Part shown: positions 1 through 64,000 of the stretch, piece by piece | Layout: each line of letters begins with the position of its first letter | Numbering within the stretch: position 1 is the stretch's first letter | NCBI GenBank assembly: GCA_964035545.1 | Contig: OZ037768.1 | Coordinates: 9,766,741 to 9,830,740, forward strand | Source: Bugula neritina | Taxonomy: Eukaryota > Animalia > Bryozoa | Direction: 5' to 3' | DNA: 64,000 nucleotides | Position numbers and translations under genes: made by a program | The notes under the pieces: model-generated | What the model was told of the DNA's origin: nothing | What the model saw: the letters and a program-made list of their open reading frames with translations, nothing else | The model's database searches: none

Positions 1-1620
1 ATGATATGCATAAAAACCAAAGGAAACTGACTGAGAAGCAACATTATTATAGTAGTATTAATATAATCACAACTACTATTAGTAATTTAGTAATAATAGT
101 AACACCATTCGTTACGTTCACTATAACTATTACCATTAGTATTAGGAAAATTTACAGTAATAGCATTAGCGAATTACAATAGAGTAAACATAGCATTAAT
201 ATTTAGACTATAGCCACAATGAGTAGACATCACATGTAATTCTAATTCAGTAATTCACCATGGACATCAGTAACTATTCAGTAACTAAGAGCTGGTCAAC
301 CTATAAGAGTAAGTTTATAATGAACAATTACTAATAGTAATTGTCAACTACTGATTGTTATTACAATTATTATTATATTGATTTAAGTTTAACCTCCAGG
401 ATTGGCCCGTCAGCTTTTTGGCGTTAGAATTGGTCATGGTGACTTTTACTTCGACTTTCAGTAATTGTGAAACTAAATATAATTAAAATATCAATGTGAA
501 TGTATAATACATTCACATTGGGCTTGGCATTCTAATTGTAATTACATTTACATTCTTATAGTTATTGTATTAATTATTAATATTTATAATTTTAAAGCGA
601 CTGATAGTAAAAACTCAAACTAGAAGTGAAATTAAAACTATTAGTAAATGGGATGAGTGAGGTAGAAAGACTAACAGCAACTCTAAGTTCCACTTGCTGT
701 CTAAGAGTAAGAGTAAGACCAGGAGGCAATAGCAACCAAAAGTCTAAAGACTAAAAGTAAAAGTAAGACTTTTTCTGTGACTAAGGGTAAGAGTAAGTGT
801 AACACTAACAGTAACACTAACTGTAATTGCAAGACTCACACCTCACACTCACTTTTCAGGCCAATAAAATTAATTTAATTTTAAAATCCAAATGATACAA
901 AGTTAAATAACAAATTTATTAGCAAAACTTGAAGTTATTAATAATTAATATTAATTATTGAAATAATTATTATAATTACAATAGAAACATTACTCATTAG
1001 CAATTGTAAGTGCAGCAATCATTATGATAAACTGGTGAAGTGATTATGATCATTATTATGATTATATTACAGTTATATTAATAGAAATTTAGTTATTTTC
1101 ATTTTATAGTTTTACTTTTAAGCTTACTACTAGTAATAGTAATACTAAGTCTAATACTAATAGTGATACTAAAAGTCAAACTTAAAGCCAATTCCAATGA
1201 CAACAAGTGAGCTTTAATGACAATCACAATTACAATACTTTGTCACAATCACGATGAGTATGACATATTCGATCTCATAGTCATAGTAAGCATCATGATC
1301 ACCATCACTATCAACTATGAGTATGACTATCAAATTCAATATTATACTTATAGCCATACTCACACTCATACTCACATAGTCACTATCAGTATCATAGTGA
1401 CGGATCATAGTCGTAGTGATATTGATAGTGAAACTGACTATAAATCACAATCACAATGTGGTAGTGGTATTCATACTCATACTCATAGTCATACTGATTG
1501 ATAGTGACATTGACTGTGGTATCATAATCATTATCATTACGAAAACAGTCAGCAGCACAAAAATATTTATTAATTACCATCATAGAAATAATGATATTAA
1601 TAAATAATATAACTATAATT
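1..1620. repeat. Degenerate hexamer-periodic tract left of the promoter core
   Basis: Units such as agtaag, actaac, actcat and atcact. The spurious ORFs here show alternating I/V/T or Y/H/D residues. Confidence 0.85.
394..437 (-). CDS. Possible first coding exon (MTNSNAKKLTGQSW) of a divergent gene running off the left edge
   Basis: An island of normal complexity inside the low-complexity tract, with an ATG at 437 in caccATG context and a donor GAG|gttaa at 393. Confidence 0.25.
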
Positions 1621-2090
1621 TGCGGTAACAGTGAATGTGGTCAACTTCAAGCCTCAATTTTACTGGGGTATCGAACGAGATCCACGCACTCAAATTCTTT
1701 AGCGAAGAAGACATTTTCAAGTGTCCAAAGCTGATCTATTGCCTGAAATCCAAACTAACTTTACCTTGTTTTAAAAATTTCAAACTAGAGTAGTGAAATA
1801 ATCAAGTCACCGAAATACTTGCAAATCTAAGGCTTTTACAGTCACATGACCCGCAATCTCGCCATTGGCCAACAAATCTCATGCTTGAACCGCCAACCTT
1901 TGATTGTCAATATTGACTATTCTGGGGAGAAATCGGCTAATAGTAATGCCTAATTTCGCTGATCACTTCGTGCTTATTTATGAATAATTCAATGTTTTTC
2001 TTTTATTCTGCGACTTTTTACAATTTTGTGTTGAATGCAATATAGTAATAGTCTGGCTTTGCTCAGTACAATATTTGTCTTTGATTATTC
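1620..2090. promoter_or_regulatory. Probable (bidirectional) promoter core of RACGAP1
   Basis: A relatively CpG-rich ordinary-complexity island between two hexamer tracts. It contains E-box GTCACATGAC at 1841, a reversed CCAAT (ATTGG) at ~1864 and a minus-strand donor-like site at 1764. Confidence 0.5.
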
Positions 2091-2099
2091 ACTTTCAGC

Positions 2100-3000
2100 A
2101 TTTTAATTTATAAATCAATCAAATTCAATGTAATAATATTAAAAATAAATATATTTATAATTTAAATTTTTGTTATTATTATTAAATTTAATATTATAAA
2201 TTAAAATTAAAATAAAATTATAAATATATGAAATAGAAAATATAATTAATAATTGAAATTAAATGATAAATTTATAATTTCACCTCAATCAATGAATTAT
2301 AATAATAACTTATAAAATAAGTAGTACTAGTACTAGTAGTAGTACTACTACTATTTATTTGTATTGTATTACTATTACTATTAGTATTAGTATTATTAGT
2401 ATAATTATAAGACTGAGTATCAGTATGAATATCTTTAAGTTTAAGTGGATAGCCATAGCGCCCATACTCATACTCATAGCGGGTCATAGGATTAGTCATA
2501 GTTAATACTAATAGTAATAGTATAAGTATAACTATAAGATTAAGTATGATATTAGCCTTAGAAGTTAGGAATTGGTGCATCTATAAAGTTGAAGTGTAAT
2601 CTTAATGATAATCATAATGTTTTTAGATTTGGTAACACTCATTCTGAATATAGCGGTAACACTAACTCAAACTGTAAGTGTTACACTTCAACTTTGTCTG
2701 TTAGTGTTAGCTACTACTACTAGTATTATAGTTATATTTTATATTATAATTAATGTTATACTTACAGTTTATAGTTGTACTTATAGTTATATATGTGGTT
2801 GTACTCACTTATACTTATAGTAGATGTAATAATCACTAAGAAATTAATTATTCATCCATACTATTAGTAATGGTAATATTCAGATTTAAACTGTTATGCT
2901 GATGTAAAATTGAATGTTAAATTTAATAAAAGTATTAGTATAACTGTGTCATTGTCTAGCATATTTCTATCACTACTACTGTTAGTAACATTACTCTTAG
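2100..3000. repeat. Degenerate hexamer tract in the RACGAP1 5' region
   Basis: agtact/agtatt/actcat/agttat runs interspersed with pure-AT blocks. Confidence 0.85.
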
Positions 3001-4097
3001 GAACTGGTTTTAACTCACATTGACCTTGGCTCGAGAACTTGCAATTCTTTGATTTAAGTCATCTTGCTAAAATCATTCACTTGGTTTACTACAAGTCTGC
3101 AACTTTTTCATTTTGATTTTGCAATTTTTCTATAAAACTTTAGTCTTAGTTCTACAGCATAAGCAATCAACTATAGTTCCCACAGTTTTAAAAGTTTTCA
3201 ATGCTTTTGCAGTTTAATGAAGTTTTAAGATTACAGTATTTATTTTTTAGTCCTAGTAATATTATTGATTGCATATTGATATAGCTAGAAGTGAATATTA
3301 CTTAACATTTGGTAAACCTGATGCAAACCGTTTTTTTTATCAAGTACTTGCAAATTGCTAAAAACCACTTTAAGTTAACGTTTAATCTTGGACTATGGGA
3401 CATGGACTTGGTGCTCTTTACAGTTCCAAGCTAAACCGGTTATTTTTATGTTGTCCATAATTTATCTCTTTGAATTATGGCAGCCTTATACTCCTACAAC
3501 TCTCTTTTGTCACTGGAAGTAGCCCTTAAAGATTAATGGCGTGGTCAAAAACTAAGCTTGTCTTATAATGAACTCATATATCAAAATTAAATATGTCAAG
3601 CAAAACTTCCTGACATTTTATTTTAATTATATTAGAATCACATGGAGAATATGTTTAATTTCAAGTTCATACTCTTTATATTTATTTTAACTCATCACTA
3701 GACCTTTTAAATTGATATATTGCAGTTGCTATTAGTGCTCATCTAACCCAATCTGTAGGTTGAGTTAAGAGCTACATTCTTTGACTATGAGACTAAAAAA
3801 ATGAAATGATGATTTCATACTTGAAATAACGCTAGTGTTGTGACATAATGAGCAAATATTTAATTGAATTTCATGATATTTGTGAAATAATATTATACTT
3901 TAAGTAATAAAAGACAAATAAATGTACATAGTACAAATATTGCTGTAAATGAAGTTTTATATATGGCTCTCTAAATTTCTAATGTTATAGGTTAAACCTC
4001 TTGTCAGCAAGTCATCTAAATACCAGTAAACAGTTTATGGTTTATATTGTCAATCTATTGTAATTGGTATTTGACTATTTAGGCTTCAATATCAGAG

Positions 4098-7000
4098 ATG
4101 GCTTCTAAAGAACTTTCTATACTTGCTCGGTATGATGATGCTAACAGACATTGCTTGTTCACCTTTCGAGAAGAAGGTAATGATAAATTATTTTAATTCA
4201 CATTTTCACTCGAAAAGTTTTAGTAACTTACTGTTCCAGCTATTTGTTCTATCCAATTGTTTGGAGTATTTGGCTTTCAATTATATTACGTTGCATTTTA
4301 GGAATGTCAAAATTTGCCATGGATGAAATTAGGAGAAGACAGATACTGCGTAAGAATAGCAAAGGAGCTATGAAGTTGCAAGAAGAACTAAAACAGGTAG
4401 GCGAGTTTTCTTTAGGTTGTGGCTGATACTGTGCGCTTTTTGTAATGGCCTGTATGTTGGACTACATGTGATGGTGTCAGCTTGGGATGACAGTTTTTAT
4501 TAGACTAAACGTTGTGTTTAATTGGTGAAAAACTTGAATTGACTGAACGATTCTATAGCACTGTATTTCAGTGTTTTAGGTTTGAATTGATATTTTAATG
4601 GTCAGTAAAGTTATAGAACAACTTATAATTGTGCTTGGTTGTTTTGTATTCACTGCAGGCTAACAATAATAGGAAGACCTTGGAATTTACTTTGGCTCAA
4701 GTAAGACTTGAGCTTGAGGAAGAGATGAAGGAAAGACAGAGATTACAGGTGGAAGTAGAGCAACTTGTAAGTGACTTTCTAACTGCAGTGTATATTAGAG
4801 TAGTTAGTTGTAGTGTAATTGTATTATTTTTATCATTATTTGACAGGCTAGACAACTGCAGCTTATCAAAGAACTAGTTGGAGATAAAAGCTATAACTTA
4901 CTCAGTGAAGATGATAGACGCAAATTGGCATTCCTCAACACTTCTCAAGCTTGCAGTGGGGGAAGTCCAAGGTTTGTTGTATTTATTTTGACTACAAATA
5001 AGTACTACATACAGAAAAATACAGCGTAATCAGCATTTTTTCCTTTTGCTTCTCTAGCATGATGGACACGGCGCTAATTGATGATTCATATTCCCTTCTG
5101 TCGGAATCTGAATATGACAAGACAGGAGATGACTTGCTAACGTCGCGTGTCAAGCGCCGAAGTAAGCGCAAATCTCACCAGAACCGAAGTGGCGAGCTCT
5201 CGGTGCCGAGGCATGTGCTCACTGATGCCACTCTGAAGAAGTATTCGAAACCACCGACGGCTCCTCCTCCGGAGAGTGAGGGGACCGGAGGAGATCTGAC
5301 TCCTCCAAAAAGAAGGCGGCTAGTCGGTGGCGAGACAGAGACTTCCGTAGATACCGAGGATAGCCTTAGGCCTGCTCCACAAACAGAGGTTAAATTGAGA
5401 CGATCAACTCGACGACATAATCGCAGCCTCTCAGCTGGTATGGTGGTTGCTATTCAGATGTGTAGAATTTATCACTTGATGCTTCAAGTTTGTTCATTCT
5501 GTGTTTAACCTGGTATATTGATCAAACTCTGCAGGACTACAAATCTCACCCTTCTATTTTTGAATTGTTGACATGAATGCTGTTCATCAGCAATAAGCTG
5601 CACTTGGTTTGCTGTAAATGCTCTGTCCTTGCTACCCTGTGCTAAACTACTCTTCAGTTACATTTGAATCTGCAGGAGCTGTGCTCTATGAAGAAGATTT
5701 GGACACAGACTCTTTCCAGAGCATCGAGCCGCGCCGTTGGACTCCTTCAATCAACCTTACCTCCGCACCTAAAGGTATCCTCAAGAAAGGGGGAGTAGAC
5801 TCACCAGCTTCACAATCACCACCCGAGTAAGTGTTGAAAATCTGCTTTGCTGAGATTGCACTGGCTGTAGGTGCTTAGGGGTTAACTTACTGATTCTGTG
5901 GTTTTAGATCACCCACACTGAAGCGCTGGGCTTCTGCCAGTAAACTTCAAAGACAGCATAATCTCTTTTTCAAGAATGTGATGAATTTAGAGGCTTGTAA
6001 ACCGTGTGGTAAAAAGATTAAGTTTAATACCAGAGCATACAAGTGTAAAGGTAAGACAATCAACACAACTTTCCCTTAAGCAAAGCCTTGTATCTCTTAT
6101 GGTAAACAGTTGTTTGCTGTGCTAACTTTGTAATCAAATATAGAACTGAAAGCACTTATAGGTGCGTTCTGTGATGTCACCAATGGTATTAATAGCGATC
6201 AACCACATTTCTGATGCATGGTGGATATTATGTTATGGGATGTGGTTATCTTCTTTTATTTGCTAATTGATTAACGAGAAATTACATATTTTCAGATTGT
6301 ATATTGTAATATTACACACATTGCTCGATTTCTTTTGGCAGATTGCAAAGAGGCGTGTCATGTTGAGTGTAAAGATCGCTTATCCCAGTTTTGCATACCT
6401 AAAGGTACTACTCCTTCCAAAGGGACACAGGGCAATATAATAAGCGACTTTGCCCCTTCTAACCCACCCTTCGTCCCTTCTATCATCTTACAGTGTGTTA
6501 ATCAGGTATTTGTATATTATTATTTATTTTGTCATGTCACAATTATTATATTGCATCGGGAAGATTTTGACTCTTCCAACAAGGTTTAAGTGATTTAAGC
6601 TCATATCTTGTATTTTAGGTGGAATCAAAAGGTTTCAGTGAAGAAGGAATTTATAGAAAATCTGGATCTGACAGGGAAGTGAAGGAATTGAAAGAAAGGT
6701 TTTTAAAAGGCAAAGAGCCAAAGCTGGTAGGCTGTTCTGTTTTATTCATTTAGAGGCTTGACTGTGAAAAATGTTTATGCGTTGGTAAGTTTGTATCTTA
6801 CTTGTTTTATGTCCTGTTTTGTTAAGAATCAAGTCCATGATATTCATGTGATCTGTGGCTGTCTAAAAGACTTCCTTCGTAACCTGAAGGAGCCGCTAAT
6901 TCCCACTTCACTCTGGGCCTCATTTGTCAACGCAGCTCAAACAGCTGACGAGTACCAAAGATTTCAGGCAGTCAGGGGCGCAGTTAAGCAGCTTCCTCCT

Positions 7001-8156
7001 GTGAATAGAGATAGTATAGCATTTCTCATTCTTCATCTGCAAAGGTCAGCTCTTATTTTAAAACCAGAGAAATTATTTGGTTCTTGAAAAAAATCTCAAC
7101 TGTCTAACACAACTGTCTTCTCAACCTTTCGTCTGAGATTTTATTTTATTAAATGTGTTGTCTGAATTTTCGGACTAAAATTACAATTTTCAGTAGCATG
7201 TCATTAGGTTATGTAGTTCTATAAACCACTGACTTGGTGTTTACTAAGCTGGCTCTAACCACTACACCATGGCTGCTCTTTAAATTATGTATTTTTATTA
7301 TATTCTCTAATTTTTGCAGAGTTTCTGAGAGGGCTGAAACCCGTATGGGTATTGACAATTTAGCAAAAGTGTTTGGTCCGACTATCGTTGGTTTCTCGGT
7401 CACTACACCTGAGCCAATGCAGATGATTCACGAGACAGGACCGCAGCAAAACGTCATGACAGCTTTGCTAGAGCACAACACGGACTACTGGACTGATATA
7501 CTTGGTGGTATTCACAGTGAGATTGGCTCTCTTGATTATGATATGGGTGGTGACCCACCAGCTGGCCGCTACAATCAAGGTAACCATCAGCCAATCAGAT
7601 TCATGTCATGCTGCTTGCCTATGGATTTTTGTCTGAAAGTCTTTTGCCATTGCTAAAATGTTTTACAGTTCAGCGCTCTTCATAGATTACATGCGTTTAT
7701 TGGTGCTAGTAAATTAGCACACTTAATTTGTAGAGAACGATAGTTTATATTAATACAACAGGTTATTGTTTTATGATTTCAAAGCCTAATTTGACATCTA
7801 TAGAATTTTTAAATTATTTTAATAGAGAACAGTATAAAATAAATGCATTTACTTTTTTCCTTTCATTGTAAATTATTTTTATTTCAGGATATGGTGTTGA
7901 GACTCCAGCTCCTAAATCTGCTGCTAAAGTGAAAAAGTTTTTTGGTGAATCACCCAGGTTTGTTTGATTCTGTTATCACTTTCAACTTTAGGAATTTTAC
8001 AATTTTATTGCATTTTTGGATTATTTTGTTTCACAAAAAACCAAGTATCTTTTCTACTAATAGACATTGTTAATTTCACATGTTTTCATGTGTTTGATTT
8101 GTAGAGTTGATACAGGCGTCAACAAAACCTTCTTCCCATCTCCAATGTTGAAGTAA
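4098..8156 (+). CDS. RACGAP1: Rac GTPase-activating protein 1 (MgcRacGAP/CYK-4, centralspindlin subunit); 13 coding exons: 4098-4176, 4302-4396, 4659-4766, 4847-4971, 5058-5437, 5676-5826, 5908-6050, 6342-6505, 6619-6726, 6827-7044, 7320-7579, 7888-7957, 8105-8156
   Basis: Phase-consistent GT-AG splicing. N-terminal coiled coil (RQLQLIKEL...LAFLN), C1 domain (H..CKPCGKKIKFNTRAYKCKDCKEACHVEC...C), RhoGAP domain with arginine finger (GIYRKSG, LKDFLRNLKEP, NLAKVFGPTIVG) and the characteristic C-terminus FFPSPMLK*. Confidence 0.95.
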
Positions 8157-8819
8157 TGTCCACACATCTCTACTATACATTTTAATGCAACTGAAACTTA
8201 CATAGCTTTAGTTTACTCCAACACTTACAGAATCATGTTTTAGTTGATCAGCTATTACCATAATCATTTCGAGTGTCCAGACATGCCTAAATATTTACCC
8301 GATTCAGTAGAATAGCAACTTTTCTAAGTTCGATAATGACTTTTATATTATTACTTATTGTATTTTCACTCATCAGAAGTAGCAGCAGTGTATCCGTTGA
8401 GTATTTATTTAAATTTGCAGATTTCTTATTTTCTGTAGTTTTAGTCCAAGCCACATGCATTCTTTCTTGTTTCAATATATATTTGTAAAATAAACTTCTG
8501 GAGAAACCTATTTTAATTTTAGGTCTCATTTCAGATTTATTTTTAGAATTCAATTAGTTAATGTGAATTTGTTTGATGGTATTGAAGTGTAATGACCAGC
8601 ACATCAAATTATAATTCCTTATAAAAAATGGTATAGCGGCCTAACAAATGATAAATGTTCAATGATCACCCAAGACTAAAACGTGTGTGTGCAAGTTCAA
8701 TTTTGCTATTGTTTAACTTTCTTGACGATTTTCGACTACTACCAATATATGTAATATGCTTCTAATGTTATTATAATTAAACCCATCTTAACAAAACAAA
8801 TGGTATGTGCCATGTCTTC

Positions 8820-9260
8820 GGAGTTGTTTTTTCTGTTAAACAATTGCAAGAAAGCGCGCATTTCTAAATATGAACTTTCACTCTTCGGTATTCCTATTTT
8901 CGTTAATGAACACACTGAGATTGTTTGTTAAAAGTTCTATTTCAATAGATGAACAAAATGGTTCTATAATCAGCTCCGAGTTGAAGGTGGCTGAAAACAC
9001 TAGTTAGCCGTTTTTAATTTTGGAGTTGGGGAATCTCCAACTACTGCACTCATTCACCCCCATGTCCGCGCTGCTTCAACCGATTTCCAACTCATTAACC
9101 GAAATAGTGTGCACATGTTCATGTTGTTCAACTGTGATTTCAAATTGTCAATTATGTTGGCTACTCAATTTTCAGGAACTTTACCCATGTTAATTCATAA
9201 TGATCTTCAACTTTTGAGCGATGTAATACGAATCAATATGTATTTGTTATTTCTAAGTCC
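8820..9260 (+). promoter_or_regulatory. Probable promoter core/5' UTR of the KNOP1-like gene
   Basis: CpG-containing island (GCGCGC at ~8854, CACATG at 9112) between the RACGAP1 3' end and the hexamer tract that precedes the KNOP1 ATG exon. Confidence 0.45.
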
Positions 9261-9264
9261 AATC

Positions 9265-9900
9265 TACCATCTATGATTATAAATATATTCATATTGATAT
9301 TGCAGCGGCCACAGCCATGAGGCTGAGCCATTGCCATGATGATGATGTGTTGATGATCGCATGATAATGATCACTTGACAATGATAATAATTAATATAAT
9401 TATTATTATATTCAATCTTCATATCATTGAATTTCATCATCATCATGATAATAATTGATATAATTATTAATATTTACTATAAATATAATATTAATAATAA
9501 TATTATTATTATTATTTAATATTTATATTCAATCTTCAAGTTCATCTTATTGAATTTCAATAATAATTATTCGTGAAATAGAATTACGGAATTAGAAATA
9601 TCAAACTTAGTAAATGTAATAGCCATAGGCACTAATAGTAATAGTTATAGTCTTTTACTTAAAACTATAAGTTATAAGTATAGTAATACTAATAATAATC
9701 GTATTATAGTAAGTATTACTAATAGACTATTGCTAATACTAATTGTTTATCTTCAATTGTTATACTTAACTTATACAATTATACTAGTACAAAACTAATA
9801 GTATTACTATTAGTAATAATAAAAGTAATACTGATATTAGTAATTATAATAGCCAGACTTATAATTATACTTATAGTTATAGTAAATGTGTTACAAACAC
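9265..9900. repeat. Degenerate hexamer tract in the KNOP1 5' region
   Basis: atgatg/ataatt/agtaat/actaat runs, with a local duplication of tattcaatcttca..ttgaatttca (~9408 and ~9526). Confidence 0.8.
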
Positions 9901-10051
9901 ATTTAGTTTGTGGATTAGAAGGATACTCATGCATTTATTTGGAATTTTATTGAGCATCTTATTTTTTTTCTTTTAGTATCTTCCAGGCAGCTGTATGATC
10001 ATTTTTTATGGCAACCTCTCAAGAAGTTCTGTAACTTGTAAAACTACTTAA

Positions 10052-13000
10052 ATGGAGGAATCTAAAGCAGGTTAGTTTGTTAAAAAGAAATTTAAGTGTG
10101 TTTCATATTCCAAAATGTTTTGCAATATTCTTTTTTGTAAAGTATTTATTGTTGTTTGTTGTTATTTAGAAAAAGTATCGAAGAGTAAGAAGAAGAACAA
10201 ACATAAGCACAAAGATAAAGATGTAATTGAAGGAGTTTCAGAAGTTGTGAATGTTGAACATGGTAAGCAAAATTTACTGCATAACCATCGCAAATAAATG
10301 GAACTAGGCAGTTTTTCTCATCAGTAATTTTTAATTAGAGCTGAGGTAATTTAGTTCATATAAATTTTAATAGAAATAGCGTTTACTGCAATGAATAGTT
10401 TAGTTGCTTCCCACAGGAATTTGTATCTAATTTTATTTGGAGTTCTTTCTGTGAGGAGAGCTATTTTGCTATGATTTGGAGTTCTTTTTTAAAATATATT
10501 TTTACTATGGTTTTTTAAATGTGCATAATTCTCAGTGTTGCTTATCTTCTTTTTTACGTTCATTCATGTTAGCAATAAATTGTCAAATTTTACGATTTCT
10601 AGAATGTTTGTTTTTAGATTTTGGCAAAAAGCACAAAAAGAAGAAAAGGCAAAGTGAAAATCCAGAGGAATTGGTTTTAGGTTGGTAAGCTGCATTCGGA
10701 TGGAAATATATTGTATATACTTAGCATAAACTGCAAATATTAATATAACTGTCTTGTCGTATTATAGAATATATATAATATCTGTCAGTTCTACATTTCT
10801 CTCTTGTCTTCATCGTCACATTTGTAAATTGATTTTAGATGATATGTCTTGTAATGTAGAATTTACTGAATATGGGAACTGTTTTAGAGGAGAGCCAGTT
10901 GAGTACAAAGAAGAAAGCGAAATTGAAAGACTTGGAAGATGGTAAGAGAAGTAATTGTGAAGGGCCTATCATCTTTTAGAATTAAATGTGAATTATATTC
11001 CGCGTAATGAGGACGTCAAAACATAAAAACAAAATGAAGTGAAACTTAAGATAATTTAGTATTATTTAGGTTTACCAAGTTACATTGTGTGTATCGGATA
11101 TTACCAAGTATATGACTTATAGACAAATATCTCTGCAAAAGTCCTGCTTATTAAAGTTTTCACTAATCATCGTATGCCCAGCAATCCTAGCTAGAACACT
11201 GGTAGTGAAGTCGTATACTCATGAAAATGTGTAGAGTATATTTGTTATTTCTAGGAGATGAAAATCTCCTTCAACCAAAGAAAGAAAAGAAAAATAAAAA
11301 GAGCAAGAAATTGAAACATGACTGTACTGGTAAGAAAGTTATCGATTGTACTGAAATTTGTTCTCACCTATCTCCGATTTGTCCTGGTCGGGTAGCGGGA
11401 TCGATTGTACTGAAATAACCTATTATAAAAGATTTGCTGATCGGGGAGTTGTCTTCTTATATTTATGTCTGTTAATGACATGCATTATTATACTTGTATT
11501 TTTACTGTATGTTTTGTAGATGTAGATGAAAATTTAGTCGAGCCAAAAGAGAGAAAACGTAAGAAAAAGAAGTTACAACATGAACATGAAGGTTAAGTAG
11601 TTATTTCGCTTATCACCTCAACAAAATATATGAAATAGTTTTCGATGTAAGTGCAAGGAGTTGTTTTTCTTTTTTCGTGCATCAGCTGAACAATAAAATT
11701 ACAAAATAAGTTTTTAAATGCATTTTTACCTAATATCAGTAAGCACTGCTCTAAAAGTTATTGTGTGAGTGTAACCCACTCTAGAGGTTCATGGGTATAG
11801 AATAGCATATGATATGAAATAAAATAGAACAGAGTTGAAATATAATTTGCACTTGTCATTCAGTTTGTGTTATAAAGTTTACTTATAAGTAAATTAATGT
11901 TTGCTAGAATTTGTATGGGGTGTCTAGTCTTGCTTGCTTTGTGAGACTTGATTAAAAGAAACTTTTAATAGTTTTCAGTCATCAGCAGAGTAAGATATTT
12001 TATTATTAACATTTAATTTAATTTGTCACGTGTGTATGTATTTATAGATGTAGATGAGAATCAAGTAGAGTTAGAAGAAATTCCTTTTAAGAAAAAGAAG
12101 TTGAAACGAGATAAATATGCAGGTTGCTTAATACTTGTATCTTTCATTTGTAAAACTAATAAACTTCAGTGTTCATTGTAATTATATATAGCAGTAATAC
12201 AACTACTTGACTGTATAAGTATTCCTATTGGCTGTCGTTAATTTTTATAGAAAACGAGTGTGAAGATGAATTTGATGCCGAGAGGACTGCCGATAGTGAA
12301 TCAAGTTAGTATATACCATAAGTTTTTACTGCTTTTTAATAATTTTAATAAGTATGGTTGGTTAGGAATGCGACATTCAGATGTATTCTTATGTAATTTA
12401 TACACTTTAATCACAACATTTTAAATTATCATGTCTAACGAAATTTGACTGTTTATCAAAATTAGCAAAAACACAGCAATAATACACTCAAGGTTGACAC
12501 TTTATAGCATAAGCATATCATAGCGCTAAGCTTATGTGCCAAGCTGATAACCTTATTATTATTATATATATGAGAAAATTGTTAGTTGTCGGTTAGTTAT
12601 ATCTTGACCAAGACTTTGCTCTCTTCGGAGTAGAGAAAATTTTGCATAAATTGAATAACTAATTCTTTTATAGAAGAAAGAAAAAAGAAGAAAAAGCGTT
12701 TAAAGAAAGCTGATGAAGTTCCTGTGACAGGAAATGATGATGAGACCAACACTAGTCAACCTGTAAATGTAGGTCAATGGAGCACAGCTGAATTGGGCGA
12801 TGCTCAAAGACAAAACAAGTTTTTCCAGCTTTTAGGAGGATTTAAGAAATCATCTGAAAATAACAGCACAGTGTTGTCTTCAGCTGCTAACTCAGCACTA
12901 AATAAAGCAAAGGAATCTGCTTTGAACACTCGACTGGAAAAGCAGTTTGAAAATGCTAGGCATACTCACTTAAATGCTAAAGGATTTGGTTTGGGTTTCT

Positions 13001-13062
13001 CTCAACCTAAAGCTAATTCAATTGATATATATTCTAGCAAATCTGTAAAGTTTGATGATTAG
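10052..13062 (+). CDS. KNOP1: Lysine-rich nucleolar protein 1 / small acidic protein (SMAP) domain protein, ~297 aa; exons 10052-10070, 10170-10262, 10618-10680, 10888-10941, 11255-11329, 11520-11591, 12048-12122, 12251-12304, 12674-13062
   Basis: K-rich short exons all splice in phase 1. The last exon encodes GQWSTAELGDAQRQNKFFQLLGGFKK...LEKQFENAR...GLGF...SKSVKFDD, which matches the SMAP-family C-terminus as recalled for KNOP1. Confidence 0.85.
11358..11399. mobile_element. 42-bp insertion flanked by a 17-bp direct repeat (probable heavily truncated non-LTR retro-insertion)
   Basis: ATCGATTGTACTGAAAT occurs at 11341-11357 and 11400-11416, flanking a GC-rich 42-mer. Confidence 0.6.
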
Positions 13063-13628
13063 TGGAACAATTCAAAATCAATATCTAAATCTGTACATGT
13101 AAACTAACTATTCAGTTATGGTTTTTTAAAATATTTTAAAATCGCATTTATAGAATAATTGGTTTGCAAATCAGTTTAATTATGACACCATGTAGTTTTT
13201 ATAGAGTGTTATTGTTCAAAATGCATGCTAAGTAGTACAAAACACACTAAAACTAATTTATAGTAATAAATCTTAATGATGTATACCATAGCCTAATAAT
13301 AATCACACCAAAATAATATTGTGGGTGATTGGAGTAAGCTAACTTTGCTAACAACAAGCCAGCATGCTATATTCTAGAATCTAGCTAATATAACAATTAT
13401 TAGTTTGATGGAGACTTGTTTACTAAAATATAATATAAGGTTGAATAGATCATATTTATAGCAAAGGTCAAGCTTCATTAATTAATGATCTGGCTGGCTA
13501 GATAATTAATTATCTTATTCTCCAGCAAGGTTGATTGTGGCATTCGTGGTGCTGTCCAATAATAATTAGTAAGCATCACAGTAATTTTGGCAATATCTAT
13601 TTTATTATCAGCTTGGTTTCATAAATCA

Positions 13629-15155
13629 TTAATTGGTATTTTTGTTGGTCTTTCGAAAAAACCATTTACGTCTTTTGCGTTTTTGGTGCAAGCTAGGTTG
13701 CCTGATCATTTGAGTATTTGTTGCTTGAAGATAAATTGAAGATTCTATACTATCGCTATCTGATAAAGCTGTTAGACGTGATGAACAAAGTCTTGCAGCG
13801 AAGTTCCACCGTGAGAGTTTTCTTCTCTTCCGTTTTCTTTTTCGCATTGTATTAATTTGATATCTTGAAGTGCTGAATTTCATTAGTGTACCTTTGGGTG
13901 TGCTATGTGCCAGGGGTGTTCCAATTCCCGAACTGTTAGTTTTACTCCTCCGATCACTGTTGGAGTTAACTTTCATAATTGAAAATGAGTTATTGGAAGA
14001 ACTCATCTTGTGATTGGCTGAACTGACTAAGCCCTCTGATATAAGAGCCTCTAGTCTATTTATAGCATTAGTACATTTGTCAATTATTTGGAAACTGTTT
14101 GAACTTTTACAGGTATTTGCTGTGGTAGCATCTGTAGAGACTGGTTGCTTAGTAAGCTCTAACTTCTGTGATGTGCTGCCTGGTTTTTTGCAACTGTTTC
14201 CACTTCTTGTTCTTTCTAAGAAAACGGCATCTGTCTCATTGTTTAATTTCTCTCCACAATCAGTGCCAACATCACATGTCATAACAGACTGCATCCTCTT
14301 GGTTTGTCTCTCATTAAAGTTTCTGACCAGTTGATCTAGTATTGTATGTTCATACTCTGCAGGTAGAATCTGTAGTATATTACCTATTGATATTCTCGCA
14401 TCCAGTAGTTGCAAAGACGGTTTCCTATATTCTTTATTGACAAATGCATCAAAGCACGGGCAGGTTTTTGCTAGCTTTTCATGGAGAAGTGGTGGTAGCG
14501 AAATTACTAATCTCAATAATTGGTGAAATGTGCCTTGAAAACTTGTGAAAATTATTGTAGATGGTGTCTGGTCATAAAGGTGACAGATATTGCTGCAAAA
14601 ATAGTTAGAATTAAAATTTAGCGAAACAATATAAATTTACACACAATTTCTCAATCTATAGTTTAATTATTATAATCAACAAATTTCTTAGGTAGTAAAG
14701 GTACAGCTAGAGATTGCAATGTGTGGTTATATTGGTAGCCATTTTATGTCAGCTTACCTACACAGGTTAGATATTAGCTCTTTATGCTCATCAAACGAAA
14801 TGCAGCCACTCATTTTTATTTCATGTTTCAAACTAACAACTTGCTGCCTCAAACTAGCATTTTCCTTTACTAGTTTTGTGGACTTGCTTGACCAATGCTC
14901 TGCCAGTGTCATTAACTCGGTATTCTTACTTTGAAGCTCTTTCACTCTATTCTTGAGTTTTCTTAGTGCTGTCATGCTAGTTTGGTAAGCGTTCTTCAAA
15001 GTGTCAACTGAAATTTACATAAAAGTCATTGCTTTCAGTTAGGCTTTCATCCTGTATTCAGTAGAAGCATATCAATTTTATCAAGTTAACAATTTATTTA
15101 TTTTCTACCTACAGTCTTGTGTAGAAATCTGCACTACGGCTTCCTTTTGATCCAT
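13629..15155 (-). CDS. Uncharacterised ~418-aa protein (N-terminal coiled coil, helical middle, S/T-rich linker, basic NLS-like C-terminus); coding exons 15155-15113, 15007-14758, 14592-13629, with probable 5' UTR exons further upstream (donor-like sites ~15459, ~16033, ~18814)
   Basis: The track ORFs 14754-14999 and 13629-14516 join in frame via AG|gtaag..gcag|C. The upstream exon MDQKEAVVQISTQD joins in phase 1 using the donor T|gtaggt. No family recognised. Confidence 0.7.
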
Positions 15156-16435
15156 GGTTGAAATTGGTATCCAAAGGTCTTGCTTATCTGTATAAAAAAT
15201 CGTCTGCATACAACATCAATTTTATTATCAATAGACTATAGCTTGCCAAGCATATATTTTATGTATCTTTTAAGGCTAATTGAACTATCAGCTATCAATA
15301 AAAAATAACTGTAGTCTATATACAGAAAGTAGTAGAAAATCTTTTAATTAGGGCATATTGGTAATAATCATGAAGTTGTTTTAGAAGTTAATATAATTCC
15401 CAATTGCTTTCTCTGTAAAAACTCATTGTGGAACTTGTTTTGAGTGATACAAAACTTACCTGAATCTTAGGAGACCCCACTAGTTCCCTCTGGCTGAACT
15501 CAAATAGCTATGCTAAATGGCAGTGTTTTTGGCTGATTATAATTCATCATGTCAGCATGATTAGTATCATTGTGCCTGTTTGACCAATAAGTTACCTATT
15601 AGTACAGAGCATAATGAGAAAGTAATGCTGACAGGCTTTGCTATTTTCTAATGATACTGTTATAATTAGTAGACTATTTACCAGGTGATTAATAAGCAAG
15701 ACAGGTACTGGAATATAAACATGTGTGAAATTGCAGCTATGTGATTGGTCAAAGTAATGAGGTTATGTAAAAGTATTCTGTTAGTAAAATATATTTCCAG
15801 CAACAAAATCTACAGACTAGTAGGCCAATCAGGGGTGTGTTCAAACTCTAATATCTCACCATTATAACTTATGCAAAATTCTGCCAGCTCAAGTGCGAAA
15901 TGCACAAAGTTCTAAAAAGTAGTTGTGCAACATTTGTTACTGCGTTATTTTATTTCATGTCTTAAAATTATGAGTTTACAGTTCATTTTCTCAAAATTTC
16001 TAAATTAAATGTTTAAAAGTTCAATCAAAACTTACATGCCTACAAAACACAGTTTTACCACAACTCCAACGCTGCTGCATAACGTACTTAATTTTTTTTG
16101 GCAAATTGTGGTGAATAAGTCTGGTTTTCTAGAAGTTGGGTAATCGCTGAATTCCCTAAGATTGGCTATCCATACTGATTGATACTTGTATCTGTTTGGC
16201 CTAATAATTCATAGTTTATATAGTCTACAATGATAATGCAGGCTAAAGAATTGCGTTACCCGTAATAATATTGCAGCTTACTTCACTATGACAATATTCT
16301 GGTTAGTGACAGGCTGCGATCTGGCATGGTTCTTCCTACTAAGAACCCTAAATCAACCACCACTGCTGTTGATATTGTAGAGCAGTAGTGAAGTCACTGT
16401 ACTGTGAGAGCAGTGCTACACCATACTCAACAAAA

Positions 16436-16533
16436 CTATACGCACACAAACACACACACACATATATATACACGTAAGTACATATATATACATACATACA
16501 TATATATCATATACATACATATATACATATATA
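16436..16533. repeat. (CA)n/(TACA/TA)n compound microsatellite
   Basis: Direct reading. Confidence 0.85.
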
Positions 16534-17712
16534 GCATGATGTCAACAATAACAAAATAACAACATTTAAATGATACGTTGCGTCTTGCGAATAGTCCAAC
16601 AATTAAAATGACTGAAAGTTCACTCTGTATCCGTCTCTTGGTGAAGCAAGCTCATTATTCTTCTGCCTCTGTTCTCCATTAAACTCAAAGATAATTACAA
16701 TGTATTCTGGAAAATACTCGATGATCTTTGATAATAAAACTCTGACTACTGGTGTGATTGTGATAGTCTCTCCAACCTACACTCTTACTGAGTAAGTTCA
16801 TTTGTAATTTATTTCAAAACTTGATAAGTAGAAAGTTTACAGCCTACTATTTAGTATTTATATAGTATTCATATGTTGTTTTCTATGATTATATAATTTT
16901 TAGATTATAACATTCATAGTATCTATTTATAGAGGACACCGTATGTAGAAATTCATCATAGGCTGAAACTTTATACTTCATTAAAATATTCTTAATGTTT
17001 AAATATTTAAAAAGTTACTAGCTGGTACGTAACGCTAAATGTAATGGATGACACAATGCATTGCACATCACATTAGAAAACATGCAGCATGGGGAATACA
17101 ATTCTCAAGTATTCTTGTTATATTAGATTTTCTGACCTCTATCAGTGAATATAGCATAGGTTTGTGATGCAGTCTATGTTGATTGTAAACATGTATTATA
17201 CATGTATCACCAAGATAAATTTCATTATGTACATGCAAGCCCATACGATAATCTATACACAATATTTTTTTTAGAAATCCAGATGAAGTTATAGAGAAGC
17301 AAGTCTTCATTAAAAATGTAAAGAGTGCTATTGGTAGAAATGGATTAGATAATGGAGTATGTGTGTTTGAGAAAGTGATAGACTATAAGATAACATTGGA
17401 AGATATTGAAGAGGAGGATAATGATGAAGTTGTCTCCCCAATTAGTAACAAGAAGACAACTTTCCAATATACATTATACGAAGTACTTTGTAGCAACAGA
17501 GGGAAAATTGGTAACAGTAGTAACAGTGACACTAAAGCTATATCCTACAGACAAAACAAAAGCTGTCGCTTCAAAATTAAATTAAATAGAAAGCTGCTAA
17601 AGGCTGTTAAATCTTGTTTTACAGTAAAAAGTGGTCAGTATTCTTTGTACTGAAACACCGGCCATTAACTAATGTTCATTTGGATTTATAGTATCTGTAT
17701 AATATTGTATTT

Positions 17713-18230
17713 ACACATATGTATATACATATCTACATATTGTGATGGATTTTAGTAGTGCAATTCTTATTATATTAATCGAAAAGGTTCACTCTATATT
17801 GTTTATTATCTTGTGAGTTCGACCCTGTCGGATTGTAACTATGGACAGCAGTGGCACCACTAGTAACCACCAATCAGGACAGTCATGCTAATGGATAGCA
17901 GGTGGAGCTAGCTACTCATAGTTGCAGTGCGTTGAGTAGCTAGCCGGCAGAGCAGCTCGGGACTTCATTTAGAGTAGTTGTGTATTAAAGCTCACTAATT
18001 ATATAATCGTTTTCTATTCATGTTAGCAGTAAATAACCTTCTTAAATTTGTGTAAATAATAAAGTTATCTTAGCGTAAATAATCTGGCGTAGTGGCTTTG
18101 ATTAAGTCGACCCACACATAATAATAGTGAACTGGCAAAATTCACTACAATATACACATATGTATATGCATATCTACATATACACATAATTATGTATATA
18201 CATATCTACATGTACACATATGCATGTATA
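17713..18230. repeat. ~28-bp minisatellite (acacatatgtatatacatatctacatat), ~3.5 copies, interrupted by the solo LTR
   Basis: One unit lies before 17741 and further units follow 18153. Confidence 0.75.
17741..18149 (+). mobile_element. Solo LTR (409 bp) with 4-bp TSD ATAT
   Basis: TGT...ACA termini with imperfect short inverted ends (tgtgatggatttt / aaaattcactaca). ATAT flanks both sides, AATAAA sits at ~18057, and the element interrupts a 28-bp tandem repeat. Confidence 0.75.
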
Positions 18231-18315
18231 GGCCTATAATTTTTTATTATCACGCAATTTATGTATATGTTACTGAGATAATAACTACAGTTAGTACTAA
18301 CTTAAATATAATATG

Positions 18316-18317
18316 TA

Positions 18318-18406
<89 letters not shown>
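18316..18406. repeat. (TA)n microsatellite, ~45 units
   Basis: Direct reading. It generates the spurious IYIYIY ORFs. Confidence 0.95.
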
Positions 18407-18408
<2 letters not shown>

Positions 18409-18809
18409 AGAGTGTCCTAATTTTTTGGGCAAAGCCTTATTTATTTCCTTTATTGGCACATGTTATTGTATAACAAATTATTTCATTAAAATAAACTGTT
18501 ACTCTATTGAACAACAAACTAATTGAAATAGTCTTGTGGTATATAATTCTTTAAACATTTGGTATAGCAGCACTTATTATATGGTGACATTTTCCTAGGT
18601 GCAAGTGAAAGCACTGGAATTGTTATTTAAGTCAGTTCCGTTGGTAGTGTCTTGAATATCAAGCATACAACTTGAAATGCTTACCAAAAGCACAACTGCA
18701 AAATAAAACATGGAAAAGTCTCAAATATCCCAATTATACTGATTATTATAAATTATAATTATTATATGTATAACTAAACTCTATAATTATTTGCTTTAGT
18801 TTAGAGTTA

Positions 18810-19265
18810 TCTTACCCAGCAATAATTGTATGCGCACAGACACAGAATACGTAAATTTCTAGGAAGATGACTCTTCATATCGTAAGATTCATAATGGTCA
18901 GAGTCACATGAACATTTGATTACTCTGATTTAGTGATTAGATTAGTCATTAGGGGACATAGGTAAACATTAGCAAATTGTTTCCAAGGACGTGAACACTT
19001 GGCATGGTGGTTGTCTTTAGCACTGACTTTACAATAGCTTTCAAGGCTGAGACAGCCGCCAATGACACTGAGCTTGGAGCTAGGGCTGAATGTTAATGTG
19101 CAACGTTAATGAGAATCGCTTGAATCAGCACCAAGTTAGGAGTTACTGAGTGCAATGGTTCGGAGGTTTCCAGTTTGGAGTTTGGAATACCAATAATGAC
19201 TGGGTCTACCCGAACTCGATGCTGCTTCTAGCAATTTTCAGTTTCCGTAACTAATTGGCCCCTGA
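18810..19265. promoter_or_regulatory. Probable bidirectional promoter for PPM1H (+) and the uncharacterised gene (-)
   Basis: GC-richer island with GTCACATGA at 18903, CCAAT boxes (~19059, ~19253 reversed) and a minus-strand donor (cttac, ~18811). It lies between the two head-to-head genes. Confidence 0.5.
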
Positions 19266-19269
19266 AATA

Positions 19270-20285
19270 TAATAATAATATTGATAATCATAATCACTGA
19301 GCTGGAATAGTTAATAATTATTGAGTTGATCGATCATAATCATAAGAATAGTCATCCTGCTTAGTGGTTCTAACCAATAAACTCAATAATTATTAACTAT
19401 TCCAGCTCAGTGGTTCTAACTGTTACTCTAAGGCTAAGCTCTGAAATAGTATTAGTACTACTACTAGCAATAGTTCATTAAGTCTGCACTTGTAATAATA
19501 CTTTTAGTTTTAGGTCTTAGAGGCAGCAAAGTCACTAAAATATAGTAATAGTTGCTACTCTTAGTCTTAAAGTTAATCTTAGAGTTAGTCTTACTCTTAG
19601 TCTTAGTGATACTGATAGTCTTACTCTTACTCTTAGTCTTAGTCTTACAGTTAGTAACTGTAAGACTAAGACTACAGTTAGTGTTACTGTTAGACTGTTA
19701 GTGTTAGTGTTACTGCTTTTATAATAATATTTTATAATAATATTATTATTATTAATATTGTAACTTGTAGTTTTTAGACCAACCCCAAGACTTAGTTTTC
19801 AATCATTAAATTTAATCTAATCTAATCATAATGACAATTATTAAATATTAATATTATTAATTAAACAATGATTGTTTTAATATTTATTCATATTATTATT
19901 AATATTTAAATTTTTTACATAAAAATTAAAGTTAGTTGTTGACTGTTATATTTATTGAATCAAAACAAAACCATTATCATTATGATTATTCATATTGTAA
20001 TACTAATACTCAGTAATAGTAATTGATTGTTATAGTTTATACTAATTTCAAATTAAAATTGTTCTATCCAATATCAATATGTTATTAAATATCAATATGT
20101 TATAGTTATACTTATATTAGTACTTATACTTGTACTGTTGTAGTTAATCCTAAGGTCTAATAGTTAATAATTATACTTATAGTCAATATATTAATCTAAT
20201 ATTTATAGTTGATGCTTACTACTGATTTATAAATGTATTACTAATATTATTTTAAGTTGATGTTAATGGTATCAAATAGTAATAT
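19270..20285. repeat. Degenerate hexamer tract in the PPM1H 5' region
   Basis: agtctt/actctt/agtgtt runs and internal palindromes. Confidence 0.85.
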
Positions 20286-21408
20286 GAATATTTCTGATTT
20301 TTTTCATTTTGGCTCAGTTAAAGTAGAACTTTGTTGCAATTCTTAACAAATTGCAGGAAGACCTTTATTTTAAACCCTTCTCACATGCTTTATATGTACA
20401 ACAGCAAATTTCTGTTTACACTTGGTGTGCTTATTTAGCTCCACTTGTGTGATGTGTTGTTTGTAGCAGAGCTGTCAATAGTTCAATACTGTAAAAAAAA
20501 AATACATGTGTGTGTGTGCGTGCTTGTGTGCCTGTGTGTGGATTTTATATAAAATCTGTATATTTTAATATATAGCTCTGCGCAAACTGTTATATGTAAG
20601 CAGTGTTGCTTATTTATATGCACTGTGTAGTAATGTTTGGAACAATTTAAACACAACGCAATATTTCTATTCATAGTTTTAATTATGGCCACATGTTGTT
20701 GGCTGATATATTACTATCTTTATAGCTAGTGCCTAGTAGTAATAACTGCAACATATGCGTATAATAATTATTAGTGTACTATTACCGACATTAGCTTACA
20801 TGATGATATATCATATAAAGACACTAGAGCAATATATTTTATAGTGCATGAAGGCAAAGTTTTATGATATGAATATAATATGCGTAGTTCAGTAGTTCCA
20901 TACATATATACTTATGGGTTACTTTTGTAATGTTATGAATATATTTTTACAGTCTCACAATTGTAATCTTAAACTTACTTATTTTAAACAACTGCATTGT
21001 TTAGAATTGCATCAATTGCATTTATTATACAAAAATTGCTATGTGGCAGAAGAATTTTAAATGAATATTATAGAGTAACAGGGAAAGATACTCAAAAAAT
21101 AAAATAATTATAAATACCTTCAATTCTGATTCTCAATTAATTTTGATTTATAAATCCCTGTGGAGCTTAAACAGTTTGGATTCTCAAAACCTACATTTAC
21201 AATGACGCATAGCGAAACACAATCTTTCAAACTTTTTATTTGCTTTAATTATGCTTTGTTATAATTTCGATGTTGAGTTTTAAGGCGGTTCTACTATATT
21301 TTCTTCAGGCAAATGGTTGTTCATGGTGGCATTAATTTTTTTTCTATAAGTGTGTGAGATTGTCTATTTTTACTTTAGAATGTGCGCTGAAGACATTTAT
21401 TACTAGAG

Positions 21409-24400
21409 ATGTTTCAATTTATAAGAGAACTTGGAATCGGCCGGACTAATACTACTGAAATGGCTAACAAAGCCATTAAAAGTAATGACAGGAAAGACAG
21501 CAATTTGGGGAAGAAAAATAAAGCATTCAGACTCAGAAAGAAAAATGTTATGGAAGAATTAGAAAATTTAACTACCAAATATCCATATCATAGACCTGTG
21601 TTTCTTGGTTTGCGATCAAATGAGGAGCTACAAATGGCCTTACGCCATGCAGAACGCCCTCTTACTCTTCCAAAACGTTCCCTCCTACCAAAAATAGCTG
21701 GCTATGCAGAGTAAGCATAATTTTTGTCTGTATTCTTTCTATTCCTAGAAACTCAAGTTTATAGTCGCCATCGCTGTGAGAAAATCCCTGATGAAAGGTT
21801 TTTTTTGTTAAATCGGGCTAAGGACTTATTCAGATGAGGCACATGGGCTATTTTGACTGAATGCTCTTCCTAACATCACCAATGGCCTTTGTCGAGATTC
21901 AAACCCATGACTTCGTGCTTCATTGGCAGACACTCTAACGGCTAGACCACAGCTGCTCCCTATTCTTTCCACTCGTTGCATAATTATTAAGAACTCAATT
22001 TAACTTCTTTCTTAACATTGGTCACTCAAAGTAAAACGCTCTGGATTTTAATGTTGCTGGCTAAATTACTGGTTTCTGTTTTCAACACTATTAGGTGTGT
22101 GAATGGTGGTAAAAGCCTCTTTAATGAAGACCAAGCATCGGCTGTTGAATTGAACATGGAGTTCACCAACTATTCCAACTCTTCGGAGAAGGAGAACCCA
22201 TTACATCATTTGGTAAATGTTGCACCTATTACAAAATGGCACCGGTGATGTACTGTGCGTAGTCTAAATGCTATTACAAGAGAAAAGTGGCACCCACAAA
22301 AACTTTTTTGTAGAAAATGTTTTACATGTATTTGCGTGATCAACATCTTTAAATGTTTTTATATACATCTGTATGAAATTTTCTTAAATTATCAAACATG
22401 TGTGGTGTTTTTGAAGATTTTTATGGAATTTTCTTATGCATTTGTATTCCGGTTTTCTGTTTAAAATGCCCAAAAAAGTATTTCCTCCATTTGAAATTGC
22501 TAGTAGTTCATTTGAGATTAAGTGTAGGGCCACACGACGTGCGAGAAATCCCATTTAACCCAAAAATTGGACGTTGCGTGCGGATTTTCAAGCGTCTAAC
22601 ATGCTGAGCGAGAAGTGCGACACGCTTGTGTGTGTTTGATCTAATTGGCTTATTACCATGTAATATTTAGCGAGCACATTTTTTTATTTTAAATTACGAT
22701 TTAACTTCTAACGAGCTGAATTAAAACAGTTATATATATTTTGCATTTCCACTTTTATAATATCCAAATCACTTTGCCGATGACGTAGTTTAAAAACAAA
22801 CGTCTGTAGGCGAGCAGTAAAGTTTAACGCTAACATCATTGGCTAATAAATTTTTGCACTCGCAACACACGCACTGTGTGTGGCAGGTCACTAGCGTGTA
22901 TTCTCGCTTGTCATGCTGGTGTAAAATGCGTCGTGTGGCCCTACACTAAGAAGGTTTTGTTTTTGTAAGAGCATAATGCTCGGAATAATTATACATTAGA
23001 ATGGTCATAGTTATGTGGTATCATGAAGAACAGCTGTGTCCCAACTCAAAGTAATTGGATACGGCTTCTACTACTTCCATGTACAGGCAACAGTGAAGGA
23101 CATCTTTTAATTATAATATATCTATAACTCAAATATATATAAATTATTCCTTATCAAATGTTTGTCATAATTATTTTTGTCCCTGCAAAAAGCAGTGTTT
23201 GACATAACTTTGCAATTACTTAGACCTGAATGTAGCCTTACTAATATTCTGTCAGGAAAAGGTAACAATCTTTGGTGTGTTTGATGGACATGCCGGGGCT
23301 GACGTGGCTGTAACTGTGTCTCACGAGCTGCCACATAGAATTAAGGTAAATCTTCTAGTTATTAATTGCATATCATTTGCATTGATGGCTGTGAGCAGTT
23401 TAGTGCATGACCCTTGTCACTATTGATTGATTCAATATAATGTACTAACGCATGGCATTCCCGGCTGTTTGAAGCATTATGAATATTTCCTTGACTATTA
23501 CTAGCTAGCACTCTCTGCGTGATCTTGTTCATTTCTATGATGTTGCTATTTTTGATAAACAATTTTGATAACTAAATTTGTTATCCATCATGTCCTTTTT
23601 AAAATTACCAAACTGTTATAACATATATTATATAGCCTTTCTAGCTACCTTTAGCTGCTCCTCAACCCATCATCCCTACCTGCAGCATGTGCGCTATCAC
23701 ACAGTGCAAGCAGTTTTGTTTGTGCAATTTGCTATAAATGTTGCGAGGCTATAAATCATGTCTTACCACTTTTCAGTTATTGGTTAAACTTTTCTGAAAG
23801 AAATTTTTACCCAATTCTACTGTTTAGTTGCTTTACAGATGTTTTATATACAGGATAAACTAGCATGCAGCTTAAGGACCCAATGTATGCATTTGCTTCC
23901 CTGTTGATGACATGTGACAGCATAGCTACAGCTCTATACTATTTTACTAAGCACAGCCACTCTATAGTCTACAGTTATTCAGTATAATTAGCTTGTGTTA
24001 TTGTAAGACTTTGGTGATGTATGTGAACCACTCAAGTTCTAGTATGTTAAATTTTATAGTTAGCATCATGATCCTAGCCTATATCTTCTATACATTGCAA
24101 TAAATTCTTACATTATATCAAATGTCAAATGGTTGTTTGTCCCAAGAACACACACTGTATTCTTGTTCCCGGTGTAGGAGCGTTTATGGGATGTAATAGA
24201 TGAGATTAGACATGCTTACACTAACAATGTGCAAGAAGACCTTTCACCTCAGACTATCAATGCACCCCTAGCTCCTGGTCCTAGCAAAAGAAAGCTCACA
24301 GTAGATCGGCTTGTCACAGGGGCTCTAGAGGCAGCCTTCCGGGATATGGTGAGAATTCTATCTATATACTGCATATTATATTGAACTAGTTCCTGAAATC

Positions 24401-27400
24401 TCTGTGCCTTTCATATATTTGTTACCATCAAACGACGTTTTCTGCTGGTGTAGCGGATTTAGTTTTAGAAGGATTATAATTGTTATTCTTTATTGTATCA
24501 GTGATGAAATGCATCCCTCTGGTTCTATGCTTCGGGTTATCAAAACTGTGCTCTAATATTAAAAGGATGTAAGAATTATGCATTACAAATTCTATTCGTT
24601 CTCTAAATCTATTTCTGGCCATAGGCAGATTCGGACAAATAGTTTATAAGATGAGCCTGCGAGTAAGTAGGAAAGTGGTGCAGCTGAATCGCAGAGCCTA
24701 GTAACTCTGTTCCCTATGTTTTACTGTTGTACTGCTAGAATTTGGAATCAATTCAATTAAATTACCTGTCAGATTAAAATATATGCTTTACTAAAAGCAG
24801 TTGAGTGGAATTTTAGTTGAGCTGAATGCACTTGTAACTACAGTGCTGGCAAAAAGTCTGGAATATTTCACTCATAAACAAATTTTTAACTATTGGTCTG
24901 ATTTAACCTGCCCTAGCAAGATTTAGGGTTGTGTTTTCGTTGCATATCTTTATAATTTATTTTATGTGTTGAAAAGACAATATATGACATGATATTGGGT
25001 CTCACATAGTGTCTAACCCTCAATTTGGAGGGAACAGCAAACAGCATGGCTGAGCGTTCATCCATGAAAAGAGCAGTTTTAGAGCGAATGGGTCTAAGAG
25101 GCTTTAAACACATAGAAATCACTAAGCACCTTGCAGTATCTCAAGAAGCTGTGTCTAAGACATTAAAAAAATCAAGAATGGACTTCTCAGTCCTGATTAC
25201 AAGAGCCAAACTCAAAATAGTAGGCTACCTAAGGTCAGCCCACAGACACTCCGCAGGGTTTGGCGTCTGGTGACCAAAGACCAAACCATTTCATCACCAT
25301 ATGATGTTTTAACACTGAATCTAACTGGGAAAGTGTCAGCCCGAACAATTAGACATCATGGTCTAAGCAAATTGAAGCTCAGAGCTTATAAACTAGCTTG
25401 TAGGCAGCTGATTTTGGCTAAGAACATTGCCAACAGTCTGGTGTTCCGGCATAAATGCAAGCACTGGTCAATTGAGCATTTTAATATTACAGAAATCTTT
25501 TGATTGATTTTGAAGAATCAAATGGCTAAAACTAACCCTGAGTCATACAGTGATTTTTTGGCAAAAATGAAAGATTTTTGGGTAAAAAAACTCACACCTG
25601 AGTACTGTGAGAAGCTTGCTGAATCAATGCCAAATCGTAATTTGAAACAGGGGTCATTGCAACAAATGCTGATTAGTGTCTACATGACAGCAAAATTTAG
25701 TATTAATAACATCCAAATATTATCTATTTTACCGCTTTGCTACATTTCTTGCTGTAAGAATGTCTATGAAACTCAAAATAAACCCATATCTCTTAAAACA
25801 TAAATTGTTCGGTTTTTAATCTGAATATTCCAGACTTTTTGCCAGCACTGTACATTACTATGAGTGAATGCAGTGCCTGTTGACACAAGTACAATGCCCG
25901 TTTCAAAATCTTACTTCCTTGCAGGTTGCCTCAGCTTTAATTGATGCAAAGCCATCTCCTGGGGGGGGGGGGGGGGGGGGTTGCCATAGGGGCTTATTGA
26001 GGGACAACAGATTCAGAGAGTTGTCAAAGATTTCAGACACAAAAATACGATTATGAATTACTCAAGTAGTTTGCATTTCAATATCTCGTGACCATCTAGC
26101 GAGCTGTTACTCTGCAACACGATTGAGCTGACTACTTCCTGTTATTGGAAGTGTTTTACTGAATAAAAATGTTGGCTAGCTTTCAGAATGGAAAGGCTGG
26201 GTTTTCAATTACAATATATTATGGTAGTGCTGCGTGCAGATACCCTGAACAATTGTTATATTTCAGCAATAATATGGCCATCATTTTGGATCTATTGTCC
26301 TATTATTGCACAATCATTATGGAGATAATCTTTGTAAGTAGTGTCATAGTTCCTGCTGCTTGTAATCATGCACTGATATTGCTCGTTGACTTTAGTGATG
26401 ATGTTAGTCACTGTGTTTACGCTGACTATGGCAAGACTATGGCATGATGCTGCAGTATGTTAGCATTAGTATCTGAATCACTGTATTGATGTAAAGGACA
26501 TTTAATTGTTACAAAATATCATGTTAATTACTTAGCATTGCATCATGGGCTGACATTCAGGAAAAGGTACAAAGTATAGTAGAGTTGTCTTTTCAATGAT
26601 AATCTTGTTGGAAGCAAAATAGTATAAAGTTGCTTCGTAATAATACTCTTGTCTCAATCTAGACACTAGAGTCTAGACAGACACATCAATCTGATCAGAA
26701 GTGACAATTGAGTCCATGAATAATGCAGGGAAACCGATTTAAAACTGTCCAAACACTGCTTATATTGCACAACCTTTTTTATTTTTTTTTAAACTTGTTT
26801 ATATTGACAGACAAAAATGTTTACAAATTAGAAAATAGAACTAGCAAAAAAAACAATTAAATTGATTAATATGTTCAATAAAATAAAGTGTGGAAGTCGT
26901 CTTTGCTGGACATTTTATATGGGAAGAATGCTCTTGCTGAAGTTTCTATATAATGTCTCTCCAGTTATGAGATCGATGCACTAAAAATCTAATGGCGCCT
27001 GAAAGTTAAGCCTCGCTTTATCAAGAAATATTACAGCAAAGGGTACTTGACACCAAATTAAAAGGCACTAAATTGAAATAAATGAACTGAAGGCTATGTT
27101 GTTCTATTCCAAACATGGCGGTGCTAGTATAAAATGTATAACTTCCTCATTTTAAACAATAATATTACCTGAAGCTCTATCACATATAAAACATGCAATC
27201 TGCAACGGTAATCGGCAAGCTGTGTTCTTGTTCTGGAGTTATACAAGTTTGGATTTTAAGATGCTAATCTGTGTTATTCTCATTTTAGGATACCAATTTA
27301 GTAGAAGATGCAGTGAAGTACACTGTTAAAGGTGGTTGTGCTGCTCTGGTTACTCTATTCTATGCTAATAAACTCTACATAGCTAATGCTGGAGACTGTA

Positions 27401-30400
27401 GGTGTGTATTCACACTTGGTATAACTGTAACACTATACTGTTGAGTGCAAGCCTAGTTAAATGCTGTTTACTCAAACCTGTTCAATGTTCTAGAATCTAG
27501 TGTAAAATATAGTGTATTCTGTTCAATAGGAATTCCCATTTCATGCATTTGTAAAATTATCTGTGGTTTAATTAGTAGATCAGATTTATTTTGTAGTAGT
27601 TTATTACAAATTTAGCTTTAAGTTTATAATTTATATAAAGTATGTTACCTTAAGTTGGTGAGTGCACGTGATGACATTGTGGTTTGCAAAGAAATCAGGA
27701 ATCAAATTGATTAAATTAGTTAGAGCAGGTATAACTTCCTCAATATAACTTGCAAAGTTTCACAAAAGCACTTCTTCAAATGAACAATTGTACCTTAGAT
27801 ATTACAGGTGTATGAAGGCAGCCTCTACACAGTATAAGCTGTACTTTGCAGTAGACATATGATCACCCCTCTTTGTTGATTCAAAACTGCAGCTCACAAG
27901 TTTTTTCAATTCAAGAAGTAGCTTGTAGTTATAAGCTATAAGTAACACACTGCTGGAAATATAGTGAAACTGATAAGCCTATAAAGGATATCATTGGCAC
28001 TTGAATAGTATTTCATTGTACAACTTGAAGTTTTGTTTTCCATGATGAAGAACTCTCATTGTGACTGTATATAGACTGGTAGACAAGTAAGGATTGTTTG
28101 AATAATTTTAGGGCAGTTGTAAGTATAGCTGGTGAGCCTACACTAATATCCCAAGATTTCACTCCTGAAACAGAGAGAAGACGACTTCAAAAGATGGCAG
28201 AACAACACCCCGACCTACTAGCCGACGAGTTCTGCCCACTTCAATTTGCTCAAAGAGTAACTCGAAAAGATGTTGGCACTCAGATGCTATTCAGAGACTC
28301 CGGAATGGAGGGCTGGTAGGATGACATATTCAATTCATCTTATAACGCTATGTTAGTGTCGGATGTGGTTTAATTATACGAATATAATTTGTTTCAATGT
28401 GTTGATATATAAAGTAATTTGCTGATGTTTGCACTGAACACTTTATTTGTATGTAAATTATTCTAGCATTTACTGTAGCGGGGAACAGGTTCAGAACCCC
28501 TCATATAATATGAGTTATTAAAGATATTGAAGATGATCTAAATAATTGAATTTTGAATCGATCCAATGAATTGTTTGCTGTTGATTTTTGTAGCTTGGGT
28601 TTTATTTTAAAGGGCACATAAGGAAGTAGTAGAGAAAGACTTGCGGTTCCCTATGATAATGGGGGACGGAAGACGATCCCGACTACTTGCCACTATTGGA
28701 CTGACGAGAGGACTAGGTGACCATAATCTCAAAGTTTTTGATTCAGCAATACACATTAAACCATTTCTATCCTGTACTCCTGAGGTATGGATTCACTCAT
28801 GTCAACTTAATATTTATCTGTATAGCAAATAATTTTATCTAAATCATGTCTATTCTTTAATAAAGATTGTTTGTGATATGGTATTGGTGGAGTTGGGAAT
28901 AAAGAAATGTCATGTAACGTTCATTGCATGTTAGTTGTATACTTTCAGGTGCAAATATGTGACTTGAGTGAACATGAGTCATCTCTCACTCCCAATGATG
29001 TCATAATTTTGGGTTCAGATGGATTGTGGGATGTAACTACTAATGAGCAAGCCTTATGGATTGTCGACAATATATTGCGTTCTCTACCTGTTAGTGACGA
29101 TTCCAGGTAATCATAAATTTTATTAGTTTTGAATTTTTGCTCTTATGGAAAGTTCTGAAAATGGAAGTAGGATTATTTTTATAAACTTAAAATACACGAT
29201 TTCTAAATCACTCTGAATGTAATTTATTAAAATAATCTATTAAGCTTAAGGCCTGGCCACACACTGGTGAGAATCACACAAAATTCGTGTGAGAAATGTC
29301 ATGAGTTATCTTCTCGTTATGACCAGCCACACGTTTGTCAGACGAAACACGTAATAAATAGTCTGTGAAGAAGTCTTGCACGAGATACAAACAGCAAAAA
29401 ATTGCCAGACACAGAAACGTGGTAGAACTGAAATAATCACTGTTGCTAAAATTCTATTGACTGATCAAATGGTGCTTATCGTCACTTGCGCTCTTTTGTC
29501 CATCATCTTTGGTGGGTGCACCCAGCGAACACGATTTCGTATGAATTCTCTTATATTTGATCATACGTTTGTGTTTTCGTGTAAAATAGATGATTTCGTC
29601 TGATTCTCACGAGTGTGTGGCCAGGCCTGTATTTATATTTTTGTTTTGTGGATATGATTAGCTTAGATTCATTAAATGGACTAGATGTTAGCTTCTAGTT
29701 TTAGGTAAGTTTTCAGCTGTATGTTTTACTATAACTATTCAAATCTTATGTTTCCTTTAGATAATGTAAAACTTTAACATCATTTTTTTGTCATGGAAAA
29801 TCGAATTATAGTTTATTGTTGGTGCAAAAGTTGCAGTAGGTCGGGAAAAATAAGAGGAAGTTGCTGCCAATCAGTATCGAGGCGCCAAAATCAATTATTA
29901 CTTTACAGTATCATCTCATTTGTTGAATATTAAACTTTGTTTAAGCTTAAAAGAATGTTATAACATGACTTAATATGCTTATCTAGTCATACTTAGGGAG
30001 TCAGTTTGTGAATATCCTGTTTCAGATATATTGCGGCAGCACAGGCTTTAGTTGCACATGCAAGAGGCAGACAGAAGGTTGATCGAAAGGATGTTTGGAT
30101 GCTAAAAGACTCAACAGAATATGCTTCTCATGATGACGTCACGTGTTTTGTTATTCCTTTAACAAATCGTACTATCTGGACTGACACTCCTCCAGAACCT
30201 AGCGATGCAGAGACAGGAAGCAGTAAAGTAGAAACAGTTATGGCCGACTTAGATACCAGCAGTTGCTCTGGTGATCTCTCGAAAACGGACTATGTTGAGG
30301 TAGAAAGTGTGAAAGATAAGTTGGTTAATGGTGAAACAATAAATTCCGATAAGCCTCGCCATGAAGAAGAAAAAGCATATTTGAGTCCACTAAATGACAC

Positions 30401-30815
30401 AACCTTAGCTGGACAAGACCAACCACCCTCCTTAGTGATAGACAAACCAACTACAGGTGGGCAGCCACTAGATGACCAGGTGATAGATGACCTTGTTATT
30501 GTGACAGAAACTCTAGAGGTTGATGGTAGTTGTCAAACATTCCATGAAAGCAGCGAAAGTCAAAATTCAACTGCAAATGAAGTTCCTGCTGCCGCCAGTC
30601 AGTCTGAGCATCCTAATGATGTAACACCCTATAACTCTTGCTTGGTGCCGGAGCCTGACTCACACGCTGACTCTACTACTATTCCGTCTGACTCACAACT
30701 AATGCTCAACTCACAGTCAGCTACCTGCCCGCAGACTGATACCTTTCCAGAGTCTGCTCAGTCCGATATATTTTGTTCTAATTTAACCGCTGATTCATGC
30801 ATTAGTTCTAATTAA
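21409..30815 (+). CDS. PPM1H: Protein phosphatase 1H/1J/1M-type PP2C; exons 21409-21710, 22095-22212, 23256-23345, 24178-24348, 27289-27401, 28112-28315, 28613-28784, 28949-29106, 30026-30815
   Basis: Motifs YHRPVFL, GYAECVNGGKSLFNEDQA, FGVFDGHAG, GGCAAL..LYIANAGDCRA, DFTPETERRRLQ, ATIGLTRGLGDHNLKV..IKPFLS, ILGSDGLWDV and HDDVTCFVIPL are typical of the PPM1H subfamily, including the flap region. Confidence 0.93.
21825..21960 (-). mobile_element. tRNA-derived SINE 5' portion, copy 1
   Basis: The minus strand reads gggagcagctgTGGTCTAGCCG...GGTTTGAATCT (A/B box-like) followed by aaggccattggtga..ggaagagcattc. It is homologous to 58290-58430. Confidence 0.7.
22522..22946. mobile_element. PIF/Harbinger-like MITE
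   Basis: 18-bp perfect TIR GTGTAGGGCCACACGACG, with TAA on both flanks. Confidence 0.8.
24841..25850 (+). mobile_element. Internally deleted Tc1/mariner DNA transposon in PPM1H intron 4
   Basis: 27-bp perfect TIR CAGTGCTGGCAAAAAGTCTGGAATATT with TA TSD. Frameshifted HTH regions (LAVSQEAVSKTLK; VSARTIR...KHWS) and the C-terminal helix (EKLAESMPNR) remain, but the DDE core is missing. Confidence 0.92.
25961..25980 (+). repeat. Poly-G run (20 nt)
   Basis: Direct reading. Confidence 0.9.
29249..29628. mobile_element. PIF/Harbinger-like MITE
   Basis: 28-bp TIR AGGCCTGGCCACACACT(G/C)GTGAGAATCA with 1 mismatch. It shares the GGCCACAC core with the 22522 element, and its TSD is degenerate. Confidence 0.75.
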
Positions 30816-30844
30816 TTTGTGCAACTGGGTACCCTGTCTTAGCT

Positions 30845-31305
30845 GGGTTGTTCTATATGCAGTAGGTTGACTCAACATTCAGTATATAATGTTTTCTGAT
30901 TGGGTAATTAGATAGCGCCATGATTGGCTTACTAATTCTAAACGCACAAGTTGATGTTGGTGTCTGACATGGCACGTGCTTGCACCCCAACTCACACACT
31001 AAATCACACCCACATTTGCAATTTCAGTTTCATAGCTTATGCTTGGTGATTTTTTTATGTAGGAAGTTACTCAACTCAAATGTAATTTTTATTTTTAAAT
31101 GTTTTCCTAATCTTTTCTTACCTATTTCCGCTTTGTCCTGTTCTGGTAGCGTGTTTAAATGTTTTTCTAATAGTGAAAGTAAATGCAGTTGCTCGGTGAC
31201 AGTAGTAATAATATAAAGTAAACCAATCAGAGATACTCCCTCATCAGCCAATCAAAAAAATTCAATAACTAAATGTTGAGCCAGCCGACTGCATATAGAA
31301 ATTTC
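30845..31305. mobile_element. Mutator(MULE)-like MITE just downstream of the PPM1H stop codon
   Basis: ~55-bp imperfect TIRs (ttctatatgcagt.gg.tg.ctcaacatt...tgattgg). The direct repeat (C)TGTCTTAGCT occurs at 30834-30844 and 31305-31315. Confidence 0.7.
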
Positions 31306-32455
31306 TGTCTTAGCTAGATTTGACTCTGTTCCTACTGATATTAGTATTGGAAAGTGAGATAAAATTTAGGCTATCTTTTTTGACCAAATGCATTGCAATA
31401 AACCAAGTTGAACATGGTAAAGATTTTTATAGTATATTTTCTAATTACAATATTTATTTAAACTAATGTTTTACTGCACATAATACTTTAAATTAATAAA
31501 TGCATGCTTGTTTGAATTTATGTTTAACATATTCTGTCTTTACTAATCATTATTTTATTGTCGAAAATTTATTCCAAAATTTGCTCAGCTAACAAAAGTT
31601 CACAAAATTATTTTTCCTTATATCGCCTGAGCAGTATAATTTCTGTGTCTACAGTATTTGGTGCAATAAGTATTAAAATATCTATTATTTGTAAACCTTC
31701 TTATTCGTAAAAGTACCATATTTGCATCTTTGGCTGTTTTAAATGTTATGTTAATAAACTCATTTGTCTTCCTTCAAACATAATTTATTGTGACCCCCTA
31801 GAAATCTTCATAACGACATAATGTTTTGATTTTGTTAAATTTGGGATATTTCTTTAAAAATAATCTTTACCCGCTTCCTGTTTGTTATTTCTTCTTGCAT
31901 TAATTCCGTAACTATATCACATTGATTTTCCAGTAAACCTTCTCAAAATAATTATTTGCACAAAAATAAAAGCACTCTATGTACAATTAAAGCATATATA
32001 CAATTAGGTGCACAGGCATTGCTTGTACTACATAGTATTATGTTCTTCAAATCAAATAACAAATTTTTTGTTTATAGTGCTTTCAAAAAGAAATTTTTTT
32101 TGCTATATTCTTGTGTGTGTTATTTATGAGTGAAGTTTATAAATCTAAATAATGAAAGGGCTAAATATGGTATTATGACCTTCATTAACAGATTATTCAG
32201 CAATATTCCTTAACCTTGGCATAGCCCCCATACCCGTGAGTGTTGTAACTTATACCATTTCCTTTTGGATATCAAAATAATAATGTCTTGAATTTATATA
32301 AAAAATAGTTTTTATGCTTGCCTTCCATGTTTGCTATACATGCTATGACTAATTATTATTATTCTTATTTTATAACAATAGCTTATTTGCTAAAGAAACA
32401 TATTACTTTAGTTAATTTTTGTGAAACTAAAACCAAAAACTTTGCTAGTGTAGGT

Positions 32456-32479
32456 CAGAGTGGTATATGTACCACTCTG
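32456..32479. mobile_element. 24-bp TIR-only hAT-like relic with perfect 8-bp TSD
   Basis: GTGTAGGT-[CAGAGTGGTA TATG TACCACTCTG]-GTGTAGGT. Confidence 0.7.
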
Positions 32480-32859
32480 GTGTAGGTATACGAGTGCCTA
32501 GATAAGATCAAGAGTTTTCCTCACCATAGACATGCAAAATTAGAAATTATTTGACTTGATGAACTATTTGCAGGTTACGTATCCTCGAAAAGCGTGTTCA
32601 AAGAGTTTACAGAGTTGTCGTTTCTATTTTTAAAACACTAATTTATCCCAATAGAATTTCGTTATTATACTTTTAATTTACGATAACTAAAATGGATTTT
32701 TGTGTTCAAATCTATGATCTCTCACAGTAAGTTATCAATTACAGAATGCAGTATTAGACAACTTTATTTGGAAATCCACAAAGCCGGTTCCACAAGTTAA
32801 CGTTAGAAGATCTATTTTATATTTATGACATTTTTCAACCAACTTCAACTCTAAGAAAA

Positions 32860-35800
32860 ATGTTGAAAAAGGCAGTCCCTGTTTTTCAGCCTCAGAGGTA
32901 AGCTCAACTTTGCTTTTTAAATAACTAAAAGATGTTAGCATAACAACCGAAGCGAGCTAATTATAATAGAATTAAATGAATTATTAATATTATTATTATA
33001 ATTAATATTATGGATAATAATTATAATAAAGTTAAAATAACCTATAATAATAATTAAAATAAAAATGAAAATCATCACAGCTTGAGGCGGTTACTTAAAG
33101 TTAATGAATTTAAAATCATTTAGATATTTATGTTACTTATTATATTTAAAATGATTTGAATTTAATTTTTAATATACCTAGATTTTTAGTTCAAGACTCA
33201 AGTTGCAACTTGCATGAGCATAATGATAATCATAATGATACCTGTCGATACCTGTCGATGTTATTTCCACACTGGACCTCCCTAGAGGGAAGAAGGGGTG
33301 TGCCTCGTATAAAAAACTAAGTTGTCAGTACTTGGACAGTAGTCTAAAAAGTGTTAACATTCTTGTGCAGATTAACTTAACAGGCTAACTAGCCTGTCTG
33401 TGTGTGATCAGTGCTGATCCTCATATCTCTTATTGTTCGTGGGAGAAAACTATAAAGATACCCATTCCTGTTCGCTCTCACTGATCTGGGAAATCCTGAA
33501 ACCTGAGACCGAGTCTGTACAGTGCTTGTGGTCCGCTGATCTAGAAAATCATCATAGGCAGCACTCGGAGTTGGATGTTGTTCTTCCTTAGACAATATTT
33601 TTAGGAGAAGGCTGATGCGTCGGCTTTTCCTCCTTAGATCAAGCGGCTCCAAACACAGCTTTTTCATCTCCTCCCCAATATCGGTTCTTCCTTCGCTGTT
33701 AGAGATAAAACGCACAGCATCTGTTTGAACATTCTCCATTATACTTATATGATTTTTGCTAGATGGGTCCCAGGCTGCACTGGCATATTCCCAGTGTGGG
33801 AGACAGAGGGCTTTGTAGGCAATAAGCTTTGCTCTCCTGGGGGCCCAGTAGAGTGCACGTTTTATCATACCTAATTGCCGTTTTGCAACAAGAACCTTTT
33901 TTAGGATGTGTTGGTCAAATTTACAGTCTGATTGCAGTGTTACACCAAGGTATTTTGTTGAGTCAACATGATCCAACACTGATCCACTAAGCTTGTATTG
34001 GGGAGTGTCGGTCTTAGGGTTAAAGCTGATTATCTTGCTCTTGGAGATGTTGAATGACATTCCCCACTTATTCGCCCAAGTACTAAGAGAGTCCATAATG
34101 ATAATTATAATAATCATAATGATAATATTAATATTAATGAATATACTAATACTAATAGTAATTAGTAATAAGTTAAAGTATTAACTATAAGTAATACTAA
34201 TAATCATTATTATTATTATTATATTCCTTATCATTATGATTATGCAGCTGGAACTATAAGACTTATAGTTATAGTTATAGTTATACTAAGACTCTTAGTA
34301 TAACTATAACTATAAGTCTTATGAGCATTATCATTATCATTATGACAAAATTCGAATTTAATTTTTTAATAAACTTACTCTTAGTAAGAGTAAGTTTATT
34401 AAAAATTAAATTCGAATTTTGTCATAATGATAATGGTAATGCTTATTTGTTGTTATGCTAATGTTTATTCTCATTGTGATTTTGCCAAAATAGTTTTGAA
34501 TAAGTTCAAATTGATTGTGAAACAGAGTGATTTTCAATTAGTTGAGTAAATTAAGTCAAATCGGAGGTGTCGACAAGAAATGTCAAACGTCAGAGCTAGC
34601 AGCAACTTGAGTCAGTATGATTTGAACACAACTGCCTTGTGTCTCTTAGTTTTCATGTAACATTATGTTTTGGCTGTCATTGTCATTGTGGTTATCTTAA
34701 TTGTAGTTGAGATTGTGTATTTAAATATATATTGTCATATTCATTAGATTTAATTGATATAAATTATATATCACTCAAATAGTATTGACAAAGTTATACT
34801 GGCATAGTTATCTAAAGGGTTTAATATACGCAGGCGAAGGCTAATTACTTTTAATGCCAAGTCACCACGAATCATGTGAGGTTTTTGTTACCATAGCTTA
34901 TCTTTGTTTATGCTTATTTTCAATTGGCGCTCTTACTATTGTAATTTTTTATATTTTCCAACATATGGCATATTTTAATAATGTGATTTTCATTATGTTA
35001 TTTTAGCTGTCAAACAAGGAATATGGCTACCTTGAAAGATAGTGAGTATTACTTTTTCTTTGTTCATATCATTCGAATATTAACTGTGGAGACCATTAGT
35101 AATCCTACTAAACATGATTTCCACTAAAGGTTTTTGCTGAAGCAACACACTTTGCAGTTTTTTTAATGCACTTGTTTACATATTGCTCTAATAACTCCTT
35201 GTTCCAGAATTTTATTCCTGCAACTTTTTTCACAACTTCTTGATAATGTGAATAATGTCAAAATAATTTGTTGCTTTTAGTTTTACTTATTAATTATTAG
35301 CTTTGTTTTCTCTATACATGTTTCACTTGAAAGTTAATGTGATTATTGAAGGTCATTAATAAATAACTGTACGTATTATTTCACCAGTTGCGACTAGATT
35401 AAAGTCAGTAAAGAATATTCAGAAGATTACCAAATCTATGAAGATGGTGTCTGCAGCTAAATTTGCCAAAGCTGAAAGAGAGTTGAAGCCTGCTAGAGTT
35501 TATGGAGCAGGGGCTACAGGTGTGTATGCAGTATTCAAATATTCATATGCATCTTCTCTTTCTACAGATTGCTTGAGAGTTGTATGCTCAAACAATTTTG
35601 TTTGATATCAATTTTTTGCTTATGTTGATGATGTTAAATTGTTAATTGTTAAATTTCATGGCATGCTATTCTTAGTTATACAGTTTACAAGTTTACACTG
35701 GTTTTTTGTTAGTTTTAATATGACATTGTTGTCATTAAAAAGTATTTTAATTTAGTTATTTATGACTCTGAGAGTGTTTGATAGTTGACCGTCCAATCAT

Positions 35801-37237
35801 GTAGCTGTGTGCAAGTGTGCACATGTATTTTATTACAGGTGGTTAACAATATCTGTGTAGTAGGCATGATATATGTTGTATCTTTGATTACCTAGCATTC
35901 TATGACAAGTTGGAAGTTGAATCAGATGAGAGCAAGCCAAACCACCTGATAGTAGCTATTTCCTCTGACAAGGGTCTGTGCGGCGGTGTCCATTCTGCTA
36001 TTTGCAAAGCTATAAAAGCAGAAGTATTGACTAAATCTGCCGAAGCCAACATCAAGTTGGTTGCTGTTGGTGATAAGGCCAGAGGCATACTGGCAAGGTG
36101 AATAGCACTTCTGATTTACCATCAACAGAATTTTTGTGAAATCTTATTTATGTCAGAAAAAACTAACTTTACTTTAAAAGCATTATAAACAAACTTTTGA
36201 ATAACATTATTGTGAAAACATAGCTAATACTATAGTATAAACATCCTTGTTTAACATTACCACCTTCTGCCGAAGTGTAAACTCTAGTGCTGTCTTTTTA
36301 ATAGTGTGTTCATTCAAGTAGTCTCACAAACTCACAACTTTCAAATAACTTGAAGAGAAAATAATAATTGCCTCTCACGAGATAATTGTTGTATTGTAGA
36401 ACCCACAAGGACAACTTCATGCTCTCATGCAAGGAGATTGGCCGCTTACCACCCACATTTGCAGATGCTTCTTCAGTGGCACAAGAGATTCTAGACTCTG
36501 GATACGAGTATGATAACGGAACACTGTTCTTCAACACATTCAAGTTAGTACTGTCTATGAGTTGTCTGTCTGCTACTAACTACATACATGAAAGTTGGCG
36601 CATTTTAATTTCAATTTTGCAATAAATTTTTATTTTTCTGTTATGCAGATCTGTGGTGTCCTACAATGTAACAAAGCTGCCATTGCTGTCAATAAGCACA
36701 GTGTCTGCTGCTGACAACCTGGCATTGTACGACAGCGTGGACGAGGATGTCCTCACCAGCTACAATGAATTTGCTCTAGCTAGTTTAGTTTTCTTTGGTA
36801 TGAAGGAGGGAGCTGCTAGTGAACAGAGTGCTAGAATGACTGCTATGGATGGTGCCAGCAAGAATGCCGGTAAGTACTGTGTATTGTAATCTATGATATG
36901 AAACTTGTATAAAAAATTAGCTTTTATTTATGCTGAATTTGATGCTGATATTTGTAAATATATGAAAGTTTATCTGGGTTGAAATATTTATATAAACTGC
37001 AATGATTTGTTACGTGAATTATTATAACACTTGTGGGAAAGATCCTATGGCAACTAGAACCGGTATTTTTTAGTATTAGGACCACCTCCAAATATTTTCC
37101 CCAGTGCTGAAACATGCCACCTGTTTATTTCAGGTGAGATGATTGACAAGCTTACCTTGACCTACAACAGAACAAGGCAAGCTGTGATCACCAGAGAACT
37201 GATTGAAATCATATCTGGTGCTTCTGCACTCGACTAG
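32860..37237 (+). CDS. ATP5F1C: Mitochondrial ATP synthase F1 subunit gamma, ~291 aa; exons 32860-32897, 35007-35041, 35388-35519, 35896-36097, 36400-36543, 36649-36869, 37134-37237
   Basis: Short presequence [19 protein letters not shown] followed by [59 protein letters not shown] and [24 protein letters not shown]. All junctions are phase-consistent. Confidence 0.97.
32960..34450. repeat. Degenerate hexamer tract in ATP5F1C intron 1, split by a LINE insertion
   Basis: ataatc/actaat/agttat runs at 32960-33240 and 34094-34450. Confidence 0.8.
33241..34093 (-). mobile_element. 5'-truncated LINE (CR1/L2-like ORF2 C-terminus plus 3' UTR) in ATP5F1C intron 1
   Basis: An uninterrupted ~235-aa frame with [39 protein letters not shown] and [10 protein letters not shown]. 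It has a tandem 3' tail (ATCGACAGGT)x2 and TSD CATAATGATA at 33231-33240 and 34094-34103. Confidence 0.9.
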
Positions 37238-38749
37238 GGAATAGTGTTGACTTAGCTGTGTGTTTAGGCATTCTCTATTAATGTCTGGTTAATTTTAGCT
37301 TAATGGAACTAGCTTTTCGCCCTAGTTTCCATAACATTTTCAACATGAAAAATAATGTATTTTCACATGTAACCATTTTATATTATATGGGTATTTTGCT
37401 GAGTACGTGAAGTCTCGGATTTATGTGAAATAAATCTAGTGTTGGTTATAATACCTGTATGACTACCTTGGTTTATGGAGTTCTGGCTTGCTTGTGTTAG
37501 ATGCCATATAATAAAAATGAAACCATACGTTATCTGAAAAAAGCTGCAAATGTTCATTCTATACTGTAGCTATAAGCACTTGCTACCTATATATGTAGGT
37601 AGAGTATAGCAATTTTACATTTGTTGGCCATGGATGTGTTGATTTTGTGCAATATGATTTTATTTCCAACAATTTTTGACTAGCCTGTATGTAATAGGCA
37701 GCAGCTTAAAAAACTGATATCATTGGAGTATTACCCTATAAGTTTCCAAATAGCGGTTGAGCCTTTGGCTTGTCAACATGACAAATACCTCCAACTCTCC
37801 AGTTTGACCTCCTGTATAGATTAATTCCACTGCTATATATTTGCTTCTTTGTGGCTAGCTTCTCATTTGGCTGAATATCTGCTTGTATACTGAAACTTCT
37901 GTTTCTGGGTCCTTTTATATAGTATAAATTACTAATAAATAGAGAAATTACTAATAATACCACCATATGTAATCTAAGCTTGGGTTCTCTTTTGATGTGG
38001 CTATACCTTTCGAACTGAGTTGTGGTGACAACTCTCAGTTCTGCAAATTTGTTCCCCCATTGTGCTCTGACATCATTTTTCCAATCATTATGTTAGCTCT
38101 AGCCAAATCACACATAATATTTCTCATGTTTATTCTTATGTTTATTATCCTATACAAGTATTGATCTAAAGACCTAAAAGTCCTGCATTTAGTATACACT
38201 AAGCTTCTTTTTGGGACCATAGCTCGTATTTTAGCAGCTTGAAAAGTCAATCTATAGCATTTTACAACAGGTTTATTATTTGTTCATTTCTAAGCCCATG
38301 AAGACATATTTTTTTGGATATAGCACCGATAAATATTTTACAGCTGATAACCTAGTCTTGATTTTCTGTGCTACCCCTCTCTGCTTAATACCATATGCTG
38401 TTTTCATTTTGAATTTGAGTATCAGTGCTGCTCCATTTATAAATATATACAGTGGTGGAATGGTTCACTTTATCTGTGCCATGCTAAAATGTTCTTAGCA
38501 CCTCTCTCAGTCCACTACTTTTTATTGCAGTATCTAAATGCACAGCAAATAAATGTAGTAAATATCACACTTTCTTACCAACATTTCTGTTCAGCCTCAA
38601 AGTCAGTAAATATACTCTTTTTTATTCTAATTTTAGCAATACTTTATCCACTTGCCTATATAATTACTAGAGGCTTGCCAAAGTTGCTCTTCGTGTATAA
38701 AAACAACATAATTATAGAAAGAAGTTGATAAACTTTGGAATTAGCCAAA

Positions 38750-38983
38750 CTGGTGTATAACGTTTCTAGCGGTTAACTTCCACGTGTATCTGTTTACCAA
38801 CGACACTATTTCCTACCGCCATGTTTCCAAATCATTAGTTGGTTTTTCTTAATAGAGATTTATTTAATACTCGTTTGGCGTCAGTTTCGGGCTGGGCCTT
38901 TCTCCTATGCCGATTAATTTTATGCCAACACGCTTGTAACTTCAGCAATATAGTAAATAAAAATGAGCTAAAAAGTTGCCAGT
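38750..38983 (+). promoter_or_regulatory. Promoter core/5' UTR of the pericentrin-like gene
   Basis: CpG-rich island with CACGTG at 38781, immediately upstream of ATG 38984. Confidence 0.5.
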
Positions 38984-41900
38984 ATGGCTGATGTGGACTC
39001 AAAGGCTGCTGAAAAAGCCAAAAAAGTAGCTGCAGCTAAAAAGAAGGTTAGGATTCGTATCACTTTCAGTATTTTGATTTTCAATTCTGTATTCAGTATT
39101 GTAATTCACTAATTGAGTTTGACTACAGACTAGTCAGTAGTCACTAGTGGCAGTGCGAGTCTGAGTGTCTAACTATGATTATGACTATGTGAATGTCTAT
39201 TCAGTTTCATAATGATATTGTCTATTGAGTATTGACTATCACTATGTCTAACCTGGTTAGAATTTTAACTGGAAATGAGTGTCACTTTGACTTTAACTTA
39301 CACTTACAGTTTGAGTTACACTCATAACACTGTTACTGTTAGTGTTAGACTTAGAGTTAGTGTTGCAGTAACATTTATTTTTATCTTTATCAGTTTAAGA
39401 CTAAGTGTAACTGTGACTGTGAGCTTGTAACTTGCAAGTGTGATTGTAAATCAAAATGTAAGACTAAATTTAAATTTAATGAGTCACGGATTGACTTACG
39501 AGACTCAGACTAAAACTAAAAGTTCAATAACTATAAGCTTTAGCAGTGAATGCATGATTTTGTAATTACTTTAGTTGTAGTACTTGGTCTGCATAATACT
39601 AATAGTAATTAATTATGTAATGTTATTTTGCTTTGAATTATTATTATTAATGATTTAATCTCACTATGAAAGTAATCATAATGGTAAGGAAACTCAAACT
39701 GCTCCTAGTCCTATTATTATAGCACCACTAATATTATTATTAATAAATGTTAACTACTAAATTTATTGAATTATTTCATGTTACACAAACTATAAGTATA
39801 GCTACCAGTTGCTAATTAAATTAGTAAACGTGGAAATATCAAAAGGAAGTGAAATTAATTAATAATCTTTAACACTAAGCCTAATAATTATGTTGACAAA
39901 AGTGTTGCTTTACTCTAAGTACAATTTCACAGCTTCTTGGCTATTGAAAACTATTACAGTCAATACTAAGTAGACAGATTGTTACCATAACAAAATTGAA
40001 ATTTAGCTCAATATGAAATTAAGATCTTAACTTTAAAACCGCCATTTATGGTTATAGGTTAATGGTTATTAAAATGAAAACTAACGTTATGCTTTGCTCA
40101 CTCAGTTATAAATTTATTTCCAGTGTTTTTATTTCCCATTCAGTTTCTGCTATATTCTTCTATATTGTGGCAGTAGGATTATTTAACCAAACTATTTGTG
40201 TTGTTGATGATTTATTTGCTGTTGCTATTAACAGCATCTAAACTTGTCATATTAAGTAAAATTAACAACAGTCATTGATTTAAATCATATACAGTTTAGG
40301 ATTAAATTAAAAGTGTTGTTTGCAAAAGACTTAACACTAAACACTCAAAATTGTAATTACATTGTAATGAGTCTAATTCATAAAAAGCATATTTAATGAT
40401 ATTTTGTTAACTAAATAAAATTAGGTTGTTACAAAATAGTGAGTTATAATCATAATATGCTAGAAATTGTAATCTCTAACCCTTGTAAGTAATGGCTAAA
40501 GTTTTTAATTGGTAGATGCAAGATATTCCATGGTAAATATTAGTGAATAAGTTTCAGCAAACTAAAGCAAAGTTGCAACATTTTTGTGAGATCAACCAAT
40601 GTACTATTATTAAGTGCCAAAGGGTAGAATTTACATTATACAACAGTTTTAGAATAGAAAATAGTATTACTATATGGATTCATGTTGTGAACTGCACTCT
40701 TAAGTTATATTATATATTTATTTAAACTGTTTTGCTCAATAGCTCAAAAAGAAGGCAGTTCACTATATGAAACTATATATTAGTGGTATTTGTATTCAAC
40801 CAAATAATAGACTTTCACATATATGCTAGGAGCTCCATGCTACAAAGGTGACATCATGCACTTTGAAACAATAAGCAATATAATTTGAATGTATAAGATT
40901 CTTGAAACCTTAGATTTTACTAATGTTTATTATTAGTATTGCTATTGTAAATTCAGGCATGCTTAATACAATAAAACAAATATTATTTTAGTTGGTTCAC
41001 TATAACAAATTCACAAGTATGAGAACATTACCAATATTTGTAGTGAGTAGCTGGTCAAAATTTAGTCTAGCTGAAAAAATAAGTTTATAGTTTATCTAAA
41101 GACATATAGCTGCTGAATTGCAGTTGTCCAAAATGTGTGTAGTTTGTTTGATGCTAAGCCAAGTAAATATCCACTGTTTTAGAATATAGCGCTTTTTAAG
41201 GGTTGTATGAAAATGCCACTAGCTGTTGGTTTAGTAATGACTTTTACAACTAACTTTTCTCTCGCCTAAAGATTATATGTCCGTTCAAATTTTGAGCCAA
41301 GTGTAGTCCACTAAAATTGCCCAAGTGTGGAGTAGATACTGTGTAACTAACTTTATGTTGTTACTTTGGCAGTTGGCGGCATATCGGAAGTCAAAGAAGC
41401 CTAAAGCTTCCTCTCCATTAGTAGAAGGAGATGAAATTTCAGACACAACTTCTGAAGCTTCCTATTCAGTGGTAAGAGACAGCTTCAACTGACTAAAACT
41501 TGCAACATTGTCAGCATTCTTAGGCTAATCTGATTTTCCTGATATTTAGAGACTATTGAAATAGTGTATTAAGTAAGACCAATTCTAAAGTTGAATCCTT
41601 GTAAACATTTTTCACTTTTGTTTTAAATGTTGATGAAAATTTTAGGCATATCAGCATTTAATGGGGATATTTTGTTATTCCTGTTTATTTGTTTTGTGTT
41701 CCAGTCGAGTGATGTAGCCTCTATCATTAGTGTTGATGATCGATCTACTCCTGTAAGTATAGCTGCTCGCAACTTAAAAGCTCTGCATAGCAATGTCAAC
41801 TCAGTACTCTATATACGTATGCATCCTGTACACTAATTGTAGATACGAACATAGATAATGACACCTTATTTATTTATTCAAACCCGGTTTCTAGTAATCT

Positions 41901-44900
41901 AATCTAATAGTTGGCCGGTACTGCAAGCAATGATAGAGGCTCTAATATCGGTTGCAAAATAACTGTTTGATTGGTTATTGTAAGTTGCTGCTCACCTACA
42001 TAGTCTTTTGCCTAAAAAGGTCATGTGTTTGCTGCCAATTGCGTAAACGTATATATGTGCTTGTTGAAAGTGGCAAATAGTTGGGCTAACATGTTGAACA
42101 ACCACTGTGTGCTGAATTAAGCCGACAATAGTTTTTACCGAAGGATTGTTTTTCTATCATATCCGCATTGTGTGTCTCTTTTTAGGTTCATTATAACTTT
42201 GCTAGTCAATACCATTGATTCTCATTACTTTTGATAAAGACAAATGATTGTAAAAATGCTTTTCAATAGCATTGATACTACAGCTAATATTGAGTGTTGT
42301 TACGTTGATTGATCTAACATAAGCTGTATAACCCAGTTAACAGTTGGATATAGAACTTAGTTCTACTTTTTATACACAACCTTCTGAATAAGTTTTGTAG
42401 CTTTACATTTACATAGACTAGAGGTCCATATGGATTATTGCCAATATTGTTGTGAGACACTCATTTGATGTGCATTTATGTCTCTTGCAGGACAATGAAA
42501 AGCTTGATGAAACCATTGTTAGACCAGAAGAGAGCAGCGCTCTGCAAAAACAACTTCAGGTCTGCTATAACCGAATGGCTGAACTTGAAGAGATGGTGGA
42601 TGGTGAGTAGAGAAGTGTTACGGCTTATATTGGTTTCTGTAACACAACAAGAAGAGTCTGTAGTGTTGGTTGATGAAGCCATTATTGTGTACGATGAACT
42701 GGTTTCTTACAATATCCTGTTTACTAACAGGCAAGTCGGCTGCTCTGGTTAGTTTAAGTGAAGAAAATGCAAGATTGTCTACCGAACTGTCATCATATAA
42801 ACAAAATGGTTCCGTAAACGGAGACACAACTCCTAACAAACCACATGAAAATGGAGATGGCATCGATGTGCAACAGCTTACTGCTCATGTAAGTTGTACT
42901 TTGTTGACTTTTTAAATTTTTTATATTTTCAATTCCCGTCTTGCTAAAAATAATTCATTGGTAGCAAAAATGATAAGCCTGCAGAAATTTTGCTTTTGAA
43001 TTCATATTTTTTATGGCCTTGAGATTTGAATTGAAGCTGATTTATACGAATATGAGATTAAGGTTCCAGATTTGCAATACTGATGTAGTTAATCAAATGT
43101 CTTGTCTGCTTACAGCTGCAGCAGTATCGGGCTGCCGTGGCACAGAGAGACCAGGCGCTGCAGCAGCTGCTCGAGCAGAACCGGCTGTTGCAGGAACAAA
43201 ACCGGCAACTGCAGACGCCCAGTCGGAGTGCCAGTGAAGACGGGCTCGACTATGCGGCTGAAACGGAGTCATTGAAGATGCGAGTGTCCTTACTGAGTGA
43301 GCAGCTGGAACAGGTGAGGCTGTAAATTTACTCACTTGTGTCTGGATATGTGTTCTATAATAATGAAGCTGTGTTGCTTGTAGAGCTGCTAATAGTGTTT
43401 ATGTTGCAGCTGCATAGCATACGAGTCCTTAGTTACAGCATCATCTTAGCTAAACAAGCTCATATCTATCCAATGTAAATAATGTCCATTTGTTGTTTGC
43501 TCATTGTGAACTTATAATATATTTTCAAATGATAGAAGGTTTGTATGCTGGATTGGCTAAGTTTATGTTGATGTAGTTTATAAGTTATTGATCATAAAGG
43601 TGTTATGCCTAGTGGCTGTCTAAGATGTTTGGTAACAAATAATAGGCATTTGTTGATAAACAAGCTGAATTAACTGTACTGTCAACTATGCTACTTTGCT
43701 AGTTTGTAATATTTCAGAAATGCTTCTATTCAAAACTTGATGCATGCTTGGCAGGATAGCAAGCTCTATATTTCTGAATGTATTGATGCAATATATTTAC
43801 CTCTTATCAAGTTGTTTAAAACTGAAAATGATCACCCAAAGCATCATATTCATATTAATAATGTTTTCGAATAGCCTTTGTAAATATAAAAATTTGTATC
43901 AGAAAATTGTGACTAAAAGAAATAGTCGTTACTGCTGTTTTCTTCAATAACTGTCAAATAAAATAAACATTATCTAGAAACTGTGATTAAAAATTGATCC
44001 AGCAAATTGAAAGTGGCTTAAAGTTGATTCTATTGGAATTTTTTATGAGAAATGGTGCTGTTTTTGCATCTTAAAACTGGGTTACAGTGTTTTTCTGAGA
44101 ATGTTTCCATGAACTCTTGCCAATATCCTCGTATTCTATAAATTTGATGGCTTTTATCCTTTTTAGCAGAGAAAATTATTGTGCTGTTGGAATGTCATTG
44201 TCTGATGTTCCATAATTCAGATTGCTGGTCTTCTTTCTCATTTATATGTTTCAATGTATTCTAAATCCGCTATTTCTTTTCTACATTATAATTGTATTCG
44301 TGTTTCAATAAAGGATAAAATTCCTAAGTATATATTTTATCATTTCAAAGGCTAATGCTACTTTGGCGAGGCAGTCAGCTCCTTCCCCACAGCCCATTCT
44401 CGATGCTAAAGAAGAGATTATATCTCTACAGCAGACACTGGCTGCGCAAGAGCAGGCGCTCCTGCACCTTAAGTCGGTTGTATCCGAGAGAGATAGAGAG
44501 TTGGACCTCCTTAAGGTTAGTCCACTCCTTTTTCTTAGCTGTGATTGCTTGAATTATGCAAAACATGAAGGAAAATATTATTGGTATGCTGTTAAATGGT
44601 GTCTTTTCTGAGGCAGTTATGTAACTTGTGTTTCTTATTCTCACAGTCCGACATCACCGAGAAGGACTTGTCAATACAGGCACTTGGTGTAAAGATATCC
44701 AAGAAGTCAGAGGCCTTGAGTGAACTTACCGAGGAGCTAGATCTCTTTAAAGCTAAAGATAGTGAGAATATGTTGATTATAAATGAGCTGAAGAATGGTC
44801 AATCTAAATCTCCCGATGCTGCCGGTAGTGACGCTGACAGCGTAGGTGAGTTTAGTGAATCATCTGGTTTCTCACTTTTCTGGAGCTTAATATTGCGGTT

Positions 44901-47900
44901 TACTGTAGCTTTTGGTCCTTCAATTACTTTTGAATAAAATATGGAAGAAATACTAATGTTTATCAAGGTGTATATGGTTTCCAGCAGGGTTGGGGTCAAT
45001 TACATATGGATATAATTAATTACAATTACATGAGAATTTGTCAATTACAATTACAATTATAATTACAGTTGAAATAAATGTAATTTACAATTACATTGTA
45101 ATGTAATTAATTACAAATACTTTTGTTGTCACAAGAGACAAATAAAAATTATATAATCTCACTTCTGGGGTCCAACTACCCAGGGCAATTTTGACAACGG
45201 AAAACCTTCCTTGTTCTCACCAGTAACGAATAGGGTGATAAATACGACATTAAATTAATCTGAACTTTTTATTAAACAGTAGGCAAGGCAGGAAAAATAT
45301 GAATTTTATAAGATTTTAAAATTTGAAGTAATTGTTATGTAATTATAAAGTAATTGTGAAATTCAATTACATTAGCACTGTAATTAATTACAATTACATT
45401 TTTATACACCAACTACAAATTACATTCAATTACATGAAAAATATAATTAACTACAACCAATCAAAATTACCCCAACCCTGGTTCCCAAATTGTAATAATT
45501 GATCAATTAATGTTGATAATTATTTTGTAGCCTCAGGGGCCTTTTCTGAAGAAGAAGTGGAAGAGAAGCAGCAAGCACTGCGTGACATGTTGGATGAGCA
45601 GTTTGGCCAAAACATGATGGCTATGAAGGAATCTATGAGTAGAAGTCATGAAGAGAATCAGAATGCATTGAAGAAAGAGCTCGAGTTGGCAAGGGAACGG
45701 GTAATGGTCTCATATTTTACATGAATGTTAAAATTCACTTGCATTTTCCTAGCTTTAGTTTTTGTTTAGAAATCAAAATATTAAATGTCAGGAAAATATC
45801 AATCTGATTTTGTTTTCAGATTACCAACTGGGAAACTTGGGGTAAGAACGCACAGTTGCAATTTCAGCAACAGCTGCAGCAGCAGTTGGCAGCTCTAAAC
45901 CACCAGCTTGTTGAGAAACATAAAGCTGAGTTGGAGCAAGCTAGTGCTGCTGTCAACGGAATTGTTGCTCATGTAAGTATTGCTATATGGTGTTCCTTAC
46001 TCTGTTCATGGTTAGCGGTGCTTTCTTCACTAAACATAGGACTGCTGTGTACACCACATATCAGCATTTTGTTGTTTTGCCTATCAAAAGACGCGCTGTT
46101 GGCATATTATACTTTTAGTAAAATGTATCTTGTTACTAGGATACATCGGATGATGAAATTGAAAGGTTGAGGTCTCAACATGAAGAAGAAATGAAAGTTC
46201 TGGTAGATACTGCTGAGGAGGAAGCCAACAGTCTAAAAGATCGAATTGCTCAACTTGAAGACACATTGAAACAATCTGCACCTCCTACTGATGACGATAT
46301 TGACACAACGCAGGTTAGTGGTGACCCAAATATGTAATGTTTTAAACTAAGTAGCTGCTAGATGTAGTGTAAACTAAAGGTCTGTTAATATAAAGAATTT
46401 TTAGTTTGTTTAGTAAAATAGATGACAGTTGTGAGTCTTCATTTCATTGATCGGTGTAGTTGAGATGTATGTTTATGCATATTTAACTGCATGATGCGTT
46501 GTAGAGATCTCAGGAATTACTAAATCTCAAAGAAAGTCTTACTGAAGCCATGTCACAGTTGGAAGAGCTGAAGCGAATGTACCAGTCTTCTCAAGACCAA
46601 GTTACTGCCTCTTTGAAAAGAGAGCAGGATATGAGTGATGAAATAGCTCAGGTATCGAGTGATGAGTAATTCCATACAGTTCATTTGACTATTTATGTTT
46701 GCTATGTTATCTGCTTGAATTCAAATTTCAGTTCTACATATTTCTCTGCTTTCTTTCTACATAGAGCATTGACTTGACTTACTACAGTTGATTGATTTTA
46801 ATACTTATTTCTATTGCAGTTGTCACAGAAGGTTAACGGCCTTCAGGATGAAAAAGAAGCATTTCAAAGTCAAGTCTCACGGTTATCCAGTTTTCAAGAT
46901 AGAATTGCATCAGAAAAAGACAGTCTTATATCTCAACTGAATTTGCTGAATTCCGAGTTAGATCAGCTTCAGGGAGCTAATAGTGAAATGTCTAGCGAAG
47001 TCGAATCTCTTAGAGAGAGATGTGCTCAGCTCGCCTCGACCAGTGAACAGCTCGAACACTCAAACAAAGAAGCCGAAGCGTTGAACAGTCAACACGTAGA
47101 GAAAATCCATTCTCTGGAAAATGAAAATACTGAAATCAAAGCTGATTTAGAGGCCTTAAAATCGCAATCTACCCAGCAACAGGACGCACAGAATGACGCC
47201 ACCGAACTAGTGAAACAGGAAAAAGATAGTCTGCAGTTAGAAGTTGATGAATTGAGATCACAGAATAACTCTTTGTTGGCACAGGTGGAGGATATTCAGT
47301 GTAAATCAAAGGAAATCGAGGACAGGCAGCTAAATGAGGCAGCGAAAGTTAAACAAGAAAGAGATAATCTGCAGTCAGAGTTAGATGGCTTAAAGTTACA
47401 GAATGAATCTCTACAGAAGCAATTTGAAGATGCCCAACACACTGCCAATGAAATGGAGGGAAAACAGCAAAATGATGTAGCACAGGTGAAACTTGAAAAT
47501 AAGAATCTGCAGTCAGAGTTTGACAGGCTACAATTGCTGAATGCATCTCTTTCAACACAAGTTGAGGATATTCAGTGTTCTGCTAGGGACACAGAAAGTG
47601 AGCTACAAGAGCAAATATCCCAGCTAACACATGCCAATAGTAGTTTGCAAACTGATTTATCCACACTAAAAGAGCAAGTAGCGTTTGAAAACGAAAAGTT
47701 ATCAACTAATGAAAATTTGGCTGAAGAATTAGATATTTTAAAACAAAATAATTCTGAGCTAATGAAGCAATTGGGTGAGGTCAGAGCAAACAATGACAGC
47801 CTAATTTCACAGACCTCTACTCTGGAAAATCTACAGACGCAGTTGGAGTCGGTGCAAGCTGCGTATGAACAGACTCTAAAAGACATTGACGACACTAAAA

Positions 47901-50900
47901 AAGAACAGACTAAATTGTCTGAAGCTTTTGATAGTAAATCAAAGGAATGCGAACAGGTCTCGGCTAAATATGAAGAAGCTTTTATGGCACTTGAGGATAA
48001 ATCGAAACAACTTGCATTGTCATCGGAAGAAGTAACTAACCTTACATCTGAATTAAAGGAGGTTAAACTTGCTTATGAGCAGGTGTCAAATCAGCATGAA
48101 GAAACTTCGAATGAGCTGAAAAACACATCTAAATTACTTGAGGAAAAAGCAAGTCAACTTGAGAAGGTGACAAATGATTTGACTAATGTTACTAGCGAGA
48201 TGGACCAAACTACTCGTGCTTATGAGCTGTTGTCTTCACAGCAAACTGACATATCTAATCATCTCCAGCAGACATCCAAACAGCTTGATGAAAAGTCCAG
48301 TGAGCTGGAAAATGCTTTAAAAGAACTCGAAAAAGTATCCGAAGACTTGCTGACTGCTAAAAATATCTCGCAACTCGCATCTGATCAATATCAAAGCAAA
48401 TGTGAAGAATTCACTGCAGTGTCTTCTGAACTTGAAAAGGTTTCCAAGGGAAACCAACTGTTGCAGGAGGAAAAGCTGCGTCAGCTGCAAGAGTTGGCTA
48501 GCAGTGACGCTGTGCGAGATGAACTGAACGCCCTCACTTCTGAAAATCAGAGTCTAAAAGAGCAGCTTGCAGAGCATGGTAAACTAGTCAAGAATTTTGA
48601 CCATTTAAAAGCAGATTTAGAAACAGCCAACGAGAATATTTCCAAAACCTCTGCTGCTCTCGAGTTAGCTAATGAAAAGCTGCTGGATCATGACAGGGTC
48701 ACTTCAAACCTTGAAAGTCTTACTGCCCAAACATCAGAACTAAAAGAGAGGCTGGATACTTCAAATAATTCTTTGGATGATGCTCAAAAACGTAACCAGT
48801 CTCTTGTAGATGAACTTTCGGAAGCAAAAGCAACTGCTCAGAATTATGAACAAGAGTGTAGTCAGCTGTCAGCTGCTCTCGAAGAGCTTAAATCTTCTAG
48901 TCAAACTGCTTTCGGTGATCTCAAGAATAATACGGAAATTACGATAAAAGACTTGCAAGATAGAATAACCAAGTTGCAGGATGAAAATGCGTCTCTTGCT
49001 CAAACTAGTCAATTAGAAACTGCTGAGTATGAGGAGAAGTTAGCTAAACACAGAGAAGAGATTGCTGATCACCTGCGGCAGCTTGAACAGACAAAAACAG
49101 AATTGGCAGAGACGAGGCAGCAATCTGCACTTAAGGCTGATGAGCTCACCCATTCCTTTGATGAAGAAGTCATGCTGCTCAACTTTCAAATCAAAGATCT
49201 ACAAGCTAAGTTAGAGGATGCCAAGTCTGCAGATCGTCAAAATTTCCAAGATGATGTAAGATTTTATGTAGTTGTATCAGTGTATTTTTTGTCTTTTATG
49301 CTTACTGTTTTTATTTATCATTTGCATTGACTTGTTTTGACTGTATATTTGGATTTATAGATTAACGTTGCCGTTCAACAAGCTCTGAGAGATCAGAAAG
49401 CTCAACTTTCTGTTGAATATGAAGATTTGATTGCCAAAGTCAAGGAGGAGAGTGGTAAAGATATTGAAATGGAGCGAAAACGAGTAGAGATTTCCTATGA
49501 ACAGAAGTAAGGCTTTGTTTGCACGCTTTGCTTTTGCTTAAAATTCTTGATTATTTTTAGTTTCTGTATCTGTTATTTCATGTAAATGTGAACTTTCTTT
49601 TTAATAATATTAATTTAAAAATCTTTACTGACAATGTAGATTTATAAAGCAAATGCAAGATATGAAGACTGAGTTTGAGAAGCAGAAGGATAAGGAGCTG
49701 AACGAGTTGCAGCAAGCTTTAACTAGAGACATGACTGGACAACTCCAAACTGCTTATAATACCATTCAGGTTTCTGTTCCAGTGATAACTACTAGTGCTT
49801 GTAGTATGAATAGTTGGTTGTTACTTATGATCACTCTACAGCTGAGGTTCTTATTTGTCGTACCTAGCTCCAGATCTGAGTACAATATCACTGCTTTGCA
49901 ATTTTGTCACCAATGGCTAATAGAATTCCATTTTTCTGACACTTTCATAGTGGGTTTTATAAAATTGAAATGTTAACTTGTTTAAAAAAAGCTTGTTTAA
50001 CGGAGGTGGTCATCTTTTACTTGGTGTTTGGAATGGAGTGTTTAGAATTAGTAAGACACGTCATTGTTTCCTTGATGAGTTACGCTGTACGCTATTATTA
50101 CTCGTGTGACTTAGGAGAAGGAAAGAATGCTGGCCACTTTGAATAAGGAGTTGTCCCAGGCTCAGGATGTGAATGAGAGACTGAGCGAAGAGACAATGGC
50201 GTTGGAAGAGTTACGGAGAGATAAGGAGAATATGCAGGCTCAACTAGACAAAGTGCAAGGAGAGCTGGAAGATTTCGACCGTGTCTCGTCGCCTACAGTT
50301 TTAGCTGATCAGGTATATAATCTATTTTCTCCTGGGGAACTAAGATTACAGATTTTAAAAACTGTGTGCAGAGTTACTCTCTCATTGCTATTGTAGAACA
50401 TTAACAAAGAGAAATGTTGGTGTTTTACAGATGTTCAGCAGTTGAATGCTTCTTGTTGTATTTGCACTATATTGTAATATAATAATAAAAGTTTATTTTT
50501 GTTTCTAAAGTATCCGTCCCTGTGATAACCCCTGTTAATAAGGGTTGTTTCTACTGTCACAGAATAGTAGTTCGCACTTAACTTGTAGAAGTTCAGTCAA
50601 GCTCAGTCCAATAAATACTTGCACTGTATTAGCTTGTTAGAATAGAATAGATTTTCTTATAGTATACTACTATGAAGGGACAAGGCTGTGTGGTATTGCA
50701 CAATAATGACCACCAGTATTCACTAGGTTAAGTGTACCAGATGTTGTGTCATATACATTGTGCTGTTCTTATACAAGTACTGTGTCATGTTGTGGTAGGA
50801 GAGACTACTGAGAGAGAACCCTACTATGACCGACCAGGTTGAGGACTCTGGCAAGTACCAGAGTCTAGTTGATGAGAATGAACAGCTGAGGGTTCACATT

Positions 50901-53900
50901 GAACAGTTCAGGGAGTCCGATGCTGGAAAACTCAAGATTGATAATGAACAGGTAGGCTAATTTCACCTGGAACTCTTGTAGCCAACTTAGGCACTTTGTT
51001 GGCATTGACACGTCTGTTTAACAAATACATAGACTGGTTATTGTTCAACATTTTCAAACATTTAAAACATTTTCCAAATGGAAACTCAAAATTAAAAAAA
51101 CTTTTTAAATGTTGCTATTTCTTTGAGTTGTCCAATCCTGTGTTATACAAGAATGGTATATTTTCAGTCACCCAGTCTAGGCTCTCCCACATTTAAAACA
51201 AACCAAAACTGGTTCCTTAACCTGTTTTTTTATCTGATTTAGTGTATACATTTCACTCAATGCCGCTAGTTTTTTATTGAAATACTCAACATCTTGTCCA
51301 CGCTGTCAGTTTATTGGAACTTGTTGTAGTTGAAACAGGAGAACCAGGCTCTGAGGGGACAACTCGATAGCTCGTTGATACCAGACAGAGGCTCGTCGTT
51401 TGAGACTGCGGAATCCAGTACTGAGGAGATTGACGCTCTCAAGGTATCTTCATATCCGCTAGTTTCTTGAAGCTTTAACCATGTGCTAAATGATTATCTG
51501 CTGTAAAATGTGTGTATAATTTGAAGTTGTTTGATAATAACACTGTCTTGTATTCTCTGTACAGTTTACAGTAATTTCTGGTCACTGTAATGTATCTTTT
51601 ATATAGAATGAGATCAACACTTTCAATTGTTTATGTTGCAGCAAGCCCTAATCAACTCCAATCAAACAGGGCAGGAGATTGCTGAAAGATATAAAGCTTT
51701 ACATTCCCAATACACACAAATGGAGGAGCACTACAAGCAAGCGCTTGTGGCTGGTGCTTCTGCAAACAACGAGATTCTATCTCAGGAAGTGAAAACCCTC
51801 TCTGAAAGTTGCAAAAATTATGAAGCCAGAATAGAAAAACTCCTGCAGGACATGGAGGTTTTGAGAGCAGAGAGAGACACTACTCAGAGGGAGTTAGAAT
51901 CTGCCAATGAGCAGTTGACAGCCACACCAGACACATTCCAGATGTCTCAGGACAATCCTGAGCCACAAGTTCCAACAGAGAGTAGTGATATGCTGCAGAC
52001 TAAGGTGTTGCAGCTGCAAGGCCTGCTTGATGTTAGCAACGCAGACATGCAGAGAGAGAAAGAAGCTCATTCTTCTACGCAGAATGAGCTGGAAACTCAA
52101 AGGAAAGAGCTGAGTTTACTGAGTCAGACTGTTGAAGATTTGCGTGAAAAACTTGTTGATGCTGAGCGAAGACTGCAACAGCCTGTTCACGAGGTAATTG
52201 TCCAATCACATTCCACACCTGTACATGCCAGAAGTAATCTTTCCAGGGACAGCGTTGAGCTGTATGAAACGTCGCAGCAACGACCCCAAGAGCTGTCGGA
52301 CGATGTGTCCAAGTTGAGAGAGGATATGAATAGCTTGCAGGAGCAGTATAACAAAGACACAACTGCTCTGAAGCACGATTTGGATGAAGAGCGTAAAAAT
52401 GTTGAGGAACTTAGGCAAGAGATGCGCAACTCTCTCAATTCATCCACTCAATCTGTAGACGCATCCTATTTAGCCAATTTGACGGACATTATTGCTAACT
52501 TACAAGCCACCAATGATAAACTGAATTCTGAGAAACAGGATCTGAACAAGCATCTGATGGAGCAAGAGAAGCTTTGCCAGAAACTTCATGAAAGAATTGG
52601 TGCCTCGGAAGCTCTCTCTAATGGTGTTCAAGAAAGCTACTCCAAGCAGCTAGCCGCTGCACAGGCACAGCGAGACAAGATCCTGCAACAGCTGGAGGAG
52701 GCTTGCAAGGTCAATGACCAGGTGACTCATCTCGTGACTGAACGTAATGCTCTGCAGCAGGAAAGATCTGATGTGAAAGAGAAGCTGCGTGAGCGAGACG
52801 ACTTAGAACTTGAGCTGCTGAAAATGAAAGCACAATTGGACAGCCTCACTCATTCCCATAATAAGATGTCAGAAAATTTAGCTGAAAAAGATCAAGCTGG
52901 GCTCGAGTTGAGTCGGCGCAATGCTATTCTGGAGTCTGCTGTCCAGCAGATGGAGATGAAATTGAAGCAAAGTGAAGAGGCTTTTGTAAGTGAACGTCAG
53001 CTTGCTCGAGAAAGAAAAGATGAAACCGCTCTTGCTTTGAAAACTAAATCGGAGGTTGAGAGAAAGTTTGGTGAGGAAAAGGCCTCATTACGCAGTAAGC
53101 TTACAGTTGAGCTGCAGCAGACCCGAGCCGCTTGTGAGAAGAACCATTTGCTCCAGATTCGACAGGAACGGTTGGATGCTGAAGAGAAATATACGCAGGC
53201 GATTGCTAAACTTCGACAAGATTTAGCTGAAGAGTCGAGGCGCAAGGTGGAGAGTCTTAAGACACAGCATACATCTCAACTAAGTCAGCTAGAGAGTCAG
53301 CATAAAAAGCAGGTGTGCTTTACTAGCTCAAGTTAGCAATATTTTCTATTGTTTTCTATCTACTTAATTCTTTGTACTGTTTGTTAGGCGTTTGTTAGAT
53401 TTTATTCACATATTTGAACTTTTAATGTTTTTGAGAAATTTTTCTATTGTTTGTGATACTGATAACATATTTGCCCCAATGTTTCTATATTATAGCTTAT
53501 TCATTAACTTGTTGCTATTTATTATAATTTAATTGAAAAATAAGATTGATTGATGTGTATTTTCTCAGACTATCCATGTACATGCAGTCATGGTGTTGGA
53601 TCTATAAATTAGTTGCCTAGATTTGTTGGTGTTTCATAAAGTTTGCAATTGCTTGGTGCTTACCTATTCTCTACCTGTCGCTATTTATACTTGGTTTACT
53701 CATTGCTATTTTGTCTGTTCAATCTCTGTCTATCACCTAACATAACTTGGTTGAAGCCTGGGTTTTATTTCGTAGTTATACCAAAACAATGATGATAGCC
53801 AGTATGCTTGGTTTTGTAGCTTGGGTTTTCACAATAAATGTAAATCGAACTGTTTTAACGAACTAAGATGATCCAGGCTACTTCAAGTTTTGTTTTCCTA

Positions 53901-56900
53901 ATTTATGCTGTTTTATTTTTCTTTTTAAAATTATGATAATAAAAATTTTGAAAACCTAATATTTTGAAGAATGTAGAAAACCCAGGATTCAATACAAGTT
54001 TTCAAAACTATTAATACTATACTTTCTTTATTGTTCTTCCAACCTTTATTCATTCTGCCCACTATCCTTGTATTTACTTGTTGCTTATAAGCAAAGTTTC
54101 TATTGATGAAGTTATTATAAGTAAGCGTTATGATCTTCAAGCATAGGCTCTGTCAGATATGCTTGCTCAGTTGCCACTCTAATTTGCTGAAATCTGTTTT
54201 CATAGCCATTGGTTTAGCAGCTATATAAATGTTAAATTCATGCCCATGCAGCATCACTTTAGACTTCCGAAAAAATGCAGTCTTTGAATCTTGGCATGTG
54301 ATTGATAGCTTAAATGCTCATGAGTTCATCTGTTTTTTAAAATCCAGCATTTTTATAAAAGTCAGTTTCTTGGATTGAAGTCTACCACATTGTCTCAGAT
54401 TTATAGATTGCTAGACACCCCAAGGTTTATCTTCCCCCAGTGCCAAAAAATCAATTGCTTGCAAGTGGTGAGGCTGCAGATAATTCACGTGTCGTTGTGG
54501 GAGCAGTCAGGTGTTTTGGTTCTCAAAACATACTAAGTTTTTAAAGCAATATGCTATGTTTCTTAAAGGCATCTCAGTTTCGACCGTCAGTGTGTCCTCA
54601 TGGTAGCAGACTTATCATGCCTGGATGAGCACTGAATGTAGTATATGCATGTAATTATTAGTGCTTTAAATTATAAATTGACTTAAAAGTCATTGAAACT
54701 CCTGTAATAAAATAACTCTAAATCTCCCATGTTTCGTGCCTTGAACCTAGTTTTCTGCTGATCCACAAGGTCTATAGTTTAGAGTTGTCTTGCTAAAAAG
54801 TTTTCCTTGGTGTGTACAAGCCTATTTTCAATATCCATAGTTAATAGATTTTGAATCGGGTTTTATTTTGTAAGTCATGAAATCGGATTCATGCAAGATG
54901 TTCTGTTAACCCATTTAATGCTAATTGTTAGCTTGCTGAGTTGAATGAGCTGACAGAAAAGAGAATTGAGGAGTTGAAGCAGCAGCTCAATCAGCAGCAA
55001 AGTCTTCATGCTGCCGACATCAAGCAAGAAGCCGAGAAAGTAAAAAATCAGGAAATTAAAGACCTGCAAGCTAAATTTGAAAAAGTAAATAAAATCAACA
55101 TAATATTTTAACATTTGTTAATCTTTCAGATTAAAATATTGTAGCTTGAAATTGATAAGTTTGAATTTGCTATGCATTGTGTCTCTATTCACAGGAGTGT
55201 GACAGTATACGGTCTGACATGGATGCTGCTCATCAAGCACAGTTTGATGATATGATGAAGATGCAAATGAAGCAAGTTGAGAAAGAAAAAATGGCTGCAC
55301 AGGTCTGTGTTTGCATTATAGTACTCTGTATGCCACTTGTGTCCGTGCCGAGTGTGTCCTTTTTGAAGTGTGGTGTAGTTTATTGTTTTCAAGTTTGGCT
55401 TTGCATTTATATGTGCAGGCTGCTATGGAAGAACATCTTGAAAGATTGAGAATGTCGATGGAGCAGAGCCATGCTGATGAAATAAAGCAGTTATCTGACA
55501 GAGCAAACATTGATAAGGCACACGCTCTTGAAACATTGCGGCACCAACTTGATGCTGAGCATGTGCTACAGGTTAGCACTCTTCGAGAGGAATTAGATGT
55601 AAAGTTGCACCAGGCCTTAGAAGACCATCAGATTATGGTGGACAGGATTCAAGGTAAGCTGGAGACATTTATGACACTCTCTCGCATAGTTGAAGGTTGC
55701 CATAATCTATGTACCACTAAGGGTTTCCATTGTTTCTCTGTATGACTATGTTGTTTTAGCTAGTACTTGCATATTTTCTCAACATGCTAATGCATTTTAG
55801 CTTGTTCTGGGCAGATTTTGCGTATTTTTGCACAAAATGTAACAAATTCATCATTTTGTTTGAGCTAGTTGTAGTGCATTTTGTGTATCAACCGTTATTG
55901 ATTCTATTTCTATTGTAGCCCAGCATAGCCTAGAAATATCAGAAGCTAAGTTTGACAGTTTAGATAAGCTTGTCAAAAATCATGAGATACAGCTGAAGGT
56001 ATTTGACCCGCAGTTTTACAATAGAATGTATTTTCTACACACTGTATTTCCTCGAACAATAATGCCCAATGACTGTCTGCTGATACACTGATCCTTGGGT
56101 TGCAGGCTGTTGAGGAGCGACACAAAGAAGAGTTGTCTGCCCTCACTGAGCAGTTCACTCAGGAAAAACAGTCTCTACTATCCGAACACTCGGAGCAGCT
56201 GAAGACAGCTCGAGCACAGCTGGTTATCAGCCGCTCTCTGGAACAGGACTACCAGCAGCTCAGGAGTGACTTGGACAGACTGAAGATGGAGAAAGACATC
56301 AACTCAAATATTATGAAGCAGCTAGAAGCTGAAAGGGATGCTTTATTACAACAAGCCGTGGGTATGTCTTTATAGTAGGAAAACATGAAGTTATCACTTT
56401 ACTACTGTATGAGGTTTATTACAATTATTTTTATTAAGATTGCATTTGCTTTGTTTTCATGAAAAGACAATTTCACACATATAATAAGTATTGAACTTGA
56501 ACTTGAATTATGCAGTCGTAGTAAACTACATAGAGCTACTGTTTGATATATTATGCCAAGTGGTTTTCATGTTACGGGACATGTTACGACATTCTTTGTG
56601 TCATATGATATATTATGGCATTTTTCATAATACAGAATCTCGAGAAAAAATAACCGCAGTTCACGACGAGGAAATGTCTGAATTACGGGAGTTCTTTGAA
56701 GAAAAGCTGCTAATAACTGAACAGTCGTATAATGAAGAGCTAACTATGCTGAGGGAACAGCATGAACTAGAATTATGTAAATACTGTTACTACATATTCT
56801 CCATTGTAAAATATATACACACGTGTGTACTCATCATATATACAGTACATTTGATAACTTGTCTACTACTACTAACGACTAAAACTTCAGCTGTAGACTG

Positions 56901-59900
56901 ATATTACATTTTTATCACTCTAAATAATCTATATTTCTTAAAAAATTTATAGATAATTTTCACAGCTGTAGACCAAGTTATTACTTTAGATAAACTATGT
57001 TTCCTAAAACCATTATTATATATGTATGCTTTTTCACAGTCTTTTAGTTATTTAACTTACTTATGACAGTGCAAGGCAACTCTCCCCGTGGAGCCTACAG
57101 TAAGCCTTACCACACTGGGGACTCCATGACTGAGTCCTTACAGGCCAAAGAAAGGGAGAAGAGCAGAGTCTACCATACAATGACCGTATTGAGTGACCTT
57201 GAAAGCAGTGAAGGGTCGGTTTCATTAATAAAAATATCTACACGTGTTTTTTAAATGCTGTTCTATGAGCCGTGCATAATCATTTCAAACTTTCTTGTAG
57301 CCCTTTTGAAGAGATAATGTTATATTTCTGTGTGGTAATTTTGCCGAAATAAGTTGAGTTTATATTTTGAAACGATAAATCTATACGTGTTGTAATGAAT
57401 GTTTTCATGATAATATTTACATCAGTAATACTAATTTAACTCGCTAATTAGGTTTAATAACAAGAACACCAGATCAAATAGTTTGTTTATATTTTGGTGG
57501 AATGCATTTTTCAAAGTTGAACTGTTGAACTTCCATTGTTCAAGTAACCATATTATTATCTATTAAATTATTGGTGTGTATATATCTAGTGTTAAATTTA
57601 ATTTTGGTATACATTTTTAACAAAACAAATGCATGACAAGTATATATCAATCAAATGTGATGCAAGCATTTATCTACAAAGTTGAGTCTTCAAGTGGGCA
57701 TGTAGTGTCAATTTTCTTTTATTGCAAAATTTTAATTATTTTGTATGTTACTTTTTCAAGATCTCCCCCAAGAATGTCTCTGGGTGATATGGAAGATTCC
57801 ATTGTCAAGGAAAAGTCTCAAAGAATCAGTGAGTTGGAATCAGAAATAGAAGATTTGACAGCCAAAGTTGTGAAGGCAGAGAATCATTTTGAACAGCAGA
57901 AGTCTCGGGCTGAAACGCTTTCAAAAGAAGTGAGTGGTCTTACGATTATCATAATATGTTATGAAGTATTCTAATTGAGATACTTAGGTAGCTTACGTTG
58001 ATATTCTTGCAGTCAATCATTTATAGTGTTTTAATGTTTGTGCAATTAGAAAGAAGCGTTGATATCCGAGCTGAACATAGCGAGGAATGAAATGTTGAAA
58101 CTAGCAGAACAGACAGACAAGAATGAGCAATCAGTGGCTGAGCTGAAAAACTTACACCAAAAGGAAGTACGTACCTTCATCCTTCTATCACAACTTATTC
58201 ATCGTTCAATAACTCGGGTACTACTATGTAAGAAACCATGGTTTTTATTAAAGTTGCTTTTCCTGGAAAAAACCCCTGATAATTTTTGAATGACTTGTTC
58301 CTATTGTGGCAAAGGAACAATTATAACCGAATGCCCTTCTTGACCTCACCAATGGCCTTTACTGGGATCTGAACTCATGACCAGTGTCATACTTGGCAAG
58401 CACTTTAATTACTAGACCGCTGCTGCTCCTCTTATGAAATAGGATATACGCTATTATGTTATTGTTTGTAGAAGGTATATATTATTTCTAGAGAATTTAT
58501 ATTATTCTGTGTAGATGGAAATGGAAAAAGCTTCGTTGATTCAACTGGCGAAAGAGATAGGAGAGAAACATTCCGAGGAGATAGCTAAATGCAAGTTTGA
58601 AATTGCCAGCATAACTGGGCATTTGGTATGTTTTTGTAAGGACAACATATTTCGATAATCGACTTTTTTGCGTTTTAATTAGAACTGCCTTCATCAACTG
58701 GGTTCTCTCTGCTTGTCCACATTTGTCTAGGCCTGTGCTCGAACCATTAGACCACAGCTGCTCCCATTTGTAATATTCAAATAATATCTTTAAATATTAA
58801 TACACTGTAGTGATATATTTAAACTGTAGATTGAAAAAGAGGCTCTCCTGAATGAAGCCTATCACAAGGCTGCAGCTAAACAGGATGAGCTAAAGTCAGA
58901 GTTCAAGCAGACAGTTGCTGACCTCTGCTCTACTCACGAGCAGCAGATGAGCAGTCAGCTGTCGCAGCTCAGAGAGTCCCTGGAGGCGGAACATGCTGTT
59001 GCTCTAGAACAACTCACACAGCGTCTCCAGGACTCCAAACAGCAATCTGTAGATTCTTTAGCTGAGCAACACGGTGCACAGATTTCTGAGCTAAATTCAG
59101 AAATAAGTTCTCTTAGAAGCCAAGTAAGTTGTCCTCTAATGCTAATGGTATATTTATCCACTTGCTGCTCAATATACTTGCATGCTTGTTGTAATATTAT
59201 CCTGAAACATAATTTTCACTGAAAGCTGCACTGATATTTTATATATTTGTAACGTGCTAATACTTCTATAAATACTATAATACTAATACTTCTATGGAGA
59301 TGTGTTAATGCTTTCAGATGGAGGCAGTAAAGGCAAATCATACTGATAATTTGAATCAGTTAGAAAATGAGTATAAAATAGTCTTAGATGCTGTCCAGTC
59401 AGAGAAACAAGAAGTAAGTGAGCTTGAGTCTACAGTGTAAATCAATTAGTAGGCAATTAGCAGTTGGCAATTCACACAGCCTCTTGTATTTAGACCTGGA
59501 GATGTTACATCTGTTGTTGATTATAGACTTTCCTTGTATATGGCTGCCATTTTATCCTTCCAACGTTTACACTGTTGTACATGTAGATGCATGTAGATCT
59601 CAATGCAATGTACATGAATTAGTGTTGAAATTATGGGCCATGCCCTTCATTTAAAAATATTTTCAAGGATATGTTGTATGCAACACAAAATCATCGATAA
59701 GACAATATTGTAATTAGTTTCCACGGAAACACCCTTTCTAATTATTTATGTATTATTTAGGTAGAGGATTCGTTGATGAAAGTCACAGAAGAGTACAGCT
59801 CACTGAAAAAATGTAACTATTATATTTATTGCTTATATACTGGATATGTGTTTAGATTTACTAACTGTCCATTCTTTTTCCTGAACATAATTTTGTAAAA

Positions 59901-62900
59901 TGTAAAGCAGTCTGCAGTGGAAATTTGCTTTGCTCTGCCACTGAGCTATAGAGGCTTGTTGTCACAACATTGATAAGTTATGTTTATTATAGGCTTGTTT
60001 ATTATAGGCTGTTTGTGGTCAGTTCTGATTTTTGTTGCTCATCCATTGCCAATTTTGACACATTTTTACTCATTTGACAGCTCTTGAAAATGGCGAGGCA
60101 CCAGCTCTCGTCTCACTGAGGCAGGATTTAGAATCTCTCCATAAAGAGGAAATGGATGAATTGCGCTCAGAGTACGACACGGCCATTGCTAGTCTCACCG
60201 AAAGACATCAAGAAGAGGTTGCTAAATTCCAAGTGGATATCGAGGCACAATCCAATGAGTAAGGCTATAGCCTTAGATTGCGCAGTTTTTATCTGGATTT
60301 CTAAGCATATAGAAATCAGCATTTAGAAATCAATACATGTTTAGTAAAATTTTGGAATCATTGAAACTCTAGATTAGAAGCGTTGAAACACTAACAATAC
60401 AGCTACATTTTTGATGATCAGTTTGCAAGAGAGATAGCAAGATGAATAGTTTGATGAACCTGCTGTGTCGAATCTGTTTTAATGAGCACGTTTGTTGTTA
60501 CAGGTTACTCAAAGAGTCTCTGGAGCAGAAACAAGCTGATGTCAAGGCTGTTATAAAAGAATATGAAGCTAAGGTGGAAGAAACTCAAGCTAAGATGAGA
60601 CAGGAACATAATACGGTGGTGAGTATTCTGGTGTCATTAGTCACCATGTCTGTCCTGAACATTATCCAACTGCTTATCATTAGGATACTCCGGATGGGAA
60701 ACTTTTTTGTATTTGAAAGGAAAGATAGGCAGCTGATGATGCTGCCATTTCTACTGCTTTTGTTGCTGCCACAAATTTCATTTTTCTTCAACATAGCTTG
60801 TTCATTATGCACATTCTTTTTGTATCTAACATGATTTTAATTTTGTGCATTCGTTATTTTATTTACGTAATATTCTACGTTTATTTTTTTTCATAGCTGG
60901 AGGAAATGAGGCTTCAGTGTGAGAGAGATATAGAGACTGAGAAACTAGCCCTAGCTTCTAGGTTAGAGGAGGCCCAAGGTGATTATGACAGGCAAATAAA
61001 GAGCTGCGAGTTGCAAGTTATTGAGAGATTTGAAAAAGCCGAGGCTGACCTAAAGGTATTACAAATAAAACTGTAATTTTGATGGTTTTAATTGTGTGTG
61101 GATCTTCTTTTTTTACAGTGAGCACAGGTGTAGTTTTCAATGCCAAGTAATTGAGACTCAATTAGAGTTGCAAAGTTTTTGTGTTTCTGTACAATAAATG
61201 TAATCAAAGCAGTGTATGCTTTTTACTTTAATCTGCAGTTTGTAGTTTTTGTATAATCATTTGGTTATGAAAGTTATAGAGCGTTTAAATTGTGTGGTAT
61301 TTGATGAAATATCTACAGTCTTGCCTAATGCTTCAATTTATTGGTTGGTTGAGCTAATCTGCTGCCTTCTGTATTGCAGGAACACCAGTCTACCATTGAC
61401 ATGCTGGCTGATGAAATCCAAACTCTTGAAGCTGACAAGATGTACCAGTCAGGTTGCTGTCTTACGTTTATATAAGATGTTGTGAGATTTGTGATTATTT
61501 TCATCAAAATACTCTTAAAAATGTATAGACTATAGAATATCCTAGTCAAGGAACTGTGTCATAAATTCAATGAACTAGAAGCTATCTCCACATAGCCTAA
61601 GTTTGAGAAAGATAAAATTGTTCAGTACAAGTGTGACAAGAGACAATCAAGTTATACAGAAATTTGGGTTTAAAAAAATTTGTTTGATCACCCCATCATT
61701 GAACTTGGAAATCTAACTTTTCGAATTGATTTTTGATTTCATTTTCATGTTATGTATTATAGTGATTTTCTAGTAGATTGTAGGTTTTAAATTATCAATC
61801 TGTTGGTTTGTTCAGGTGTTATTGAGCAGCTAAAGGAGAAGTACAGAGTAGATCTAGATGAAGGTGTGTACCATATACTTTGTGTAATTATTATACTTTG
61901 TGTAGAACATGAGCAGTTATAATATTTATTACTGCATAGCTGTGTGTAGCTGATTCTTTAATGTTGGCTTCAATATGCAGTTAAATGAAGTATTGTTTGA
62001 TTTTGATGTATATGTGGGTTAAAGTGGGCTATTCAATTGGAAATGTTTGAAAAAACATCTTTGTACTCACATTCTACTGAGAGAAGCATAGTGCTTATGA
62101 TTTTGGTTGCAATCTATATTCTATATAAAGCTACAAAGTTGTTTAGTTTTACTGGAAATATATTTTTATAGCTGGATTGCATGTATACTCTAAGTATATT
62201 AGTATATGTACATATATACATATTATATACTCTAAGTAGATTAGTGTATGTACATATATACATATTATATACTCTACAGTATATTACTATATGTACATAT
62301 ATACATATTATATACTCTACAGTCTATTACTGCTATAGGCAACTATTACTGCAGCCTTCCAGGTGTGCAATTCTTAAGCCTTTTATTCATCTCTTATATA
62401 AGTGAGTTTGAAACTGTTTAAATTTTGAAAACTAACGGTTGAATAAATTTAATGATATAATGGCTAAAAAGCTCATTTATCTGAAGTAGCTTGGCTAATG
62501 ATAAAGAGTACAACAGCGATACACTCTTCTCTTTAGTGCTGTCGAGTGATTGTTCAACTTTATATGAGCTACTGTCAAATAAAAGCTATTTAATCTTATG
62601 AGAAAATATTTATAAATATTTCTGTAGCTCAACAGAAGGCTGATGACTTGGATGCCGCACATGTAGAAGAGTTGAAGATTTTAGCAGACGAACACGACTT
62701 GCAGTTACAGCAGCTGCGAGATAAACTAGCCAGTCAGCTGGATGCTATGTCTACAGAGTTATCCGACCTCCAGGCTAACCACGAGGGGGAGTTACTTCAA
62801 CTGAGAGCTGCACATAATAAATTGATGGAAGAAGCGTTGCTTGAGCAACATAACAACACGGAGCAGGATATACTTTTGAGGAATGAGGCTATGGAGTCTG

Positions 62901-63067
62901 AAAGAGAGGCTTGGGAAGCCGAGAGAGAGGCTCATGAAGCCGAGGTGCAGGCCTTGGAGCATCAAATAAATCTGGAGAGACAAGAATACAAGTCTAAGGT
63001 GGAGTCTCACAGCTCCGTTGTTAGAGATCTAGAAAAGCAGTTGCTGAATGAAAGAACTCTGGCTAAG
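38984..63067 (+). CDS. Giant multi-exon coiled-coil protein, pericentrin/AKAP9(PLP)-like, 3' incomplete (continues past the window). Exon 1 is 38984-39046, exon 2 is 41373-41471, large exons lie at ~46820-49255 and ~51642-53311, and the last visible exon is ~62628-63067
   Basis: The N-terminus MADVDSKAAEKAKKVAAAKKK|LAAYRKSK resembles the N-terminal motif shared by PCNT/AKAP9 and GM130. More than 30 in-frame E/Q/L/K heptad exons follow, and the segment HDEEMSELREFFEEK resembles PLP-type proteins. No PACT domain is visible in this window, so a golgin identity is not excluded. Confidence 0.75.
39060..39830. repeat. Degenerate hexamer tract in intron 1 of the pericentrin-like gene
   Basis: actgtt/agtgtt/actatg/actaag runs begin just after the exon 1 donor at 39047. 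Confidence 0.8.
44985..45480. mobile_element. hAT-like MITE in an intron of the pericentrin-like gene
   Basis: TIR CAGGGTTGGGGT / ACCCCAACCCTG, 8-bp TSD GTTTCCAG vs GTTCCCAA (6/8), and dense subterminal AATTAC/GTAATT repeats. Confidence 0.8.
53950..54450 (-). mobile_element. Possible highly decayed RTE-like LINE remnant
   Basis: The minus-strand peptide QVNTRIVGRMNKGW...LKTCIESWVFY resembles the post-RT region of RTE-type ORF2. The boundaries are uncertain. Confidence 0.3.
58290..58430 (-). mobile_element. tRNA-derived SINE 5' portion, copy 2, with a third fragment at ~58735-58765
   Basis: Shares gaatgc.cttc, tcaccaatggccttt, catgac and ctagacc.c.gctgctcc with 21825-21960. TAGACCACAGCTGCTCCC recurs at ~58748. 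Confidence 0.7.
62184..62322. repeat. ~42-43-bp intronic minisatellite, ~3.3 copies
   Basis: Unit tatactctaagtatattagtatatgtacatatatacatatta. Confidence 0.85.
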
Positions 63068-64000
63068 GTAAGGGCTACCATGTGTATATTTTGTTATGTA
63101 TGTTCTGTAACAACTTAATGAGAAAGTATATATTATGAAACTTATTAGCAGCTGGTAATCCTACATTATTTTTTTCTAGGCTTCACACTTTCTACGCTGT
63201 GAAAATGACTTAGTCGTAAATTATTACTACTACTTTAGGCTGTTCAGCCATTTTCATTAGTGTTAAAATGGCTTTTTATTTTCATTTGTAGCCTGTGTTT
63301 AAAACTACATTTTATGGTACAATATCTCATTATAATTCCCTTGCTGTGTTTGCTAGTGTCAAATTGCAATAATTTTGATTTAATAGAGACTTTTTGCTGC
63401 ATAAAAGATCCTCTTTGCTAAAATAATACAAGTTTGCCCTACTTGTTTTGCTGTAATTGTTTAAGCCATTACCTCTTGTGTATAGTATGCTATTTACTTG
63501 TTGTGAATTGTTTATGCATTCATAGCTTGCGTTGTATTGAATGAAGAGTTAATATCACTCGCTAGCAGCATACACTGTGCTAGAGACCGCCCATTCATTA
63601 ACTAGGTGTTGGCGTGGGCAGCCGTGCCGTTCCTATCTGTTCAAACAATGCTAATAATACACACTAGATAGAGTAAGCTTACTTTTATTTAGCTAGATAG
63701 TTTAGTGTTAATAGAATATTGCTATCAATCGTCAGTTTTATTAAATTTAAATTAAGTTTTATCACCTTCAGTGAGTTGTTTGGGCTTTACACTGTCTGAT
63801 TGATTGGTGCAGTAGTTTGTTTGCTGAAGCTGCCTAGTACTGAGCTGAAGTGGTAGTAACAGCTAACTTAGATAGCCTCTTCTGGTACATCTGGTGTACC
63901 ACATGACTACTGCTACATACTGAGTTGTGTTATGGTAAGATAACTTGTATGAATGGTTAGTGTAAGGAATTACTGTGTCGTATCAGGAGACATCCTCTGT

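Follow-up and report, generated by a model that had tools for sequence, protein, structure and literature searches.

The window analysed here, a 64,000-nucleotide stretch of Bugula neritina DNA (contig OZ037768.1), holds the 5′ ends of several genes together with AT-rich tracts of 0.4–1.6 kb in which a short motif recurs every six bases. The features are listed below; those marked "caller" were delimited with a period-6 caller, which takes the identity at lag 6 minus that at lags 4, 5, 7 and 8 over a caller window of 120 bp.

1.3–1.7 kb to the left of the window, minus strand: first coding exon of the PAN2 gene.
18..1588, no strand: at a head-to-head promoter, hexamer-phased tract of ACT/AGT on its PAN2 side (caller).
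1589..2129, no strand: core of ordinary complexity separating two tracts, putatively a bidirectional promoter, with a CCAAT-like sequence (CpG observed/expected, o/e).
2130..3023, no strand: tract on the side of the RacGAP-like gene (caller).
4083..4176, plus strand: first coding exon of the RacGAP-like gene, ATG at 4098, with C1 and RhoGAP domains further on.
9251..9920, no strand: tract lying 130 bp before the ATG exon (10054–10072) of a Lys-rich plus-strand gene (caller).
19223..20296, no strand: tract upstream of a PP2C-type phosphatase gene and downstream of a GC-richer core at 18880–19222 (caller).
32861..32898, plus strand: exon 1 of ATP5F1C, with the start of the presequence and donor GTAAGC (read from sequence).
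32960..33241, no strand: left part of the ATP5F1C intron-1 tract, AT-rich with few ACT/AGT (caller).
33392..34180, minus strand: reverse-transcriptase ORF fragment inside the ATP5F1C tract and separate from it (RVT_1, E=0.005).
34051..34491, no strand: right part of the ATP5F1C intron-1 tract, in which two long palindromes adjoin each other at 34256–34446 (caller).
38986..39047, plus strand: exon 1 of a pericentrin-like large coiled-coil gene, with ATG and donor GTTAGG (read from sequence).
39068..39749, no strand: intron-1 tract of the coiled-coil gene, ACT/AGT-rich from ~20 bp past the donor (caller edge 39155).

The frame of ATP5F1C exon 1 runs into exon 2 (35007–35043), which encodes the conserved ATLKD at the start of the mature gamma subunit. 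In the RacGAP-like gene an RNA contig splices 4081–4174 to 4300–4397, while no first-exon junction from the PAN2/RacGAP core was seen among the RNA contigs for either gene. In one RNA contig the RacGAP ATG exon carries a leader of 21 nt, absent from the window and occurring at nine places in the genome; two of these genome copies share ~70 nt upstream and nothing downstream, so that the leader is not clearly the product of a spliced-leader gene. The RVT_1 match of the ORF at 33392–34180 is weak, lying under the curated cut-off, and neither Rfam families nor tRNAs were matched within the 64-kb window.

Six hexamer tracts had been noted in a preliminary description of this DNA, and all are real, with a lag-6 identity of 0.45–0.55 against a background of ~0.28. 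The caller recovers every one of them (18–1588, 2130–3023, 9251–9920, 19223–20296, 32991–33241 with 34051–34491, and 39155–39749), whereas of ten block shuffles eight yielded 0 bp and two ~150 bp. The fifth tract, originally drawn as a single block at 32960–34450, exists but is interrupted by the minus-strand reverse-transcriptase fragment, and its left part contains few ACT/AGT. A further period-6 call, at 18140–18420, is a plain (AT)n/ATAC microsatellite with a different grammar.

The unit of the tracts is A-[C/G]-T followed by three bases which vary locally, a refinement of the A-N-T phase first recognised. A at position 1 and T at position 3 form the constant part, retained at ~80% across all arrays, whereas the other bases vary; position 2 is divided about equally between C and G, independently of the direction of transcription; and positions 4–6 are repeated only locally. 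Distances from one ACT/AGT to another peak at 6, 12, 18, 24 and 30, with 245 pairs at lag 6 against ~80 expected. The spacing count has no clear peak at lag 3, the mark of codon periodicity, and the lag analysis gave no signal of a 10-bp period in the tracts. On the sense strand the ratio of ACT to AGT is 406:424, making the grammar strand-symmetric. A protein-coding interpretation is rejected on the missing lag-3 peak, the strand symmetry and the location of the tracts in introns of known genes. RNA-level readings, as branch points or as hexamers resembling 5′ splice sites, are likewise rejected, since the sense strand carries the two versions, ACT and AGT, in equal measure.

In composition the tracts have a G+C content of 0.22–0.29 and a CpG o/e of 0.34. 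Exact repeats are scarce: the 1.57-kb tract contains only two exact direct 12-mer repeats, and a 361-bp tract piece finds matches in the genome of just 40–200 bp at 68–95% identity, in agreement with the earlier statement that the tracts share no alignable homology. Within them TRF detects arrays of 2–15 copies with 68–90% matches, including short arrays with periods of 6, 12, 18 and 24, and 20% of adjacent units have the same variable half. Inverted 12-mer matches are about as frequent as direct ones, and near-perfect palindromes are present; within the tract at 19223..20296 lies a perfect palindrome of 20+20 nt with a 1-nt centre (19634–19674). Folded as single strands, the tracts are more stable than neighbouring intron DNA. 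No terminal repeats bounding the tracts were found.

The position of the tracts relative to genes is recurrent. In ATP5F1C and the pericentrin-like gene, where a start near the exon 1 donor had already been proposed, the tract lies within intron 1, beginning ~20–110 bp past the donor and ending well before the acceptor; other introns of like composition in tract-bearing genes have none. In the head-to-head PAN2/RacGAP pair, tracts lie on both sides of the ~540-bp core (1589..2129), in which CpG o/e is 0.88 against 0.45 locally. Paired tracts around short cores at divergent gene pairs recur at three sites in a sample from chromosome 1, and the cores beside tracts have a CpG o/e of 0.54–1.0 against 0.42–0.45 overall. 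The suggestion that each tract adjoins a promoter core fits, except that in both readable cases the tract is on the transcribed side, in intron 1, and not upstream. Over 274 kb, tracts were present in four to five of the five robust divergent gene gaps and in none of the six robust convergent ones, a comparison of 11 gaps made with a home-made strand caller whose calls were checked by Pfam hits. Together with the intron-1 position in two genes and the CpG-enriched cores, this test upholds a coupling of the tracts to gene 5′ ends, the core of the earlier proposal of a process linked to transcription start sites (TSSs).

Within the window, six of about seven gene starts have a tract, and the region from 40 to 64 kb, which includes dozens of introns, has none, in line with the reported absence of tracts from internal introns. 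The claim that every conserved gene is so marked was too strong, as some 5′ ends in the 200-kb chromosome-1 sample are without a tract. Tracts also lie on the 5′ side of a cadherin gene and of a BCR-like gene, so that they are not confined to one gene class. Most gene starts appear to precede such a tract, which is placed in the first intron where the gene structure can be read, and the tracts are best explained as a lineage-specific class of promoter-proximal DNA.

Five phased ACT/AGT at period 6 occur 69,224 times in the 216.0-Mb assembly, compared with 11,141 times for the motif when reversed and 11,240 and 5,721 times at periods 7 and 5, and in the 274 kb examined all such matches (51/51) fall inside called tracts. 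Extrapolation from the phased-run counts and a gene count of ~20,000 (PMC11480708) suggests some 10,000–30,000 tracts. An alternative contig from the probable source sample carries a 6-nt insertion, ATCATA, at about window position 1520, inside the tract at 18–1588, whose length thus varies by a whole unit. Literature searches found no published description of such tracts, and simple or tandem repeats go unmentioned in the paper on the Flustra genome.

The behaviour of the central base is the chief oddity of the unit. In the sample, neighbouring units with an identical variable half had the same central base in 47 cases and a different one in 67 (67/114). Genome-wide, neighbours sharing the half AAT comprise 5,886 CC, 9,039 CG, 7,270 GC and 3,979 GG (n=26,174), so that 62% differ; for the half CAT the counts are 1,049 CC and 1,095 CG (51% differ). 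The central C/G is not inherited along with the rest of the unit. Following two equal central bases the next one switches in ~73% of cases, among the first 100 listed (AAT half, CC and GG); the central base is therefore not simply random, and selection or repeat instability also shapes it. Fast point flipping between C and G is rejected on the variant spectrum, in which such changes account for 9 of 234 variant places, a spectrum contaminated by contigs cross-mapped from other tracts. Higher-order slippage, by 12 or 18 bp, is also rejected, as there is no positive correlation between central bases at distances of 2–3 units. Isolated "birth" events of single units are not seen: beyond the tracts, the pattern xyz-A[C/G]T-xyz, an ACT/AGT between two copies of one triplet, shows no enrichment (0.025, the overall value being 0.026).

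The best explanation of the whole, to which a probability of about one half is given, is that promoter-proximal tracts may arise by a strand-symmetric addition of units at the DNA level near the TSS, with AT-biased decay afterwards. Units of 6 bp would be gained or lost locally, again and again, with fold-back (inverted) duplications contributing. The central base would be fixed independently at the birth of each unit, for example when a G.G or C.C mismatch is resolved, or when a base is inserted without instruction between the constant A and T. Decay would then turn ACT and AGT into ATT and AAT. The process is assumed to be tied to open or transcribed germline chromatin just downstream of the TSS, and the precise sequence is assumed to change quickly and to encode nothing. 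Bulk properties of the tracts (AT-rich, out of phase with the helix and prone to hairpins) may since have come to matter for the chromatin of the first nucleosomes. Among the origins considered in the preliminary description, templated insertion or template switching gains partial support from the near-perfect palindromes, the parity of inverted and direct 12-mers, and the 6-nt haplotype indel. A signature of point mutations caused by base modification is disfavoured, since it yields no 6-bp phase and since interchanges between C and G are so few.

Immunoglobulin switch regions offer a partial parallel to the tracts. They consist of G-rich pentamers, form R-loops, are strand-asymmetric, occupy few loci and serve programmed recombination. 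Like the Bugula tracts, they are kilobases of degenerate short tandem repeats in an intron just past a promoter and first exon; a strand-symmetric motif and shaping by break and repair may be further points of likeness. The tracts, by contrast, lack G-rich pentamers, are strand-symmetric and form tens of thousands of arrays.

The strongest alternative, a possibility which is nevertheless held to be unlikely, is that the tracts are a selected cis element, either a series of weak sites bound by a protein peculiar to the lineage or a spacer with a structural role. The protein might bind as a dimer to a pseudo-palindrome with a free central G:C pair; alternatively, a period of 6 bp, being out of helix phase, might make nucleosomes unstable or mobile. 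The effect would be to keep the first intron open, in the manner of a CpG island, of the PATCs of Caenorhabditis elegans or of the signals for intron-mediated enhancement in plants. In favour of selection are the tight, recurrent position beside promoters, the constancy of A and T at positions 1 and 3, the equal, strand-independent use of C and G, and the presence of tracts in several classes of gene. Successive equal central bases are avoided, with alternation more frequent for the palindrome-compatible half AAT than for CAT, as would be expected from a preference for local dyad symmetry. Selection for C or G nevertheless fails on the neighbours that differ at the centre between identical flanks, because changes between C and G are rare. 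Young units decaying neutrally could also keep their A and T to this degree, the tracts cannot be aligned with one another, and a contig from a divergent strain agrees with the core (window 1525–2078, ~93% identity) while leaving the flanking tracts uncovered.

Of the systems to which such an element could be compared, CpG islands are a promoter mark of composition in the DNA itself, and the cores beside the tracts keep their CpG; the tracts differ in being CpG-poor, 22–29% G+C, periodic and placed on the transcribed side of the promoter. PATCs, which reportedly go back to Fire et al. 2006 and Frokjaer-Jensen et al. 2016, are runs of A/T phased with the helix at a period of ~10 bp, found in introns of germline-expressed genes and having an anti-silencing role. 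They too are lineage-specific, degenerate, periodic and non-coding, cannot be aligned, lie in the introns or flanks of many genes and are known by their grammar alone, whereas the Bugula tracts have a 6-bp period and the A-[C/G]-T motif and lie at the 5′ end of intron 1. In plants, intron-mediated enhancement is reported to depend on redundant, dispersed and degenerate signals in promoter-proximal introns only, a likeness to the tracts in degeneracy, redundancy and position, although the signals described there are neither periodic nor based on ACT/AGT (PMC8157754).

A bolder form of unit addition would be a dedicated germline DNA transaction at gene starts, in which an enzyme would add 6-bp units about an A-[C/G]-T joint with an untemplated central base, and the tracts would have become a promoter-proximal chromatin domain, encoded in the sequence, with the role that CpG islands play in vertebrates. 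This would be a hitherto unrecognised process in Bugula, and perhaps in other animals; it is put forward tentatively, and is judged rather improbable.

Ordinary slippage appears improbable to a greater degree. The tracts would then be microsatellites or cryptically simple DNA in long, weakly constrained, AT-rich first introns, with nothing specific to the TSS or the motif. The short arrays seen by TRF, the one-unit haplotype indel and a single pure (ACTCAT)n array elsewhere in the genome are all in its favour. Cryptically simple DNA, said to have been described by Tautz, Trick and Dover in 1986, and promoter-proximal microsatellites resemble the tracts in that short motifs are scrambled, the number of units is polymorphic and the regions near gene starts are enriched in them. 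Slippage, however, copies whole units, and is largely refuted by the central-base statistics, the base not being copied with the unit in 51–62% of identical-flank neighbours genome-wide. Unlike cryptically simple DNA, moreover, the tracts keep one trinucleotide frame, A-S-T, across tens of thousands of arrays, with 69,224 phased runs. The absence of tracts from like-composition introns of the same genes, and their confinement to the stretch beginning shortly past the donor and stopping well before the acceptor, also stand against it.

A specific version of the unit-adding idea, considered very doubtful, is that the units are excision footprints of a cut-and-paste transposon favouring open promoter-proximal chromatin. 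Each cycle would leave a 3-bp target duplication and three terminal bases, the middle one coming from a mismatched pair in the overhangs, which formally fits the 6-bp unit, the fixed A and T, the independent central base and the locally constant half. Tc1/mariner footprints provide a precedent: those of Sleeping Beauty read TA-C[A/T]G-TA, with a central base from either end, and share with the tract units a short fixed triplet, two complementary central values and a flanking duplicated target (PMC6943129). These footprints are, however, single 5-bp scars at TA sites, and no matching element, duplication rule or isolated scar was found here; a non-exhaustive search yielded no element with such ends or 3-bp duplications. 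The model would also require millions of fixed events, the variable half is common to only a fifth of adjacent units, and avoidance of equal-central-base runs is not predicted.

That the tracts are a dispersed transposable element (TE) or satellite family, or an assembly or base-calling artefact, is most unlikely: although summed contig depth over them is very high, with thousands of cross-mapping contigs attracted, and the caller also picked up two true satellites in the chromosome-1 sample (excluded), there is no alignable consensus and exact 12-mers are scarce, and tract-type sequence occurs in contigs from four independent runs in three studies dated 2015–2023. Slippage in its simple form is disfavoured, as are a TE family, a satellite and an artefact of assembly.

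If the tracts are a scar, they would be the trace of a strong mutational process acting at specific sites a little downstream of TSSs. Neither slippage nor deamination nor the repair signatures considered predict its rule, by which A and T are set around an untemplated C or G and each event accounts for six bases. The tracts would in that case offer a natural read-out of the fate of germline DNA at active promoters. If instead they are selected, they would represent a new way of writing "gene start" in DNA, in a phylum with almost no functional genomics. In practical terms, the signature could be used to flag first introns and promoters in the annotation of bryozoan genomes.

The hexamer-periodic tracts named in a preliminary description of the window, AT-rich stretches of 0.4–1.6 kb near gene 5′ ends in which A-[C/G]-T recurs every 6 bp, are real. 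Identity at a lag of 6 is 0.45–0.55 inside them versus ~0.28 in the rest of the window, and shuffled window sequence yields next to no period-6 calls. Distances from one ACT/AGT to another peak at 6, 12, 18, 24 and 30, with 245 pairs at distance 6 against ~80 expected and no clear peak at distance 3. The features concerned are as follows.

Features of the window (window coordinates)
18–1588, 2130–3023, 9251–9920, 19223–20296, 32991–33241 with 34051–34491, and 39155–39749: tracts from the period-6 caller
16452–16537 and 18140–18420: microsatellites, ATAC-type and (AT)51, in the gap preceding the core (putative promoter) of the PP2C-type phosphatase gene
32861–32898: ATP5F1C exon 1, encoding the presequence start, its frame running on into exon 2
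33392–34180, minus strand: 263-aa open frame (ATG ORF 242 aa) with a weak reverse-transcriptase match
35007–35043: ATP5F1C exon 2, carrying the conserved start of the mature gamma subunit
38986–39047: exon 1 of the large coiled-coil (pericentrin-like) gene

The caller partly picks up the ordinary repeats at 16452–16537 and 18140–18420; its call at 18140–18420 was rejected as an AT/ATAC microsatellite that does not follow the tract grammar. The fifth tract, in ATP5F1C intron 1, is split by the inserted minus-strand reverse-transcriptase fragment. An intron of the PP2C-type gene holds three adjoining plus-strand open frames (25010–25800) that, by eye, resemble remnants of a Tc1/mariner-type transposase. 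No Rfam families or tRNAs were found in the window.

Across the 216.0-Mb assembly there are 69,224 runs of five ACT/AGT triplets in 6-bp phase, where an ACT/AGT frequency of 4.2% predicts a few tens by chance. The control counts are 11,141 for the reversed motif, 11,240 for period 7 and 5,721 for period 5, and the period-5 and period-7 matches listed are regular tandem arrays of 5- and 7-bp units. In a 274-kb sample that includes the window, all 51 five-phased runs lie within called tracts, which take up ~5% of it. Four runs from three studies, dated 2015–2023, contribute to the contig depth summed over the tracts, which argues against an artefact of a single platform. In regular satellites built on base units of 5, 7 and 3 bp (C1:100200–100519, C1:51240–51543 and C1:257036–257224, on another contig), ACT and AGT are mixed among otherwise identical units, so the C/G swap is not limited to the 6-bp tracts. 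Many small unplaced contigs, C101, C110, C66 and C160 among them, hold Ras-family genes that lack introns and have several TAA/TAG codons in frame; since this is the pattern of the ciliate genetic code, they probably derive from an associated or contaminating protist.

Phase decoding places A at position 1 in 80% of units and T at position 3 in 81%, both figures leaning on the model, whilst position 2 is C in 34%, G in 32% and A or T in 34%. Positions 4–6 are AT-rich, and in only about half of cases do they agree with those of the following unit. A phase slip occurs roughly every 34 bp, and in-phase runs have a mean length of ~5 units. Exact repeats are scarce, the 1.57-kb tract having two direct 12-mer repeats. 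Inverted 12-mer matches are about as common as direct ones (two true satellites set aside) and reach ~4 times the rate in AT-matched control DNA; near-perfect palindromes with a 1-nt centre lie at 19634–19674 and 34256–34446. Tract single strands fold with a mean minimum free energy of ~−15 kcal/mol per 150 nt, versus −6.5 for neighbouring intron DNA, and with z-scores down to −4. The tracts had been said to share a grammar without alignable homology, and this is borne out: a 361-bp tract piece finds only short matches elsewhere in the genome, of 68–95% identity, so they represent a common grammar and not a repeat family.

The location of the tracts relative to genes was assessed in the window and one 200-kb stretch (C1:10.0–10.2 Mb), with coding strand taken from a home-made codon log-odds model trained on window exons; its calls agree with Pfam hits in DDT, RhoGEF/RhoGAP and cadherin exons. 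Among gaps with good support for the genes on both sides, tracts occupy four or five of the five divergent ones, mostly paired round a 350–600-bp core, and none of the six convergent ones (Fisher's exact p ~0.002–0.015, hand-calculated on 11 gaps). Between same-strand exons, an intervening tract marks the start of a new gene in every readable window case. The coupling to 5′ ends thus stands; the claim of a tract at the 5′ end of every conserved gene does not, as some 5′ ends are without one. Tracts also occur on the 5′ side of a cadherin gene and of a BCR-like gene, and are therefore not limited to housekeeping genes.

As first described, tracts can begin close behind the exon 1 donor: the ATP5F1C tract lies between exons 1 and 2, from ~60 bp past the donor, and in the coiled-coil gene ACT/AGT-rich DNA begins ~20 bp past it. 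Neither promoter has a tract upstream of it. A 540-bp core with one tract on either side separates PAN2, which lies on the minus strand immediately left of the window, from the RacGAP-like gene to the right. CpG observed/expected is 0.54–1.0 in tract-adjoining cores, 0.42–0.45 in the region and 0.34 in tracts; CpG is kept in the cores as expected of unmethylated promoters. A contig of a 2016 'symbiont metagenome' run matches the PAN2/RacGAP-like core over 554 nt (the stretch 1525–2078), from which it departs by 36 differences and 11 gap letters; that contig matches neither adjoining tract, a hint of both a divergent Bugula lineage and fast tract turnover. One RNA contig, located at 4081–4397, links the ATG exon of the RacGAP-like gene to a 21-nt 5′ piece absent from the window. 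This piece occurs at nine genome places on five contigs, two copies having ~70 nt upstream in common; candidate readings of it are a repeated 5′ exon, a chimera and a leader-like sequence. Two minus-strand open frames, one of 335 aa and the other a coiled coil, lie at 13632–15014 between plus-strand genes; their codon usage is coding-like, and they have neither a convincing Pfam family nor a tract on the presumed 5′ side.

The sense strand of the adjoining gene shows no preference between ACT and AGT (406:424), which counts against a signal at the RNA level. The central base is not copied along with the unit. Among sampled neighbours with identical positions 4–6 it is the same in 47 and different in 67, and central bases 1–3 units apart show no positive correlation. 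Genome-wide, neighbouring AAT-ending units fall into CC 5,886, CG 9,039, GC 7,270 and GG 3,979 (62% different), and CAT-ending units give CC 1,049 and CG 1,095; where two successive central bases are equal, the one that follows differs in ~73 of the first 100 matches listed. C↔G changes make up nine of 234 variant places among contigs aligned to the PAN2/RacGAP-like locus, a spectrum made noisy by thousands of contigs from elsewhere cross-mapping onto the tracts, and none is among the best-supported variant places in the tract. From the neighbour classes and the rarity of C↔G changes, the central base appears to be fixed when the unit is made, and single-unit slippage is unlikely to be the main builder. 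Nor do the tracts look as if frequent point mutation had later scrambled it. Unit-sized change does happen, since an alternative contig has a 6-nt insertion.

The tract-building process would thus be DNA-level, strand-symmetric and confined to about the first kilobase of transcription. Each event would add six bases, a fixed A and T round an independently chosen C/G, and unit addition would be accompanied by fold-back duplication. AT-biased decay would follow; ATT and AAT occupy a third of ACT/AGT slots. Formally, the central base could come from resolution of a G·G or C·C mismatch between short complementary overhangs, for which the C[A/T]G footprints of Sleeping Beauty are a precedent (PMC6943129), or from non-instructed insertion at a gap. 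The footprint version is speculative because neither a donor element nor isolated scars were found. Alternatively, the tracts could have a selected role, through a protein array reading the pseudo-palindrome or as DNA making unstable nucleosomes; this would help to account for the avoided runs of equal central bases and for why alternation is stronger when the other half is the palindrome-compatible AAT.

Full-text literature searches met no description of such tracts. The nearest known systems, C. elegans PATCs, cryptically simple DNA, CpG islands, immunoglobulin switch regions and plant intron-enhancement signals, each share one or two tract properties but none has the grammar. The tracts are accordingly filed as a new variety of promoter-linked simple or periodic DNA, with about one chance in four that they reflect a truly new DNA transaction or promoter code.
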